IMG/VR virus record: IMGVR_UViG_3300047564_006544
Location: 1-64,000 of that record
Source of the DNA: a virus
Direction: 5' to 3' (one strand)
DNA: 64,000 nucleotides
The position numbers and the translations under genes are program-made. Shown here one piece after another: positions 1 to 64,000 of this stretch. Numbering within the stretch: position 1 is the stretch's first letter; each line of letters begins with the position of its first letter. The notes under the pieces were generated by a model. It made no database searches and was not told the origin of the DNA. It saw nothing but the letters and a program-made list of their open reading frames with translations.

Positions 1-505
1 GGATTCTATCGCCATCTTCGCCAATACTATCTACCCAAAGAGTTCCTGTATTAAACTGCTTCATTGTTAAGTTATCTACTGCATTTCCGCTAGTTAACTT
101 ATTTTTTGAAATAAATCCACCTTTAGACGTTCTAATAAATCCTTCAAGTTTATCTTGAGAAAACTTTTTTACCTGACCTAATGATGGAAAAGCATGAAGA
201 ACTCTTATTGGTGGCTTTGTAAAAAGACCACTATTTGTAAAAAAAAGATCTATTGCTGCAGCCATCATAGTTGCACCAACCTGACGACCCTTCTTTATAA
301 CTACTGGTTTACCACCTTTTTGTGTTGCCTGTATTCCAATATATCGGTATACATCAACCATAAATTTCCAGCCATTACCTATTATTTTAAATTCACTTCC
401 ATCTATAGTTAAATTATTTTGAATAAAATAAGCAGGATCAAGATCTAAAAAAGAAGTTTTGATTTGCTCAAAAGTTTCTTTTTCTTTTTGTTTTAAATCA
501 CTCAT
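1..505 (-). CDS. terL: Terminase large subunit, N-terminal ATPase part (runs off the left edge; absent from the ORF track)
   Basis: Manual translation from ATG at 505: MSDLKQKEKETFEQIK...PVVIKKGRQVGATMM...VLHAFPSLGQVKKFSQDKLE...DGDRI. K-x-RQ-x-G-x-T Walker A variant and FP...KFS.D segment resemble GpA-type TerL. Confidence 0.8.
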   Translation of the reverse strand, partial: MSDLKQKEKETFEQIKTSFLDLDPAYFIQNNLTIDGSEFKIIGNGWKFMVDVYRYIGIQATQKGGKPVVIKKGRQVGATMMAAAIDLFFTNSGLFTKPPIRVLHAFPSLGQVKKFSQDKLEGFIRTSKGGFISKNKLTSGNAVDNLTMKQFNTGTLWVDSIGEDGDRI

Positions 506-523
506 AAAATAAATTTTACTTAT

Positions 524-1114
524 TTAAAATAAATTTGGCATTCCGTGTCTATAATAATCTGCCATATTCTCAAGAGGATTTGAATTATTATCTATACTTG
601 GCTTTACATAAATAACTTCTATTGAATCTGATTTTGGTGCTTTTTTGCTATTTATAAATGAGCTTAATTTTTTTGGTCTTATTCCAATTGATTCAAAATT
701 AAGGTCCTTGTTATCAACGCACCTTGCCAATATTTCTGGCTCAAGTAAATGAGGCTCTGATTCAATCATATCTGATATGTATTTTAAGACTGTTTTTAGA
801 GCAAGAACACGCTCTTTATCAGCATTTTTTTTGCAGATGCAGTTTTCTTTTGGCGCACCACATTTACATTTTTTTGATGACTTTGCTTTTTCTTTTGAAG
901 AACTTTCTTTTTTTAAATCTGAAACAGAAGAGAATCCAACACGAGATTTTATGTCTGCCATTTTTTCTTCTATTGTTGCAAACTTTTCTGTGCTAGCAGT
1001 TGCAATCGGTGGTGCTGGTGGATTATTTCTTGCCATTTTTGAAAAGAATTCATCAAGCCAACCTACGGTTGTATTGTATTTTTCTGTTTCATTTGTTCTT
1101 TTTATTTCAGACAT
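524..1114 (-). CDS. Hypothetical protein (late cluster; Cys cluster CKCG..NCIC)
   Basis: 196-aa ORF directly upstream of terL, same strand. Confidence 0.7.
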   Translation of the reverse strand: MSEIKRTNETEKYNTTVGWLDEFFSKMARNNPPAPPIATASTEKFATIEEKMADIKSRVGFSSVSDLKKESSSKEKAKSSKKCKCGAPKENCICKKNADKERVLALKTVLKYISDMIESEPHLLEPEILARCVDNKDLNFESIGIRPKKLSSFINSKKAPKSDSIEVIYVKPSIDNNSNPLENMADYYRHGMPNLF

Positions 1115-1123
1115 AATTAATTC

Positions 1124-2023
1124 CTATGCAAAATAGTTCTTTATGAACTCAATTCCGTGTCCTTTTACTCCATCTTTATTTTTCTTTGATGAGAAGGTTC
1201 CACGATCCTTAAATATTGGATAACCGCTGTCCATAATTACCTGCATAATTGCAAGCTCTTCACGATCTGTAAGTTCATATTTCTCCTTTAGAAAGTCATA
1301 AACTTCTTCTAATGGCTTTCCTCCAGATACAACAGAATTTATTATTATTCCAGCTATTGCTCTTTCAAATGGAGAAACAAAAAGTTGAAGCTTTGGGTGT
1401 GCCGCTACCTTCTTTATCTCGCCAGTTACCTCATGATTATATGCAATTTCAATTTCTTCTGCATACTTCATTATATCATCATCTAATCCAGCTTTTTTCT
1501 TTAGGCCTTTTTTAAATGCTTTATCTAGCTTCTTGATATGCTCCTTTAAAAGAAGTATATCTTTCATTACTTTTACTCTTATTTCTTCAAGCATTGCATC
1601 ATCAAGAACACCAGTTTCATCTTTTCTTACTGCTTCAGAAATTTCTTTTCCAAGATTAGTAAGCCACTTTACAGCTCTTTCTGCACCAACAATACTCTTT
1701 CCATCATGCTTTGGAATTTTTCCTGGATAAGAATCTTTTATATAGTCCATAAAACGATTAACTGCACGATCCTTTTCCCAGCTTTCATTTTTAATTGGCT
1801 TATCATCAGTATCATTTTCTTGCGATTCTAGTTCTCTTTCATAGTCTTCTTTATAAATTGTAGAGCCTGGAATTAGAGTGCCTACTTCTGGCTGAGGTGA
1901 AAAATCATCATATACTTCGCTATGCTGAAATCCATTATCAACAAGTAGAGATTCATCCTCAGCAAATGATACAATTCCATTGCTTTCTGAGTATGTTACA
2001 GAACCGTTTGATGATTTATACAT
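1124..2023 (-). CDS. Hypothetical putative head protein with K-x-A motifs
   Basis: 299 aa, AGGAG RBS; motifs LKKKAG, MKYAEE, IKKVAA. Confidence 0.7.
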   Translation of the reverse strand: MYKSSNGSVTYSESNGIVSFAEDESLLVDNGFQHSEVYDDFSPQPEVGTLIPGSTIYKEDYERELESQENDTDDKPIKNESWEKDRAVNRFMDYIKDSYPGKIPKHDGKSIVGAERAVKWLTNLGKEISEAVRKDETGVLDDAMLEEIRVKVMKDILLLKEHIKKLDKAFKKGLKKKAGLDDDIMKYAEEIEIAYNHEVTGEIKKVAAHPKLQLFVSPFERAIAGIIINSVVSGGKPLEEVYDFLKEKYELTDREELAIMQVIMDSGYPIFKDRGTFSSKKNKDGVKGHGIEFIKNYFA

Positions 2024-2031
2024 TATATCTC

Positions 2032-2424
2032 CTAATCAATTAAACTTATAATACCATAATATATGCTTCTAATATTATCATCAGAATAGTAGTTTACAGG
2101 ATAAGACTGATAAGACTTTGAATTTCCAATATATAGATTTGGATATATTGGGCTACCAGAAACAAAGCTATTTCCAGATAATCTTTTGTGCTCACCTGGA
2201 GTCCACTTACAATCAACCGCACCTCTTTTTTCCATTATAAGATCTGCAAATGGGCACTCTGATTTTTCTTCTATTGATAAAAATACTTCGTAATTTTCTT
2301 CCCTATCAGATTCACTAGAATCTTCGTTTATTTTCTTTAAAGAAAATACAGAATTTCCAATGCACTTACAGGCATCTGGAATTGGAAGTCCAAAAGGACA
2401 TTGTTTGTTTTTTCCTCTAATCAT
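2032..2424 (-). CDS. Cys-rich hypothetical protein
   Basis: 130 aa; CPFG..CKC, CPFA, VDCKW; CTATTAAT motif upstream. Confidence 0.7.
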   Translation of the reverse strand: MIRGKNKQCPFGLPIPDACKCIGNSVFSLKKINEDSSESDREENYEVFLSIEEKSECPFADLIMEKRGAVDCKWTPGEHKRLSGNSFVSGSPIYPNLYIGNSKSYQSYPVNYYSDDNIRSIYYGIISLID

Positions 2425-2442
2425 GATGTTTTTACAAAAAAT

Positions 2443-2450
2443 ATTAATAG
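2443..2450 (-). promoter_or_regulatory. Putative late promoter core CTATTAAT
   Basis: Same or near-identical 8-mer upstream of the genes starting at 8079, 15408, 55429 and 60238. Confidence 0.45.
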
Positions 2451-2453
2451 TAG

Positions 2454-3239
2454 TTAAGATAAATATTTTGACAGCATCTTATTTTTTATAAGATACTCTG
2501 AATAAAATCCAGAAAGAGGAATTAATTTGAATAATCCAAGATCAAATATATTTGATATTGCCAACTCAGAATTTGATTCAAATGCAATATTTATTTCATT
2601 TGTAATATAATTTGTTGTTAATCTATTGTTTAATATAACTTCAGAATTATCTCTAACATAATCAACTATGCTGCTGTCTATTGACAGTCCATATTGAGAT
2701 GATAATTTTATTGCCCTAAATATTCTTCTTGGATCATTTTTTATTGTTATTTCTGGTGGTATTGGTGTTCTTAATATTTTTGACTCAATATCTTGCATTC
2801 CTAATCCAGTTGGATCAAATATATCTCCTGTCTCAAAATCTTGATGCATAGAATTTATAGTAAAATCTCTAGAAAAAGATTCGACATACTTTATTTTTTC
2901 TGGATGATTTTTTTGAACCCATTCTTTTACCATTGGATGCTGATTGCTTAAAACACCAGGAGAAAAATCTATACCATTTCCATTATAAAAAACTCTAATA
3001 TGTTTATCTTCAAACATTTTAAAAGAAGCTTTTTTTATAAAAGAAAGAAGAATGCCGAGCCTTATACACTCACTTGACAGGGTTGTAATATCAATATCTC
3101 TATTTTTTATATTTTCATTTAAAAGATAATTTCTAACAATGCCGCCAACAATATAAGGCCTATCAATAGAATATTGGCCACTTAAACTTAAAAGTGTACT
3201 AAGAAAATCATTATAATCTTTTAAGTAATCAACTACCAA
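2454..3239 (-). CDS. tRNA nucleotidyltransferase / poly(A) polymerase family (class II NTase)
   Basis: YIVGGIVRNYLL, DIDITT, SRDFTINSM, IFDPTGLGMQDI, DPRRIFRAIK motifs. Confidence 0.85.
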   Translation of the reverse strand: MVVDYLKDYNDFLSTLLSLSGQYSIDRPYIVGGIVRNYLLNENIKNRDIDITTLSSECIRLGILLSFIKKASFKMFEDKHIRVFYNGNGIDFSPGVLSNQHPMVKEWVQKNHPEKIKYVESFSRDFTINSMHQDFETGDIFDPTGLGMQDIESKILRTPIPPEITIKNDPRRIFRAIKLSSQYGLSIDSSIVDYVRDNSEVILNNRLTTNYITNEINIAFESNSELAISNIFDLGLFKLIPLSGFYSEYLIKNKMLSKYLS

Positions 3240-3250
3240 TTTATCCTACC

Positions 3251-4639
3251 TTATTGTGGTGTCTGTGGTGTAATCTGCTGTTGTGCTGGCTGCTGTAGTT
3301 CTTGCTCTGCCTCAGCTCTTGCCATTTCCATTATTGCCTTATTATTTGATAACATACCTAGCATTTTTGTTACTCTGGTTAGGGCATAAGAATAAGATTC
3401 AATTAGCTTGCTCTGTGCTTCAGCTAACTCAGGAAACATTGATGCAATACCAATCTTATCTAGCATAATATCGAATTCTGCAAGGTATCTAATTACACGT
3501 CTATCTGATAGAGTTCCAGCAATCTGCTCAAGTTTTTTTGATGCGTCATCAACGTCAATATCGCCAGATAGAATCTGATCGTATTCACCCTTTGCTGGCC
3601 CAGGAACTGGCTCAACATCGCTTAATATTTCTTTTCCTTTTTCAATATTTTCTTTTTCCTGCTGCTTCTTTTGAAGCTGATCTGGAGATATTTCTTCTTG
3701 TGCTACTGTAGGCTCTACTACTGGAGTCTCAACTGGAGCAACCTCTTCTGGTGCAACTGGTGGTGCTGCTTCCTGAGAATACTTATACAATACGGAGGCA
3801 CCATCATTAAATCCAAGCTTCTTAAGCTGATTTGCTGCACGGAAACTCACATCGGATGCTGTTGATTGAAGTCTTATTTTCCCAACCTGAATATCCAACT
3901 TGTTTAAAACCTGAGATATTTCTTCATACTTCTCTGGCTCAACATAATCTTCACTTTCTTTTAAGATCTTATCAACTCTTCTTAGGGCAGTATTAAATTT
4001 TTTCTTCCAGTTTTTATAATTTAATTTTTTCTCACCCTGTTCTTTTGCACTATTTACTTGCTTATCATGATCCAATACATAGTCAGCCCCAATATAGTTT
4101 GAGGTAGAGGTATATGCATCACCAGTTGCGCTTAATGGAAGTTGATATGATGCAGTCTTTACGTTGTATCTCAAGTGCTCTCCTTGGTTATAATATTTTA
4201 ACCAATTTAAAAAGTTTTTCTTTTCTTCTTCATCTTTAAAAATATTACTAGAATATTTTTTTACAGCATCGTTATAGTCTAAACCATCCCTGAATGTCGA
4301 TTCATAAATGCTATGAACACATGCTGCCCATTTTTGCAAATCATACCCAAAGAATGGATCTTTAAAAAAATAATTCTCCATCATTGGATATGCTTTCTTT
4401 TTTATTTGATTATCTCCAATTAACAATGAAGTTACAAAAAAATAAAAATCATTTTTTGTATTTAGCTTATTTATAATATCTTTATTTTGCCAGGCCTTTT
4501 TAACAAAAGAGCTGTGGTTTTTGCCAATCAAATTTCTTGATGCAACTTTTAATTTAAAATAATTTTTTATTTCAGATTCATCTACATCTTTTGGTAGATT
4601 TTTTAAAAAATTATCAATTGGATGATTATATTTTTTCAT
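3251..4639 (-). CDS. Hypothetical putative head protein with multiple K-x-A motifs
   Basis: 462 aa; LKVASR, VKKAWQ, KKKAYP, VKTASY, and AANQLKKLGFNDGASVLYKYSQ followed by a P/E-rich linker. Confidence 0.7.
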   Translation of the reverse strand: MKKYNHPIDNFLKNLPKDVDESEIKNYFKLKVASRNLIGKNHSSFVKKAWQNKDIINKLNTKNDFYFFVTSLLIGDNQIKKKAYPMMENYFFKDPFFGYDLQKWAACVHSIYESTFRDGLDYNDAVKKYSSNIFKDEEEKKNFLNWLKYYNQGEHLRYNVKTASYQLPLSATGDAYTSTSNYIGADYVLDHDKQVNSAKEQGEKKLNYKNWKKKFNTALRRVDKILKESEDYVEPEKYEEISQVLNKLDIQVGKIRLQSTASDVSFRAANQLKKLGFNDGASVLYKYSQEAAPPVAPEEVAPVETPVVEPTVAQEEISPDQLQKKQQEKENIEKGKEILSDVEPVPGPAKGEYDQILSGDIDVDDASKKLEQIAGTLSDRRVIRYLAEFDIMLDKIGIASMFPELAEAQSKLIESYSYALTRVTKMLGMLSNNKAIMEMARAEAEQELQQPAQQQITPQTPQ

Positions 4640-4643
4640 GTAC

Positions 4644-4898
4644 TTATAATTTTTCTATTAGTTCATTTACTTTTTTAAGATAAACATTCTTTTTTGCTGG
4701 ATCGAGTGAATTAAAAGCAGGATCTCTAGATATACCTTCTAATGCTTTTTTTATAAAATCATTTGATAGCTCTGGATCTGTATATCCAAGTTTTTCTTTT
4801 ATCCAATTTCTTATTGATATTTCACTATTTAAATCAGATATTTTTATCATAATGCTACCAGCTGGGGCATTGGAATTTTGACTAGACTTCTTCTGCAT
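4644..4898 (-). CDS. Hypothetical protein (starts MQKKSSQ)
   Basis: 84 aa, GAGGTG RBS, overlaps the upstream gene. Confidence 0.65.
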   Translation of the reverse strand: MQKKSSQNSNAPAGSIMIKISDLNSEISIRNWIKEKLGYTDPELSNDFIKKALEGISRDPAFNSLDPAKKNVYLKKVNELIEKL

Positions 4899-5583
4899 CT
4901 GACACCTCTATTAAGTATTGATTATATTCTGGAGAATCATGTTTTAAATTAGACATTCTATAGTTTAATCTTTCCATAAAAATTAATATAAGTGCAGGAT
5001 CCATATCTTTTAAAACATCAATAACTACTTCTTTCATTATTTTTATTTGATCATTTACAATATTTACGTTTAGATTATGTTCAATTTTTTTATCGGCAAA
5101 TCCTTCAATATACTTTTTCCAATCCTGCATGATTGATCTCATCATATTTAAATATTCTAAAAATACCCTATCATGCTTTATGTTTCCACCGGCAGCAACT
5201 GTATTGTAATAGAACTCCATTCTTGATGAAATAAGCCTTTCCATTTCAAGAAGCTTTCTTTGAACGTCCATTTCATTTGATACAATTTCATTTATCTTTT
5301 TTTGATACTCAGAAGAATTTGATACTGCTAATTTTAATTCATTTTCTTCTGATATTAGATCATCAGATTTCTTTTTTGACTTTATATCTTCAAGAAGATC
5401 TCCCTTTATATTTAGATGCTCTGATCTAAATTTTTGCAAAGTCATATATGATATGTGGAGTCTTCTTTTTTTTGGATATTTCTTTTTTAACCATGCATCA
5501 ACCTGCTTAACTGATTCACCGTTAAGCAGCATTTTTATTATTTCTTCTTTATCTGGATGTCTAGCTACTTTGTTTGATTCCAT
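4882..5583 (-). CDS. Putative terminase small subunit / HTH DNA-binding protein
   Basis: N-terminal HTH-like segment (HPDKEEIIKMLLNGESVKQVDAWLKK...ISYMTLQKF) followed by helical oligomerisation-like region; about 4.4 kb from terL. Confidence 0.4.
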   Translation of the reverse strand: MESNKVARHPDKEEIIKMLLNGESVKQVDAWLKKKYPKKRRLHISYMTLQKFRSEHLNIKGDLLEDIKSKKKSDDLISEENELKLAVSNSSEYQKKINEIVSNEMDVQRKLLEMERLISSRMEFYYNTVAAGGNIKHDRVFLEYLNMMRSIMQDWKKYIEGFADKKIEHNLNVNIVNDQIKIMKEVVIDVLKDMDPALILIFMERLNYRMSNLKHDSPEYNQYLIEVSDAEEV

Positions 5584-5595
5584 TTTTTTCCTAAA

Positions 5596-5623
5596 AAAAT
5601 AAGCCCATGAATAGGCTTATTTT
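5596..5623 (-). terminator. Intrinsic terminator
   Basis: AAAATAAGCC-N8-GGCTTATTTT inverted repeat with T-run on the minus strand. Confidence 0.7.
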
Positions 5624-5641
5624 ACGAAATATCAGAGTGTT

Positions 5642-6040
5642 TTATCTTGAAAAGATTTTTGTCTGATTTGAGACAGATGTTGGAGAGAAAGATCTTCCAT
5701 CACTTGTCTTAAAGCCCTCGTTGTAATTGAATACCTGCTTGGTGTATGGATTTACCCTTACACCGTCAGATGGAACTGCTGCCTGAACTCCTGGCATATC
5801 TGGAGCGTACCTTGTTGATAGTGAGTGATTTCCCTCGGAAATAATTGGCTTATAGTCTGGATGCTCGCCAAATACACCATATCTTTTTTCTGGATCTACT
5901 TTTGGAAGATCCATTTCGTCAAGAATATCAAATCTATTTTTGTATTCAATTACATTATTTCTTGGCTCCTGAAGAATTCCAGTGACCTGTGCAACCTTGT
6001 ATAATCTTTCTAATGCTTTTGCTCTTTCTGCTTTGTTCAT
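5642..6040 (-). CDS. Hypothetical putative virion protein
   Basis: 132 aa; N-terminal LERLYKVAQ motif. Confidence 0.7.
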   Translation of the reverse strand: MNKAERAKALERLYKVAQVTGILQEPRNNVIEYKNRFDILDEMDLPKVDPEKRYGVFGEHPDYKPIISEGNHSLSTRYAPDMPGVQAAVPSDGVRVNPYTKQVFNYNEGFKTSDGRSFSPTSVSNQTKIFSR

Positions 6041-6042
6041 TT

Positions 6043-7599
6043 TTAGCTCATTACAATCTTGCTTGTTGAAATTACAGTGCCTTCGATTGAATCAAGTCCT
6101 CTTTTTTCATTTCTGAACTTTGGAACTGGACGACCCCTTTCATCAAAGGCTATTTTGCTGAGGGGAAGACCAAGCTTTGGACAGAACCATTCTACAGAGT
6201 TTCTTGTACGAATTAAATCACCACGCTTTACGGCTTCTTTTATAAGATCCTGGTTGAATGACTGTGATGCTGTCTTAATCATCTTCTGGAAGTCTTCTAG
6301 TGCCATCTTAAATCTTTCTGGACCAAACTTTGTGCCTATTGTAGATAATGCGTCTTCTGAAGCCTTATAATCCTTCTTTGCAACGCCATCTATAACAACA
6401 TCCATAAGCTGAGCATAAGATAGTTTTCCTAGTTCGTCTGACTCTCTGGAGAATGCGGCATTATTTACCTGTCTTGCTCCAGCTAAAAATTCTGAATAAC
6501 CAGAAGTTGAGAAGTCATATTTTGAATTTCCTGATGCAAACTCTGATGGCATAAGAACCTTCTCTCCTACCATCTCAACAGGAACTACAAAACTTCTCTC
6601 TCCTGCTGATGTTGCGGTCTTTACCATGAAGGACATGCCTTTCTTGCTTGTTCCAGAGAACTTTACCTGAGCTCTTGCACCCCAAGATGAAACTTCTGTT
6701 GATACAACAGAATGTGCTAGCTTAATCTGTGCTGGAGAGTATTTTGATGAGGCAAGAAGGACCTCTTCTGACATTTCAAATTTCTCTTTTAATCCTGTTG
6801 GTGCAGCAACAGATGGAATTGATACAGATTCAGTCTGTCTAAGATCTGCATATTTAGAAAGATTTGTGTCTTTCTGTTTTTTCTGTGCAGTCTTTAGTGT
6901 TACAAGAACATTTTCTTTATTTAGCTTTACAAGGTTACCTTCAGAAACAACTTCGGATGGAATTCCAACAGCTCCATTAGATACCTGAACTGGTATACTG
7001 ACATAGCTTGTTGTAAAATCTGGATTTTTGTAATAAGCATTACAAAGTATGTAGTGGTCATTTCCAGTTACAGTCTTTACCATATCTGGCTTAATTCCCA
7101 TTGAATTAAGCTCTAATGTAACTAGTCTTTCTGCTTTCTTTACTAAGTTCTTATTATAAGTTCCAGAGTCATCATTTGAGCCAAATGAAAATAATACTGA
7201 GAATGCATCAGATAGCGGAGTTGTACCGGTTAATGATACTGCCTTTTGCATATCTGCTGCTGTCTTTGATATTTCTGTTTTCTTTGGCTCTGGTAGCTTT
7301 CCATAGCCATCACGAAGTAAGTCGCCAAGCTCGTCACGAAATGCAGTTGCTCCACCGGAAATATTTGAGAACCTATCATAAAGAGAGGTAATTTCATTTT
7401 GTGTTATATATTGCTGTCTTGAAGCAACTTTTTTAATAACACTTCTCATATTTCCAATTACTTGGTCTTTTTGGTTATTTTCCCAGGCAGTATCAAATCT
7501 GCTTAATACATAATTACTAGGATATTCTCTTCCTATTTCTAATGAGCGTAGAGCACTTTCTGCTTGTTTCTTTAAAAGTTTTAATGACATAGTTTTCAC
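6043..7599 (-). CDS. Hypothetical putative head protein with many K-x-A motifs
   Basis: 518 aa; IKKVAS, SKTAAD, VKKAER, LKTAQK, SKYADL, VKTATS, IKTASQ. Confidence 0.7.
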   Translation of the reverse strand: MKTMSLKLLKKQAESALRSLEIGREYPSNYVLSRFDTAWENNQKDQVIGNMRSVIKKVASRQQYITQNEITSLYDRFSNISGGATAFRDELGDLLRDGYGKLPEPKKTEISKTAADMQKAVSLTGTTPLSDAFSVLFSFGSNDDSGTYNKNLVKKAERLVTLELNSMGIKPDMVKTVTGNDHYILCNAYYKNPDFTTSYVSIPVQVSNGAVGIPSEVVSEGNLVKLNKENVLVTLKTAQKKQKDTNLSKYADLRQTESVSIPSVAAPTGLKEKFEMSEEVLLASSKYSPAQIKLAHSVVSTEVSSWGARAQVKFSGTSKKGMSFMVKTATSAGERSFVVPVEMVGEKVLMPSEFASGNSKYDFSTSGYSEFLAGARQVNNAAFSRESDELGKLSYAQLMDVVIDGVAKKDYKASEDALSTIGTKFGPERFKMALEDFQKMIKTASQSFNQDLIKEAVKRGDLIRTRNSVEWFCPKLGLPLSKIAFDERGRPVPKFRNEKRGLDSIEGTVISTSKIVMS

Positions 7600-8079
7600 C
7601 TAAATAAATTTTTTCAATTCTGGAAAAGTTGAGACAAGAGCTTCTCTTTTTGTATGAGGCTGATCATTTAGAAGTTCTTTTACAAATGAGTTGTCAGAAG
7701 ATGTTTTTTCTATCAATGCTGATTTAAAAATAGAAATATCATCAGATGAAAATCCATATTCATCTGATGAGAATCTTGTTATTGGAATATTCTTATATGA
7801 CAAAGTCACATTTCTTTTGTCATAATCAGAGATTACTTCCCAATCTCCATTTTTTCTAGTCTCAAACTGTGGGTTAGATGCTCTAACTAAATGTGGTTTG
7901 CCATCAATATCTTGTAAGGCCCACAATCCATCATATGGATCATCTGCAACCTTAAATCTATCAAAAGCAACCTTTTTAAATGAAATAGATTTACTTATTT
8001 CAATTTGGTCTTTTACGCCCAAATCTGAAGATTGTTTTTTTGCAAGCTTAATTAAGATATCGTCTAAATAACTAGACAT
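7600..8079 (-). CDS. Hypothetical putative virion protein
   Basis: 159 aa; LIKLAK, FKKVAF; first gene of the cluster, CTATTAAT twice upstream. Confidence 0.7.
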   Translation of the reverse strand: MSSYLDDILIKLAKKQSSDLGVKDQIEISKSISFKKVAFDRFKVADDPYDGLWALQDIDGKPHLVRASNPQFETRKNGDWEVISDYDKRNVTLSYKNIPITRFSSDEYGFSSDDISIFKSALIEKTSSDNSFVKELLNDQPHTKREALVSTFPELKKFI

Positions 8080-8107
8080 ATGGAAACCTCTGAAGATACT
8101 TTGCTTT

Positions 8108-8159
8108 ATTAATAGAAAGAGTTTGCATGAAAATATAATATAATTTATATAATTAATAG
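8108..8159 (-). promoter_or_regulatory. Two copies of the putative late promoter CTATTAAT (8108-8115, 8152-8159)
   Basis: Intergenic, at the head of the late cluster. Confidence 0.45.
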
Positions 8160-8160
8160 T

Positions 8161-8601
8161 TTAATCAATCTTCTTTCTTAGTGCTTCCATTTCTAGCAAT
8201 ATTTCCTGTATTTTTTCATTATTTTTGCAAATTTTTTTTAATTTTTTAAAAATACCACCATATCTTTTTTTATCATTTCTATAATCAAGATTGCCACGCA
8301 AGGCTTTGTGAACCGCAGATTGAGTTATTCCAAGGTGCTCTGCTATCTCATTTTGTGTCTTGCCCATAAGAATCATAAATAAAACTTTTTTTTGATGCTC
8401 AGTAAGCATCTCACTATTTACAACAGAGTAAACTTCTTCAAGAAGTTTTTCTCTTAGGTCTAATAGCTCTTCAGAATAAGAATTATCAGATAAAATTCCG
8501 CCTATACCTTTTTCTTCTGAAAAATTATTTAGTTTAGATTGATCAAATGCAACCTCAACTATTTTATACTGATAATTCTTACTTTTTAATTTCATTACCA
8601 C
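8161..8601 (-). CDS. Sigma-70 region-4-like HTH protein
   Basis: LTEHQKKVLFMILMGKTQNEIAEHLGITQSAVHKAL; no region 2. Confidence 0.75.
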   Translation of the reverse strand: MVMKLKSKNYQYKIVEVAFDQSKLNNFSEEKGIGGILSDNSYSEELLDLREKLLEEVYSVVNSEMLTEHQKKVLFMILMGKTQNEIAEHLGITQSAVHKALRGNLDYRNDKKRYGGIFKKLKKICKNNEKIQEILLEMEALRKKID

Positions 8602-9353
8602 TCCATTGGAATAATACTCTCTATTTCACTATGAAAGTCATCGAGAGATTTTTTACTATCTAAAAAGTACTCTCCCGCATCTTTATAATCTAATGGAAGT
8701 TTCAAAAATCTAAGTTTTATTCCTTTATTTATATATTTATTATAAATGGCCTCTGCAGATTTCTGTCCAGGCTCATCTCCATCTAAAAGGACTGATATTT
8801 TATCAGTATATCTTGCAAGCTTTACAAAGTGATTTTTTGAAAATCCAGTTCCGCATACGGCCACAGTATTTTTTATGCCAGCATCATACATGCTGATTTG
8901 ATCAAAGTAGCCCTCAACAACATATGCGTTTTGATTTAGTAGAATGTCAGCTCTTGCAAGATTTAATCCAAATAAATAGTTTGTCTTTTTAAATTTTGAA
9001 TTTTTATACTTTGGAATTCCAACTATCTCTCTTTCCTCACTTGAGAGCATACATCTTCCGGCCATTGCTACTGGCACACCATAATCATCATAGATTGGAA
9101 ATGTTATTGAATAATAATTTGAAAACTGACTGCTGCCATCATAATCCATGAGACCAGCTGATTTCAAAAAATCATCAGAAACATAATTTGTAAGTTTATT
9201 TATATTTCTTGGAAAGAAACCAATCTTATACTTTTGAAAAGCATCAACGGAGAGATTTCTCTCTCCGAAGATATAGTCCTTTCCAAGCTTTGTTTTTTTG
9301 AGATTGTCGTGACAAATCTCAATTAGTTTTGTTAGCTCCTGGACCTCGTTCAT
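8595..9353 (-). CDS. dnaG: DNA primase catalytic (RPD/TOPRIM) domain, lacking the zinc-binding domain
   Basis: ITFPIYD..G..VAMAGR, PKYKNS, YVVEGYFDQISM, NTVAVCGT, LLDGDEPGQKSA, KDAGEY. Confidence 0.85.
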   Translation of the reverse strand: MNEVQELTKLIEICHDNLKKTKLGKDYIFGERNLSVDAFQKYKIGFFPRNINKLTNYVSDDFLKSAGLMDYDGSSQFSNYYSITFPIYDDYGVPVAMAGRCMLSSEEREIVGIPKYKNSKFKKTNYLFGLNLARADILLNQNAYVVEGYFDQISMYDAGIKNTVAVCGTGFSKNHFVKLARYTDKISVLLDGDEPGQKSAEAIYNKYINKGIKLRFLKLPLDYKDAGEYFLDSKKSLDDFHSEIESIIPMEW

Positions 9354-9702
9354 CTGACTCCTCTAGTTTGCTTAGTGTGGGTGAGATTTTTTCCATTGCA
9401 TTTGCCATTATTTCGCTAATTAAGATTGTACAGTTTTTTGTCTGGCAATCCTTTCCGTATGCTACTCCATTCACCACAACAGTCTCTACTTTTTTATGGC
9501 AGTTCTTGCAATCAAACATAAATGCTTTTTTTGCAGGAGTTACAATATCTTTATTTTGTTTCATACTTTGCTTTGTAAATGAAGATATTCCAACAATATC
9601 ATCACCACAAAGCTTGCATACAACCTCATTTCTTTCTACATCTAGGGATCCATCAGTTCTTCCATCTGACTTTTTACATCTTGGATTGCAGCTTACTAGC
9701 AT
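9319..9702 (-). CDS. Zinc-binding hypothetical protein
   Basis: CNPRC, CKLC, CKNC, CQTKNC; overlaps the primase start. Confidence 0.7.
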   Translation of the reverse strand: MLVSCNPRCKKSDGRTDGSLDVERNEVVCKLCGDDIVGISSFTKQSMKQNKDIVTPAKKAFMFDCKNCHKKVETVVVNGVAYGKDCQTKNCTILISEIMANAMEKISPTLSKLEESDERGPGANKTN

Positions 9703-9704
9703 CT

Positions 9705-10862
9705 TTACTCCATTACATCAAAAATTGTTTCTGTATCTTCTGCCATATCTTCATCGTCAGATGGTAGTGAGCCTTCTACCTGACCACTTAAATACTTTTG
9801 GCGACATAGATCTTCTACTCCGCCGAAGCAAGCTTCGTCCTTTAGATAGTCTACCATTAGCTGCCTGCTTGTAAATTTCTCATCACCAATCTCATATGTC
9901 CTGTTGTTTGGTCTGCTTATTACTCCACAAAGAACTGCAAGATCTAGAAGCTCCTCCTCTCTATTAATTAGTCCTTCTGTATACTTTATTGTATAGACTG
10001 CCTCACGGAATGGAGCGCCAACTTTATTCTTTTGAATTTTTGCTCTCACCTTGTGACCGACAACAACCTCATTATCATCTTCAATTCTGCTATCAGCAGA
10101 ATTGATTGGTGCCATGTTGATCATTACACTGCAAGCGTGCTTTAGTGCTTTGCCACCTGGAGAATCCTCTGGATTACCATACATTACGCCTGGATTAACA
10201 CGAACCTGATTGATGAAGATCATTGAGACGTTTGCTTCTGCAACAGCAGGAGTAAGCTTCTTAAGCTCTGTAGAGAGGAATCTTGGCATTGGTGCCATGT
10301 TCTGCTTGCCGATTGCAGCATCGACCTCCATTGGAGTATTCATTGCCGCTACAGAGTCAAGAACAATTAGTCCTAGGTTTTTAAACTTTGGATCCTCTCC
10401 TTCTTTTACAAGATCTAGAACTCCCTTGACGCTCTTTGAAGACTTGCCAGTATTTTTATTTACTGTAGTCTTTCCAAGAAGACCTTCAAAAATCTTTTTT
10501 GCATCATTTGTCTTGGCGACAATAACCCTCTTTGTATCGACACCAAGCTGCCTTGCCCAGCCTGCATCATAAGTATATTCTGCATCAATAAACATTACTG
10601 TATTCTCTGGATTCTCATCAAGCCAAGACTTCATGCATAGAAGTGATAGAAGGGTCTTGCCAGAGCTTTCCTTTCCTGCGAGCTGAATAATTCTTCCTCT
10701 TGGCATACCTCCAATTCCAAGAGCATAATCAAGAGAGGGGCTTCCAGTCTTAATTACATCATATGTTCCTACTGTTTCAATATCGCCATCTAGATATAGA
10801 GTATCTTCTCCAAAAAGAGAAAGGATATCCTTTTCGCCTTCGGTTGGCTTTTTGCTGCTCAT
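9705..10862 (-). CDS. recA: RecA recombinase
   Basis: TGSPSLDYALGIGGMPRGRII, GKESSGKT, FIDAE, VLDSVAA, FINQVR, PGGKALK, KNKVGAPF. Confidence 0.95.
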   Translation of the reverse strand: MSSKKPTEGEKDILSLFGEDTLYLDGDIETVGTYDVIKTGSPSLDYALGIGGMPRGRIIQLAGKESSGKTLLSLLCMKSWLDENPENTVMFIDAEYTYDAGWARQLGVDTKRVIVAKTNDAKKIFEGLLGKTTVNKNTGKSSKSVKGVLDLVKEGEDPKFKNLGLIVLDSVAAMNTPMEVDAAIGKQNMAPMPRFLSTELKKLTPAVAEANVSMIFINQVRVNPGVMYGNPEDSPGGKALKHACSVMINMAPINSADSRIEDDNEVVVGHKVRAKIQKNKVGAPFREAVYTIKYTEGLINREEELLDLAVLCGVISRPNNRTYEIGDEKFTSRQLMVDYLKDEACFGGVEDLCRQKYLSGQVEGSLPSDDEDMAEDTETIFDVME

Positions 10863-10874
10863 TTTTTCTCCAGT

Positions 10875-12518
10875 TTAATACTTGTGATTGAGGTTTGTAT
10901 CTGAGGGTGGACGCCAGCCAGCGGGAGGTTGCCAGCCGGATGGTTTCTCTGGATTTTCTGCCATCACTGCTTCTGTGTTTATTAGAAGTAGTGCAGCACT
11001 AACTGCATTTTTTAGTGCTGTTTCTGTTACCTTTTTTGGATCTACTACGCCAAGATCTAGAAGATTTCCAACCTCTCCGGTGACTAAATTATACCCCACC
11101 CAAGGATCGTTATGGTTGCCAATTTTTGCCAAAATATCTTCTGGAGAAATATAGCCATTCTCTAAAATCTGTCTGAATGGCTTTTGGCAAGCTGATATAA
11201 GAACCTTCGCTGCTGGTCTAAATTTCTCTGGAATTGATGAAATATCAATTGAGAGTGATGCTCTAAGTAGAGCAGTTCCACCTCCAGGAAGTATACCGCT
11301 CTCGATTGCTGCCTTCGTAGCGCATACGGCGTCTTCTACCCTATCACCCTTCTCGCGAAGCTCTGCCTCAGTGGAGTAGCCTACGCATACAACTGCTGCC
11401 TTGCTCTGGAGGAAGGCGAGCCTTGCTCGCACATCCTTTCTGTCGGTATCTGATATTGCAGTATCAAGAGTAGCGTTATAGATTAACTCCTTCTCCTTAA
11501 TTGCTGCTTCATTTTTTGCACCACTAATTATAGTGGTATTGTATCTTGTTATATTTATCTTCTTTGCGAAACCAAGAGATTCTACTGTTGCTCCAGATAG
11601 AGGATTTCCCTTGTCTTCTGAGAAAACAGAAGTTCCAACAAGAATTGCAAGATCATCTAGCCACTGATCGTTATACTTTCCAAAGTTTGGATACTCAACA
11701 GCAACAGCATTGAGTCTGCCGGATCTTCTATTTACAACAAGAGTCTGTAGTGCCTCCTGCTTTATTCCTCTCGCAATAATTAAGAGTGACTTGTTTTGCT
11801 CATGTACTCTAGAGAGAACCTGCATAAAATCCTGCATATGTGTCATTTCTCTATCACAGATTAGGACATATGGATTTTCAAGAGTTACAGGATCTTCACC
11901 AGCATTTAGAAGTGCTGGAGTGCAATACCCAGCTCTAATCTCTATACCGTCAGTTACCCTAAAGTGTGTATTCTTTCCTGGTGTTGCTTCTGCAGTAACT
12001 ACGCCATTTTGACCTACAGCTTCAAATGCCCCAGAGATTGCATCGCCAAGTGAAGAATCATTATTTGCAGAGATTGTAGCAATGCTCTGAATGTCTCTCG
12101 TAGATGATACTGGTCTTGAAAGCTTATTTATCTGATCTAAAACCAAAGATAGTGTATAGTTGATTCCATCTCTAAAATAGATTGGATTTACGCCATCTTT
12201 AATTACGGCTACTCCTCCACCGAGTATTTCTGCGGCCAAAACAGTTGCCGTTGTAGTTCCATCACCAGCAACATCGGCGGTTCTTCCAGATACCTCTTTT
12301 ACCATCTGAGAACCAAGTTCTTCTATTGGATCGTCAAGAACAACCTCTCTTGCTACAGATACTCCGTCCTTTGTAACTACAGGTGCTCCAACTGATCTGC
12401 CCATAAGAACATTTCTTCCGTATGGTCCCATAGTTGTAGCAACGGTTCTTGCAAGCTTATTTGCACCTTCAAGAACTCTATTTCTTGCTTCTTCTCCATA
12501 TAAAGTAATCTTAGACAC
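10875..12518 (-). CDS. groEL: Chaperonin GroEL, paralog 1
   Basis: [61 protein letters not shown]; GTG start. Confidence 0.95.
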   Translation of the reverse strand: MSKITLYGEEARNRVLEGANKLARTVATTMGPYGRNVLMGRSVGAPVVTKDGVSVAREVVLDDPIEELGSQMVKEVSGRTADVAGDGTTTATVLAAEILGGGVAVIKDGVNPIYFRDGINYTLSLVLDQINKLSRPVSSTRDIQSIATISANNDSSLGDAISGAFEAVGQNGVVTAEATPGKNTHFRVTDGIEIRAGYCTPALLNAGEDPVTLENPYVLICDREMTHMQDFMQVLSRVHEQNKSLLIIARGIKQEALQTLVVNRRSGRLNAVAVEYPNFGKYNDQWLDDLAILVGTSVFSEDKGNPLSGATVESLGFAKKINITRYNTTIISGAKNEAAIKEKELIYNATLDTAISDTDRKDVRARLAFLQSKAAVVCVGYSTEAELREKGDRVEDAVCATKAAIESGILPGGGTALLRASLSIDISSIPEKFRPAAKVLISACQKPFRQILENGYISPEDILAKIGNHNDPWVGYNLVTGEVGNLLDLGVVDPKKVTETALKNAVSAALLLINTEAVMAENPEKPSGWQPPAGWRPPSDTNLNHKY

Positions 12519-12527
12519 CTTTAACTC

Positions 12528-13067
12528 CTATTTATTTTGATTTACTATTGCGTGACAAAACGCAACCGCAATAGCGTCAGCCTGATCAAAAGATTCTGTA
12601 CCTATGTTACCATTTTTATTTACTCTTGGTGTAAAATTAGAAAATGTTGATTTTATAACTTCAAATATTTGATCTTTTGATATTGACTTGTTTTTTAAAT
12701 ATTTTGAAATTGTAGATCTTATGTTTGCTACAGTATATTTATCTGTTTCAATTCCAATTGAATCAAGCGATGTTAGTGACATCAATTCATTGAAAAATGA
12801 AAGAACTATAATTGTTCTTGCGCTACTTCTGCCAGCACTAAATCTATTTGCATACATTTCAACTGCCACGGCATCTGGAGATTCTGCCTTTAAAAGCTCC
12901 CTTACTTTTTTTGAAGCCTCAAGACCCCTGAACGCAAGAGAGCCTTTATCGGAACCTGGTGGCTTTATATGCCCATACTTTATAAGGTTTATACTATCCT
13001 TATCAAACTCAATTATTCCATAACCTATTACAGATGAACTAACATCTAATCCAATTACTTTTTTCAT
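12528..13067 (-). CDS. ruvC: Holliday junction resolvase, RuvC-like
   Basis: VIGLDVSSSVIGYG, VAVE, DQADAIAVA acidic motifs. Confidence 0.85.
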   Translation of the reverse strand: MKKVIGLDVSSSVIGYGIIEFDKDSINLIKYGHIKPPGSDKGSLAFRGLEASKKVRELLKAESPDAVAVEMYANRFSAGRSSARTIIVLSFFNELMSLTSLDSIGIETDKYTVANIRSTISKYLKNKSISKDQIFEVIKSTFSNFTPRVNKNGNIGTESFDQADAIAVAFCHAIVNQNK

Positions 13068-13072
13068 AGGTT

Positions 13073-13079
13073 ATGATAC
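13073..13079 (-). promoter_or_regulatory. Sigma70-type -10 element GTATCAT, probably leaderless transcript
   Basis: 5 nt upstream of the ruvC ATG, directly after a terminator; no RBS. Confidence 0.5.
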
Positions 13080-13091
13080 TGCAAAAATAAA

Positions 13092-13127
13092 AAACGCGCA
13101 CATGCGTGTTTGCACATGTGCGCGTTT
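13092..13127 (-). terminator. Intrinsic terminator after ssb
   Basis: 13-bp inverted repeat AAACGCGCACATG / CATGTGCGCGTTT with T-run. Confidence 0.8.
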
Positions 13128-13140
13128 ATTTTATAAAAGA

Positions 13141-13791
13141 CTACTCAAAGTCAAAGTCAAAGCTCTTTGAGGAAGATGCAGTCTTCTTTGCTGGAACATC
13201 GTCATCTTCGTCTCTAGCAGAAGATGTAGAAAATCCGAGCATTTTTGATACTTCATCAGCAGGCATTGGTGAAATTAACTTATCAAGATTGATTCGATCA
13301 TTAAAGTCAATGAACTTCTGCTTAAAGGTTGACTCAAGTGATTCCTTTGGATTTGGAGTTACTGAGTATAGTGGCTGCTGACCCTTTGGTCCACGGTTAA
13401 TTGAAATATCATATCCGGTTACCTTACCCCACTTTGGATTATTGAAAAGAGTCTGAATACCCTTGTAGATTTGGTTTCCAATCTCAAGAAGCTTGAACTC
13501 ATTATCTGAGCGATCAAGTACCTTGATAATCCAGTTTGGCTGACGACGGAAGCCAGCCTCCTCAAGCTTCTTAACTAGAGCTGGACTATTTGATGGACTT
13601 ACAATCTTTCTCTGTGTTCCATCTGGAAGAGTTACCCAGTGAATATATGTCTGAACTGGATTGCCCATGATTCGAACTACATTTTCTCCCTCTTTTAGTC
13701 TCATGTAATCATTTTTACCGCCACCGCTCTTTGGGGATGGGAGGTCTGCTTCGTTCCAATCAATCTCGCCAGATACTACTTCTTTTGCCAT
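13141..13791 (-). CDS. Single-stranded DNA-binding protein (gp32-like)
   Basis: DYMRLKEGENVVRIMG, GYDISINR, acidic/aromatic tail DEDDD...FDFDFE; recombination-gene context. Confidence 0.7.
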   Translation of the reverse strand: MAKEVVSGEIDWNEADLPSPKSGGGKNDYMRLKEGENVVRIMGNPVQTYIHWVTLPDGTQRKIVSPSNSPALVKKLEEAGFRRQPNWIIKVLDRSDNEFKLLEIGNQIYKGIQTLFNNPKWGKVTGYDISINRGPKGQQPLYSVTPNPKESLESTFKQKFIDFNDRINLDKLISPMPADEVSKMLGFSTSSARDEDDDVPAKKTASSSKSFDFDFE

Positions 13792-13827
13792 TTTATACTC
13801 CTATTTTATGAATCAAATTAGAATCAG

Positions 13828-14391
13828 TTATTTCCAATCAATATCACCACAGATGTCTTTATTTTCCTGACTTCCACGGCTGCGGAACCCGTGATCGTCA
13901 GATTCATTATACTCCGGCGTGGGAGCAAAAGTTGAATAATTTGAGGAGGCCTCTATACCATAATCTCTCCTTAGGAATGATTTTAGAGAATAATGCCACA
14001 TTGAAAAATACTTTATTTTATTTTCTAGCCATAGCTTGCAGACTTTTGCTTTTTCAAGCTCATCTTTAACTGCAATAACTTCATCATCAGATTGAATAAA
14101 CCATTCTTTTTCTTTTGCGGTTTTATAGCCTGCATTTTTTGCTCTTATAAGCGCGGACTCTGCTTCTGCTTTGTCATAGGCTGTTTTCTTTATCGAAATC
14201 CATCTTTCAACCTGGATTATCTTTTCTTGACAAAGATCTTGCGCTTCGATTGTTGATACCAAGTAAAGCTCTGCAATATTTGCATCAATAACTTTTGTTT
14301 TTGGCAGAGAAGCTGCCAACCTTTGAATTTCAGTTATATCAAGGTTTTCTATTGAAAACTCCTTGGTATTTATTACCTCGCTGAAGCGCAT
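13828..14391 (-). CDS. Putative recombination mediator (UvsY-like helical protein)
   Basis: TAKEKEWFIQSDDEVIAVKDELEKAK segment; adjacent to ssb, ruvC and recA. Confidence 0.45.
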   Translation of the reverse strand: MRFSEVINTKEFSIENLDITEIQRLAASLPKTKVIDANIAELYLVSTIEAQDLCQEKIIQVERWISIKKTAYDKAEAESALIRAKNAGYKTAKEKEWFIQSDDEVIAVKDELEKAKVCKLWLENKIKYFSMWHYSLKSFLRRDYGIEASSNYSTFAPTPEYNESDDHGFRSRGSQENKDICGDIDWK

Positions 14392-14445
14392 CGTGCCTTC
14401 CTTCCTTCCCTTAAATAGTACGCGGCTCGTTATAGCGGAACTATT

Positions 14446-14739
14446 CTATTTTTGCTCCAGAGTTTTAATTCTCTCTTCAAGATCTGCTACCTTTTGAACG
14501 AACCTTTCTACCTGCCTCATTCTCTGGTTGAAAGATACATTTAGGAGAAAAAACAATACAGGCTGAGGGGTTGGTTTGTCTAGTGGTGGAGATATTCCGG
14601 CAATATTTCCGGCAAGATCGGTTTGGAAAAGACCCCTGAAAGAATCTTCTCCAAACATTTGCTTTAACCTCTCGTAATATTCCCATTCTTCTCTTGATAA
14701 AGAGATTCTTGTATTTGCAATTGATTTAAAATTAGACAT
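14446..14739 (-). CDS. Hypothetical protein
   Basis: 97 aa, C-terminal coiled coil, overlaps the upstream gene. Confidence 0.65.
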   Translation of the reverse strand: MSNFKSIANTRISLSREEWEYYERLKQMFGEDSFRGLFQTDLAGNIAGISPPLDKPTPQPVLFFLLNVSFNQRMRQVERFVQKVADLEERIKTLEQK

Positions 14740-15334
14740 CGTCAGATCTTGATATTCCCTGAAACTTTCTTAAAGTTGGAGATGTTTTATAAAGATGCTT
14801 TAATCTCTTTACTCTATCATCAACATCTTCATCTGAGTCATCAGAAGAATCTTCGTCATCACCATACTCGTCATCTGGTTCATTATCTGCAGATGACATT
14901 CTTCTCAGAGATCTGGCTGGAGTGGCCTGGTTATTACGATCTGCTATTGCTGCAATTCTTGCTATTCTTTTTGTTGGAAGTTTTGGTCTATCATCTTCTT
15001 CAGGGGCAGAAGAATTTTCTAATTCTTCACTATCATCAGACTCTGGCTCATTTTTTGTATTGTCGCTTACAGCGGAAAGACCCATTTCTTTCTTTAGATC
15101 AAATTTAATAAAAATACTTAGATCATAAATAAGGTTTTGAACTAAATCTTTATTTAGCTGTTCAGATAGTGATATCATAAATTCTTGAGCCTGAAGCTTC
15201 TTATTTATTGCTCCAATCTCATGAGAATCAAGATCTGATAGCAGAGTTCCTCCGCAAGAAGGACAAAAGTTTTTTACAAGTGCAAATCTCATCTTTGGCA
15301 GAATTTTAAAATTACATTTTTGACAACTTAACAT
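14732..15334 (-). CDS. Zinc-ribbon protein with acidic disordered region
   Basis: CQKC...CPSCGG; D/E-rich C-terminal half. Confidence 0.7.
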   Translation of the reverse strand: MLSCQKCNFKILPKMRFALVKNFCPSCGGTLLSDLDSHEIGAINKKLQAQEFMISLSEQLNKDLVQNLIYDLSIFIKFDLKKEMGLSAVSDNTKNEPESDDSEELENSSAPEEDDRPKLPTKRIARIAAIADRNNQATPARSLRRMSSADNEPDDEYGDDEDSSDDSDEDVDDRVKRLKHLYKTSPTLRKFQGISRSDDV

Positions 15335-15352
15335 GATGATTCCTCATTTTTA

Positions 15353-15391
15353 ATTGTACTAATTTTTATATCTAATATTTTAGCTACTAAT
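15353..15391. promoter_or_regulatory. Divergent promoter region: GTACAAT (-10, minus strand, 15353-15359) and CTACTAAT (plus strand, 15384-15391)
   Basis: Lies between the divergent genes starting at 15334 (-) and 15408 (+). Confidence 0.45.
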
Positions 15392-15407
15392 TTTAAAATT
15401 TTATATT

Positions 15408-15965
15408 ATGAAAAATAAAATATTAAAATTATCAAAAATTCTTTTTAACCTAAATCTCAAAAAAGAAGCATCTGAAGTCTCCGAGCTTACAGCAGACAGC
15501 TCTCCAAGCAGGGTTGAATTTTCCGGAATATTAAAGCTAAGTCCATCAAATCCTCCTACCGATCTCCAAGGCTCCCTGTCTGGCTATTTTGAAGAACGCG
15601 GATTGAAGCCACTTCCTGTGGAAAAGCTACATATAACACTTTTGAATCAGGCAGTTTTAAAGCCATTTGCAAAGGATCTAAAGGGAAAGCCCTTTCCAGA
15701 ATATGATGGATCAATAACATACGGAGATATATATTCTATAATAAGAGAAGACGAGGGAAAGGAATCTGTCTTTGTCGTAATTGAAGAACAGAGAGAACTT
15801 TCTGATTATATATCTAAAACACTAAGCGAAATGGGCATTCCTGCTGAACCAGAACCAAATAGAATCTATCATATATCCCTTGGTAACAAAACCGGCAATC
15901 CTCTCGACTCTGTTGGTCATAGCGAAGCAAAACCAATGAGACTAGAGGATTGCACAAAGATTTAG
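15408..15965 (+). CDS. 2H phosphoesterase (2',5'-RNA ligase / Acb1-like fold) with N-terminal helical tag
   Basis: Two HxT/S motifs (LHITLL, YHISLG) about 80 aa apart; N-terminus KILKLSKILFNLNLKKEASEV. Confidence 0.7.
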   Translation: MKNKILKLSKILFNLNLKKEASEVSELTADSSPSRVEFSGILKLSPSNPPTDLQGSLSGYFEERGLKPLPVEKLHITLLNQAVLKPFAKDLKGKPFPEYDGSITYGDIYSIIREDEGKESVFVVIEEQRELSDYISKTLSEMGIPAEPEPNRIYHISLGNKTGNPLDSVGHSEAKPMRLEDCTKI

Positions 15966-15968
15966 TTT

Positions 15969-18900
15969 CTAGACCTTTTTGATTCCAAAGACCTCTAGCA
16001 TTTCAACTAGATTGAGTGATTTTTCTTCCATATATTCTCCAATCTCGCAGATTGCTTTAAATGGTATGCCATCCTTGAGGGTTGTAACATATTTCTCGTA
16101 ATCTTCGGTCCATAGAGTTAACCCAATTGTATTTCCTTCAAGATCTTCAATTAGGTACTTTCCAAATTTCCTTCCGATATTTTTACCATTCTTGATCTTG
16201 AACTCTTTGCTGAGTGCTTTTACTATTCCCTCAACCTTGACTTTGGACTTAACCTTCATAAACTTTATGTCTTTAAACTTGAAGGTATCAGAGCCGCCCT
16301 TAAAGAATCCCTTGAAAATCTCGTGAGTATCTCCAGATAGTGTTCTTCCCATAACCTCTCTTTCGTTATAAAGGAATTCTTTTCTTTCCCACTCCTCCTC
16401 TGTTCTTCCAAGATCGGAATCCTTAATCATCTTGCCCTTCTTAATTGCGTTCTTTACTTTTGTTCGGTAAGAATCAAAGTTATCATAGATATCTTTTCTT
16501 GTTCTACCAAATACATCTAGAGCACCACAGGCAGCAAGAGATTGAATAGAGCCTTTTCCAATGAAGGGCTGAGATTCAATTTTGCAAGTCTTTGGTAGTG
16601 CGTTTCCTGTGCCAACCCAATCCATGGCTGGAGTTACAGTCTCTTCCTCTTCCTCAGTCTCGCCCTTGCAGATAATGCTGTTACCCTTTAGGAGAAAGTC
16701 ACAGAAATCTTCAAATGGCTGGGCCTTTAGAAGCTGGGAGATTGCTGCTGGTCCAACTCCCTTTACTGCCGCAAATCCCGTTGCAATCTTCTTATCATCA
16801 ATAACCTTGTAGTTCTCAGCTCCCTTGTTTATATCTGGAGGAGTAATTACAATTCCGAGTCGCTTACACTCCGCTAGGTATTCCTGTGCTCCATCTGAGT
16901 TTGGATCAGTGAGATTTAGAGTGGCACACATAAACTCTGTTGGATAGTGACACTTAAGCCAAGCAGTTTGAACAGAGATAATGGAATATGAAATTGCATG
17001 GGACTTGTTGAATCCGTAGCCAGAGAAGCTTGAAATCTCATGCTCCCAAACCTCTTGGGCTTCTTCATAAGTCATCTTTGAGTGCTCCATGCAGCCCTTA
17101 ATGAAGTTTGCCTCTGTCTTTAGAGCTAGTTCTGGATCTTTACCCTTTAGCTTTGTTAACTTACGAAGATTATCTGCTTCATTTAGATCCCATCCAGCAC
17201 AATCCCTTGCAATACTCATCATGCTCTCTTCATAGAGGGAAATTCCATAAGTATCTTTTAGTGCTCTCTCAAGAGTTGGATGAGTATATCTAATCTTTTC
17301 TATGCCAAAGCGACGTTGAATATAGGCCTTTCTCTGTTCTGGTGGACAGCTTGGACGACCTAGTGCATTGATCGCTGCAACAGTATCAACGTCTGTTGGC
17401 TTAATCTTCATACAAAGTGGTGATAGCGAAGACTCTAGCTGAAATACTCCAAGATTATCTCCCTTGGAAATCATCTTGTATGTCTTTGGATCATCAAGCG
17501 GAATCTCATCAATTCCAATCTTCTTGCCCGTTGTCTCCTCAATATACTTTAGTGTCTCAGAGATAATAATCAGAGTCTTCAGTCCAAGAACGTCCATCTT
17601 TACAAGACCAAATTCCTCTGCTCTTGTCTTTTCCCACTGAGTTGCAGTTACTGTTTCACCAGAGTCTTCATCGACACCAATTCTTAGAGGTACCATTTCA
17701 TATAGTGGACGATCTCCAATCACCACTCCTGCGGCATGAACTGACCACTGACGAGTAAGGTTTTGAAGCTTTGTTGAAAACTCCTTTACATCAGGATACT
17801 TTTGCATAAATTTTGCAAATTCCTTATTTCCATCAATAGCCTCTTCTATCGTATGAACGTCTGGCATGATGGAAGTAAGGTGATTTGCGATTTCAAATGC
17901 AGAGGATTTATCACCACCAATTTCAAGAGATCTGGCAACGTCCTTTAGAACTACCTTTGGAGACAGTGTTGACCAGTTACTAATCTGGGCAACATATTCC
18001 TTTCCGTACCTTTCCTTAATATAGGCCTTAACCTTATCTGGGTGAGAAAAATCAGAGTCAATATCTGGGAAAGACTTCTTCTGCTTGTTGTGGAATCTCT
18101 CAAAAAGAAGGTTGTATTTGATTGGATCTACCTTTGTAATTCCAATTAGAAATGCAACAAGAGAGCCTGCTCCAGATCCACGGGCCGGACCAACAATAAC
18201 GCCATTATTATTTGCCCAATTGATATAGTCCGCAACGATTAACATATAAGACGAAAAGTTATGCAGCTCTAATACAGAAAGCTCATACTTTACTCGATTC
18301 CAATAGTCTCTCTTTTTCTCTGGAGAGAAACCATCGGTGAATAGCTTGAAACCTTCTACGCAACGATAGCGAAGATATGCTTTATCCTCTGGCAGCTCCT
18401 CGCAATTCTCCTGCCACCATACTTTAAATTCAATATAATCTTGCTGGTGCTTTACTGGAAACTGCGGAAGAATAGCTCCACGAGACTTAAGATAATGAGG
18501 CTCTTCACAAGCTGCTGCAATCTTAAGAGAGTTGTTCATAGCGATTGTTCCAACATGATTACCGAAGAAATCTGTAATCTCATGGAATGGCTTTAGGTAC
18601 ATTTCCTGTACGCCATAACGGAAGCGATTTGGATCTGACAGTGGCTTCTTATCTTTAATCGCAAGCATCATATCGTGATATTTTGCATGATCACGATCAA
18701 GATAATGCGCATCGCAAGTAGCAACATATGGAATATCGTGCTTTCTAGATAGACCAATAAGTGTGTCGTTTAGCTTTACCTGATCTACATTTCCATCGTC
18801 TGTCTTAAGAGCATGTGGCTGAATCTCAAGAAACAACCTGTCCTTAAACACAGACTTTAATCTCAAGACATTTTCTTCAGCTTTATCAAGACGATCTTGA

Positions 18901-19346
18901 ACGATATCTCTTGATAGAACTCCATTTGAACAAGCAGTAAGGCAGAAAATATCTTCATTGAACTCTTCAATGTGATTCCAGGAGATTCTTGGTGTAAGCT
19001 TACCCATATAACCAGATGCCTGATTGTTATAAGCTTCATAATTTAGACGAAGAATGTTCTTGTAGCCCCTCTCTGTCTTTGGAACAAGAACCATGTGATT
19101 TGACTTTTTCTCAGAAAGATCTGGAGCAAAATAAACTTCCATTCCTGGAATAAGCTTTACTCCAGTCTTCTGTGATGCCTTGTAAGCATCATAATGAGCA
19201 GTCATTGTACCGTGATCGGTAATAGCAATAGAAGGATGATCTAGCTCCTTTGCCTTCTCAAAAAGAAGCCCTACATCATTCATTCCGTCTAGTGGGCTAC
19301 CCTGCTCTGTGTGGTTGTGAAGAGATACGAAAGGTCCGTTGGGCAT
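15969..19346 (-). CDS. dnaE: DNA polymerase III alpha subunit
   Basis: PHP motifs (HNHT, TDHG, GMEVY, DAHY), GPARGSGAGSLV, FERF, FPDIDSDF, HAAGVVI, KMDVLGL, YGFNKSH, C-terminal OB fold. Confidence 0.97.
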   Translation of the reverse strand: MPNGPFVSLHNHTEQGSPLDGMNDVGLLFEKAKELDHPSIAITDHGTMTAHYDAYKASQKTGVKLIPGMEVYFAPDLSEKKSNHMVLVPKTERGYKNILRLNYEAYNNQASGYMGKLTPRISWNHIEEFNEDIFCLTACSNGVLSRDIVQDRLDKAEENVLRLKSVFKDRLFLEIQPHALKTDDGNVDQVKLNDTLIGLSRKHDIPYVATCDAHYLDRDHAKYHDMMLAIKDKKPLSDPNRFRYGVQEMYLKPFHEITDFFGNHVGTIAMNNSLKIAAACEEPHYLKSRGAILPQFPVKHQQDYIEFKVWWQENCEELPEDKAYLRYRCVEGFKLFTDGFSPEKKRDYWNRVKYELSVLELHNFSSYMLIVADYINWANNNGVIVGPARGSGAGSLVAFLIGITKVDPIKYNLLFERFHNKQKKSFPDIDSDFSHPDKVKAYIKERYGKEYVAQISNWSTLSPKVVLKDVARSLEIGGDKSSAFEIANHLTSIMPDVHTIEEAIDGNKEFAKFMQKYPDVKEFSTKLQNLTRQWSVHAAGVVIGDRPLYEMVPLRIGVDEDSGETVTATQWEKTRAEEFGLVKMDVLGLKTLIIISETLKYIEETTGKKIGIDEIPLDDPKTYKMISKGDNLGVFQLESSLSPLCMKIKPTDVDTVAAINALGRPSCPPEQRKAYIQRRFGIEKIRYTHPTLERALKDTYGISLYEESMMSIARDCAGWDLNEADNLRKLTKLKGKDPELALKTEANFIKGCMEHSKMTYEEAQEVWEHEISSFSGYGFNKSHAISYSIISVQTAWLKCHYPTEFMCATLNLTDPNSDGAQEYLAECKRLGIVITPPDINKGAENYKVIDDKKIATGFAAVKGVGPAAISQLLKAQPFEDFCDFLLKGNSIICKGETEEEEETVTPAMDWVGTGNALPKTCKIESQPFIGKGSIQSLAACGALDVFGRTRKDIYDNFDSYRTKVKNAIKKGKMIKDSDLGRTEEEWERKEFLYNEREVMGRTLSGDTHEIFKGFFKGGSDTFKFKDIKFMKVKSKVKVEGIVKALSKEFKIKNGKNIGRKFGKYLIEDLEGNTIGLTLWTEDYEKYVTTLKDGIPFKAICEIGEYMEEKSLNLVEMLEVFGIKKV

Positions 19347-19362
19347 AAAATCCTCGCCTTAT

Positions 19363-19369
19363 ATTGTAC
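19363..19369 (-). promoter_or_regulatory. -10 element GTACAAT for dnaE
   Basis: Follows a terminator and precedes GAGG RBS; same motif class at 35341, 37661, 41344, 45351 and 53676. Confidence 0.5.
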
Positions 19370-19378
19370 GCGAACGAA

Positions 19379-19410
19379 AAGAGCGGGAGAATTCTACTTC
19401 TCCCGCTCTT
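19379..19410 (-). terminator. Intrinsic terminator
   Basis: 13-bp inverted repeat AAGAGCGGGAGAA / TTCTCCCGCTCTT. Confidence 0.8.
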
Positions 19411-19432
19411 CTTTTATTTTTAAAAGGCCGTA

Positions 19433-20089
19433 CTATTTTTCAATAGATTTTGCATGAGTTATTGCAATAACTTCTGCTACCTTGCTAACCGTCTCTAAAA
19501 CATTTACTACAGTTCCATCTTTTTTGGTTGTAGTAAACTCCTCAGAGTAAACTGCATCTGGAAACATTCTGTTATATTCTTCTAGTGTTTTTCCTATTGA
19601 ATCAGGAGCTTTTCTCTGTAATCCTTTTAGATTTCTTGCAGAAATACAGTGATGAGTTGTTCCAGATCCTCTTACTTCAAGCCATCCAAATTTTAGCATA
19701 TTTGGTATATCAGCCCTTACTACAAGCCAATCATTTTGAATTGCTCTATCATATGCATCTTTTGCAGACTCTATGCTTTTGTGCTCTATATTTTCCTTTC
19801 TATCAGAATATGGATTGCTTGATATTCTTACTACTTTATCATACTTTGGATTTACCCAATGACTATGTTCCCTATCTATATTCTTTTGCATGGAAAAAAC
19901 AGCAACACTTTCATTTTTTTCAAGATCAAAGTACTGAGAGCCACCAATAAGATATCCAGTCTCTTCTTCTATTTCTTTTGTTAGATCATCGGATACGCTT
20001 TCTACCAAATTAACACCATCTGAAAATTTTTGTGTTATAAAGTCATAAAAATCATTAGAGGTGCTTACCTGCTCTACTCTATTTATCAT
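19433..20089 (-). CDS. Hypothetical protein
   Basis: 218 aa, AGGAG RBS. Confidence 0.7.
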   Translation of the reverse strand: MINRVEQVSTSNDFYDFITQKFSDGVNLVESVSDDLTKEIEEETGYLIGGSQYFDLEKNESVAVFSMQKNIDREHSHWVNPKYDKVVRISSNPYSDRKENIEHKSIESAKDAYDRAIQNDWLVVRADIPNMLKFGWLEVRGSGTTHHCISARNLKGLQRKAPDSIGKTLEEYNRMFPDAVYSEEFTTTKKDGTVVNVLETVSKVAEVIAITHAKSIEK

Positions 20090-20123
20090 CTTATTACTCC
20101 TGATTACTCTGCGCTATTAGCGA

Positions 20124-20405
20124 TCACTTCTGCTCTACAAGATCTGCAATGTGAGCGTAGATTGATGCTGTTACCTCAGGATCGATATCGGACTTAGCCA
20201 TCTTGACGGCTTCCTTTACTTCCTTTAGTGGAACATTGTATTCATCAACAAAGTCTGCTACAACTCGCTTGCGCTCTTCACGAAGCTCTTTCATTTGAGC
20301 ATCGAGTTCATTCAGCTGGCGAACCATTGAACGAACATTGTCCATACTGTAGTTGCCATTCTTTACTTCTGTCTTTGTGGTTGTTTCGGTAGATTCGGCG
20401 CTCAT
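20124..20405 (-). CDS. GapR (DUF2312) / T4 DsbA-like DNA-binding protein
   Basis: VRSMVRQLNELDAQMKELREERKRVVADFVDEYNVPLKEVKEAVKMAK helical pattern. Confidence 0.55.
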   Translation of the reverse strand: MSAESTETTTKTEVKNGNYSMDNVRSMVRQLNELDAQMKELREERKRVVADFVDEYNVPLKEVKEAVKMAKSDIDPEVTASIYAHIADLVEQK

Positions 20406-20413
20406 TTATTCTC

Positions 20414-23400
20414 CTAATTGTAGTAGTTCTTGGCGATTGTGTTTAGGTACGCTTCCCACCACCTGCGGTAGAGGGACGTTATTATAGTACCGTCATCATC
20501 AGTTGCGGACTGTGCAATCTTTCTCCAGGACAAATCTTTTCCAACCTTCTTTGTATCTGAGGTCCAAAGATCCCTAAATATCTTTAGGGTTTCCTCTATA
20601 AGTTCGTTTGGCCTCTGAATATTTGGCACTGATGTAGATGCTTTTACAATAGAATCAATTGATAGGACTTCCTCTCCTGAGTTTAGAGCAGCAGCCTTTC
20701 TTCTTGATTCAAGTACATCCTTATGATTCATTACCTCTTCTATTGTTAGTCTCTTTAGTTCATTTAGAATTTTTTGATTAATTTCTTCGCTTGTCAATCC
20801 TACTGATTCTGAAGTTATTCTTTCTTCAACATCGCCTCTCATCTGCTTTACTTTGTTTCTTGCTTCTTTTAATATTGCATTAAGAGCACTATTTGTAAGA
20901 TCGTTTAGAGAATGAGTTAATTTTGCTGGGTATATTACATGAGAATCTGGGTGAACTGCATAATCAGATGTTTGACATGACTCTATAACTCCGCTTATCT
21001 TTTTATTTTTAACAGCAGATGCCTTTGGAGTTCCTAGCATATGAGTCTCTACATTATTATTTTCATCTAGTTGAAGATTAAAGAATTCTGCAACCTTCTT
21101 TAGTATATCTTCGTTTACATTCTTAGACCTTAAGAAGAATCCTGGCAGATCGAATAAATCTTCTACTGTAAATAGATTTTCTGCAATCTTAGTTTCTGAA
21201 TGAACTGCAGATACTATATCCTGTAATCCAAATGTTGACTTTACAAATTCCTTATAGCTATCTATATCATCTGGATTTATTGGCCCACCAAAAGTGGTGT
21301 GCATTGCTGGATTATTCAACATTGACCAAATTGAATATGGATCGAGCAACCTCAAACAGAATGCCTGCTGACTTGTCTTCTTTGTTTGTTTTCCTGCAGA
21401 TTTTTTGTCAGCCAAATTTATTGCAGAAACAGAATCAATCATTGGAGTCTGCTCCATATATATCTTATTTACCTTTTGTGCTGCATTATAAAGGTCACAC
21501 AATAGGCCAAGTTTTTCCATAAATGCCTGCAAAGTTATATTTGATTCTTTTGGATAAGCAGGAAGAACAGACTCATATTTTGCAGGATATGCTGTACGCA
21601 ATCCAGACGAAAGATCTATGCTTATATTTACAAGCGGAGATACCTCAGATATCATGTTCTGCAAAAACATATCCTCTGTTTGAACAGATATATTCCAGCT
21701 TCTTCTAAACTTTTTCTTTTTTATCTCAAGAAGTATAGACTCCGTTTGCTTAAACCAATTATATAATTCTGATAGCTGAATAGATATATATTTTAACTTT
21801 TGTACACATCCAGACTGAACTATTTTTGTCTTAACAACACCATTCTCATCTTTAAACTGTGGATCTTTTGCAATAAAGGCCCAAGAAATATTTAGTGGTG
21901 TCATTCCATCTCTTGGAATAAATATATTTGACTCTGTTAATGTAAAGCTATCTTTTGTATCCTGAATTAACTCCTTATCAATTGAGTTTACTGCTCTTGA
22001 TATATTCTCATACTCTCCACCGACTGGCAATATTAGTCCATGTGATGATGAGGTTATCATGGTCTTTGATGTTTGTGACGTTGGAAATACATCTATATTT
22101 GTAATAAAATCTCTAATACTTTCTCCAAGCAAGCTTCTGTAATATAGCTCTATATCCTTTGTCTTATCACCCCTAAATCCAGTCTTTAGATGCTCTGCCA
22201 TTTTCTTGTCAATTATTGCATCTTCTTTATTTTGAATTTGTGGGGAAATACCTTTTGATAGTAGTATTTCATTGAGGTCTTCTATGTATTTTTTACTCAC
22301 ATCACCAGGAGATCTTGCAACATAGTAATTATTCATAATCAAATTGTTTGGTGGTGGCCAAAATACTGGTGGTTCATCTATTTTTTGAATTCTTATTTCA
22401 AATATATTATTTTGGTCTGATGATCCAGATATTGCAGAATCAACATGTGATTGAGTAAATAATATTCCAGTTCTTATGCTGGAATCAACTAGCAATAATC
22501 TTGACTTATCAAATGAATCGATATTTTTTATATATCTTGATGCAAACTCAAGACCCTGCTTTGTATTGAGTCTTATAGTTCCACTTGGCATAATATCCAT
22601 TATATCAATATTTGGCAGATCTCCAACTTTGGATGGATCTTTTATTATAATATCTTTTGGAGCAATACATATATAAAGTCTTTTTGCAGAATCAGCTCCA
22701 TCTACAATAATTTCTTTTATTAAAATTAAGTAAGGCTCTTTTATTGTAGTTTGTGCAAACTTATATATATAGTTATTTCCATTGATTAGTTTGTTTTTGT
22801 TTATTTGCATTGAATAAAACTGTTGAACAGAAAATACCATTGGAGCAGGATATATATCTTCTGTTGTGTCAAATCTTACTAAGTCTGGATTTAGCTGTAT
22901 TTTTCCATATTGAACAGCATTTCTTTCAAATATTCTATCAGCTTCGCCATATAGCATTCTTGATTCTAATATCTTTGGTTTAATTATTTCAAAATTCTGA
23001 GGATCTCTTTGCTTCATTAGCGGCTCTATACATAAATCAAGCTGCCTTGCCGCATTACCTATTGATCTTGATCCAATTGGCTTTGATATTAGGTCTAGAA
23101 TGAGATAGTCGATAGATGCTGTTGCCATCTTTATACATTGTTCAAATCGAGAAAAAACAATGGCTCTTTGCACGCTATATAGGCTTTTATTGCTTATATC
23201 AGGAGATATACCCTTAGATCTCATATATCCCAAAAAGACTGTATCTAAAGAATATGCATCTTTTAGCCCTGATTCTATTTCAGATATATTTGCATTAAAT
23301 TCTTCATTATCCATTATTATAATCTTTGGAATAAATGCTGAATCTGCAGACTCATCAAACTTTGCAGATTGAAGAGATTCATTTATCAATCCAAATACAT

Positions 23401-26400
23401 CAGATCTTGCTCCAGTAACACCTATATAAAGCTGAGATGATTGATTTAAGAAATATCTTGAGTAAAAAGATCTTATGTTATTTACTACATCTATTGCATA
23501 TGAGAATGTTATTGCCCTTCCTGTGTAGTTGACTATTGCATCTTCTAGTATTCTTTTTACTTCATAATTTTTATATGGAGAATAAAGTAATGCTGAAATA
23601 TTATTGCAAAATTCTCTTACCTTATTTTCTCCAACTATAGACGTTATGCTGCTCTCGTCTACTCCAAATATAAGACCGATGTTTTTATATACAGCGGATG
23701 ATATATTCTCAATTATTGCGCTAACTGCTAATTTTTCATTAAGATTTGAAATAAATGGAACTGAAAAGTCCCTATAGTATTGTGCTATACCGGCCAAACT
23801 AACAAACTTATCAAAAGATACGTTTCTTTCAAATAAGCCATTTATATCATATGCGTTAAAAAAGTTAGAATAAACTACTTCCAGTTTATCATTACTTATG
23901 TTTAATGTATTTGAAATAGACTGAAGTTCTAATTTTATTTTGTCAATTATCTTTGGATCTTTCTTTGGAACTGATAGCGGATTCATTAAGAAGTCAGCTT
24001 GACCATCCGCAGATATCTTTCCCCAATATCTTGACATCTTCAAGAGCTTTACAAATTTATTTATAAATTCCGATACAGCCTCTGAAAATATTGAGGCAGA
24101 AAAAGATTCTGCATCTTCTGGAATCTCAGAATATGATCTAAAATATTCTTTTGTTATTCCAGGCATCAATGCCTCTAATAACCCATATTTTTCAATTATT
24201 TCTTTTGTATAAGTAGAGCCAATAATTTTAGTAGTAGCAGCTTTTGATGCCACCATTGATTCGTATGCTGATTCATCGGGCATTTCAGAGATATCTGCTA
24301 TATCAAGCTCTGTAGTTCCACCCTCTTCGGATGATACAGTTGTGCTTTGAAGACCGCCTATATATCTTGTTACATAAAAATCAGTTCTTGATGGCATTGA
24401 TAGTTTGCCATATTCCCAAGGATTCTTTTTAAATAAACCTGATGATGACTTTTGCCCAATTATATAGACCAAGCTACCAACTTTAAAATAAAGTCTTTGA
24501 TCGTTTATTGCTCCAATCAGCTCCTCTATACTGGATGCTTGATTTGGCATGATATATCCAGATGGTATTGGCTCATTTTCGCTAAAAACTTTAATTATTC
24601 CAATTCCATCAGAATACTTTGAAGATGTTAAAGTCTTTAGAATTGAATCATCGTCTCCAGATAGTAATGATAGTATTGCTTTTTTGCTCACAGTTCTTGT
24701 TGTGTGAGTGATTGCAATTGAAGAATGTGCTCTAGAAAACATCCAAGATTGCTCAAGAGTAAATCTATGGCCACTGTCACATACCAAGCCCAAATCCTTA
24801 ATTATATAAGCATCTGTTTCTTTTATCTCTTGTGCTGTTGATATTTTTGATTTTTTAAATAAAACATCAAGTATATTTTTTCTTGAAGATACAGATACTA
24901 TATTGCCAACAACAGCTTCAACGTGTGGCCTCAAATCATTCATTTCTATTCCGTAATTTATAAGTGTTTTTACGGCTGAAACAAATGATTCTTTTCCTTT
25001 TGAATTTAGAATATTCAAAAGAACGTTTCTAATATAATTTTTGCTAGAAGGATCCTTATCAAACATTGATATAGATACTTTCTTTCCGCAGATTGGATAA
25101 GCTACCCTTGATAACTGATCACCAGAAGAAAGACTTCCATCTGGTGCAGTTGGCGGATAATATATATCCTCTCTTTTTAATCCAAGTCTTTCATTACCTA
25201 CCAACTCATCAACCATATTTCCTGGTACTTTTGGTATGGCTATAAAATTAATTAATCCTTCATACTTCTTTGAGCTAAGTATTGATGATCCTACTGCAGA
25301 ATCTTGGCTTATATGACATGGACAATTTGCAGTATTTCTTGAGAACCTATAGCCAATCTTAAATCCACTTTCAGACTGCTCGCTTGAAACTCCGCTTCCA
25401 GAATATTCGCTATATGCAGCAAGTTGATATTCTGGAATTGATTCACCTTCGTTTATATAGCTCTTTCTAACTCTTGCAAGACAGGCATAATCTCTTTTTT
25501 CTTCTAGACTCTTAAGTATTCTTGTATCCTGCTTCATTGATGCAGCAAGCTTAATTAATGATGCCGCACAGAGTGTTTTATTTTGGAAAATTCCTCTAAC
25601 TCCAGATGAAGATGCACCAAGAGATTTTAACTTATCATTTCTTATTATATGCCCAATTACGTTTAATAAAATCTTAGATTCTTGAGATCCATCAATTGCC
25701 TCTGGATCATATATCATACGATTAATTTCTTCCCAAGGATAACTCTTATTTAGTATGCTATTTAATATAGAGGATAGCTCTGTTGCTGATTTTTTTGAAT
25801 ATTGCTTATTTATTATTGCTGATATCATATTTTTTGCATCAGCAGATAGACTGTGAGATTGGGATGCTAATTCTGATTCTGATATAAAATCTCCATTTTC
25901 TTTAAAGAAAGAATATTGATTTTCAGATCTTGAAAATTCAGTTAGCTCATCTTTATATTCCGATGGAACCTGCGTAACTTGACCGCACACTCCGCATGCA
26001 ATAGTGTTGAATGATTGCTGGTCTAGTATATTTTCTTCTGATTGAAAATATTTTTGAATCTCGTTATTTATATATGACTGAAGGCTAATATCATTAAGTG
26101 CCAATTCATCAATAACTGATGATGCATCAATCATATCCAATAATGAAGTTGAAATTATTCTATCTATTTTTTCTTTTATTGCATTTTTTGCAACTTTTTC
26201 TAATATAACTAAGATATTTCCATATACATAATATGCCGCATCTTCAGTTCCATCGCTATCTATTTTTATGTTAGATCTTGCAACGTATTTTGATACCTTT
26301 ATATCAATATCTTTTTTTATCTTTTGCTCTCTTCCAAAAAGAAAAGACTTCATTAATCTGTAAAAAAATGAACTTATATTTTCAAATGTTTCTTTGTTTT

Positions 26401-27787
26401 CAAAAAGTCTTTTTGTAATAGAAAATCTGCTTTGAAATTCCCACTCAGCAGACTTTGTTTGTGTCCACTCTTGGCTTAAAAGAAGAGGATTTTTTCTTCT
26501 AAACTCATATATCAGCTGCTTAATTTCTCTATCTTTTTTTATGCTTTTTTCAAAAAACTCTTTTAGCTGATCAAAGCATTTGTCAAGCGTTCCATCAATT
26601 GCTTCGTCTGTTATTTTTGAAAGCTCTGCTGATTTAATGCTCATCTGAGTTATAAACTCAGAGATTTTAGAATCAGAAAGCATATCTGCATCCTGTTCGT
26701 CAACTATAGATATTGATTGAAGTCCAGATGAATCAAATGCATTATATACTGCTTTTGATAGTGGAACATCACTCTTTGGCAGGTCTAGTTTTTTCTGATT
26801 ATTTTTTGAGTTTAATTCTAATATTGCTTCTGATATATCCTTTTTTTCTTCATTAACTTTATCAGGCTGAACTTCTACTGGAACATCTTCTTCTTTTTTG
26901 GACTTAAGCAAGCCAAGTTTATTCAAATAATAAGTTGCAAAATCTTTTATAAAGTTTAAGCTTAAAACATTGTTAATTTTTAATATTGAATCGATTGAAG
27001 ATTCAGAATTTTTATCCTCTATATAATCAGCTAAAGAATAAAATAAATCTTCATTTTTTGATATATCTGCATCAATGGAACCAGAGGAAAGTTCTGATAT
27101 AACCTGTAGAATTGCACCAGATATATTTGCATTTAAAACTGGCTCATTTTTTATATCGCTTGATCCATCAAGATCGAGTATATTTTTGTCAAACCCTCTT
27201 AGTGAGTTTAGAGCTTGTGCTGCAGAAAGAACTGTATTTTCTCCTGCAGCACCACTTGGATGTATCAATATCGAATGTAGAATTGCTTCTGTCTTACTTT
27301 GAAATGGACCAAAGAAGCGCTCTGATGGTGAAAAAGATTGTCCGCTAGTTACATACCAGCCATATAAGTTATCCTCTGCTGGTAGCTCTTCTGTTACTAC
27401 CTCTTGTTCTACAACCTCTTCTGGTTTATTTTTTGAATAAAATTCTGTTTTATACTTATTAAAAGCAGAGGTTATTCCTTCTAATAATATGTCAGCATCA
27501 AGATCTGATGTTAACATTATTGTTCCGGCTGCAGTTATTAGAGTCTTTCTTTCTTCCTGTGATAATGTGTTATAATCTGGAGACCCAAAAAGCTTTTCAA
27601 TAAAATCAGTATTATAATAAAAGGGATTATTTCCGGCAGCAATAGCCTCTTGCGCTTCTTTAATTGCATATTCAGAAATTCTTATTCTATCTTGAAGCGA
27701 TGGCCTTATATCTTCTGAATTATTAAAGACTATATTTTTGTACATATAGTCTAGTTCTTCTAAGCTCTGTGCGGTCTTTTTAATCAT
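20414..27787 (-). CDS. Giant orphan protein (2457 aa), putative internal head protein with Zn-binding motifs
   Basis: Begins MIKKTAQS, near the end WRKIAQS; CGVCG, CPCH, PICGK, CDSGH. Confidence 0.75.
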   Translation of the reverse strand: MIKKTAQSLEELDYMYKNIVFNNSEDIRPSLQDRIRISEYAIKEAQEAIAAGNNPFYYNTDFIEKLFGSPDYNTLSQEERKTLITAAGTIMLTSDLDADILLEGITSAFNKYKTEFYSKNKPEEVVEQEVVTEELPAEDNLYGWYVTSGQSFSPSERFFGPFQSKTEAILHSILIHPSGAAGENTVLSAAQALNSLRGFDKNILDLDGSSDIKNEPVLNANISGAILQVISELSSGSIDADISKNEDLFYSLADYIEDKNSESSIDSILKINNVLSLNFIKDFATYYLNKLGLLKSKKEEDVPVEVQPDKVNEEKKDISEAILELNSKNNQKKLDLPKSDVPLSKAVYNAFDSSGLQSISIVDEQDADMLSDSKISEFITQMSIKSAELSKITDEAIDGTLDKCFDQLKEFFEKSIKKDREIKQLIYEFRRKNPLLLSQEWTQTKSAEWEFQSRFSITKRLFENKETFENISSFFYRLMKSFLFGREQKIKKDIDIKVSKYVARSNIKIDSDGTEDAAYYVYGNILVILEKVAKNAIKEKIDRIISTSLLDMIDASSVIDELALNDISLQSYINNEIQKYFQSEENILDQQSFNTIACGVCGQVTQVPSEYKDELTEFSRSENQYSFFKENGDFISESELASQSHSLSADAKNMISAIINKQYSKKSATELSSILNSILNKSYPWEEINRMIYDPEAIDGSQESKILLNVIGHIIRNDKLKSLGASSSGVRGIFQNKTLCAASLIKLAASMKQDTRILKSLEEKRDYACLARVRKSYINEGESIPEYQLAAYSEYSGSGVSSEQSESGFKIGYRFSRNTANCPCHISQDSAVGSSILSSKKYEGLINFIAIPKVPGNMVDELVGNERLGLKREDIYYPPTAPDGSLSSGDQLSRVAYPICGKKVSISMFDKDPSSKNYIRNVLLNILNSKGKESFVSAVKTLINYGIEMNDLRPHVEAVVGNIVSVSSRKNILDVLFKKSKISTAQEIKETDAYIIKDLGLVCDSGHRFTLEQSWMFSRAHSSIAITHTTRTVSKKAILSLLSGDDDSILKTLTSSKYSDGIGIIKVFSENEPIPSGYIMPNQASSIEELIGAINDQRLYFKVGSLVYIIGQKSSSGLFKKNPWEYGKLSMPSRTDFYVTRYIGGLQSTTVSSEEGGTTELDIADISEMPDESAYESMVASKAATTKIIGSTYTKEIIEKYGLLEALMPGITKEYFRSYSEIPEDAESFSASIFSEAVSEFINKFVKLLKMSRYWGKISADGQADFLMNPLSVPKKDPKIIDKIKLELQSISNTLNISNDKLEVVYSNFFNAYDINGLFERNVSFDKFVSLAGIAQYYRDFSVPFISNLNEKLAVSAIIENISSAVYKNIGLIFGVDESSITSIVGENKVREFCNNISALLYSPYKNYEVKRILEDAIVNYTGRAITFSYAIDVVNNIRSFYSRYFLNQSSQLYIGVTGARSDVFGLINESLQSAKFDESADSAFIPKIIIMDNEEFNANISEIESGLKDAYSLDTVFLGYMRSKGISPDISNKSLYSVQRAIVFSRFEQCIKMATASIDYLILDLISKPIGSRSIGNAARQLDLCIEPLMKQRDPQNFEIIKPKILESRMLYGEADRIFERNAVQYGKIQLNPDLVRFDTTEDIYPAPMVFSVQQFYSMQINKNKLINGNNYIYKFAQTTIKEPYLILIKEIIVDGADSAKRLYICIAPKDIIIKDPSKVGDLPNIDIMDIMPSGTIRLNTKQGLEFASRYIKNIDSFDKSRLLLVDSSIRTGILFTQSHVDSAISGSSDQNNIFEIRIQKIDEPPVFWPPPNNLIMNNYYVARSPGDVSKKYIEDLNEILLSKGISPQIQNKEDAIIDKKMAEHLKTGFRGDKTKDIELYYRSLLGESIRDFITNIDVFPTSQTSKTMITSSSHGLILPVGGEYENISRAVNSIDKELIQDTKDSFTLTESNIFIPRDGMTPLNISWAFIAKDPQFKDENGVVKTKIVQSGCVQKLKYISIQLSELYNWFKQTESILLEIKKKKFRRSWNISVQTEDMFLQNMISEVSPLVNISIDLSSGLRTAYPAKYESVLPAYPKESNITLQAFMEKLGLLCDLYNAAQKVNKIYMEQTPMIDSVSAINLADKKSAGKQTKKTSQQAFCLRLLDPYSIWSMLNNPAMHTTFGGPINPDDIDSYKEFVKSTFGLQDIVSAVHSETKIAENLFTVEDLFDLPGFFLRSKNVNEDILKKVAEFFNLQLDENNNVETHMLGTPKASAVKNKKISGVIESCQTSDYAVHPDSHVIYPAKLTHSLNDLTNSALNAILKEARNKVKQMRGDVEERITSESVGLTSEEINQKILNELKRLTIEEVMNHKDVLESRRKAAALNSGEEVLSIDSIVKASTSVPNIQRPNELIEETLKIFRDLWTSDTKKVGKDLSWRKIAQSATDDDGTIITSLYRRWWEAYLNTIAKNYYN

Positions 27788-27799
27788 AGTTCACTCTAA

Positions 27800-28834
27800 T
27801 TAAATAATACTTTTTAATATATTTGAAAAAATAGCAGAAGATTCTTTTAGCGCATCCCTAATGCCCTCATCTTCTGTTCTTGATGATGGTATTAAGATTT
27901 CAGATGAATTTGTATCTATTTTTAGGTTATTTTTTCCACTTAGTTTTATATGAAAAATTTTCTTTATTAACTCTTCATATTTTTCCAATAATACCAGATT
28001 ATCTTTTATTTCATCCAAAGATACAAGTGTTATAAACTTATAATATTCATCATCCAACAGAACTGCTCTTGGTGCATTCAAAAATAATTTTGACAGATTA
28101 AATCCATCTTCATCAAATATACTCATATAATATGGCCTTAGAGTTTCTCTTCCAGAGTGCTTTGATGGCAAGAAAAATCCAAATAGCTTTCTATTTCTAA
28201 ATGATTTTTGTTTTATTTCAAAAAAACCACTTTGGTGGTCGGCTGAAATATTATCTAGCTTTTTTATTTCAGATATTATTTCTCTTGAAGATTCGCTTAA
28301 AAATGCAAAACTTTTAATATTTTCAATAACATAATTATAAAAGATAAAAATATCATCTTCGTATTTTTTGCTTATTTCAATAAGAAGGTCGCCTTCATTT
28401 ATATTTAAGCCTAGACCATTTATTTTTCTAACACTTTCATTTAAATATAAATGAATGCACAAAAGAATTGTCAGAACCCTTGCTCTTTCTCTTGCCTGCT
28501 TTATCTTTAGTCCATTCATTCCCTTGTCTATTTCTAATATTTTTTCTTTAACTTTATCTTGAAATAAACTTAAGACGTTATTTTTTATTTTTTTATCATC
28601 TGGATAAAGATCGTGAAAGGCAGTTCTTGAATCTCTAAATATTTTTATAGCGGACAAAAGCTCTGAGAGACTTCCTGCAATATTTTCAAAAGGAATCTGT
28701 AGAAATTCCTCCTCTATTGCAAGAAGCCTCCTTGTTGATGCATCACCCTTGTGAAGCATTTTTTTTAAATATTCAATTTTAAATTGAGATATTTCTCTTT
28801 CTGTATTTAAGTATTTTAAATAATCTTGTTCCAT
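27800..28834 (-). CDS. Hypothetical protein
   Basis: 344 aa, helical; start overlaps the sigma-factor stop. Confidence 0.7.
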   Translation of the reverse strand: MEQDYLKYLNTEREISQFKIEYLKKMLHKGDASTRRLLAIEEEFLQIPFENIAGSLSELLSAIKIFRDSRTAFHDLYPDDKKIKNNVLSLFQDKVKEKILEIDKGMNGLKIKQARERARVLTILLCIHLYLNESVRKINGLGLNINEGDLLIEISKKYEDDIFIFYNYVIENIKSFAFLSESSREIISEIKKLDNISADHQSGFFEIKQKSFRNRKLFGFFLPSKHSGRETLRPYYMSIFDEDGFNLSKLFLNAPRAVLLDDEYYKFITLVSLDEIKDNLVLLEKYEELIKKIFHIKLSGKNNLKIDTNSSEILIPSSRTEDEGIRDALKESSAIFSNILKSII

Positions 28835-29613
28835 TACTTCTGAAGCATATCACGAATCTTTTTATTCCTAGAAAGATTCTTTAATCTTAGATTTGCAGCC
28901 CAAGGAGAAAGTCCAACCTCCTCTGCTGCGTCCTTAATGCTATAGTCTTCAAGTGAAATTAGTCTCAAGATTTGAGATGTTTTATCATCAAGACCGTCAC
29001 AAATAGATGCTATTGATGCCTCAGCCTCTAGTGCATCTGATTCGGCTCTCATATTTCCGAATATTGCATCTTCATTTCCGACTGAATCAATAAACAATAC
29101 CTCTTCATCAAGGTTTGCGCTCATTCTGGTTCCAATTTCAGAAAAAAGAACTTCTTTTTTTGCTGTTCTAATTTCTTTTCTATATACCTTATCACATGAT
29201 GAGCATTCGCGAGAAATCTCTGCACCATCTTTAATTTCTGATTTAAATGCCGTTGAGCCACACTCACAGGTCGATGGTAGTGATGCATCCTCAGAAACAG
29301 AAAATGCATTGTTTGAAAGTTTATTTTTGCTACGAATTTTTGAAATTATCTTGTTGTGAAGATGAATGTGAAGAAATGTGCTAAGCTTCACATTCTTTGT
29401 AGAGTCATAAGATCTAACACCCTCAATTGCAATTATTGCCAACTCCTGCTTTACATCTTCTGGCGCATAGTTTGGAATAAATAGAGAGTTTGACATCTTA
29501 AATAGGAGTGGATCGATTTTCTTTAGAACTCTGTCTAGTCCCTCTCCTGTATTTGTATTTACATAAAATTCTTCATTGTAAAGCCTTACATTGCCTTCGA
29601 AATGAGTGCTCAT
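28834..29613 (-). CDS. Phage sigma-70-family factor with zinc-ribbon insertion
   Basis: Region 2: EDVKQELAIIAIEGVRSYD...KLSTFLHIHL; CECGS...CSSC insert; region 4: YSIKDAAEEVGLS. Confidence 0.8.
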   Translation of the reverse strand: MSTHFEGNVRLYNEEFYVNTNTGEGLDRVLKKIDPLLFKMSNSLFIPNYAPEDVKQELAIIAIEGVRSYDSTKNVKLSTFLHIHLHNKIISKIRSKNKLSNNAFSVSEDASLPSTCECGSTAFKSEIKDGAEISRECSSCDKVYRKEIRTAKKEVLFSEIGTRMSANLDEEVLFIDSVGNEDAIFGNMRAESDALEAEASIASICDGLDDKTSQILRLISLEDYSIKDAAEEVGLSPWAANLRLKNLSRNKKIRDMLQK

Positions 29614-29654
29614 ATTTTCTCCTTTTGGTTTTTTATTAATCAGCTAGGAATCAG

Positions 29655-30413
29655 TTAGTCAGACCAGTTGCTAATACAAAGCTCTTTATAATCACAGAAG
29701 TCGCAGAGCTTAGAGGGCTTCTTCTGCCAAGTATCTTCTTTTAGGATTAGGTGCCCATATTTTAAAATCTTCTCCTCACATTTTTTAAGATCATCAAATG
29801 TAAAATCCCAAGACTTTTCCTTGCAATCGTGCTTTAGAAGAGTGTAGCTTCCGGAAATCTTTTCTAGGTCGGGAAGCTCATTCTTTAGAACCATCGCATA
29901 AACGAGCAACTGAAAGCTGTCGAGGTAGGCAGGGTTCTTCGTCGTCTTGTAGTCCACTACTTTATAAGCACCGGGGCCGGTGCGGTCAACCCTATCTATA
30001 AATCCTTTGAGAAAAAAATCTCCGATGGTTATTTCGAATGGTTTTTCTACCCAAAGAACGTTGGGGAGACCCCTGGTCTTTATGTCATTTAAGTAGGACT
30101 GCATTATCAATTGCATGTTTTTATATTCTGGCTCCAAAAGCTCCTGATTGAAATCTTTTATTGCAGCCTCCATGCACTTCTTCATTAGGCCTGGATACTC
30201 TGTTGATGGTAGCTGATTTTCCATTAAGAATTCATGAAAATTCTCAAGTACTAAATGTAGGCATGATCCAAACTCAAGATGGACCCATGGCTTCTTTTCT
30301 ATTGGAGGCTTCTCTACATAGCCATACCAATATTTTTTTGGACAGTCCTCGTATGTTTTGATTGATGATACTGAAAGTTTTATTTTTTTTGGTGTTGAAT
30401 TTTGGTCTTGCAT
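29655..30413 (-). CDS. PD-(D/E)XK exonuclease, Cas4/AddB/RecB-like with Fe-S cysteines
   Basis: LSVSSIKTYEDCPKKY, G..LHLVLE, VEKPF, GFIDRVD, VVDYKT, QL..YA, CDFCDYKELC. Confidence 0.85.
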   Translation of the reverse strand: MQDQNSTPKKIKLSVSSIKTYEDCPKKYWYGYVEKPPIEKKPWVHLEFGSCLHLVLENFHEFLMENQLPSTEYPGLMKKCMEAAIKDFNQELLEPEYKNMQLIMQSYLNDIKTRGLPNVLWVEKPFEITIGDFFLKGFIDRVDRTGPGAYKVVDYKTTKNPAYLDSFQLLVYAMVLKNELPDLEKISGSYTLLKHDCKEKSWDFTFDDLKKCEEKILKYGHLILKEDTWQKKPSKLCDFCDYKELCISNWSD

Positions 30414-31294
30414 TAGAATATTTTACTCATAATTGGATCCTGAATCCAGGAAAAAACCTTTGGATTGCCAACTTGTTGGCCGAGATCCAATGGCCTTGGT
30501 GTAACCTGCTGAATAGATTGAATCCATCTGCACTCTCTTGAATCAAAATAATAAAAGACCATTTTTCCAGTCTTTGGATTTATAAAATATCTTACAAGAT
30601 TGCTGCTTTGAACAGAGTCAAGCCCGACCCTAAAATTATAGGAATCAGATCTTGGTGCCATAGTATCTGTTGGCCTATTTATTATTTTTATAGCTTGTGC
30701 TGTCATTTTTTCTGGAGTAGATCCATCAATTATTACTAGTCCTGCCTTTGGATCAAAATCAAGATTGTTGTTTACCGTAGATACTTTTGATTGATATGGC
30801 TGTTCATTTATTAAAATTTCAAGTCTAAAATTAATAAAATCTAAGCTAGTTTTTCCTCCGTCAAATTTTTTATATTTATCTCTATCTGTTGCCTTCATTT
30901 CAAGGTCAACAAATTCTATTGATGTTTCTCTTGCTGGACTACCTGACTCAGTTACAGCAAGTGAATCAACTACTTCTGCATTTGGAGGAAGAATATTTAT
31001 TCCTTGATTTTCTTCAAATCTTCTTGTTATTGCATTTAGAATGGTTCCCCACTCATGCTCAAATACATCAGAAGATTCTGATCCTGCTATAGCTACAAGT
31101 TTCAAGAGAACGCTGTTTCCAGAGGTCGGAAGCAAAAGCCTTGTTCCGGTTAAAAACTCAGATTCTATTGTTGGATCTGTACCATCAAATGTATAAAATA
31201 CAACTGACGGTACATTTGTCTCTACCTCGACATACTCTGGTATACCTGATATTATTTGATTTGTGCTTTGAACTACTGTAAGAATGATTGCCAT
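30413..31294 (-). CDS. Putative virion protein with FN3-associated/chitobiase-C Ig-like domain
   Basis: VFYTFDGTDPTIESE...LKLVAI...SDV motif. Confidence 0.6.
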   Translation of the reverse strand: MAIILTVVQSTNQIISGIPEYVEVETNVPSVVFYTFDGTDPTIESEFLTGTRLLLPTSGNSVLLKLVAIAGSESSDVFEHEWGTILNAITRRFEENQGINILPPNAEVVDSLAVTESGSPARETSIEFVDLEMKATDRDKYKKFDGGKTSLDFINFRLEILINEQPYQSKVSTVNNNLDFDPKAGLVIIDGSTPEKMTAQAIKIINRPTDTMAPRSDSYNFRVGLDSVQSSNLVRYFINPKTGKMVFYYFDSRECRWIQSIQQVTPRPLDLGQQVGNPKVFSWIQDPIMSKIF

Positions 31295-31297
31295 ATC

Positions 31298-33412
31298 TTA
31301 AGCAGATATATTACCAGTGTAAAAAGAAATAGAGCTATCTCCATTTATTTTTGAAACATCTAGAACATTCTCAAACCTTTCTTTTAGAGAGTCATCATGT
31401 GTAATTACCAAAATCTTATATTTATTTTCAAGCTGCTTTATTATATTTACAAATAGAGTCTCTACACCACTTTTATCTAGAGGTGAATTTATTTCGTCAA
31501 GAAGCAGGAACTCTAGTGCAGAACCGCCATGTTGGGTTGCAATTTCTGACAGGGCGATTCTAAGTGATAGAGCTATTCTAAATTGCTCTCCACCACTGAG
31601 AGAGGAGAATCCGCAGAGAGCACCATCTTTCTTTACATTAAGATCAAGAGTTTCTACTGTAGAAATACCATCGGATCCAACCCTCTGTGTTTCTAAAGAA
31701 ATTGAAAACTGATCAGAGATAGAAGAAAGAATTCTATTTGCTGTTCTCTGAAGATCTTCAATTACAGCCTCAAGAAGAAGTGCTTGAATTCCACTCTTTC
31801 CAAACATTTTTACCATCTTGTCAAAGATTGCCATTTGCTCATTCTTTGAGTCAAAAGATTTCTTTAGTTCATTTAGCTCAATCTTCTTTGCCGATAAAGA
31901 TTCTGTTTTCTCTCTAAGAGAGCCAACCTTTATTCCTGCCTGCAGTATTTCATTAGAAATGACTTGAAGCTTTTCCTTTCCTGCCTTTAAATCATCGTGT
32001 AGGATTTGAAAATCTTCATTCTTTAGCGAATTTAAAATATCTTCATTTGCAGATATTTTTCTCTTTACTTCTACCATTCTTGAATAAAGATCTTCTTTTT
32101 CTTCTTCTCCAGCAGAGATTTCTTCTTTTAATATTTCTTTTTGAGAAAGAAGGTTTTTAATCTCTTCCTTTCCCCTCTCTATTTCTAGGTTATCTGCCTT
32201 TTGCTTCTCAAGTTCTTTTTTCAGCTCTGATAGGTACTGAATTCTTTTCTCTGCATTTGCCTTCTTTTTTGTATAGTAATCAACACTTGACTGATGCTCT
32301 GTGTGCAATCTTGATGCAATTTCTTCATTTACCTCCTGAAGACAAACATGACACTTTCCAGTGTGAAGATGAACATCAGAAAGCTCTTTTAGCTTTATCT
32401 TTGATTGCTGAATTGATCCAGAATATTCAATCCACTCTGTGGACATTCTCTCAATCTTTTGCTCAACATCTGGATCAAAAGATAGTGTCTTGATCTTTTT
32501 TTCAAGTAGGCTTATTTTTGATACTAACGAATCGCTTCTCTCCAATCTTTTTGTAAGAGATTGTAATACTTGATCAAATCTAGCCTTTAGATCCTTTCCG
32601 GATGCCTTTAGAGAGGCTATCTCTGCGATTGCCTTATCCCAGCTTGCAGTATCAATGTTGTTTTTCATCTTAAGATACTTTTCGGAAAGTGCCTCTACAG
32701 ACTCCTGCAGATCCTCTTTCTCTTTCGACTTTGTCTCAAGTATCTTTGTAGCAGTCAAAAGCTCTGCTTCACTAGCAATAAGAGCTTGAACCTCCGCATT
32801 TAAAGAGTCATATCTTGCCTGATATTTTACAATTTCAGTTTGAATATCTTTTGCTTTTTTCTTTGCTTCTTTTTCAAAAGAGTCCCATTTTGAAATATCT
32901 ACAATACTTTTAAGAATTTCTTTTTTCTTTGAAGCTTCTGATGTTGCAAATTCTGAGATATCATTCTGTCTAAAGTAAGCTGAATTTACAAATGTTTTAT
33001 AATCAATCTTTAAAAGATTGACAATTCTGTCATTTGTTTCTCCTGATGTTGAGCCAGATAGTGACTTCCATTTTCCTTCTGAGTCAAGAGTAAAAAGATC
33101 TACTGTTGAAGTAGAAGTATTTCTTAGCCTAACTCTCTTTACGAGATAAGTTCCATCGCCATGAGAAAACTCCAACGAAACCTCACACTTATTTTCTCCC
33201 CATGTTATTACATCGTCCATTGTTGTTGCTCTGGACTTGTTATATAAACACCATAGGATTGATTCCATTATTGCAGATTTACCAGATCCATTTGATCTGT
33301 AATAATCTCCATCAACAGAGCCAACTAGAAGTGCAGAGTTAAAAAGTGAAAAATCTATTTCACTTACTTTGTGAGAAAAGAAGTTTTCTAACTTTAGTTT
33401 CTTTGGAAGCAT
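31298..33412 (-). CDS. sbcC: SbcC/Rad50 (gp46-like) ATPase
   Basis: SNGSGKS Walker A, coiled coils, CHVC zinc hook, LSGGE signature, LLLDE Walker B, ITHD. Confidence 0.92.
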   Translation of the reverse strand: MLPKKLKLENFFSHKVSEIDFSLFNSALLVGSVDGDYYRSNGSGKSAIMESILWCLYNKSRATTMDDVITWGENKCEVSLEFSHGDGTYLVKRVRLRNTSTSTVDLFTLDSEGKWKSLSGSTSGETNDRIVNLLKIDYKTFVNSAYFRQNDISEFATSEASKKKEILKSIVDISKWDSFEKEAKKKAKDIQTEIVKYQARYDSLNAEVQALIASEAELLTATKILETKSKEKEDLQESVEALSEKYLKMKNNIDTASWDKAIAEIASLKASGKDLKARFDQVLQSLTKRLERSDSLVSKISLLEKKIKTLSFDPDVEQKIERMSTEWIEYSGSIQQSKIKLKELSDVHLHTGKCHVCLQEVNEEIASRLHTEHQSSVDYYTKKKANAEKRIQYLSELKKELEKQKADNLEIERGKEEIKNLLSQKEILKEEISAGEEEKEDLYSRMVEVKRKISANEDILNSLKNEDFQILHDDLKAGKEKLQVISNEILQAGIKVGSLREKTESLSAKKIELNELKKSFDSKNEQMAIFDKMVKMFGKSGIQALLLEAVIEDLQRTANRILSSISDQFSISLETQRVGSDGISTVETLDLNVKKDGALCGFSSLSGGEQFRIALSLRIALSEIATQHGGSALEFLLLDEINSPLDKSGVETLFVNIIKQLENKYKILVITHDDSLKERFENVLDVSKINGDSSISFYTGNISA

Positions 33413-33413
33413 T

Positions 33414-34577
33414 TTACACCATAATCTTTTTTGCTTCTTCTAGAAGCTTGTTTAAGAAATCGTCGTTAAGACCTTGGGTTTTTGCAAAAGCCTGAAATAC
33501 CTCATAGTCTGTTTTGTGAGAAAGAATTTCTTTATCTTTCTCAAGCTTTACCTGCTCAACGTCCCATATTATTTTTGAAACATGAAATGCTCCAGCAGAA
33601 TAAAGAGTTTTCTCTATCTCACCCCTTGAAAATAATGCTTGGGTTCCATCTTTTATTTTAATTTTTGCTCTGCAAATTTTATCATCAAGTGAGAACTTTT
33701 TAATCTGCTCACTATAATCTTGAAGATAAGTAAAAGCTGTAGATCCAGAAAGATCAAATGATAAGTCTAATAGTTCTCTGGTTGGAATCTTGACCTGTTC
33801 AAAGTCAGATTTTTCTGAATCAAAAACTAAAAAGAACTTTTCAACATCTGCATCACCAAAATTTGTCTTTTCAAGAGATCCAACATAATAAGCTTTTGGA
33901 CCTGACTTTCTAATTCTTCTAAACTCATGATGATGACCCATTACCACACCACTTAGATTCTTTAGAGAATCTGGTGATACAAGAACTTCGTGTCCACCAT
34001 AGTCAAAATAATTTCCTTCAAAGAAGAAATTGTGACCAACCGCTATTGATGGGATATCATCTGGTATTCTCTCTGCCATTTCTTTTAACTGCAAGTTAAA
34101 AAGATCTGTGCATTCTTTTGCTCCGGTACCGGCATACATTCTTTTGTCACGGTATGGAATAAGAAGCATGGCTTGAGATTCGCCATTTTTATTTGAATAG
34201 ATTATTGACTCTGGCTTAAGAAGAATTCTAACATTCTTGTAGGAGTTTGCCTGCATTGTTGCTAATGCGCTGGTATAGCTATCTCCAGTCTTTCTGTAGT
34301 CATGATTTCCCATTATGACTACAGTAAAGATATTTGCATCAGAAAGTCTTTTTATTGCACGATCTGCAATCTGAATATGCTCAGTGGTTGGATTTCTTAC
34401 TTCAAAAAGATCTCCAGTCTGAATAAATACTTCAACATTATTTGAAATGCAGTAGTCAATTATAAAGTTTAAGGAACGCTCGTAATCATCAACTCTGGTG
34501 TTTCCACCAGATCCGTTGGGGCGTCCAAGCGACATGATATTACCAATGTGGGTGTCACCGCAAATAACAGTTTTCAT
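33414..34577 (-). CDS. sbcD: SbcD/Mre11 (gp47-like) nuclease
   Basis: GDTHIG, TGDLF, GNHD, GHN, MGHHH, YVGS metallophosphoesterase motifs. Confidence 0.92.
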   Translation of the reverse strand: MKTVICGDTHIGNIMSLGRPNGSGGNTRVDDYERSLNFIIDYCISNNVEVFIQTGDLFEVRNPTTEHIQIADRAIKRLSDANIFTVVIMGNHDYRKTGDSYTSALATMQANSYKNVRILLKPESIIYSNKNGESQAMLLIPYRDKRMYAGTGAKECTDLFNLQLKEMAERIPDDIPSIAVGHNFFFEGNYFDYGGHEVLVSPDSLKNLSGVVMGHHHEFRRIRKSGPKAYYVGSLEKTNFGDADVEKFFLVFDSEKSDFEQVKIPTRELLDLSFDLSGSTAFTYLQDYSEQIKKFSLDDKICRAKIKIKDGTQALFSRGEIEKTLYSAGAFHVSKIIWDVEQVKLEKDKEILSHKTDYEVFQAFAKTQGLNDDFLNKLLEEAKKIMV

Positions 34578-35326
34578 TTTTCCTCGTTATTTATTCTATA
34601 TATTTTCCAACAACCGTTGATTAATTTTTCTGTATATTTTTCGTGATCTTTATTTAGTCTGCGCTGAATTGCAGAGCGAGAAACTCCAAACATCTTTGCT
34701 ATATCATTATAGGATGATCCTGTCTTTATTTCTCCAGTATTAACATTTTTTGCTTCAATCTCGGAAATATAACCTGGATTATCGCTTCCCCACCTTGAAT
34801 CGCTAATTTTCTTTTTAGTCTCTGCAGAGCGTTTCTTACCAAAGTTTGGATTTTTTTCTCCACTATTAATTTCGCTAAGGTGTCTCTTCTGCTCTTCGGT
34901 AAGGCTCTTACCCTTATTATGTGGAGTTTTGCCACTCATCTTTTGTATTGTCTCTTTGGAATGTTTTCTTCCGGCCATAGGCGAGTTTGACATAACTGCC
35001 ATATTATAATGGTAATCGTAGTGATTTTTGATCTTAAAAATATCATCTAAATACTTTTGTTCTACAGAAAGAAGATCAGTAGTAGCAAGTGAATTGCTGC
35101 ATATCTCTAAAATTTTAAATTCAAAAGAATCATTTCCATATTTGTTATATGCATTTTGCAGAAAAATATTTGCATGCCTCTTAGCCGTAAGATTTTTAAA
35201 ATGATCTCGCAACCTATTTTCAAAGTTAGAGGTGGATCCAATATACATCTTCCCATCCTTAAGGTTTAAAATGCAGTATATTCCACATTTATTAAGATCA
35301 TCCTTATTTCCTTTGAATTTTATCAT
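34574..35326 (-). mobile_element. Free-standing GIY-YIG homing endonuclease with NUMOD3 repeats (ATG at 35326)
   Basis: CGIYCILN...MYIGST..R; GRKHSKETIQKMS, GKKRSAETKKKIS; C-terminal HTH. Confidence 0.88.
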
Positions 35327-35328
35327 AA

Positions 35329-35358
35329 GCACCTCACTTTATTATACCAAAGTGAGTG
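35329..35358 (-). promoter_or_regulatory. RBS-sequestering hairpin with GTATAAT in the loop
   Basis: Minus strand CA-CTCACTTT-GGTATAAT-AAAGTGAG-GTG-CTT-ATG. Confidence 0.7.
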
Positions 35359-35409
35359 TCACTAAAGCAAATTTATTTATGATAATATATCAGTTATTAA
35401 TTACGGTTT

Positions 35410-35937
35410 TCATTTTGACTCCAGCATTTTTTTCAATTTTTCATTTAGTCTTTCTATTTTATCAGGATCTTCCTTTGAGCTTTCAAAAGAAATACGATCT
35501 ATTTTTCTCAATAGTCCAGACATATTATCTATTTGGCCTGGGTTCTTTGAAAGAAACTCTCTAATTATTGCAGATGTATTTAAAAGAATTGGAAAGGCAA
35601 CCCTTTTTTGCTCTATTACATCTTGATATGCTCCTGGATTTTTAACCATAGACCTCATTTCAACCATTGCTTCTGAGAATGTCTTGCCTGTGCAAAACAT
35701 ATAAAAGTCAATTGATGAAACACCCTGATTGCATCCATAACAAAAGAAATTATTATCTCTTGAGTTTATATAGCAAGAAGATGTCTTTTCTTTTCCATGT
35801 TTATGATCTACAGATGGGCAACGACAACGGTAATCAAAATTACCTGCTGAAGTTGATTCAAGCTGAATTCCAAATTGTGATGCAAGCTCTAATATTTTTA
35901 CTTGCTTTGCTATGTCTGTTCTGGATGCAATTTTCAT
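35410..35937 (-). CDS. Stand-alone DnaG CHC2 zinc-binding domain protein
   Basis: RCPSVDH...TSSCYIN..NNFFCYGC..G.SSIDF.M...G.TFSEA; no TOPRIM domain. Confidence 0.8.
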   Translation of the reverse strand: MKIASRTDIAKQVKILELASQFGIQLESTSAGNFDYRCRCPSVDHKHGKEKTSSCYINSRDNNFFCYGCNQGVSSIDFYMFCTGKTFSEAMVEMRSMVKNPGAYQDVIEQKRVAFPILLNTSAIIREFLSKNPGQIDNMSGLLRKIDRISFESSKEDPDKIERLNEKLKKMLESK

Positions 35938-35941
35938 TTTA

Positions 35942-36988
35942 TTACTTAAATATTGAAATTAAATTTGACCAAAATGACGTACCCTTTTGCTGTGGCTCAA
36001 TTTTTGCAATATCATTCTTTGCAACTCTAAAATAGACGGGCTGCCTACAGCTCTGGTCTATATAGTACGCCATTCCTGGCTCAGTTATATTTGCTGCAAG
36101 AGAAGAATTCATAATAATTCTTGATTCCATATCTGAAGAAACTCTCATTGCAATTCTTCCTGTAAAGTTTGCCTTAATTTGACCTGGAAGAATTGATGAT
36201 GATGGACGCTGTGTTGCTAGGATAACAGAGATTCCTGCGGCTCTACCTTTTTGAGAAATTGTAAGAACCTTGTTTAGATTCTTTTTGTCAGAAAGGTAAA
36301 CATCTGACCACTCATCAATAATTAAGGCATATGGGCAAATCTTCTGAGAACTCATCATATTGTTCTGGACTGCAGAGACATATCCTCTTTTGCTCAAAAG
36401 AGAATAAATTGTATTCATCCTATCTATAATAGAATCAAGCGTTCTTCCGAAATCATCAGGATCGGAAACAACCGTACAGGGCCGTCTTTTGCTAAATTCA
36501 TTGAAGTCTACAATTTTAGGGTCAATTATTGTTACTGCAACACCAGATGTCAAAAGGCACTCAACCATTACCTTTAAAAGCGTACTCTTTCCTGCGCCGG
36601 GGGCACCTGCCACTAGGGTATTGGGGACAGCCCCTTGATCCACTACCAGCGGCCCGCCTAGCGCGGTGCAGCCAAGCACCATAGGGGAGAGGGCCGAAGC
36701 GGGCAGGAGGGCTAGGGCTTGACTTAGGAGCATCTGGTCAACGTCCCTTCTTTGGATCGAAATCTTGTAGGAACCCGTTTGGTAATTGATCTCACCATTT
36801 GGCTCACTCATTGATCCCATGTAAAGTGCAAAATCTCCAATTGATTTTGCAAGTTTAGACAGTTTTGTTCCAAATTCTGGATAAACGTCAAATATGTCAA
36901 AAGACCCAATCTGGGTCTTTTTGATTTCTGCAACTTGGATTTTTTGAATGAAGAAGAAGTGTCTTGCTCTCTCTACATCTTTATCCAT
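35942..36988 (-). CDS. FtsK/SpoIIIE-family ATPase (soluble, no TM or gamma domain)
   Basis: PNTLVAGAPGAGKS, IIDPK, LIIDEW, KGRAAGISVILATQRPS, IKANF..RIA. Confidence 0.88.
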   Translation of the reverse strand: MDKDVERARHFFFIQKIQVAEIKKTQIGSFDIFDVYPEFGTKLSKLAKSIGDFALYMGSMSEPNGEINYQTGSYKISIQRRDVDQMLLSQALALLPASALSPMVLGCTALGGPLVVDQGAVPNTLVAGAPGAGKSTLLKVMVECLLTSGVAVTIIDPKIVDFNEFSKRRPCTVVSDPDDFGRTLDSIIDRMNTIYSLLSKRGYVSAVQNNMMSSQKICPYALIIDEWSDVYLSDKKNLNKVLTISQKGRAAGISVILATQRPSSSILPGQIKANFTGRIAMRVSSDMESRIIMNSSLAANITEPGMAYYIDQSCRQPVYFRVAKNDIAKIEPQQKGTSFWSNLISIFK

Positions 36989-36990
36989 AT

Positions 36991-37332
36991 TTACCTCTTG
37001 AGTTTTTTCAACTCCCTTTCAAGTTCTCTTAACTTAACCTCGTTTTTTACCAGCTCATCCCTCGTTTTTAACGAGGAGCGAAGGGAAAGAATAATGAGGC
37101 CGAATATTCCTTCACCCGGTACTACCTTATCCAACTCGTCAGCCGTTGTCAATAGCCTTGTTAAAATTGATTTGACATTGTTATGATAGGCTTGTGTCTG
37201 GTTGTCAGGATGCGTTTTATCGGCTAATAACTTTTTATATTCCTCTATGACTCCAGAGAATCTAATCTTTGCTTCTTGCTTTTTATTATCAAGATAAGAA
37301 GAGTTTTTTGGAATTTCTATTTCGTCACTCAT
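36991..37332 (-). CDS. Hypothetical protein (probable start MSDEIEI)
   Basis: GGAG RBS before the internal ATG that overlaps the upstream stop. Confidence 0.65.
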   Translation of the reverse strand: MSDEIEIPKNSSYLDNKKQEAKIRFSGVIEEYKKLLADKTHPDNQTQAYHNNVKSILTRLLTTADELDKVVPGEGIFGLIILSLRSSLKTRDELVKNEVKLRELERELKKLKR

Positions 37333-37652
37333 TTTTTCTCCGGTATTAACACTAGGTAAATTCCGCATTCTTTATGCATCTGAAAGAATTTCTGAATTTT
37401 TAAAATTTTATCTGAACTAAATATACCAAAATCTCGATGCAAAAAATTAATAACATTAAATGCTTTGTTATAATTTTCTACTGGCCCAGAGAAAAGATCC
37501 GCTGCGCTATCTAAGAAGTTCATTAGCTTTTGCTGCTTTTCAGCAGGAACCGTAGATAGATCTAGCAGCAGATTATTATTAGAAGAACAATAAATAAAGC
37601 CGTCCTTATCAGCATTTCCGTGGCATCCTAAGTATAAGTTCAATTTTGTCAC
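37329..37652 (-). CDS. Hypothetical protein
   Basis: 107 aa; GTATAAT at 37661-37667 just upstream. Confidence 0.6.
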   Translation of the reverse strand: MTKLNLYLGCHGNADKDGFIYCSSNNNLLLDLSTVPAEKQQKLMNFLDSAADLFSGPVENYNKAFNVINFLHRDFGIFSSDKILKIQKFFQMHKECGIYLVLIPEKK

Positions 37653-37676
37653 TGTTTTTCATTATACTGAAAATAA

Positions 37677-39320
37677 TTATATATAGTTAAACTTGATAAA
37701 TGATTTCGCCAAAATATCTAGTGTATTCACGCCTGAATTATTATTTATATTTATTGATGGTGTTGCTGTTGTTCCACCATTCACAATAACTCCGCTGAAC
37801 CATAGAGCATGAACATTTGAATCATTTAATGCTGCTGTTGTAAAGCCTGGTACACTTGACGTTATCTCTGCATTTTGAACACCAAGCTGTAGATCTACTC
37901 CGGCGTGAGTAAATGTTCCGCTTGTTGCAAGAGTAAAGTTTATAGTATTGTTTGCTCCTGCTCCGCTAAACTTTAGTAAAATTACTCCTCTTATTTCTAC
38001 AGCAGAGTTTACTGGCATATTTGCAATATTAAAAAATGTATTTGGGCCAGATGGAGCTATTGGTATTGTAGTTGTTCCTGCCAATATTTTTGATGTTTCC
38101 GTCATTGATATTGTTGCAGTATTTGGGCTTGTTGTAACTTTTACTCCGTTTGTTCCAGACAAAGTCATAGTTGTGTTGCCCAAGCTAGCAGTTGTTGGAG
38201 TTGCACCATCTGTAAATGTGCTATAAGTATATGTAGCGCCAGTTCCACCGTTAAGGGATGTAACGCCGGTATTTGATATTGTTATATTATCTGATGCAGA
38301 TGAGACCAAAACTCCAATGCCAGTTCCTGGAACAAAGGTAAATGTATCATTTGCAAGATCTGCGGCTGCTGTATTTGTTCCATCTGACATGGTTCCAAAT
38401 GAGTTATATGTTATTGCTCCCTTTGCGCCATTAAATGTAGTTACGCCATCATTATTTACTGTTACATTTCCTGAGCCAGATGTTGTAATGGCAGTTCCTG
38501 CTGTTATGGCAGTAACACCAGTGTTACCTATTGTAACGCTTCCCGTTCCAGCAGAAACAGAAATCCCTGTTCCAGCTACAGCCTGAGTTACGCCAGTATT
38601 TGATATTGTCATAGAATCTGCTGGGCCGTTTACCAATACCCCAATTCCTGTTCCGGCAACAAAAGTAAATGTATCATTTGCCTGATCTGCAACTGCAGAT
38701 ACATTTCCATCTGACATTGTTCCAAATGCTGGCTGGGAAGAATTTATAGTTAACGTATTTTGATCTGTTCTTACTACGTTAACATTTGTGCCACCAACAA
38801 AAGTTACATTGTCTGTTGATGCATCAGATCCGGTAAGTCTTAGGTCTGCTGATTTTGGTGTAGCATTTGTTTCTGCTGAAATACCATATGTAGTATTTGT
38901 ATCGTTTGCTGATGCAGAAATTGTAATTTTATTTGCATCAGTCCTAACTATTGTTACGTTACTTCCGCCGGTAAAAGTTACATTATCAGTATAGCCATCT
39001 GTATCTGTTAACCTTAAGTCTGCAGAATTTCCTGTTTGACTTGTCTCTGCTGATACAGAATACTTTGTATTGGTATCAATATCTGCCGTTGAAAATGTAA
39101 TTGTATTTTCATTTGTTCTTATTATTGTAACGTTTGTACCGCCAACAAAAGTTACATTGTCGGTATAACCATCGGAGTCTGTCAGTCTTAGATCTGCAGA
39201 ATTTCCTGTTTGACTACTTTCAGAGGATATGCCATAGCTTTTTACTGCAACTTTTGTTGTAGCATATTCATAGCCATCAATTCTAATTTCATTATTATCA
39301 TTGTCAATTTCAATTGGCAT
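37677..39320 (-). CDS. Tail fibre / virion surface protein with internal repeats
   Basis: T/G/S/N-rich beta repeats. Confidence 0.75.
   Translation of the reverse strand: MPIEIDNDNNEIRIDGYEYATTKVAVKSYGISSESSQTGNSADLRLTDSDGYTDNVTFVGGTNVTIIRTNENTITFSTADIDTNTKYSVSAETSQTGNSADLRLTDTDGYTDNVTFTGGSNVTIVRTDANKITISASANDTNTTYGISAETNATPKSADLRLTGSDASTDNVTFVGGTNVNVVRTDQNTLTINSSQPAFGTMSDGNVSAVADQANDTFTFVAGTGIGVLVNGPADSMTISNTGVTQAVAGTGISVSAGTGSVTIGNTGVTAITAGTAITTSGSGNVTVNNDGVTTFNGAKGAITYNSFGTMSDGTNTAAADLANDTFTFVPGTGIGVLVSSASDNITISNTGVTSLNGGTGATYTYSTFTDGATPTTASLGNTTMTLSGTNGVKVTTSPNTATISMTETSKILAGTTTIPIAPSGPNTFFNIANMPVNSAVEIRGVILLKFSGAGANNTINFTLATSGTFTHAGVDLQLGVQNAEITSSVPGFTTAALNDSNVHALWFSGVIVNGGTTATPSININNNSGVNTLDILAKSFIKFNYI
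38265..38730 (-). repeat. Second repeat type, two copies 327 bp apart
   Basis: FGTMSDG...A.AD.ANDTFTFV.GTGIGVLV....D..TISNTGVT. Confidence 0.8.
38745..39240 (-). repeat. Three 58-aa (174-bp) tandem repeats
   Basis: Y.IS.E..Q...SADLRLT..D..TDNVTF.GG.NV.I.RT..N.IT unit, three copies at 174-nt spacing; outer boundaries approximate. Confidence 0.85.
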
Positions 39321-39328
39321 ATTATCCT

Positions 39329-41041
39329 CTAAAATTTACAAGTAGTTAGCTTTACTGTTGCAACCCAAGCAGATGGATAGAAGGATAGTGCGGGGTGATT
39401 ATCAAATACATTTATTTGTATTATATTTGTTCCTCCAAGGGTCATTGTTGCCCCTACCCATCCCGGTCCAGCAGTAAAATAAGGTGTTCTTGATATATAG
39501 GTAATAAGTGGAGCAGATATTGATCCTGGGGCTGGAGTTGTAACTGGTCCAAACCCCATTGATTCAATCTTATATGCTCCAACTTCTTGAATTGGTCCAG
39601 CTAATTTTCCAACCAACATTACAGATATGTGGTATGCTGAATTTAAATCCATACTATAATTTGCGCCAAGACCATCAATGCTGAGAACTAATCCTGGTGG
39701 ACCAAATGGATTAAGAATCTTACCCCTTACGGTATATTCGCTTGTTTGGGCATCGCCAACTACGGCAAACTTTCCAGATCCATGAGCAAATTCACCCTGT
39801 ACTTTTGATAATGAATCAACACCAAATGTTAATGATGCTTTTCCAAATACTCCATTGCCAACTCCAAATACTGCTGAATCATCTGCACCAAAATTAGTTA
39901 GATTTTGAGTTCCAGCAGATATTGAATTTTTTGCCTTTATAGAATTTTTGAAACCAGATATATTTGTTCTTTGTGCATCTGCGCTAATTCCACCGTCATT
40001 ATCTGCTGAGTTTTCCTCTCCAGATACGGCATTATAATTTCCACGAACATAATTCTTTGTTCCAGATACTATATTACCATCATCATCTACGTCAGAAACA
40101 TACCCAGTTACAGCATTAAAATCTCCCTCTACCTCATTTTCTCTTCCGGTTATAAGGGAGTTATTTGCAGATGATAGGTGCTCTCTTCCTCCGACAAGAT
40201 TTGTCGAGCCGCCAGCTATATTATTTGCCTCTCCAGATACTAAAGATCCGGTAGATGCTACTGTATTTGAGTTTCCAAATACTGCAGCATTATTTGCTGA
40301 TGCAGTATTTGATGCTCCTCCTACAAATGAGTTTTGACCTGATGCAGTATTTTCTGCTCCAGCTGCAAATGAAGAGGTTCCACTCGCCGTGGTATTTCTA
40401 CCTAGTGCTGCAGAGTAATTACCTCTGCTACCATCATTCCATTGAGTTGACTCTACGCTTCCTGCTCTAAAGGCACCTTTTGATTTATCAAAAAGAAATC
40501 TTTCATTACCCTTTGTTCCATCGTTCATATCATCAAGCTTTGATGATCCGTAAACAAAGTCCATTCCTGTTGTATAGTCTGTATCGGCTTGCCTTACTAC
40601 ATCATCAACTGTATCTGAGTTTGTATCTGCAGTTTCAAAAGGAGAAGAACCAATGACTACTGATGCAACTGCAGCATCAGTATATTCATACACTTCTCTT
40701 AGGTCAAGATAATAATATCTTGTTCCATCAATATCCTGATACTCTGGTATTGCAGATGCCTGATCTTCAAATCTTGCGACATTATTTACCTCAACAGCAT
40801 TATCGGCAAGATTCTGGTGCTGCAACTTTGACTTAACATGAGCAACCAAATCAATTTTTCCTGCATGACCATCATATGGCTCTCCGTCGTGAACGTGACC
40901 TGTTAGCCTTGGATCATCTGCATCTAATAGGGAGCCTTCATAACTTCCATATAGGCCTCCAAACCAAGAGTTTGCAACATCCGCAGTTACTATCGTGGAG
41001 CCAGAAGTATATTTTGTTAATTTTTTGCTTGAGGTTGCCAT
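39329..41041 (-). CDS. Tail fibre / adhesin-like protein with YadA-head-like beta-roll repeats
   Basis: GHVHDG N-terminal motif; FLFDKSKGAFRAG; repeated (N)TASG..S.A.G 14-mers. Confidence 0.75.
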   Translation of the reverse strand: MATSSKKLTKYTSGSTIVTADVANSWFGGLYGSYEGSLLDADDPRLTGHVHDGEPYDGHAGKIDLVAHVKSKLQHQNLADNAVEVNNVARFEDQASAIPEYQDIDGTRYYYLDLREVYEYTDAAVASVVIGSSPFETADTNSDTVDDVVRQADTDYTTGMDFVYGSSKLDDMNDGTKGNERFLFDKSKGAFRAGSVESTQWNDGSRGNYSAALGRNTTASGTSSFAAGAENTASGQNSFVGGASNTASANNAAVFGNSNTVASTGSLVSGEANNIAGGSTNLVGGREHLSSANNSLITGRENEVEGDFNAVTGYVSDVDDDGNIVSGTKNYVRGNYNAVSGEENSADNDGGISADAQRTNISGFKNSIKAKNSISAGTQNLTNFGADDSAVFGVGNGVFGKASLTFGVDSLSKVQGEFAHGSGKFAVVGDAQTSEYTVRGKILNPFGPPGLVLSIDGLGANYSMDLNSAYHISVMLVGKLAGPIQEVGAYKIESMGFGPVTTPAPGSISAPLITYISRTPYFTAGPGWVGATMTLGGTNIIQINVFDNHPALSFYPSAWVATVKLTTCKF

Positions 41042-41042
41042 T

Positions 41043-41324
41043 TTATTTATTCTTTACTTTATCTTTAATATAAGTAGATGGCTTAAACTTTACAGACAAA
41101 AATTCATCCAATACCATTTCTTGCATTGTCTTTGGATTTCTTACCGGTCTTGGCTTCTGCTTATATAGCGTAAATTTTCCAAAATTAACTATAGAAATTT
41201 CATTTCCTGATGAAAGCTCTTCTGTAATGCAGTCGAAAAGAACATCTATCATTTGTGAGCTTTCTTTTATTGAAAATAAAGTTTTTTCTGATAACTTTCT
41301 TGCTAATTCTTTTTTGTTAACCAT
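41043..41324 (-). CDS. hup: HU/IHF-family DNA-binding protein
   Basis: NKKELA, ISIVNFGKF, RPVRNPKT, VKFKPS. Confidence 0.92.
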   Translation of the reverse strand: MVNKKELARKLSEKTLFSIKESSQMIDVLFDCITEELSSGNEISIVNFGKFTLYKQKPRPVRNPKTMQEMVLDEFLSVKFKPSTYIKDKVKNK

Positions 41325-41380
41325 TTCTCATATCCTTAGTTTTATTATACATACTATATAAGTATAAATAGTAAATATGA

Positions 41381-41584
41381 CTAGATTATATCTACGTCCG
41401 AAAAACTATTCGCATGAGAACTTGACTTTTTTAAATCTTCGGCAAGTTTTTCAATATTTGATTTATAAAACTCAACAATCCTCTTGAATTCTTCATCTTC
41501 CATTACTAAGATGTCAATTCCATAGTTTTGGTATAGTTTTTTTATTCTCTCTAATATTTTTTCTTCACTAATTTTTTTCTTCAT
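41381..41584 (-). CDS. Hypothetical protein
   Basis: 67 aa in the operon. Confidence 0.55.
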   Translation of the reverse strand: MKKKISEEKILERIKKLYQNYGIDILVMEDEEFKRIVEFYKSNIEKLAEDLKKSSSHANSFSDVDII

Positions 41585-41948
41585 TATGCTTCACTATATT
41601 CTTACATATATTAATAATTTCTTCTTTTTCCATTTTTTGTTTGAAAGAATTTACGCAATAAATACACCAAACTATATTTTCTTTTTTATATCCAAGTTCT
41701 GATTTTTTACAATCAAGTGTCATCTTATATGGATCGTGAAGAATTGATTTATTAGCTTTTGATATGTTCATTTCTAGGCCAGAATAAAAACACCTACCAT
41801 CTTGAGATATAAACTGATGAATTATATCATCAATAGATATCTCAAATGGTAGGTTCTTTTTTGCTGCTCTTCTGTTTGCAGCACGATGGGCCTTCTGAAA
41901 CATCGACAGTGCTTTTTTATCAATTAAATTGTTCCAGAATGCGCTCAT
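41568..41948 (-). CDS. HNH-like endonuclease
   Basis: RAAKKNLPFEI...QDGRCFYSG...TLD....LGY.KENIVWC...VN.FK. Confidence 0.7.
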   Translation of the reverse strand: MSAFWNNLIDKKALSMFQKAHRAANRRAAKKNLPFEISIDDIIHQFISQDGRCFYSGLEMNISKANKSILHDPYKMTLDCKKSELGYKKENIVWCIYCVNSFKQKMEKEEIINICKNIVKHNEEKN

Positions 41949-41956
41949 AATATTTC

Positions 41957-42205
41957 CTATGCTGACTTATTTAAAACATTTACCATTACTCTCTGGTTTG
42001 ATTTTGCACCAGCTGCTTTTGCAATTGTTCTAATTGCATTTGCAATACGGCCCTGCTTTCCAATAATCTTGCCAACATCTGAGGCTCCAACACGAACCTC
42101 ATAAAGTGGACCCTTTGGTGAGCTTACCTCGGAAACTGCTACGGCAGCAGGATCATCTACAATGGCCTTAATCATAGTTCCAATTAATTCAGATATACCA
42201 GTCAT
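41957..42205 (-). CDS. khpA: KH-domain RNA-binding protein KhpA (UPF0109); probable start 42205
   Basis: AIVDDPAAV.V...YEVRV..SDVGKIIGKQGRIANAIRTI; GGAG RBS before ATG 42205. Confidence 0.88.
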   Translation of the reverse strand: MTGISELIGTMIKAIVDDPAAVAVSEVSSPKGPLYEVRVGASDVGKIIGKQGRIANAIRTIAKAAGAKSNQRVMVNVLNKSA

Positions 42206-42206
42206 T

Positions 42207-42725
42207 TTATTCTCCATTTTGAATTTCAATTTTATTTGTTGTAATTTCACCCTTTGCTGGGATTGTAATGTGCAAGAGTCCATCCTTTACAGATGCTTTT
42301 GCTGCAGACACATCAAAGTCATGACTTATTAGAAAGTTTGTTGAGAAATTTCTTCTAGCAATTCCTCTTACTATTGCACCATGATGGATCTTTGGTAGGG
42401 AAGAACTTCTATTGTTTGGAACGTCAATTATAACTTCGCTTGTTACACTATCTTCAGTAAGCTCAACTTCTTGATTTGTCTTTGTTGATTTAACTATAAG
42501 CTCCTGTCCATAGTAACAAACTTCAAGATCCTTTTTTGCATATCCGGCTAAAGCAAATTCCATATGAAATCCTTCAGCATCGCACCACTGATCATACTTT
42601 GGAAAAGTACCTGCTGTTCCAACCTTCTTTATATTTGTAACTTCTCTAAAAAACTCATCATCGTGAAGAAGTAGTTGTACTATTCTTCCTGGTATTGATA
42701 TTCTGCTAGCCTTATTTCTATTCAT
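42207..42725 (-). CDS. Small heat-shock protein (Hsp20/IbpA-like)
   Basis: FPKYD, EFALAGY...LEV, HGAIVRGIARRNF, ASVKDGLLHITIP; probable start ATG 42725. Confidence 0.85.
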   Translation of the reverse strand: MNRNKASRISIPGRIVQLLLHDDEFFREVTNIKKVGTAGTFPKYDQWCDAEGFHMEFALAGYAKKDLEVCYYGQELIVKSTKTNQEVELTEDSVTSEVIIDVPNNRSSSLPKIHHGAIVRGIARRNFSTNFLISHDFDVSAAKASVKDGLLHITIPAKGEITTNKIEIQNGE

Positions 42726-43053
42726 TTTGTTCCTCAGCAATAGATTCGGTCTCTGTTTCTTTTACAATTTGTGTTGCATACCAAGTGCTTTTAGTACTAA
42801 AGTAATCAACAACTGAATATAGCGCCCAAGAAAGCACGCTTACTAGCCCACCAACTATTATTGGTGGCGCAATTTCAGATAGAAAACCAAAAAAGAATCC
42901 TACCCAAAATCCAGTACACATTGGACAGTTTATTAGTTTTCCTAGTACCTGAGAAATATTAGATACTTTTTCTCTTAGCTCTTCAAAAATAGCACCAGTA
43001 GTTATTATTATTGTAATTCCAACTAGCCCTAGGATTATAAGTTCTGTGCTCAT
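42718..43053 (-). CDS. DUF1360-like membrane protein
   Basis: Hydrophobic segments with LINCPMCTGFWVG motif. Confidence 0.7.
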   Translation of the reverse strand: MSTELIILGLVGITIIITTGAIFEELREKVSNISQVLGKLINCPMCTGFWVGFFFGFLSEIAPPIIVGGLVSVLSWALYSVVDYFSTKSTWYATQIVKETETESIAEEQNE

Positions 43054-43095
43054 GATATTAATATACTTTTTTTCTTATTGATAATCAAAATATTT

Positions 43096-44136
43096 TTATA
43101 TTTTTTCTTTTAATTTTTCATTCAGGGTCTTTTTCATCTGTTGTGCAACGTAGATGTGCTCTGTTTGAGCATGGGGAGAGTCACGAAGCTGAAGATAGTG
43201 AATAAAATCTGGAAGGTAGAATGTGCAGTATAGCTCTGTCATTCTACCTTCTGGCAGAACGTAACGAGCAAATTCTCTGAATCTCTTATACTCATCGTTT
43301 GTAATTTTTCCATCTTCCTTTGCTTTTTTTGACTCTTTCATTGCCCAATCGTAATCACGAAATGATTCGCTGGTGTTCCTGAATTTTGCCTTGAATGAAA
43401 GCTCACACCACTTAGCAGTGTCATTTGGTGACAAGTTTGGATCAAATATCTTTCCCATTATTTCCTGTATATCTACATAGGGATGAACCATATCCTGGTT
43501 GAGTGTTCGATACCTTCCGCTGGTCATGTTCCAGCTTCCTGTCCTATGACGAAGCATTTGGACTGCGATGGATAGCGGGCAGCAGATACGCCATGTTGCA
43601 CGCACATGCTCACGCACGGGTGCGTGGTGAACGTCTACCAACTCAACGGTAATCCCTGTCTCTCCAATAAGGCTGGATACATCTGGAGCACCACCGCTAT
43701 AAGGCTCTGGTGCCTTAAATCCATCTACCGTTGATGCAAGCAGCGGATCTTGTCCTTCAAAAATCTTCCAGAAGGTTGTGCTCTTATACTCGCCATTCCT
43801 ATATGCAGACTTTGCAATCTTTATGAAGTTAAAGAGATCTGTTGTAATATATGCAACCGATCCATCTTCAGACTGAGAAGACTTTACATATGGAGAGGCA
43901 AGGAATGGAGCCATTTCCCAATGCTGGTAAGATGCATCTTCTGATTCTTCTGAGGTTGAGAATGAGAAGGTTAAGGTTACCGATTCAAATGGCGAGGTAT
44001 GATTATTTTCAACTAAAAACTTTGTTACACGAATAACCTCTTCATCTGATTTTGCAGCCGCCTTTGATTCATCAAGTGTAGAAACCCAAGCAGAATTTGC
44101 AACACTTCTTAAATTTCCTGTAATTATTAAATTCAT
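43096..44136 (-). CDS. thyX: FAD-dependent thymidylate synthase
   Basis: HTSPFE, QMLRHRTGSWNMTSGRY, EFARYVLP, LRDSPHAQTE. Confidence 0.9.
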   Translation of the reverse strand: MNLIITGNLRSVANSAWVSTLDESKAAAKSDEEVIRVTKFLVENNHTSPFESVTLTFSFSTSEESEDASYQHWEMAPFLASPYVKSSQSEDGSVAYITTDLFNFIKIAKSAYRNGEYKSTTFWKIFEGQDPLLASTVDGFKAPEPYSGGAPDVSSLIGETGITVELVDVHHAPVREHVRATWRICCPLSIAVQMLRHRTGSWNMTSGRYRTLNQDMVHPYVDIQEIMGKIFDPNLSPNDTAKWCELSFKAKFRNTSESFRDYDWAMKESKKAKEDGKITNDEYKRFREFARYVLPEGRMTELYCTFYLPDFIHYLQLRDSPHAQTEHIYVAQQMKKTLNEKLKEKI

Positions 44137-45335
44137 TATTCCACCTTCTTTGCTACAGCAATAACATTCTTTCCTACAAAAATCTTCTTTGCTGCTGCCA
44201 TTACATCTTCTGCTGTTACTTTTGAAAGCTTACGGTTTGTTGCTGCAATACTTGGAATCTTCTTCTTCATAAAGTAATGATCTACGCACTTAAGAGCAAT
44301 TCCTTCTGCTGACTGCCAGCTTCTATAGATTCCTGTACGCATCTTATTCTTTGAACGCTGGACCTCTTCCTCTGTTGGAAGGGTAGTCATAGCCTTCTGA
44401 ATCTCTGCAAGAATGATGCTCTTTGCCTGCTCCATATTCTGTGGTCTAGTTGAGAAGTGGATTGAGAAAGATCCAGATGTACGATCTGTTGAATTACCGG
44501 CACCGATTCCATACACAAGGTTTGCCTTTTCTCTTACCTCTTGAAATAGTCTGCTATCCATACCATCACCAAGAATATTTCCTAGGACTGCCGCTGCATA
44601 TACCTCCTTGGAGCCATACTTGAATGAAGGCCAAGCCCAAATAACGTGAGCTTGCTCTAGATCGTTTCTTGGAACCTCTACAGTAAGAGTCTTTTTGACC
44701 TTTGTCTTTTCTGGAGTAAGAAGGAAGTTTGCCTGTCCATCCTGCTCACCAAAGTATTTGGTGATAACTGCCTCTGTCTCTGATTGCTTCATTGGAGCGC
44801 AAACAGAGATAAGCATATTCTCCTTCTTGTAGAAGGTAGAGAAGAAGTGCTTTAGGTGATCTAGCTGGATTGCATTAATTGACTCTTCTGTTCCAATTAC
44901 AGGACGGGAAAGATAGTTTGAGTAGAACTTGCTTGCAAATTCCTTTCCAAGTGCTCGATTAACAGAGTCATTTCCAGATGCAAGCTCCTCTAGGATTACC
45001 TGCTTTTCCTTGTCAAACTCGGACTCTGGAAAGGCTGGATTTGTAACCATATCATGTAGAATCTCTACTCCAGCCTCAAAGTGATCTACAGGCAGCGTAA
45101 TAAAATATACAACCTCTTCATGTGAGGTATAGGCATTTGAGTCACCGCCATAGAAAGCAATCTGGCGAGAAAGCTCAAAAGAATCGCGAGTAGGAGTACC
45201 CTTGAAGAGAAAGTGCTCAAGGAAATGAGCAGTACCATCTGGCACAGATGCCTCTCGCTCTAATGCCGAACCTGCCTGAAATGCAACCGCAATTGTGGCC
45301 AGCTTTGATGGATTTTTATTGATAATGAACTTCAT
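44136..45335 (-). CDS. M16 family zinc peptidase (insulinase-like)
   Basis: GTAHFLEHFLFKGT, NAYTS.E, EKQVILEE, GMDSRLFQEVRE. Confidence 0.92.
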   Translation of the reverse strand: MKFIINKNPSKLATIAVAFQAGSALEREASVPDGTAHFLEHFLFKGTPTRDSFELSRQIAFYGGDSNAYTSHEEVVYFITLPVDHFEAGVEILHDMVTNPAFPESEFDKEKQVILEELASGNDSVNRALGKEFASKFYSNYLSRPVIGTEESINAIQLDHLKHFFSTFYKKENMLISVCAPMKQSETEAVITKYFGEQDGQANFLLTPEKTKVKKTLTVEVPRNDLEQAHVIWAWPSFKYGSKEVYAAAVLGNILGDGMDSRLFQEVREKANLVYGIGAGNSTDRTSGSFSIHFSTRPQNMEQAKSIILAEIQKAMTTLPTEEEVQRSKNKMRTGIYRSWQSAEGIALKCVDHYFMKKKIPSIAATNRKLSKVTAEDVMAAAKKIFVGKNVIAVAKKVE

Positions 45336-45388
45336 TTTGACTCCCTAAGGATAATACTTAATTTTTTGACTTTTAATAGATACAAAAA

Positions 45389-45418
45389 TAGCCGGGAAGA
45401 TTTTAACCTGCCCGGCTA
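45389..45418 (-). terminator. Intrinsic terminator after the VWA gene
   Basis: TAGCCGGG / CCCGGCTA stem with T-run. Confidence 0.7.
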
Positions 45419-45427
45419 GTTTTTGGC

Positions 45428-46573
45428 TTACTTCTTCTTCTGTTCGATCATTACCTTCTTGCCGAAGGTAATGTGATTGAAGTGATGCTCGTTAGCCTTA
45501 ACACCACACCACATTACGCGGCACTTTGGCTTTGGAACACCGATACCGAAGCCACCATCGGTCATTACGATTAGACCATCGTAATGCTTTTCGTCTGCCA
45601 TTCGGAGAACGGGATCGACATTTGTGCCACCTCGACCGACTATGCCAAGCCTCTTTACCTTCTTCTCAAATGGCTTCGGGTCAGACTTGATCTCATGGTC
45701 AAACTGAAGCAAGTCCACCTTGACATGGGAGATCATACCGTTCAATTCCTGAAGGAAGTATTCTAGCTCTTGATCGGATACAGAGCCAGAGGTATCAATC
45801 GCAACAAGAATCTTGCTGGTGTAATCTCGCTTAGAGCCTGGGTCTTTGTAGCCGAAGCGACGGTTAGGACGCATACGGGTTGACTTTCGACCCATCATGA
45901 TAATCTGATTGATGAAGTAACGAACCTCACGCTTCCAATTTACCACAGGCTTGTTTGCAGCGATGATCTGCTGAGCAAGGTTACCGGAAATATCTCCCCA
46001 GCCCTTCTTCTCCTGCTCCTTAATAGCTTGCTCTGCGATATTACGGACCTTCTCCTTGATAATATCGTCGTCGCACTCACCCCACATTTCGTGGTCGTCT
46101 ACAAGCTCTCCCTTGCCTTCAAGGGCACCTTCTCCCTTCTCTTCCTCTTCCTTCTTAAGCTTCTCGTAGTACCACTCAGAGGACTCGTTATCTGGAAGCT
46201 GGAAGTTCTTAGGATAGAGGGCACCTTCTGGCAGACCCTCGATATGACAGTTGATTGCCATATCTGCTGCGTAATTGTAGCCCTTCATGTTGTAGTTGAA
46301 GTATTGATTACGAGAGATATGGTGAAGAAGAACGTGGAGAGCCTCATGCTTAAGGACTGCACGAAGCTGAGTGTAAGTCATCTTCTTCACAAAGTCTGGG
46401 TTGTAGTAAAGAGCGAGGTCAACACGACGAGTAGTGCCGACTGCCATTGTTGGCAAGTCCTTTCGCTCGATCTTGTTCAGATAGAGGAACACAGTACCGT
46501 AAAGAGGATAGAGAAGAACAAGAGTGGAGATTGCGGATTCAAGACTGTCACGCGCAGCACGATCATACGACAT
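45428..46573 (-). CDS. DUF2201-type metallopeptidase-like + VWA domain protein
   Basis: LYYNPDF, HEALHVLLHH, NYAADMAIN; MIDAS IDTSGS, GRGGT, MTDG. Confidence 0.88.
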   Translation of the reverse strand: MSYDRAARDSLESAISTLVLLYPLYGTVFLYLNKIERKDLPTMAVGTTRRVDLALYYNPDFVKKMTYTQLRAVLKHEALHVLLHHISRNQYFNYNMKGYNYAADMAINCHIEGLPEGALYPKNFQLPDNESSEWYYEKLKKEEEEKGEGALEGKGELVDDHEMWGECDDDIIKEKVRNIAEQAIKEQEKKGWGDISGNLAQQIIAANKPVVNWKREVRYFINQIIMMGRKSTRMRPNRRFGYKDPGSKRDYTSKILVAIDTSGSVSDQELEYFLQELNGMISHVKVDLLQFDHEIKSDPKPFEKKVKRLGIVGRGGTNVDPVLRMADEKHYDGLIVMTDGGFGIGVPKPKCRVMWCGVKANEHHFNHITFGKKVMIEQKKK

Positions 46574-46610
46574 AATTTCTCCTTGGAAAGATTGGTGTTG
46601 TGTAAAAAAG

Positions 46611-46645
46611 AATAAGAGGGGGAGGGGACGCCTCCCCCTCTTATT
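46611..46645 (-). terminator. Strong hairpin/terminator between the AAA and VWA genes
   Basis: Perfect 15-bp inverted repeat AATAAGAGGGGGAGG-N5-CCTCCCCCTCTTATT, then a T-run on the minus strand. Confidence 0.8.
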
Positions 46646-46656
46646 AAGGGTAGACC

Positions 46657-47721
46657 CTAGTTCTTAGAGTCGATACCGTATACCTTGCGGAGAACCTCGC
46701 AGAAATCTGCATCGGACTGCCAAGGCATAACGATCTTCTTTGTCTTTGGATTGGAGAGGAGAGAAGTCCAGAGGTTAGAAGCAACATCCTTTGGAACCAT
46801 GCCAAAGAACTTCTTAAGAGCCTCTGTCTGCTTCTCCTTCATCTTAGCGGCAGAGCGACCTGCAACCTCGTCAATGATGGAGTTAGCGAGTGCAGCGATT
46901 ACCTCAATGTCTGAGCAAGCAGCCTCGATCTTTGGCTCCATTTCCTCAAACTTGTCAAGAACATCTGCTGCCTTAAGCTGAGAGAATTCGTTAGTCATGA
47001 ACTTCTGGAACATAACTGCGACCTCTCGACCAACCCAGCCCTTAGCGATCTGAGTTACCATACCATCCGTATCATCGGTGAGATTCATAGCGATGATGGT
47101 ATCGGAAAGAGCAGACCAAGAACGACGAGAAGGATAGACGCGACCAGACTCGATGTTACCGACTGGTGGATCAAGAAGGTTCTGATTGCGAGCAACAAAC
47201 TCTACAACGGCAGGATGAACCTTCGCGGAACGTGCCCAATCAATCCATTCCTTTGGAGTAGGATCGAAATCGATCATAAACCAACGGTCAAGAAGAGCGG
47301 GGTCCATCTCGACAACATCGTAGTCATCATCGGCGTTAACTGCCGCTACGACACGCCAACCATCGGGAAGCCTCTCACCGTCAAGGCGACGGTCAAGGCA
47401 GATCTCGAATACTGCCTGAAGAACGTCCTTGCTGGCGCGGTTAAGCTCGTCAAAGAAGAGAATACCCTTGCTCTGAGGATCGCGAGGCCACCAGTAAGGC
47501 TTGAGGAAGGTGGTGATACCCTTCTCGGTATCAAGGTGAGGCAGACCCTTAATATCACCAACCTCACACTGAGAAAGGCGAACATCGAAGAAGGCGACAC
47601 CCTGATCGGCGGCAGCCTGCTTGATTACAGAGGACTTGCCAACACCGTGCTTTGCGCGAAGCATGATGGACTTGTCGATTGGCATTTCACGAAGAACACG
47701 CTTGGTATGAGAAACGTTCAT
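46657..47721 (-). CDS. MoxR-like AAA+ ATPase
   Basis: AKHGVGKS, DVRLSQ..GDI.GLP, ILFFDELNRA, VAAVN, MDPALLDRW, PSRRSW. Confidence 0.9.
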   Translation of the reverse strand: MNVSHTKRVLREMPIDKSIMLRAKHGVGKSSVIKQAAADQGVAFFDVRLSQCEVGDIKGLPHLDTEKGITTFLKPYWWPRDPQSKGILFFDELNRASKDVLQAVFEICLDRRLDGERLPDGWRVVAAVNADDDYDVVEMDPALLDRWFMIDFDPTPKEWIDWARSAKVHPAVVEFVARNQNLLDPPVGNIESGRVYPSRRSWSALSDTIIAMNLTDDTDGMVTQIAKGWVGREVAVMFQKFMTNEFSQLKAADVLDKFEEMEPKIEAACSDIEVIAALANSIIDEVAGRSAAKMKEKQTEALKKFFGMVPKDVASNLWTSLLSNPKTKKIVMPWQSDADFCEVLRKVYGIDSKN

Positions 47722-47830
47722 GATTTTTTTACTCCGGTAGTTGCGATTATTGAGTTAGAACGATTGTTGACTATTGACTGCTATGGGGCTTTCCCCGTTT
47801 CCGTACCGTGGCAACCTCGCCACGGCAACC

Positions 47831-47865
47831 CTATATCATAGATGGGTGCGATTTTTAGATTTTTT
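47831..47865 (-). promoter_or_regulatory. Conserved 35-bp promoter-like element, copy 1
   Basis: 29/35 identical to 56886-56920. Confidence 0.65.
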
Positions 47866-47880
47866 GAATTTGCCCATCTA

Positions 47881-48192
47881 TCACTTTTCTGAACCGACGC
47901 TCTCTGCATTTTGTAGAGCCTCATTTAAGCTGCCCAACGAAGCGAGAGAGGCTCTTAGCTTAAGGAGATTATCCTTAAGTGACTGAACATCTGGCGACTC
48001 AGAATCCCATTGTGCCTTGAATTCCTCATATTCTGCTCTTAGACCATCTGTTGTATTCTCCCCGGTTGTCTGTCTAACGCTAAGAGAAGAAACATCTGCT
48101 CTTAGTGCCTGAACTTCTGCCTCTACATTTGATAGCTTTCGGTAAATATCATCTAAAGCATTTCTAAGAAAAAGAAATTGTGAATTGTCCAT
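47881..48192 (-). CDS. Coiled-coil hypothetical protein (probable start MDNSQ)
   Basis: GGAGGA RBS before ATG 48192; heptad pattern. Confidence 0.65.
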   Translation of the reverse strand: MDNSQFLFLRNALDDIYRKLSNVEAEVQALRADVSSLSVRQTTGENTTDGLRAEYEEFKAQWDSESPDVQSLKDNLLKLRASLASLGSLNEALQNAESVGSEK

Positions 48193-48352
48193 CCGTCCTC
48201 CTTTGTGGGCCACCTTGCCGCCCGCCCCTATAGCTTAACCACCTAGCGGTGAGCGGCAACCTATTTTTTAAATCCAATCTTTTATTTTTTAAATCGGCTT
48301 TCTTTTTGCCGTTGAGTCATTCGCCTTACCCATTCCGGCTGGCGACATTATG

Positions 48353-48380
48353 AATATAGGCACCGAACCGCAGAGGTCAA
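48353..48380 (-). promoter_or_regulatory. Sigma70-like promoter TTGACC-N16-TATATT
   Basis: Close to -35/-10 consensus in a 200-bp intergenic region. Confidence 0.5.
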
Positions 48381-48398
48381 GTGCCATTCTAAAAAACT

Positions 48399-48689
48399 TT
48401 ATTCTAACTTCTGAACGCCTAACCCAACGACATGAATCTGGTATCCTTTGTTGTCTAAAATCTCGACTTCCTCCTGGTCTTCCCTTCTGACTACAAGGGT
48501 CTTTTTCTGTATGGGCGTAGGCTTTGATACCTGCTGCTCTTGTGTAGTTGGATCGGCCTGTTTTGCTGCCAAGATAGACTTAAGCTCTTCAAGTTGAGAG
48601 TGAATCTTTTCAAGCTCTCTTGAAAAGAGACCTATACCACTTTTAAGCTCTATTACTGATTTTATTGTTTCGTTTATTTTGTCGCTCAT
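48399..48689 (-). CDS. Hypothetical protein
   Basis: 96 aa, start overlaps the guaB stop. Confidence 0.65.
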   Translation of the reverse strand: MSDKINETIKSVIELKSGIGLFSRELEKIHSQLEELKSILAAKQADPTTQEQQVSKPTPIQKKTLVVRREDQEEVEILDNKGYQIHVVGLGVQKLE

Positions 48690-49765
48690 TATACCTTCCT
48701 TGTTCCAAAAGCATGAGACTCAAGGAGTCCAGCGTGGGTTATTCTTATAAACTTAGAGTTTCTTCTAAGCTCTTCAAGACTTGTTGCATTAGCATAAGTC
48801 ATTCCAGATCTTAGACCTCCAGCAAATTCTTCTAGTATTGGAGTTACTGATCCTTTTGCTGGAATTCTAGTGGATACTCCTTCTGCACAGGTTAATGGCT
48901 TTAAGCCTCCTCGATGATCTCTCTGAACTTCTGCTGATGCCATGCCTCGATAGACCTTGTATGTTATGCCGGCATTTTCATCGTGGATGGAGGCTCCCGG
49001 TGTCTCGTCGGTAGCAGCAAAAAGACTTCCGCACATTACAGCGTCAGCACCAGCAGCAATTGACTTAACAACATCCGATGGATAGCGAATACCACCATCT
49101 GCTATAATTGCTATTTTTCTGTGGTTATAAACTGCATTTCTCATATATAGGCACTGCATTATAGAATGAAGAAGTGGTACACCAAATCCTGTCTGAATTC
49201 TGGTAGAGCAGATACTTCCTGATCCTATGCCGACTCTTACTGCATTTACCATTCCTGTGGTTGCAAGAAAATGAAAGCCCTCTCCTGTTGCAACATTTCC
49301 TGCGATTATATTCACATCTGGTGCAATATCCTTTATTTTTCCAAGCCCATCTGCCATATAAGATGAATGACCATTTGCAACATCAACAAGAACTGCATCA
49401 AGCGGAACAGATGCCCAAAGCTCTTTAAATCTTGCTACCTCATCTTTTCCAAGTCCAACTGCAGCAACCTTTGGAATCTCTCTTTTGTTCGCATCTTCTG
49501 CTCTTACAATAGAGCGAATATTATCGATTTGCTCTGAAGTTGACATAAACCGATGAATAACTCCCATTCCGCCTGCAAGGCCAATTGCTATTGCCATAGC
49601 AGATTCAGTCACAGTATCCATTGGAGAAGAAATCATTGGTAGTGACATCTTTACTCCAGCAATCTCGGTATCAAGATTTGGAATAGATCTCGATCTTACT
49701 TCTGTAAATGTTGGTACCAAAAGTACATCATCAAATGCTAGAGCTTCAGTAATATTCATAGTCAT
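48689..49765 (-). CDS. guaB: IMP dehydrogenase / GMP reductase family (no CBS domain)
   Basis: FDDVLLVP, SSPMDTVTE, VDVANGHS, AGNVAT, RVGIGSGSICSTR, IIADGGI, YRGMAS, AEGV. Confidence 0.9.
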   Translation of the reverse strand: MTMNITEALAFDDVLLVPTFTEVRSRSIPNLDTEIAGVKMSLPMISSPMDTVTESAMAIAIGLAGGMGVIHRFMSTSEQIDNIRSIVRAEDANKREIPKVAAVGLGKDEVARFKELWASVPLDAVLVDVANGHSSYMADGLGKIKDIAPDVNIIAGNVATGEGFHFLATTGMVNAVRVGIGSGSICSTRIQTGFGVPLLHSIMQCLYMRNAVYNHRKIAIIADGGIRYPSDVVKSIAAGADAVMCGSLFAATDETPGASIHDENAGITYKVYRGMASAEVQRDHRGGLKPLTCAEGVSTRIPAKGSVTPILEEFAGGLRSGMTYANATSLEELRRNSKFIRITHAGLLESHAFGTRKV

Positions 49766-50309
49766 TAAACTCCTTTAGGGAAAATTGTATTTCTTGAGCA
49801 AATTCTTCAGATGTCATATTGGTATATTCTTCAAGACAATAATAAGAATACCAATGATGGGCAACCTCATGGGTTATTATCTGAAAGTTTATAAATGGAG
49901 AATTTTTTGTTAAAACAATTGAATCAACTCCACTATCCGAAGGCCTAGGATCAAAATAACCTAACATATCTTCTTGTAGTGGAAGTTCCGCTGGAACAAG
50001 ATTATCTCTGCTTATTTGGTTAAAGCCAACCTCAAAAAATTCTATTTTTTGATTTATTCTACACGGTGTTATATTTGAATTTATTTCTTTTATTTTTTTC
50101 AAGCTAGCAATAGAGGATACTAATATTCCTCTTTTTGTTAGGGAAACAGAATATCCTGTTTTTTCTTGTCTACGAAAAGAATATTGTACCGTATTTTTTT
50201 CGCCAATCTTAACTACATCATTTTGAATCCAGTCCTGAAATTTAATCTCATCAACTGGATAATAAGCCAGTGCAGATGATATAAGAAAAGTATATAGCAT
50301 TATTTCCAC
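49746..50309 (-). CDS. Putative secreted zincin metallopeptidase, paralog 2
   Basis: Signal-like N-terminus; GYFDPR, THEVAHHWYS..CL, SEEFA. Confidence 0.65.
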   Translation of the reverse strand: MEIMLYTFLISSALAYYPVDEIKFQDWIQNDVVKIGEKNTVQYSFRRQEKTGYSVSLTKRGILVSSIASLKKIKEINSNITPCRINQKIEFFEVGFNQISRDNLVPAELPLQEDMLGYFDPRPSDSGVDSIVLTKNSPFINFQIITHEVAHHWYSYYCLEEYTNMTSEEFAQEIQFSLKEFNDYEYY

Positions 50310-50848
50310 CTTACCTTTTCTTGTATTGCAATTGCAAACTCTTCTGTACTGACTTTTGTAAACCTATCAAGACAGAATTCAGAATACCAATGGTGGGCTA
50401 TTTCATGCACCATAACTCTGTAATTTGATTTATCATTATGTGATGTAATTACTATTGCATTATATCCTGGCTCATTTGCCCTTGGATCAAAGTATCCCCA
50501 AAGTGAGTCACGGCCAGTTTTACCACCACCTATATATTGAGAAGGAAATCTAGATGGATCATTTAACTGATTTTCTGAAATTTCATATATCTCAATAAAA
50601 TCATCTTTTCCACACTTTTTATCAATTGCTCCTAATGACCGGATTTCTTTAAATGAAGCTAATGTAGAAGAATAAATTGCATCATAAATAAGATTATCAT
50701 AATAGCCAGAGTTAGCCTGTCTATATATTTTATACTTAAGATCTATGTTGTGATAAAAGTTATATTCTTCCACCTCTGATTCATTTGGGAAGCTAATTCC
50801 TTCAACCGGTTCATAAGCTAGAGCAAATCCGGCCATTAGAAGAAACAT
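50300..50848 (-). CDS. Putative secreted zincin metallopeptidase, paralog 1
   Basis: MFLLMAGFALA signal-like N-terminus; GYFDPR, VHEIAHHWYS..CL, TEEFA. Confidence 0.65.
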   Translation of the reverse strand: MFLLMAGFALAYEPVEGISFPNESEVEEYNFYHNIDLKYKIYRQANSGYYDNLIYDAIYSSTLASFKEIRSLGAIDKKCGKDDFIEIYEISENQLNDPSRFPSQYIGGGKTGRDSLWGYFDPRANEPGYNAIVITSHNDKSNYRVMVHEIAHHWYSEFCLDRFTKVSTEEFAIAIQEKVRWK

Positions 50849-50851
50849 TTT

Positions 50852-51031
50852 TTACTCCTGGTCTTCTCTCTGTGCTCTAGAATCTCTTGTCTGTGGCTCG
50901 TGTGATTCGGATCGAATCTCTACAACTAGATTGCTATTGCACTGTATCCATCCAATCTCCTCTTTTGTAAGGCCATCGTGATACCATACTGTCTTTGTTT
51001 CTTTGTTAGTTACTCGGATGTTGTATCTCAT
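50852..51031 (-). CDS. Small hypothetical protein (59 aa; absent from the ORF track)
   Basis: AGGAG RBS; MRYNIRVTNKETKTVWYHDGLTKEEIGWIQCN...; fills the gap between neighbours. Confidence 0.7.
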   Translation of the reverse strand: MRYNIRVTNKETKTVWYHDGLTKEEIGWIQCNSNLVVEIRSESHEPQTRDSRAQREDQE

Positions 51032-51756
51032 TTTTCTCCTAAATTACTCATTCTTTTCTGAAGGATTGAATTAACGAAGCTTTCTTTTAGATGCCTGCTT
51101 CCTAGCATCATTGGAATCTTTGATTTATTTACTTTTTTCAATACTGAGTAAAAAACCCATTTAGATCTATCATTAACCATATTTTCTAATGCTGGGTGAT
51201 TATGTGGCAAAACTTGACATATTGCCGCCCTAATCTTTGCTGACTTATCCTTCGACATTTCCTCGGCGCAGGATAGCATCCCCCTTCTATGGTACGCTTC
51301 CATGCGGACCTTATCAGAGGGATCTTTTAAAAATCTTTCTACCTCATCTGAGGAGCAAATCTTTATGTATTCTACCTTTGCCGCAGCATCATAATCTTTA
51401 AAAATAGAGGGGTCTATTTTATCGACGTATAAACCATTTGATATTACTGTTTGTTTATATGGAAAAAGATTGCTTTTCTTATCAGAAGATAAAATCTCAA
51501 CTGCCAACTCTGGATGTAAAGATGCTGCATGAAGCACTACTGCCCTAAAAGCATAAATAGATCCTGTTTTTGCAGAAATAAATCTATAAAAAGATTTTTC
51601 ATTAAAAAGAGTTAGGCTTTCTTCTTTTGATATCTCAAAAGAGTTCCATATAGACCAACCAACCCCAATTGGATACTTAGAGCCTTTTGGGGTTAGATTT
51701 GTTATATACTTTGATATTTTTTCTTTTAGTTTTTTTACACTATCTTCATTGCTCAT
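51028..51756 (-). CDS. HEAT/LRV-repeat-like protein
   Basis: LKDPSDKVRMEA, SKDKSAKIRAAI, VNDRSKWVFYSV repeats. Confidence 0.6.
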   Translation of the reverse strand: MSNEDSVKKLKEKISKYITNLTPKGSKYPIGVGWSIWNSFEISKEESLTLFNEKSFYRFISAKTGSIYAFRAVVLHAASLHPELAVEILSSDKKSNLFPYKQTVISNGLYVDKIDPSIFKDYDAAAKVEYIKICSSDEVERFLKDPSDKVRMEAYHRRGMLSCAEEMSKDKSAKIRAAICQVLPHNHPALENMVNDRSKWVFYSVLKKVNKSKIPMMLGSRHLKESFVNSILQKRMSNLGEK

Positions 51757-52579
51757 TTAGTTCCTTAAGATCTTTAACCTTGAAACCTGAAGCAGCCCTA
51801 TGGCCCCCTCCTCCAAATTTTACCGCAATTGCAGAAACGTCAAAATCTTTTTCTTTTCCACATCTGATAGAGAAAACATAGCCGTCTCCATCAAAATAAT
51901 AGGCCAACCCATATTTGGTGCCTACTTCATCTGCAACTCTATGTGCCAGCTCCGATTGATATAGTGGAGAGTTTACCGCTGGAATTTCCTCTCCAAGAAC
52001 CATTAGAGTATGTCTTTTGGCATAGATTTCTTTTATTTTCTTTTCTCTTTGGCGAAGAAGTGCTGATCCTTCCTCTAGAAACTCTGAAAACTTTTTATCG
52101 TCCATTAGCCTAGAGTTTAACTCTTCCCATAGCCTAAAAGAATAATCATAGCTATCTATTACTGCAAGTATTTCTTTTGCAAATGGCATCTGCCATTTCC
52201 AAAGATCTTGATCTTCTATATACTTTAAAAGTATTGGTGGTTCTTTATTTAGTCCGTTACAATAATACCAAGAAAGTATTGAGCCACAATGAGACATATC
52301 AAAGTGACAAAAGTCAAGATCTTTTAGTGCCTCTTCTGCTGTTTTGTGATGATCTATTACTGTTATAGATTTGTTTTTTTCTTTTAGATTTAGCAGAGTT
52401 TCTTTTGAATATGAAAAATCTGCAATCCAAATATCCTTATCTTCTAGGCCTTCTGGTGGTGGAGAGCCGTGGGAAACCGGAATGTAAGTCATTTCCTCTC
52501 CCCACTTCTTCTCAAAGCACCAACGAGAGCCATAACCATCTGGGCAGTTTTTATGATATAATAAAACTTTGTCTTTCAT
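51746..52579 (-). CDS. DHH/DHHA1 phosphoesterase
   Basis: YHKNCPDG, IADFS, IDHHKT, DQDLW, GGGGHRAASGF. Confidence 0.88.
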   Translation of the reverse strand: MKDKVLLYHKNCPDGYGSRWCFEKKWGEEMTYIPVSHGSPPPEGLEDKDIWIADFSYSKETLLNLKEKNKSITVIDHHKTAEEALKDLDFCHFDMSHCGSILSWYYCNGLNKEPPILLKYIEDQDLWKWQMPFAKEILAVIDSYDYSFRLWEELNSRLMDDKKFSEFLEEGSALLRQREKKIKEIYAKRHTLMVLGEEIPAVNSPLYQSELAHRVADEVGTKYGLAYYFDGDGYVFSIRCGKEKDFDVSAIAVKFGGGGHRAASGFKVKDLKELNEQ

Positions 52580-52586
52580 GTCAAAC

Positions 52587-53660
52587 CTAAATTGTTAATC
52601 CCTCTACAACATCTGTAGACGAAGAGTAATAGATTCTTTCCAACTCTGGGCACTCTACAGACAGCCTTGCTAGTATAAATTTTTTCATTAAATCAATTGA
52701 TTCAAAAGTTAATAAATCGTTTTTGTAAAATAATTTATAAATATTTACTGCTTCTAAGATATCACATTTTGATATAATCAGATGATTTCCGCCAGCAGTA
52801 TTTAGTGCAAAAATTAATCTATCAAGATTTAGATAGTTTACCTTACGACGGCGACCTGTTGTTGTTCCGTATTCTTGACCAGCATCTGCAATACTTAAAA
52901 GCTCTGGGTTATCAAAAAGTGTTTCTGGAAAATCTGGATCTTCTCCAGATCTTGTATCATAAATTTTTGCTACTGCAAAAATGTTTTTAATTTTCTTTGG
53001 TGAAAATCCAATTGAGCAAGCAGCATAAGGAAGTGTTTCGCTACTTGTTACATATGGATAATTTCCCCAATTTATATCAAGAAAGAATCCCTGAGCACCT
53101 TCGCAAAGTATGTTTCCATAAAGCCTTCCATCAAATAGGTGCTTTTTCCAGAAGGAATCTAACGCCGCAACATCTTTAAATTGAATTCCTGTTCTGGCAT
53201 ATTTATCAGAATATGCTGGAGCTATTCCCTTTGATGTTGTTCCGAGTTTTTTTGCAAGATTTTTTCTATCTTCATCTATATGCTCTGCTGTTACGATGTG
53301 TGTAGATGGAGAAATCTTTATAAGGTTTGGATCAAATCCAGATTCTCTTAGATAAGAGAATTCTTCTTTTAATAGCTCTAGATTTACAACGCAACCTGGG
53401 CCAATTAGTGAGGTAACTCCGTGAAATACTCCTGATGGAACCATATGTGTTTTGTATTTCTTACCACCTACAAACACTGTATGACCAGCATTTTGTCCGC
53501 CACCCCAACGTGCAACAAAATTATAGTGCTTATCATCTGCTCCAAAAATCTTTGCTGCTTTTGATTTAAAAGATGATAAGTAGCTTGATACTTTTCCTTT
53601 GCCACCATCACCATAGTCTGCGCCGTACACAACATCAACAGAAATAATTTCGCGGCTCAT
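52587..53660 (-). CDS. purA: Adenylosuccinate synthetase (short type)
   Basis: YGDGGKGK, GGQNAGHT, GTTSKGIAPAY, EGAQG..LD..WG.YPYVTSS, EYGTTTGRRR. Confidence 0.9.
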   Translation of the reverse strand: MSREIISVDVVYGADYGDGGKGKVSSYLSSFKSKAAKIFGADDKHYNFVARWGGGQNAGHTVFVGGKKYKTHMVPSGVFHGVTSLIGPGCVVNLELLKEEFSYLRESGFDPNLIKISPSTHIVTAEHIDEDRKNLAKKLGTTSKGIAPAYSDKYARTGIQFKDVAALDSFWKKHLFDGRLYGNILCEGAQGFFLDINWGNYPYVTSSETLPYAACSIGFSPKKIKNIFAVAKIYDTRSGEDPDFPETLFDNPELLSIADAGQEYGTTTGRRRKVNYLNLDRLIFALNTAGGNHLIISKCDILEAVNIYKLFYKNDLLTFESIDLMKKFILARLSVECPELERIYYSSSTDVVEGLTI

Positions 53661-53688
53661 TTGCCCTCCGCAACAATTATACCGATTG

Positions 53689-53967
53689 CTACTCCGCTGC
53701 CTTGCGACGTGCTTTCTTTTTCTTTCTCATTTTTAAGAGGTACTGAAAATACTTTGCGGCAACAGGATCTTCTTCATATCCGGCATCTTCTGGAACCTCA
53801 TGTCTTTTTTTTACTATAGGAACGGCATTCTCATTGTGATCGTCAGAAAATTCTTTTCCAAAAAATCTATTTGAGACAGCAGAATTTGCTGCATCCATAC
53901 CGGTTCTATTTTCGTATGGTGCTCCCGGTATTGCCATATCATTTAATCCCAAAGCTTTCTTTTTCAT
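53689..53967 (-). CDS. Hypothetical protein (starts MKKKAL)
   Basis: 92 aa, basic C-terminus. Confidence 0.6.
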   Translation of the reverse strand: MKKKALGLNDMAIPGAPYENRTGMDAANSAVSNRFFGKEFSDDHNENAVPIVKKRHEVPEDAGYEEDPVAAKYFQYLLKMRKKKKARRKAAE

Positions 53968-54644
53968 TTTGAGAAAAGTTTTTCTAAGTCCCTTTTCAAA
54001 ACATCTAAGTCTTTGCTTGCCATTTTCTTTGGAAGTTCGTTTGCCTTCTCTTCTTTTGGAAGAAGTGATGCAATACGATAAACATCCTTTACAAAGGATA
54101 CTTCGCCAAGATCATCAAGTTTTGATGCTAGTTTTTTTAACTCTAAATTAGGATCTACCTTTGAATTCACTTTAAAACTTTGCATTGCTCTATCTGCCTC
54201 CGCTTCTGCAAACTCTTCTGATTGTAATTTGCCTGTATCTTTAAATCCTTTCTTATGACCTTTTTCATGAGAAAAAATATGTAACATTGATGATAATAAA
54301 ATAATAATAGTATTTATTTTTGGATTATTTTCTAAATTTGAAAGATCCAAAGAAGAAAGTTCACTTGGATCTATTTTTTGCTTTCTCATTTCATCTTGAA
54401 TTGCTTTTTCTATTGCAGGCAAAACAAGATGTATATCGTCTCTTTTGTCTGGATTTGGATCATTTGTAACATATGCTAGAGCATTTGGATTATCACTTGG
54501 TGGAGAATTTTCTATTATGATTTTATCTACGGCGGGAAGATCAAACTGTGGGTCAAATTTAATCTTTCCGCCACCACCAGATTTTAGCAGCTCTAGAATT
54601 CTGTTTATTTTTGACTGATCTAAAAATCCAGCTCTTTTTATCAT
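53964..54644 (-). CDS. Putative zincin with helical tag (starts MIKRAG)
   Basis: ALAYV, FSHEKGH...SEEFAE; C-terminal LKKLASKLDDLGEVSFVKDVYRIAS, KKMASK. Confidence 0.55.
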   Translation of the reverse strand: MIKRAGFLDQSKINRILELLKSGGGGKIKFDPQFDLPAVDKIIIENSPPSDNPNALAYVTNDPNPDKRDDIHLVLPAIEKAIQDEMRKQKIDPSELSSLDLSNLENNPKINTIIILLSSMLHIFSHEKGHKKGFKDTGKLQSEEFAEAEADRAMQSFKVNSKVDPNLELKKLASKLDDLGEVSFVKDVYRIASLLPKEEKANELPKKMASKDLDVLKRDLEKLFSK

Positions 54645-55429
54645 TTTAAGTAATCTCCTCTCTGCTTTCTTTCGCCTTTACCAAGTCTTGATGGCGTCCA
54701 ATCTTTCTTTACTGTTCCCTCTCTATATTTCTTTAGTTTTTCTGATAGCCATTGTCCTTGAACAGAAATGATATCACAGTATTGCTCGTCTAATATTGTT
54801 ACGAAAAACTGATTTGATCCAAAGCTACGAATCTCCATTATATTTTCTGATTTCTTTGGATTTTTCCATATATGCCTTATATTATTAGAGTTTTTTGCAT
54901 AAAGATCGGCAATATATTTACTAAGCTCAAGTATACCGGCATTTTCAAAAGTTTTTATTATATTTGGTGGAAAGGCCATTGTTTTATAGTCTTGTTTAAA
55001 AATTTTTCTAACTGTAGTATTTACTCTTATTTCTTTTCCGCGAGCAGGATCTGTTATTCCTGTTGAAACTCTTGAGCCAAACTCTGGAGGAGGAGGACCC
55101 TCTTTAATTGATTCTTTTACTGCAATAAGTCTATTTATCGAATCAGCTGCTATACAAATATAATATATTCCAAAAGATTTTGATTTGTATATTATTCCAA
55201 GCTCTCTTTTTTTATTAGAAACTGAACTTGATCCTGGAATAAATGTTTTTACATTTTCAGAATTAGCAACATCACTTCCTATAATATTGTTTAATTCAGC
55301 GTTATTTACATTTCCAAAGTCTTTTGCAAATTTTTCTCTAAAAAACATTCTTGGCCCGGTAGAAATGTGTATTTTTCTTCCTGACTCATCTGAAAAATCT
55401 GTAGGATCTATTGAAGCTAGCTTTTGCAT
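54641..55429 (-). CDS. Hypothetical protein (starts MQKLAS)
   Basis: 262 aa; two related halves each starting with a TD..G+.I.. segment. Confidence 0.65.
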   Translation of the reverse strand: MQKLASIDPTDFSDESGRKIHISTGPRMFFREKFAKDFGNVNNAELNNIIGSDVANSENVKTFIPGSSSVSNKKRELGIIYKSKSFGIYYICIAADSINRLIAVKESIKEGPPPPEFGSRVSTGITDPARGKEIRVNTTVRKIFKQDYKTMAFPPNIIKTFENAGILELSKYIADLYAKNSNNIRHIWKNPKKSENIMEIRSFGSNQFFVTILDEQYCDIISVQGQWLSEKLKKYREGTVKKDWTPSRLGKGERKQRGDYLK

Positions 55430-55439
55430 GGGTAATAAA

Positions 55440-55465
55440 AAAGGCCCCTACTAAGAGGGGCCTTT
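55440..55465 (-). terminator. Intrinsic terminator, directly preceded by CTGCTAAT (55466-55473)
   Basis: AAAGGCCCCT-N6-AGGGGCCTTT with T-run. Confidence 0.75.
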
Positions 55466-55478
55466 ATTAGCAGATCTT

Positions 55479-55739
55479 TTACAGCTCAACCATCATCGCT
55501 ACCAACTTAAGTAGATCGTCCATGCTTTCGATCTTCATTTTCTTTGGTGGCTTCTCGTATCCTAGTCGGATATTCTGAATCTCTGGGATAGAAATAAGAT
55601 TCTTTACTGCTGATTCACGAACACCTTGAATTGCCCCCTCAAAAGAAAAGAGGAATAGATCTCGTGATTCATCTGGAATCTTGAAGTTCACAAAATAGTT
55701 TGTGTGAAGTGGAGAGTTTAGGTAAAGAAAATCAGACAT
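55479..55739 (-). CDS. Hypothetical protein
   Basis: 86 aa, GGAGG RBS. Confidence 0.65.
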   Translation of the reverse strand: MSDFLYLNSPLHTNYFVNFKIPDESRDLFLFSFEGAIQGVRESAVKNLISIPEIQNIRLGYEKPPKKMKIESMDDLLKLVAMMVEL

Positions 55740-56616
55740 TAGCCGCCTCCTGCATACGATTTACGACTACCTCTCTAACCGATTGATCTTGACAAACTGC
55801 CATAAATGGCAGATATTCCTTTGGAACAGTCCTTGCGAGATATAGAGCAGAATTATGATGCTTTGTGTCCATTACCTGACTAAGAACCTCTGCTGCATTT
55901 TTAAACTTTGTGATGTTATCTGCAATTGCCTTGACGCCCATTTCAGATGCCTCTTCCGAAGAATCTGACCGAACCTTTCTTGCAGCCTTCTTTGTTAGGC
56001 AACCTACTGAAGCAAGAGCAGAAAAGATTTCACCACGAAGAGTGTGTGATACGCGAGATCCAAACTCGGTATCTTCTACTGCTTCAATCATACTAGCAGT
56101 AGACCTTCTTGCGATTGCTGGTAGCAGAGCAATATCAAAGAAATTCTTATATGATGCTTTATTTCTGCTATACCGAATCTTAAAAAGACGATCTGGGTCA
56201 GACTTTCCTGCTATAAATCCTGACTCAATAAGGCCAATATATTCTGGAGGAGGCTTTTGCCAATAAGAATTATATGCTCCTTCGGAAACCATCCTGTCTA
56301 GGCGGCTTCCATTGTCTTGAATCCATTTGGCAAAGTTAGGATCTTCATTTAAATTTAGATTGTTGTGAATTGCATAGGAAAAAAGAAAAGATATTGCCTC
56401 TCCCCAAACATCACGATTCAGTGGAACAAAATCTGGATTAAACACTATTTCTCCTGCTGCGCCAGAAGTAATAATGCTTTTAATCATATCTTCAGTGATA
56501 AGATTGCGGTATCCGCTCCTCTTTCGACTAAAGATTTCATAGACAGCATCTAGCAAAAGCTGATTTGCCTTTGCCTTTCCCCATCCATCAGATGTTACTT
56601 CAAGAAGATTAACCAT
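55732..56616 (-). CDS. Helical (HEAT-like) hypothetical protein, probable start MVNLLE
   Basis: C-terminus (VRSDSSEE...KEYLPFMA...VVNRM) resembles the C-terminus of 51028-51756. Confidence 0.6.
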   Translation of the reverse strand: MVNLLEVTSDGWGKAKANQLLLDAVYEIFSRKRSGYRNLITEDMIKSIITSGAAGEIVFNPDFVPLNRDVWGEAISFLFSYAIHNNLNLNEDPNFAKWIQDNGSRLDRMVSEGAYNSYWQKPPPEYIGLIESGFIAGKSDPDRLFKIRYSRNKASYKNFFDIALLPAIARRSTASMIEAVEDTEFGSRVSHTLRGEIFSALASVGCLTKKAARKVRSDSSEEASEMGVKAIADNITKFKNAAEVLSQVMDTKHHNSALYLARTVPKEYLPFMAVCQDQSVREVVVNRMQEAANV

Positions 56617-56842
56617 TTTTGTTTGACTCTCCACCAGACTTGATCCAAGAAATAAGCTCATCTTGGTGATTGTTGATAATTTGAAGCTTTGTCTGATCTG
56701 AAAAGCTCGTCCAAAAGTCTGCCAAATCCTTTAGAGGAAGAGAGCAGAATCCTTTTAGAACACCATTGTCACGGTGAGGAGACTGAGCAAGACCATTGAT
56801 TGCAACTGTAATTAGCTGGTTAAAGATCTCTTCTTTTGTCAT
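56609..56842 (-). CDS. Hypothetical protein
   Basis: 77 aa, AGGAG RBS, first gene after conserved element copy 2. Confidence 0.65.
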   Translation of the reverse strand: MTKEEIFNQLITVAINGLAQSPHRDNGVLKGFCSLPLKDLADFWTSFSDQTKLQIINNHQDELISWIKSGGESNKNG

Positions 56843-56860
56843 TATACACTCCTGCTATAA

Positions 56861-56881
56861 AGCGCAGGGGATACCTGCGCT
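56861..56881 (-). promoter_or_regulatory. Leader hairpin AGCGCAGG-N5-CCTGCGCT
   Basis: Lies between the 35-bp element and the RBS. Confidence 0.55.
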
Positions 56882-56885
56882 AATT

Positions 56886-56920
56886 CCATACCATAGGTCG
56901 GTGCTGTTTTTAGATTTTTT
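56886..56920 (-). promoter_or_regulatory. Conserved 35-bp promoter-like element, copy 2
   Basis: 29/35 identical to 47831-47865. Confidence 0.65.
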
Positions 56921-58540
56921 TTATTCTTGGATTAGGTCGGAAAGATCCTGGTAAACACAAACTTCTGTTGTCAGGAGAGTACCTGCAGCTGATACGGCAT
57001 TTTCTACGCCCTTTCTAACTACCTTTACAGGATCAATGATGCCTCTTTCCATCATATCTTCTACAAACTCTCCTCTTAGAGCGTCAAATCCAACAAACCC
57101 TCCGGTTGAAATTATCTTTTCTTGTGGGCCATGATAATCAAATCCTGCATTACGCATAATCTGAATAAATGGCTCCCTAAGAGCAGTACGAAGAATATTT
57201 AGACCCGCAACTTCTTCTGGAAGAAGCTTTCCTGCTGGCTGAGCATTGATATAATCTCCAACAACTCTTGATGCCTGAAGAAGAGCTGAGCCTCCACCTG
57301 GAACAATTCCCATTTCAATTGCTGCACGAACTGCATTTAGAGAGTCTTCAACTCGATCCTTTCGCTCTCTCATTTCTCCTTCGGTAGAACCACCAACACG
57401 GAATACTGCTGCTCCACCAGCCAGCTTTGAAAGTCTGTCTTTTAGAGACGCCTTTTGGTGATCAAAGATTGTTGAATCTCCCATTTGAGACTTAATCATT
57501 CTAACTCTCATATCAACAGATTCTTTTCCACCAGCACCATCCACAATTAGAGTTGTATTTCTTGTGCAGAGGATTCTTCTTGCTCTACCAAGATCCTCTA
57601 ACTCTGCATCGCGTAGTGCTCTTCCGTTAGAATTGTCAAATACTTTTCCGCCAACAACTGCTGCAATATCTTCTAGCATATCGCGTCTAACGTCACCAAA
57701 TCCTGGTGCTTTTATTGCACAACAAAGAAGATTTGCTTTCTGTCTATTTAGAACGAGAGTTGCAAGAGCTTCACCTTCAACATCACGAGCAATAATAAAT
57801 AGTGGCTTACCTGCTCCATGTGCCTTCTGGATAATCTCTAGAAACTCTGATGATGATGAAATTTTATCATCATAAAGTACAATATAAGCTCCCTCAAATT
57901 CGCAAGATAGCTTTTCAACATTTGTAACAAATGCTGGAGATAGCCAGCCCTTTGCAACCTGAAGTCCCTCTGTATAAGATACTTGAGTTTGACCTCCTGT
58001 AGATTCTTCTAGGGAAATTACACCATCCTCACCAACATTAGATACAACCTCACCAATCATTGAACCCAATTCTGAGTCATTGTTTGTTGAGATTGTGGCA
58101 ACATGCTTTAGTGTTTCTTCCGAATCAATACTGCGAGATAGCGATGATAGGAATGTTGTAACCTGAGAAAGACCAATATCTAAGCCTCTTTTTAGAAGGA
58201 CTGGATTGTGTCCTGCTGCAACCATCTTAAGACCATCATTAAAAATTGCCTGAGATAGAACGGTTGCAGTGGTTGTTCCGTCACCAGCCATAGAATTTGT
58301 TGCAGAAGCAGCAGTCTTAATAAGTTGCGCTCCAATATTTTGGAGAGGATCTTTTAGCTCAATTGCTCTTGCGACGGATACTCCATCTTTTGTAATTACT
58401 GGAGGACCATAGCCTCTCTCTAATGCTGCATGGCGACCTCTTGGACCAAGAGTGCATTTTACTGCATCTGCCACAATATTTACGCCTTTCTGAATTTCTG
58501 CTCTTGCCTCAGAACCAAACTTAACTTCTTTTGCTGACAT
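56921..58540 (-). CDS. groEL: Chaperonin GroEL, paralog 2
   Basis: [64 protein letters not shown]; no GGM tail. Confidence 0.95.
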
Positions 58541-58549
58541 ACTTACCTC

Positions 58550-59176
58550 TTAGGTATAAATATTACTATAAGATGCGCCAATTTTTTGCATTAAATTTTG
58601 ATTGTTATTCAATGCAATTGAAAGAGGGTCGGAACCTGCGAATGGGTCGCAAACCACCTCCATTTCTTTGAGCTGTTGCTCCATGATTGTCTCCCATATT
58701 TTGGGTGGTTTTGCAGACAATCCAGCTGGCTTTTTCTCATGAAAAATGTTTGGCATACCTGTAACGTATTTCTTTGTTGCACCCTTTGTGCAATAGACAA
58801 TATATTCAACTTGATTACGCCAATGGTATCCCATAGTCATATTGACCTTATCCCAAACAATTATATTTCGGAATGTCCATCCTGCTTTTTCCAGAGAATC
58901 TTTTGTTGGAAATAAACCGTCACGATTGGCAAAAACATAGCAGCCAGCTCCAGAGTTTGAGATCTGAAACATTTCATTATAAGATGACTCTAGATCTTTG
59001 TATGTTAGCCTAACATACATCTCATCTTTGCCATCTTCAAATTTCATTCTTCCTGTTCCATTTTGGTTTTCAAATGGATAAGGAGGATCTGTAATCCAAA
59101 GATCAACTTTAGAGGTTGCTTTTAGGTGATTAAAAAAATCTTTAATTTCTAGCTTTGTTATATTTATTTTTGACAT
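58550..59176 (-). CDS. N6-adenine/N4-cytosine DNA methyltransferase (beta class, solitary)
   Basis: ITDPPY, IVWDK, KP, VCDPFAGS. Confidence 0.8.
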   Translation of the reverse strand: MSKINITKLEIKDFFNHLKATSKVDLWITDPPYPFENQNGTGRMKFEDGKDEMYVRLTYKDLESSYNEMFQISNSGAGCYVFANRDGLFPTKDSLEKAGWTFRNIIVWDKVNMTMGYHWRNQVEYIVYCTKGATKKYVTGMPNIFHEKKPAGLSAKPPKIWETIMEQQLKEMEVVCDPFAGSDPLSIALNNNQNLMQKIGASYSNIYT

Positions 59177-59184
59177 TTTAAATC

Positions 59185-60219
59185 CTAAAAAACAATATCA
59201 TCAAATGCTTTATCTAGTTCTGACTTCTTGTCGGAATCAACCAACTTTTTCTCTATAATACTCTTTACCGGAAATAAATCAGAATCTCCAATAAAAAGTG
59301 CATGAGAAATATCCCAATGAGACATCTTCTGCATTTCTGCAAAATATGTTGCCAACCTCTTAATCATACTGTTGGTACTCTCTTTTGTTACCACTTCCTG
59401 CTCATAGTTATCGCTGGTGGTAATTTTAACTTTTACACCGGCAGTAACGCCTCCCCACTGTGAAATAGCACCAAGCTTCTTGCACTCCTGCCAATAAGTG
59501 TTAGAATCAGACATTACTTCTAGAGTTCTCTGGTATAGCTCTCTTGAAAACTCGAAACCTGTTTTTTCATAATATTTAAAATGTCTTAGAGCCTGAAATA
59601 CTTTTGATGCAAGACTCTTTCTCATCAGGCCTTGGTTATTTATTGTAAGCTGCTTTTTATTCATTGAGTCCATAAATGATGAATGAATAATAAATTCACC
59701 ATTATAAATTGCAACAGAACAAACGCCAAGATCAAAAGAGGATAAGAGTGATTCTACAGAATCTTGCTTTCTAACAATACACTGAATTGGCTTTAGCTTT
59801 ACTTTTCTTTTTGAACTAGAAAACATAAATGTATTTGCCCAATCAGAGGTTCTATCTATCGAAATAGATTCTCTATTTGATAATGAAATATTTTTATATG
59901 AAATTGACAATAAGCTGTTGTTATATGAAATTTTATCTTTTAATTCTTTTGAAAATAGAATATCTATTCCAGAATCATTGCAATCATTTGTTATCCATAG
60001 ATCAACATCAGAAAATGGAACTAATGGATTTTGAAACATATTCTTTGAGATTAAAGAGCTAGCCAAACTATCAGATAGACTCTGCATCATTTCATTTACA
60101 ATGAATGCGTTTAAAGCAAATCCACCAGCAATAATAATATCTTTATTATTTGCAAGATCTTCGGGAAGATATGTTTTAATTAAATCTACTACTAATTTTG
60201 CATCTTTTTTGATAAACAT
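59185..60219 (-). CDS. Phage nucleotidyltransferase (Pol-beta / CCA-head-like)
   Basis: IIIAGGFA, SDVDLW, LLSSFDLGVCSVAI. Confidence 0.65.
   Translation of the reverse strand: MFIKKDAKLVVDLIKTYLPEDLANNKDIIIAGGFALNAFIVNEMMQSLSDSLASSLISKNMFQNPLVPFSDVDLWITNDCNDSGIDILFSKELKDKISYNNSLLSISYKNISLSNRESISIDRTSDWANTFMFSSSKRKVKLKPIQCIVRKQDSVESLLSSFDLGVCSVAIYNGEFIIHSSFMDSMNKKQLTINNQGLMRKSLASKVFQALRHFKYYEKTGFEFSRELYQRTLEVMSDSNTYWQECKKLGAISQWGGVTAGVKVKITTSDNYEQEVVTKESTNSMIKRLATYFAEMQKMSHWDISHALFIGDSDLFPVKSIIEKKLVDSDKKSELDKAFDDIVF
60189..60196 (+). promoter_or_regulatory. Putative late promoter CTACTAAT
   Basis: CTACTAATTTT occurs upstream of both credible plus-strand genes (15408 and 60238). Confidence 0.45.
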
Positions 60220-60237
60220 TATTGCTCCGAGGTTATA

Positions 60238-61491
60238 ATGAGAAGCTTAGGTAAGATTAGAAGATTATTAAAAATTGCACAAGAAGGTAGTGTAGAAGTC
60301 TGGCAACAAGTAAAGGCAGAAGCCGAAAGTGAAGAGCTTCCGCCAGAGTTAGACGTAGCTTCTATTCAAGAGTCTGCAAAGGTTGCAGAGGATTTGGGCG
60401 AAAAAGCTGAGGCTGCAAAAAAATCTGCAGAATCTCTTTCTGATGAAGAAAAGAGCACTCTAAAAGAAGCATCTTCTGAACCTGGATTTTTAGAAAAAGT
60501 AATGTCATCCGGTAACATTGAGGCATCTGCATCGTTCGTTATTGATACGCTATTCGTGAAAGCAGCTTCTAAAAAAATAGGAAGAAAAAGAGCTACCGCA
60601 ATTATACGCGACATAAATATATATTCCTCTTTGCATGGTAGCAATTTAAAAATTGCATCAAGAAATTCTATTGAGCTTGCTCTTATTAGAAAAAAAGAAG
60701 CATTTGATAAAATGCTTTCAGATGAAAATTTCTTAAAAAATGCATCCCCAGAGTATTTGATGATAAAAAAGAGCGATTTTATGTCTGGACTAAAGGGATT
60801 GGCAGAAGGTATTTCTGGTGCTGCCGGATCAATAGGAAGGGGAATAAAAACAGTGCTCTCTGGAGTATGGGGATTTATATGGAAAGTATTTCCTATAATT
60901 ACTCTTTTTTACTCAATTAAAGATGGATATAATTCTTACTCTATGGTTCAAGAGTCTCTTAAAAAAATAGTGTCTAATTTTTCAGATCTTGGAAGCGAAG
61001 AGTCTCTGCTCGATCCAAAGCATATTTCTGGGCTTATTGAAGAATTTAAAAATATTCCAGAAACACTGCTTAGAGTGACAAGGCTAAACAAAATTGCAAT
61101 GTTTTATAAAAAGCACTGGTACAACATTTGGTTTTCTGTTGCTTCAGCAGTAGAAGATATAATCTCAATAGTATTACTATTCTTTACTGGCGGAATGTCT
61201 GCTGTAGTAGCAAGAGTAGCAGGAATAGTCGGAACTATATTGGGACTTGGCTCGCTATTTGGATATTTGGCAACTTCATTTTTTGATCTTGGAGTCGGAG
61301 ATTACGTTGCAAATAGCAAGGCAATATCCGGTATAGCCGGAGAGCACATATCTGAAGTTGATGCTGGTGTTGCGCCAGAGTCAGAAGAAGGAGCCGCTCC
61401 TGCTGACAGCGGCAACGAAGAAGCACTAAGAACATTTAGACTTCTACAGGATTCTATGTCCGCAGGAAAGGCAGTGCAATCAGTAGGGTAA
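60238..61491 (+). CDS. Membrane protein with N-terminal K-x-A motif region, putatively virion-delivered
   Basis: LKIAQE, LKEASS, VKAASK, LKIASR, KKEAFD, LKNASP; later hydrophobic helices (VWGFIWKVFPIITLFY; ISIVLLFFTGG...LFGYLA). Confidence 0.7.
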   Translation: MRSLGKIRRLLKIAQEGSVEVWQQVKAEAESEELPPELDVASIQESAKVAEDLGEKAEAAKKSAESLSDEEKSTLKEASSEPGFLEKVMSSGNIEASASFVIDTLFVKAASKKIGRKRATAIIRDINIYSSLHGSNLKIASRNSIELALIRKKEAFDKMLSDENFLKNASPEYLMIKKSDFMSGLKGLAEGISGAAGSIGRGIKTVLSGVWGFIWKVFPIITLFYSIKDGYNSYSMVQESLKKIVSNFSDLGSEESLLDPKHISGLIEEFKNIPETLLRVTRLNKIAMFYKKHWYNIWFSVASAVEDIISIVLLFFTGGMSAVVARVAGIVGTILGLGSLFGYLATSFFDLGVGDYVANSKAISGIAGEHISEVDAGVAPESEEGAAPADSGNEEALRTFRLLQDSMSAGKAVQSVG

Positions 61492-61507
61492 AATAAACAA
61501 CAAGATA

Positions 61508-61915
61508 CTAAGAGATTTTTTCATCAATAATAAAAAATTCTTTATCTGCCCAAGAAAATTTAACCCTATTTACCAATAGATTTGCCATATCTTTTACAAA
61601 AGAAAGATTAAGCTTTAAATCTTTTATCTCGCTATCCAGATCTTCAATCTTTTTTAGAAAATCTAAAGGGCTACTTTCTGCAACAATAGAAAAATAATTT
61701 ACATAGTCTTCCATTGTTGCGATTGTTACATCTCCCTTTGCCTTCTTTATTGGCTTACAGATTATAAGATCTTTTCCTGATGGAAGCTCGTTACGCTCCT
61801 CCCATCCAACGAGAATCTTTCCGTCTTTTTCTGGCGGGAGCTGACGGTAGCCAAGAATTTTATCTACCTTGTAGGTTTTTAGAATCTTAGGTAATGTTGC
61901 CAACTTTTCCTCCAA
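61508..61915 (-). CDS. Hypothetical protein
   Basis: 135 aa, overlaps the upstream gene. Confidence 0.6.
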   Translation of the reverse strand: MEEKLATLPKILKTYKVDKILGYRQLPPEKDGKILVGWEERNELPSGKDLIICKPIKKAKGDVTIATMEDYVNYFSIVAESSPLDFLKKIEDLDSEIKDLKLNLSFVKDMANLLVNRVKFSWADKEFFIIDEKIS

Positions 61916-62555
61916 TCTTCTTTATGGTAGCTGCATTACCGTGAACCTCAAACATTACAGTCTTTTCTGCCGTCTTATTATCAACGCGACAAAGAGTGCA
62001 GTCGTTACAGGTAATGTCCTTCTTTCCTTCTACGCCATGACGAGCGGGGCACATAAATGCCTTCTCACCATTTGGCAAGGAAAGTGACTTCTGTGTTCCC
62101 TTTGGTACGATTAGTGTTGCAGACCAGCCCATAGAGCGTGCCTCCATCACTTCATCAAGGTTTGCACAGGAAGCCCTAAAATAGCCCTTTAGAGGCTGGG
62201 CTTCATCTGCTCGCCAATTATGAGTGTAGCCAATATTGATAAGCCCTTCGCTCTCAACGAGCTTACACTCATTAAGTGTTTCTTTTACATCGCCAACAAT
62301 ATCTCCGGCAATTCTATGCCGAACAATTCTTGCCGTATGTAGTCGCTCTCCTAGAGCATCCGTGATAGACTTAAGCTTAATTGTTCCCTTGTCAATCTTT
62401 GATGAAAGAACGCCAAGGTAAAACAATCCCCAAGCATAACACCCGCCTTCTTTTAGTGAGCAGGAGTCTGGGCAGCTTTCCTTTGTAGAATAGGATGCAA
62501 CAACCTTTCCTGTCTTTTTGTCATTAGAAGAAGAAACCCAATGAACCTTTCGCAT
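61887..62555 (-). CDS. Cys-rich phage protein (GP88-like, possible Fe-S binding)
   Basis: SNDKKTG, CPDSC.....CYA, RHRIAGD, YTHNW, CPA, CNDCTLC. Confidence 0.55.
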   Translation of the reverse strand: MRKVHWVSSSNDKKTGKVVASYSTKESCPDSCSLKEGGCYAWGLFYLGVLSSKIDKGTIKLKSITDALGERLHTARIVRHRIAGDIVGDVKETLNECKLVESEGLINIGYTHNWRADEAQPLKGYFRASCANLDEVMEARSMGWSATLIVPKGTQKSLSLPNGEKAFMCPARHGVEGKKDITCNDCTLCRVDNKTAEKTVMFEVHGNAATIKKIGGKVGNIT

Positions 62556-62595
62556 TTGTCTACCACGGAAAATGAAAAAGAATTACTTTTTCTAG

Positions 62596-63180
62596 TTAAA
62601 TGTTTTTTGAGTTTTCTAAATAAAATATTGCAGACTTTAATATCTCTACGTTTTCTTTTAAGAGACCTATGCCTGTATTACATTGGCTGCAAAGAAGTCC
62701 TCTTATTTTTAGGGTATTGTGATCGTGATCTACATGAAGAGAATGGCCTAAATTATCCTGAGATATTCCACATATTTTGCAGCACCATCCCTGAGAATCT
62801 CCAATCTCTTTGAATTTCTCTAGGGTCAAATCTATACCAAGCTTTTTCCAAGTATGAGGCCTAAATTTTCCCTTAGATCTCATTTCCCTTCCATACCTTA
62901 TTTTATGCTGCCTTCTTCTTTCTGCCTCTTCTGGCGGCAAAGATTTTAAATATTCTTTTCTTTTTTCTAAGATTTTTTCTTTTCTTCTTAAATATCTTTT
63001 TTTGCTTTGCTCCGCAAGCTTTTCTCTATTCTCTTCATAATATTTTTTAAGATATTCTTTTCTTTTTTCTACGTATTTTGGCGCATTTTTCTTATCACGT
63101 TCTTTTTTTGCTTCTTTATTTTTTTGATAATATTCTCTGCAATATTGTTTTCTTTTTTCTTTCTTTTCTTCATCTAGCAT
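62596..63180 (-). mobile_element. Free-standing endonuclease VII-family homing endonuclease (probable start 63180)
   Basis: Basic helical N-terminus; CKICG, LHVDHDH, RGLLCSQCNTGIG; GGAGG RBS before ATG 63180. Confidence 0.85.
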
Positions 63181-63184
63181 AGAT

Positions 63185-63217
63185 GAACCTCCAGAATAAT
63201 TTATACTCTGGAGGCTC
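63185..63217 (-). promoter_or_regulatory. RBS-sequestering hairpin with TATAAAT in the loop
   Basis: Minus strand GAGCCTCCAGAG-TATAAATTA-TTCTGGAGGTTC-ATCT-ATG (12 bp including 2 G-U). Confidence 0.75.
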
Positions 63218-63228
63218 ATATCTTTTAA

Positions 63229-63483
63229 TTAACTATCAAGGTGCTTTTGAAGAAAGGCGAGAAGTGACTTTGCCTCTCTTACAGTCATCTTGATTACAGA
63301 CTCGCTACGAGAATCTGGAACAGTAATAGTAAGTCGATTTGAAAGCTTCTTCTTTCCTACGGAATCGCGTGAAAGTCGAACTCTAAATCCTGAAAAATCT
63401 CGACTTACTACCTTCTCTCGATCTGCAAGTGCTGGAACTTTACTGCGTGAATTTGACTGCTGAGTAGTGGTATCGGTATTCAT
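63229..63483 (-). CDS. Hypothetical protein
   Basis: 84 aa, AGGAG RBS. Confidence 0.7.
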   Translation of the reverse strand: MNTDTTTQQSNSRSKVPALADREKVVSRDFSGFRVRLSRDSVGKKKLSNRLTITVPDSRSESVIKMTVREAKSLLAFLQKHLDS

Positions 63484-63492
63484 TTTTTCTCC

Positions 63493-63666
63493 TTAAAAAA
63501 GTTTCTTAATGCGAATATAGGATTTGCCTTCTTTCTTCATCTTTTCTAGAAGGTCTGCTGCGCTCTGTACGTCCTCTACCTCCTCTGTCTTTTTTACAGG
63601 GGTCTCTTCTGTAGTTGACTCAAATAACTTTGAGATATCTTTATCAGTATTTTTTGCTTTTGCCAT
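63493..63666 (-). CDS. Small hypothetical protein (57 aa; absent from the ORF track)
   Basis: AGGAG RBS; MAKAKNTDKDISKLFESTTEE...YIRIKKLF. Confidence 0.7.
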   Translation of the reverse strand: MAKAKNTDKDISKLFESTTEETPVKKTEEVEDVQSAADLLEKMKKEGKSYIRIKKLF

Positions 63667-63676
63667 TATAAACTCC

Positions 63677-63976
63677 TTAGTTATTTTCAGTAGTTGTCTT
63701 TGTGTTTCCTATCCAGCCACGATCTTCGCCTACAACTAGGACTTTCTTTTGTGGTTCACTTTTAGTTCCAAAGTTTCCACCAAAAAGCTGTTTTGCTAGT
63801 TTATAGCGCAATTGGTCTGGATTTAGATTTTGAGTAGCAGCAATTCTTTCAACCGAAGATTGAAGAATCTCCTCTGCAATCATAAGACCATCGTATGGTG
63901 ACACTCTTTCTTCATTTAAGATGATAAAGATTTTTTTAATTATCTCTTCCATCTTTTTTTCATCAAGCATTTCCAA
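63677..63976 (-). CDS. Hypothetical protein (start uncertain)
   Basis: About 97-99 aa at the right edge. Confidence 0.55.
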   Translation of the reverse strand: MEMLDEKKMEEIIKKIFIILNEERVSPYDGLMIAEEILQSSVERIAATQNLNPDQLRYKLAKQLFGGNFGTKSEPQKKVLVVGEDRGWIGNTKTTTENN

Positions 63977-64000
63977 GCCAACCTCGCTCTGAGTCTGAAA

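Follow-up and report, generated by a model that had tools for sequence, protein, structure and literature searches.

In the genome of a giant freshwater phage (roughly 330 kb), a short sequence composed of a hydrophobic residue, Lys, any residue, Ala, and then Ser or Gln is concentrated in the head genes, and it is probably the cutting and loading signal of the head-maturation protease, with capsid-targeting leaders ending in it. Judged by analogy with T4 and phiKZ, it is likely a code of the same style with a new specificity. The window analyzed, a stretch of 64,000 nucleotides, is one part of this genome (Table 1). According to the proposed model, the protease would recognize hydrophobic-(x)-Lys-x-Ala with Ser, Gln, or Cys as the next residue, and would cut after the Ala, a position placed by analogy (putative cuts are denoted here by a slash). 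Predicted to be cut are the major capsid protein, in its N-terminal extension, and the protease, which would thereby be freed of the scaffold portion, as well as the portal, a scaffold-like acidic protein, and a number of large proteins of the head operon, among them the 518-, 462-, and 132-aa proteins (3251-7599). A second set would comprise scattered late proteins that are unrelated apart from the motif, mostly in isolated units behind a promoter-like CTRYTAAT motif, carrying a basic amphipathic N-terminal helix of 10-30 residues that ends in the motif; this helix would dock the protein into the prohead and then be removed, as is the T4 capsid-targeting sequence. No description of a K-x-A head cutting code was found in the literature searched.

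Positions 524-8079 of the window constitute a head operon directly upstream of TerL. The placement of motif-bearing genes next to terL in the first-pass annotation was borne out, since the partial gene at 2-505 covers the C-terminal third of TerL, whose full-length 592-aa ortholog (97% identical, L027:10001-11779) matches phrog_675 (terminase large subunit, E 6e-61). The window lacks capsid, portal, and protease genes, which were taken from relatives. The key head-module test was thus carried out on the head genes of relatives (a TerL-to-capsid module from a 97%-identical relative) and not on the window's own contig; this module adjoins the window head operon and had not been seen in the first-pass annotation, providing an out-of-sample test. 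A complete collinear relative of 335 kb (G007) was used as a second test genome. Judging by sequence similarity, this phage and Bacillus phage G have related head genes.

Table 1. Features of the window relevant to the K-x-A motif (putative cuts are marked by a slash)
Feature	Coordinates	Strand	Remarks
TerL (large terminase), C-terminal third	2-505	-	gene truncated by left end of window
Three head-operon orphans (196, 299, 130 aa)	524-2424	-	between motif-rich genes and TerL
CTRYTAAT site	2443		upstream of 2032-2424
Nucleotidyltransferase-like gene (PolyA_pol head domain)	2454-3239	-	Pfam PF01743, E 5e-14; one motif, IKKAS (3024-3038)
462-aa head-operon protein	3251-4639	-	LKVAS (4538-4552), VKTAS (4148-4162)
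Gene with MQKKSSQ string	4644-4898		
132-aa protein	5642-6040	-	N-terminal leader MNKAERAKALERL-YKVA/Q, motif 5987-6001; LYKVAQ string 5987-6004
518-aa conserved head-operon protein	6043-7599	-	nine PhiK(K)xA copies; strict copies IKKVAS (7420-7437), LKTAQ (6883-6897), IKTAS (6265-6279)
First head-operon gene, 159 aa	7600-8159	-	N-terminus ..DDILIKLAK; CTRYTAAT sites 8108 and 8152
Isolated gene, 185 aa	15384-15965	+	behind CTACTAAT; leader MKNKILKLSKILFNLN-LKKEA/S, motif 15456-15473
2457-aa protein	20414-27787	-	MIKKTAQ N-terminus (27767-27787); IKEAQ at residue 42; WRKIAQ (20510-20527), 36 residues from C-terminus
M16 (pitrilysin / mitochondrial-processing-peptidase family) zinc peptidase	44136-45335	-	Pfam Peptidase_M16 and M16_C
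Three-gene unit	53689-55473	-	behind CTRYTAAT (55466); starts MKKKAL (53689-53967), MIKRAG (53964-54644), MQKLAS (54641-55429); internal LKKLAS (54123-54140), kept in G001 and G003
Isolated gene, 417 aa	60189-61491 (gene 60238-61491)	+	behind CTRYTAAT; leader MRSLGKIRRL-LKIA/Q; LLKIAQ 60265-60282; motif DNA coordinates 60268-60747

All motif strings quoted in the first-pass annotation were located in their genes by coordinate check, including those it had raised as a caveat, KKTASS in the SSB (13171-13188) and IKKTAY (14176-14193), and its copy numbers of 7, 5, and 6 for 6043-7599, 3251-4639, and 60238-61491 were about right (9, 4, and 5 found). Its definition of the motif, K-x-A/S with any next residue, was too loose and included chance hits: genome-wide, K-x-[A/S] was not above chance (353 versus 332 expected, z 1.3), and the examples MKKKAL, MIKRAG, MQKKSSQ, and MKIAS of a primase zinc-ribbon protein were at chance level. 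K-x-A was enriched no more than E-x-A (z 3.3 versus 3.1). The strict form [ILVM]KxA[SQ] occurred 15 times versus 3.7 expected in the 80-kb contig (3-4 fold); genome-wide it was unconvincing on its own because it ranked only about 20th of 707,000 patterns (p 7.5e-6, not significant after correction for pattern number), and generic helix patterns scored equally high. Taken alone, these figures would favor a chance or composition effect, in which K-x-A strings arise from Lys- and Ala-rich helices of a Lys-rich proteome and any motif defined post hoc will seem enriched.

The enrichment was convincing only once the genes were split by module. In the window head operon (524-8079), [ILVMF]KK?xA[SQ] was found 6 times versus 0.54 expected (p 2e-5), and in the out-of-sample TerL-to-capsid module 11 times versus 1.17 (p 5e-8), while the replication/metabolism block presented 5 versus 3.1 expected, which was not significant. 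The anticipated enrichment in late or head over replication proteins was confirmed by a rate ratio of 7.1 (Fisher 2e-5). The head-only pattern was repeated in G007, whose head module carried 7 strict motifs versus 2.2 expected and 105 K-x-A versus 66, with no enrichment of the strict motif in the remaining 354 proteins (11 versus 11.8). Moreover, the motif re-emerged unprompted within head proteins by unbiased pattern enumeration, in which the top-ranked patterns h[KR].A, K.A[AS], h.KhA, and hK.AS (p 4e-10 to 4e-8) were all variants of K-x-A and were absent from the replication block listing; IK.A[ST] was the 6th-ranked pattern in the G007 head module. Near-variants (E or R for K, G or S for A, T or N for S/Q) and the reversed motif gave flat counts, and the strict motif showed no enrichment over 50 kb of T4 sequence; T4's own [LI]xE motif was enriched in the T4 structural region. 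The codons of the motif vary (Ser by TCN and AGY, Leu/Ile/Val by several codons), and therefore the signal lies at the protein level. These module, relative, pattern, and variant tests, together with the conservation of motif positions across 38 capsid variants and out to phage G, largely refute chance or composition, which is hardly credible as an explanation. The K-x-A head maturation/loading code of the first-pass annotation, too loose as written, came through every sequence-level test that had been proposed for it.

In agreement with that code, the major capsid protein, the portal, and the protease, all obtained from relatives, carry the motif. The major capsid protein shares 50% identity with phage G gp27 / PDB 6wkk and bears an extra 45-residue N-terminus with IVKYA/S at residues 24-28, which is invariant in 38 distinct variants and is followed by a variable linker. 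In a 1059-aa protease-scaffold protein, encoded just past the window's left end, the protease makes up the N-terminal domain. K274 and A276, at the C-terminal edge of this domain, are invariant across the window phage, phage G gp19, and two relatives, the edge sequences being IVKTAC, ILKVAC, and LLKIAS, the last of them that of gp19. In the same protein, LKGAQ stands immediately N-terminal to a proline-rich linker; the LKKAAS of the protease is not kept in G007. The protease presented no PDB sequence match, and its profile comparison with T4 gp21 was weak (E 0.06), with the catalytic His and Ser aligned. Motif sites were also found in the acidic 208-aa scaffold-like protein (three), a 700-aa protein (three), and the portal (one).

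Three of these locations, namely the end of the capsid extension, the protease-domain edge, and the pre-linker junction, are typical processing positions, and the preferred pair of small residues (Ala, then Ser, Cys, or Gln) is typical of protease sites. Both observations argue against the motif being an uncleaved assembly or docking element, i.e., the end of an amphipathic helix through which head proteins and cargo would bind the scaffold, the portal, or the inside of the capsid without being cleaved at the motif. This reading, considered unlikely, draws on the helical and amphipathic nature of the leaders, on a two-helix N-terminal mini-domain (M.K.L[LV]K[ILV]A..LD..G...E[AS]D) that recurs in at least five paralogs, and on the 518-aa protein, in which most copies fall within well-predicted helices. 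It is also in line with P1 DarB, whose packaging proceeds via a signal at the N-terminus; the available part of the source (PMC9024508) mentions no protease motif for this signal.

The 518-aa protein carried [ILVMF]KK?xA 9 times versus 1.1 expected (0/1000 shuffles). In its AlphaFold model (pLDDT 82), the sites at residues 55-60 and 441-445 are placed at helix C-ends, many copies sit inside helices modeled with confidence, and one is part of a strand; these copies may be structural instead of cleaved. The "orphan" status attributed to the tagged proteins did not hold for several of them, which belong to large conserved families; that of the 518-aa protein comprises 295 representative homologs, and 46 aligned homologs presented 38 PhiKxAS versus 4.5 expected, spread over about 28 different alignment columns. 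Its best viral fold match was Bacillus phage G gp7 (E 6e-5). The 462-aa protein carried 4 [ILVMF]KK?xA versus 1.1 expected (P 0.02), and neither its LKVAS nor its VKTAS site is kept in the G007 ortholog. Similarly, the leader of the 132-aa protein is kept in the relatives L027 and L029, as YKVAQ / YKIAQ, and not in G007. The three orphans next to TerL had no PHROG match and have collinear orthologs in G007 (33-50% identity).

The CTRYTAAT motif claimed to lie upstream of the isolated tagged units was indeed observed, 16-72 nt upstream of 2032-2424, 7600-8079 (twice), 15408-15965, 54641-55429, and 60238-61491, and also at position 78514 of G007, ahead of the ortholog of the first head-operon gene. 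This element is therefore common to the head operon, including that of G007, and the tagged dispersed genes. The leaders of the latter are basic and amphipathic, mostly lack acidic residues, and end in the motif; for 17 tagged proteins, net charge was +2.8 versus +0.5 and helical hydrophobic moment 1.33 versus 0.78. Residues M1, L10, K12, and A14 of the 417-aa protein do not vary in homologs as distant as 31% identity, and its leader is followed by four more motifs (LKEAS, VKAAS, LKIAS, and LKNAS) about 30 residues apart and then by transmembrane-like helices; [ILVMF]KK?xA occurred 5 times in this gene versus 1.1 expected (P 0.007), and its AlphaFold model places the motifs at helix ends or loops. 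The leader of a 583-aa family, M..RL.KL..L.K.A, is nearly invariant despite the mosaic middle of the protein. In contrast, the extreme N-terminal strings of the three-gene unit are weak evidence, and membership of the 2457-aa protein, which had no Pfam or PHROG match, is uncertain, four motifs per 2457 residues being near chance.

If these dispersed proteins are cargo, as we infer, some would be suited to ejection. One is a glucosaminidase with endolysin-family matches, and a 912-aa protein combines a glycine/alanine-rich hydrophobic segment with repeated domains that looked peptidoglycan-binding-like, without a Pfam match, features typical of ejection proteins. The same features, together with the several predicted hydrophobic helices of the 417-aa protein, would fit envelope- or lysis-related proteins, which could be membrane-targeted by their N-termini instead of packaged, leaving only the head-operon motif protease-related. 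This is distinctly unlikely: the leaders end in the pentapeptide of the head proteins, CTRYTAAT is shared with the head operon, and wall hydrolases and membrane segments are found together in the internal virion proteins of other phages as well.

Mitochondrial processing peptidase removes presequences that are basic and amphipathic and have a basic residue 2-3 positions before the cut, and the leaders resemble such R-2/R-3 presequence motifs. The phage encodes an M16 zinc peptidase that might cut them in place of the prohead protease; both domains are present, the HFLEH zinc motif is intact, the gene is among the most conserved of the lineage (97% identity between G000 and the relative G003), and its homolog is phage G gene 2 (gp2), adjoining TerL. 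Nevertheless, the phage has a homolog of phage G gp19 as head-maturation protease, with the motif conserved at its domain edge, many motif copies are internal, outside N-terminal presequences, and the M16 gene belongs to the metabolism block and not to the head operon, with no CTRYTAAT upstream (the single site in the stretch, 44958, is intragenic). Cutting by this peptidase is thus very unlikely, and the gp19-like protease would be the enzyme involved.

The proposed code resembles that of T4, in which a single head protease, gp21, trims the capsid protein, the scaffold, itself, and internal proteins at a short motif, and the unrelated proteins IPI, IPII, IPIII, and Alt enter the head via a short motif-ending N-terminal leader, as outlined in the available parts of the work of Mullaney and Black on capsid targeting (PMC9024508; PMC9026906). 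However, T4 cuts after Glu ([L/I]-x-E), whereas here the putative P1 is Ala, with Lys two residues earlier and Ser, Gln, or Cys after; moreover, the protease is fused to a scaffold-like region, and its kinship to gp21 is only hinted at. The prohead protease motifs of phiKZ and SPN3US also end in Glu (A/S/G-x-E). Published abstracts on these giant phages, with gp175 and gp245 as the respective proteases, describe short-motif processing of many head and ejection proteins and the loss of N-terminal propeptides (PMC5694885, PMC7411985, PMC10052503), as would occur here. The lineage differs, the window phage being akin to phage G by its capsid protein (50%), portal, and protease.

The homologs in phage G, a Donellivirus, include capsid gp27 (50%), portal gp14 (32%), protease gp19 (33%), the gp21 C-terminus, and M16 gp2 (26%). 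No cleavage data were found in the available part of its multi-omics paper (PMC12484599). Phage G gp19 retains LLKIAS at the aligned domain edge, and K-x-A is enriched in the first 40 kb (81 versus 52), but the strict pentapeptide is not enriched in 40 kb (2 versus 1.2), the capsid protein lacks the 45-residue N-terminal extension, and the protease and scaffold-like genes are separate.

In the staphylococcal phage 80alpha, a host protease, Prp (of the type acting on ribosomal protein L27), trims the capsid and scaffold proteins N-terminally, and unrelated head proteins share a 13-14 residue N-terminal peptide ending in Ala, then Ser. The window phage is alike in this common peptide and its Ala-Ser end; it differs in that the motif is also internal and within the protease itself, and a search of four contigs yielded no homolog of Prp. 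Finally, herpesvirus assemblin is a protease domain fused to scaffold, with self-release at the domain edge and a second cut near the scaffold, at sites with Ala at P1, Ser at P1', and a hydrophobic residue upstream. The register differs, Lys being at P3 in the window phage, which is a bacterial virus; by analogy, the putative cuts IVKTA/C at the domain edge and LKGA/Q ahead of the linker would occupy assemblin-like positions.

The partial open reading frame at the left edge of the window, for which many relatives were found in IMG/VR, corresponds to a 592-aa large terminase in a 97%-identical relative, and this TerL fragment was the route by which the head module was reached. In that relative, TerL is followed by the portal gene, three small genes and genes for a 700-aa protein and for a 1059-aa protein that includes a head-maturation-protease domain (the protease-scaffold protein). 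Further along the same contig come genes for an acidic protein of 208 aa, for four proteins of 232, 148, 829 and 212 aa, and for a 346-aa capsid protein with 50% identity to gp27, the major capsid protein of Bacillus phage G (PDB 6wkk, E 9e-88). Phage G gp14, gp19 and gp21 likewise have counterparts here, in the portal, the protease and the C-terminal end of the protease-scaffold protein, respectively. More than 300 relatives of the capsid gene were found in IMG/VR, in a widespread clade of phage-G-like megaphages, and a complete relative of 335 kb with terminal repeats (G007) was collinear with the whole window, at protein identities of 25-65%. Based on this collinearity and on the order of TerL, portal, protease and capsid genes in the relatives, the window genes adjoining the TerL fragment could be assigned to the part of the head operon directly upstream of TerL, so that their placement next to terL by the first-pass annotation was correct. 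Other complete relatives in IMG/VR lie on contigs of 332, 317, 222 and 211 kb. In G007, the TerL, portal, DnaE and SbcC proteins are 280-730 residues longer than those of this phage, which suggests inteins or other insertions.

The window covers the first 64 kb of the virus record, which is 80,004 bp long and has 36% G+C, a CheckV completeness of 24%, almost all genes on the minus strand and no tRNAs. The PHROGs and Pfam scans recognised a replication and metabolism block in this 80-kb record and no capsid, portal or protease genes; similarly, the capsid, S78 protease, Gp23, Peptidase_S77, Terminase_6N and Prp families had no matches in the first four contigs. Another IMG/VR contig (G004, 71,983 bp) overlaps exactly with the right end of the record and adds 69 kb to the same phage, consisting chiefly of small accessory genes.

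Several features of this genome were observed in addition. The PurZ-like adenylosuccinate synthetase gene adjoins one for a DHH phosphoesterase, a pair that may point to 2-aminoadenine (Z-base) DNA in the phage. Both GroEL paralogs are full-length, the second being 98% identical in the related contig G001, and together with Hsp20 they make up a chaperone set unusually rich for a phage. A block of raised G+C (0.41-0.50 against 0.36 overall) contains genes for the M16 peptidase, a phrog_1314 protein of 381 aa and an ATPase of 354 aa (phrog_1297), which show 88-97% identity in the related contig G003; the two neighbours of the M16 peptidase retain 62-64% identity in G007, and these look like highly conserved core genes, not recent imports. 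The primase is split into a TOPRIM part (252 aa) and a CHC2 zinc-ribbon part (175 aa), encoded by separate genes with 26 kb between them, and a GIY-YIG homing endonuclease adjoins the zinc-ribbon gene. The FtsK/SpoIIIE-like ATPase (348 aa) is encoded alongside a normal TerL in this tailed phage. Two fibre-like proteins are present as well: one of 547 aa, in which a stretch of 108 residues is 37% identical to a tail-fibre protein of a cyanophage, and one of 570 aa with ice-binding-type beta-roll repeats (PF21300).

Features of the window, its genome and its relatives, with motif sites in the head proteins
Feature	Location	Strand	Remarks
TerL fragment	window 2-505
Head operon part	window 524-8079
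Split-primase locus	window 8595-9353, 35410-35937 and 34574-35332	minus
GroEL paralogs, two	window 10875-12518 and 56921-58540	minus	PHROGs/Pfam
DnaE-type polymerase	window 15969-19346		PHROGs/Pfam
FtsK/SpoIIIE-like ATPase	window 35942-36988	minus	PHROGs/Pfam
Fibre-like proteins, two	window 37677-41041	minus
Hsp20	window 42207-42740	minus	PHROGs/Pfam
Raised-G+C block	window 43096-49765
M16 peptidase	window 44136-45335		PHROGs/Pfam
DHH phosphoesterase	window 51746-52579	minus	phrog_4771, E 8e-67
PurZ-like adenylosuccinate synthetase	window 52587-53660	minus	PHROGs/Pfam; phrog_1211, E 2e-62
UvsX, SSB, RuvC, SbcCD	replication/metabolism block		PHROGs/Pfam
Sigma-like factors, two	replication/metabolism block		PHROGs/Pfam
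Trypsin_2 protease	genome 66981-67730 (L001:4981-5730)	plus	249 aa
912-aa and 583-aa proteins	genome 74566-79057 (L001:12566-17057)		outside window
Two-helix mini-domain proteins	G004 (L021:11046-12122, L022:4037-4366, L022:18935-19438, L023:9822-10616) and G001
Long TerL, G007	L110:87366-90239		957 aa
Long portal, G007	L110:90249-94109		1286 aa
Long DnaE, G007	L110:67116-71333		1405 aa
Long SbcC, G007	L110:51911-55138		1075 aa
Capsid protein	residue 24		VKYAS
Portal	residue 53		FKKGAS
Acidic 208-aa protein			three sites
Protease-scaffold protein	residues 107, ~272 and 624		LKKAAS, IVKTAC, LKGAQ

The first-pass annotation had proposed that unrelated orphan proteins share K-x-A/S motifs; all the strings that it quoted were present at the genes named and its copy counts were approximately correct. 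As a signal, the loose form K-x-[A/S] did not hold up, being found 353 times against 332 expected from per-protein shuffles of the 80-kb contig, without enrichment, and in the same shuffles K-x-A merely equalled E-x-A (z 3.3 versus 3.1). The stricter [ILVM]-K-x-A-[S/Q] occurred 15 times against 3.7 expected, about four-fold, with flat shuffle controls when Glu or Arg replaced Lys, Gly or Ser replaced Ala, Thr or Asn replaced Ser/Gln, or the motif was reversed. Two related contigs gave 7 against 3.1 and 6 against 1.8 expected, and the enrichment was absent from 50 kb of T4 and 40 kb of phage G. An unbiased enumeration of all 707,281 XX.XX patterns in 46,000 residues from this phage ranked the motif about 20th (p 7.5e-6), below generic helix patterns; genome-wide statistics alone are therefore insufficient for the finding.

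The decisive comparison was between head and replication genes, for which the strict motif [ILVMF]KK?xA[SQ] had been defined before the head-module regions were inspected. The head operon in the window carried 6 copies against 0.54 expected (p 2e-5), and the TerL-to-capsid module of the 97%-identical relative, which lies outside the data of the first-pass annotation, carried 11 against 1.17 (p 5e-8); the replication/metabolism block, with nothing excluded, had 5 against 3.1, which is not significant. The expected enrichment in head over replication genes was thus found, with 17 copies in 7.9 kaa versus 5 in 16.4 kaa (seven-fold, Fisher 2e-5). The TerL-to-capsid genes used throughout came from relatives with TerL identity of 95-97% and from G007, not from the window's own record. 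In G007 itself, the head module had 7 strict copies against 2.2 expected and 105 K-x-A against 66, and the other 354 proteins 11 strict copies against 11.8. Moreover, a pattern search restricted to head proteins returned h[KR].A, K.A[AS], h.KhA and hK.AS (h, hydrophobic) at the top, all versions of the motif (p 4e-10 to 4e-8) and still significant when corrected for some two million possible patterns; the same search in the replication block returned none of them, and IK.A[ST] ranked sixth in the G007 head module. The codons encoding the motif vary, indicating a protein-level signal; a DNA-level origin, be it a recurring nucleotide word or a concealed start codon, was rejected on this ground and because internal motifs have no recognisable upstream start signal.

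The major capsid protein, the portal and the protease, whose genes were taken from relatives, all carry the motif, as does the acidic scaffold-like protein. The capsid protein begins with 45 residues that have no counterpart in that of phage G, and within them IVKYA-S (residues 24-28) was kept in all 38 distinct IMG/VR N-termini, with one Lys-to-Arg and a few Ser-to-Ala changes; the most variable capsid stretch comes after it. The C-terminal edge of the protease domain carries K274 and A276, which do not vary between this phage, two relatives and gp19 of phage G (sequences IVKTAC, ILKVAC and LLKIAS), and LKGAQ stands immediately before a proline-rich linker to the acidic and basic scaffold-like part of the same protein. 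The capsid N-terminus, the protease edge and the scaffold junction correspond to places where prohead proteases act in other phages and in herpesviruses. In the family of the 518-aa head-operon protein (at least 295 representatives), 46 aligned homologs contained 38 copies of a hydrophobic residue followed by KxAS, against 4.5 expected, and since these are spread over about 28 alignment columns, the sites have been gained repeatedly. AlphaFold models predict two strict sites of the 518-aa protein at helix C-ends, with looser copies within helices, and place the sites of the 417-aa protein at helix ends or in loops. Tandem duplication is an unlikely source of the four regularly spaced sites of the 417-aa protein: judged by eye, the inter-site segments share only the pentapeptide.

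The tagged orphans resisted identification: PHROGs and Pfam returned nothing for the 462-, 518-, 417-, 912-, 583- and 2457-aa proteins, the ESM Atlas gave no matches for the orphans, their profile search of PDB sequences gave none, Foldseek against PDB yielded no clear fold for the predicted 518-aa model, and no GenBank phage matched the 518-aa protein in tblastn. A polymerase motif, DxDGD, was looked for in the 2457-aa protein and is absent.

In four contigs, 17 proteins begin with 10-30 residues ending in the motif, such as the 417-aa (MRSLGKIRRL-LKIA/Q), 912-aa (MRRISARSFDNF-IKIA/S) and 583-aa (MSSLRLAKLTQL-MKEA/Q) proteins and a glucosaminidase (MNRNIRKNKIAYL-FKIA/S). These leaders are more basic (charge +2.8 versus +0.5) and more amphipathic (1.33 versus 0.78) than other N-termini, and they hardly vary within the 583-aa and 417-aa families, in which the remainder of the protein is mosaic or down to 31% identity. 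A short N-terminal leader ending in the motif is thus shared by otherwise unrelated proteins, as in T4-type targeting, and these sequence features fit a proposed role as removable capsid-targeting sequences. The tagged genes are frequently isolated plus-strand units; the promoter-like CTRYTAAT is common to several of them and to the head operon, 15-80 nt upstream. No orthologs of the tagged dispersed genes were found in G007. Conserved basic tags at the C-terminus are a further feature common to the 912- and 583-aa proteins, namely RFVKLAEERRERIRREIEANLTPAE.AAMRRLR.RGA and DP[KR]IKKLATLRRLRVRSQME....FGRSR[IV]S, the latter invariant in 14 homologs with mosaic middles. Separately, an N-terminal two-helix mini-domain, M.K.L[LV]K[ILV]A..LD..G[FL]..E[AS]D...I[IK][KR].[VI]A[SQ], recurs in no fewer than five proteins that otherwise differ, the majority behind CTRYTAAT, and has no Pfam match.

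The simplest candidate for the enzyme that would cut at the motif is the head-maturation protease. The 1059-aa protein, encoded in the adjacent module of relatives outside the window, matches phrog_18299 (head maturation protease, E 8e-10) and phage G gp19 (33% identity over 216 residues, E 5e-27); its N-terminal 240 residues are homologous to gp19 and its C-terminal 60 to gp21. DH (122-123) and GSMG (173-176) are invariant in the protease domain, and in an hhalign comparison the catalytic His and Ser of T4 gp21 align with them in a weak match (E 0.06); no PDB sequence match was found for this protease. A rival candidate for the enzyme that might act on the leaders is the M16 peptidase, to judge from its sequence: its HFLEH motif is intact, its sequence stays at 97% identity between diverged relatives, its phage G homolog (gene 2) adjoins TerL, and the leaders are basic and amphipathic. 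As regards N-terminal trimming of the Prp/L27 type, the Prp cysteine protease (PF04327) had no match in the window's record, G001, G003 or G004, with control genomes positive. A trypsin-like (Trypsin_2) protein, which has a hydrophobic anchor at its N-terminus and an 87%-identical counterpart in G001, is a third protease candidate.

It is tentatively proposed, with rather less than even confidence, that phage-G-like megaphages possess a head protease whose specificity is new, with Lys at P3 and Ala at P1, and a portable basic-helix leader, ending in that site, that loads fast-changing capsid cargo. Such cargo would comprise wall hydrolases, membrane-active proteins and possibly enzymes, and the released leaders might be cleared by the conserved M16 peptidase, by analogy with mitochondria, where the presequence protease clears released presequences. 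Phage G belongs with its uncultured relatives to the largest phages known, and functions have been assigned to only a minority of their genes. If the proposal is true, the virion cargo of any clade member could be read directly from its genome, and orphan genes could be sorted without experiment into those that are virion-borne and injected and those that are intracellular. The tag would also be of practical use for loading foreign proteins into capsids of very large size, a purpose that the T4 targeting sequence has already served, and the culturability of phage G makes the proposal open to direct testing. The specificity would be new for phages as far as the searched literature goes, in which no description of the motif was found, including the available passages of a recent multi-omics paper on phage G (PMC12484599).

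The logic proposed here from sequence alone matches that of T4 gp21 with capsid-targeting sequences and likewise that of the phiKZ and SPN3US systems, and a head-module protease is present, as in T4 and phiKZ, in the form of the 1059-aa protein of the relatives. The proteases of T4 (gp21) and phiKZ/SPN3US cut with Glu at P1, at L/I-x-E or A/S/G-x-E. In contrast to that kind, [ILVM]ExA[SQ] and related controls were flat here and the enriched motif has Lys and Ala instead of Glu; the motif is therefore not of the Glu-specific group and the proposed specificity is different. In layout, the protease-scaffold protein also resembles herpesvirus assemblin, with a protease domain fused to a scaffold, a conserved K-x-A at the domain edge and LKGAQ before the Pro-rich linker.
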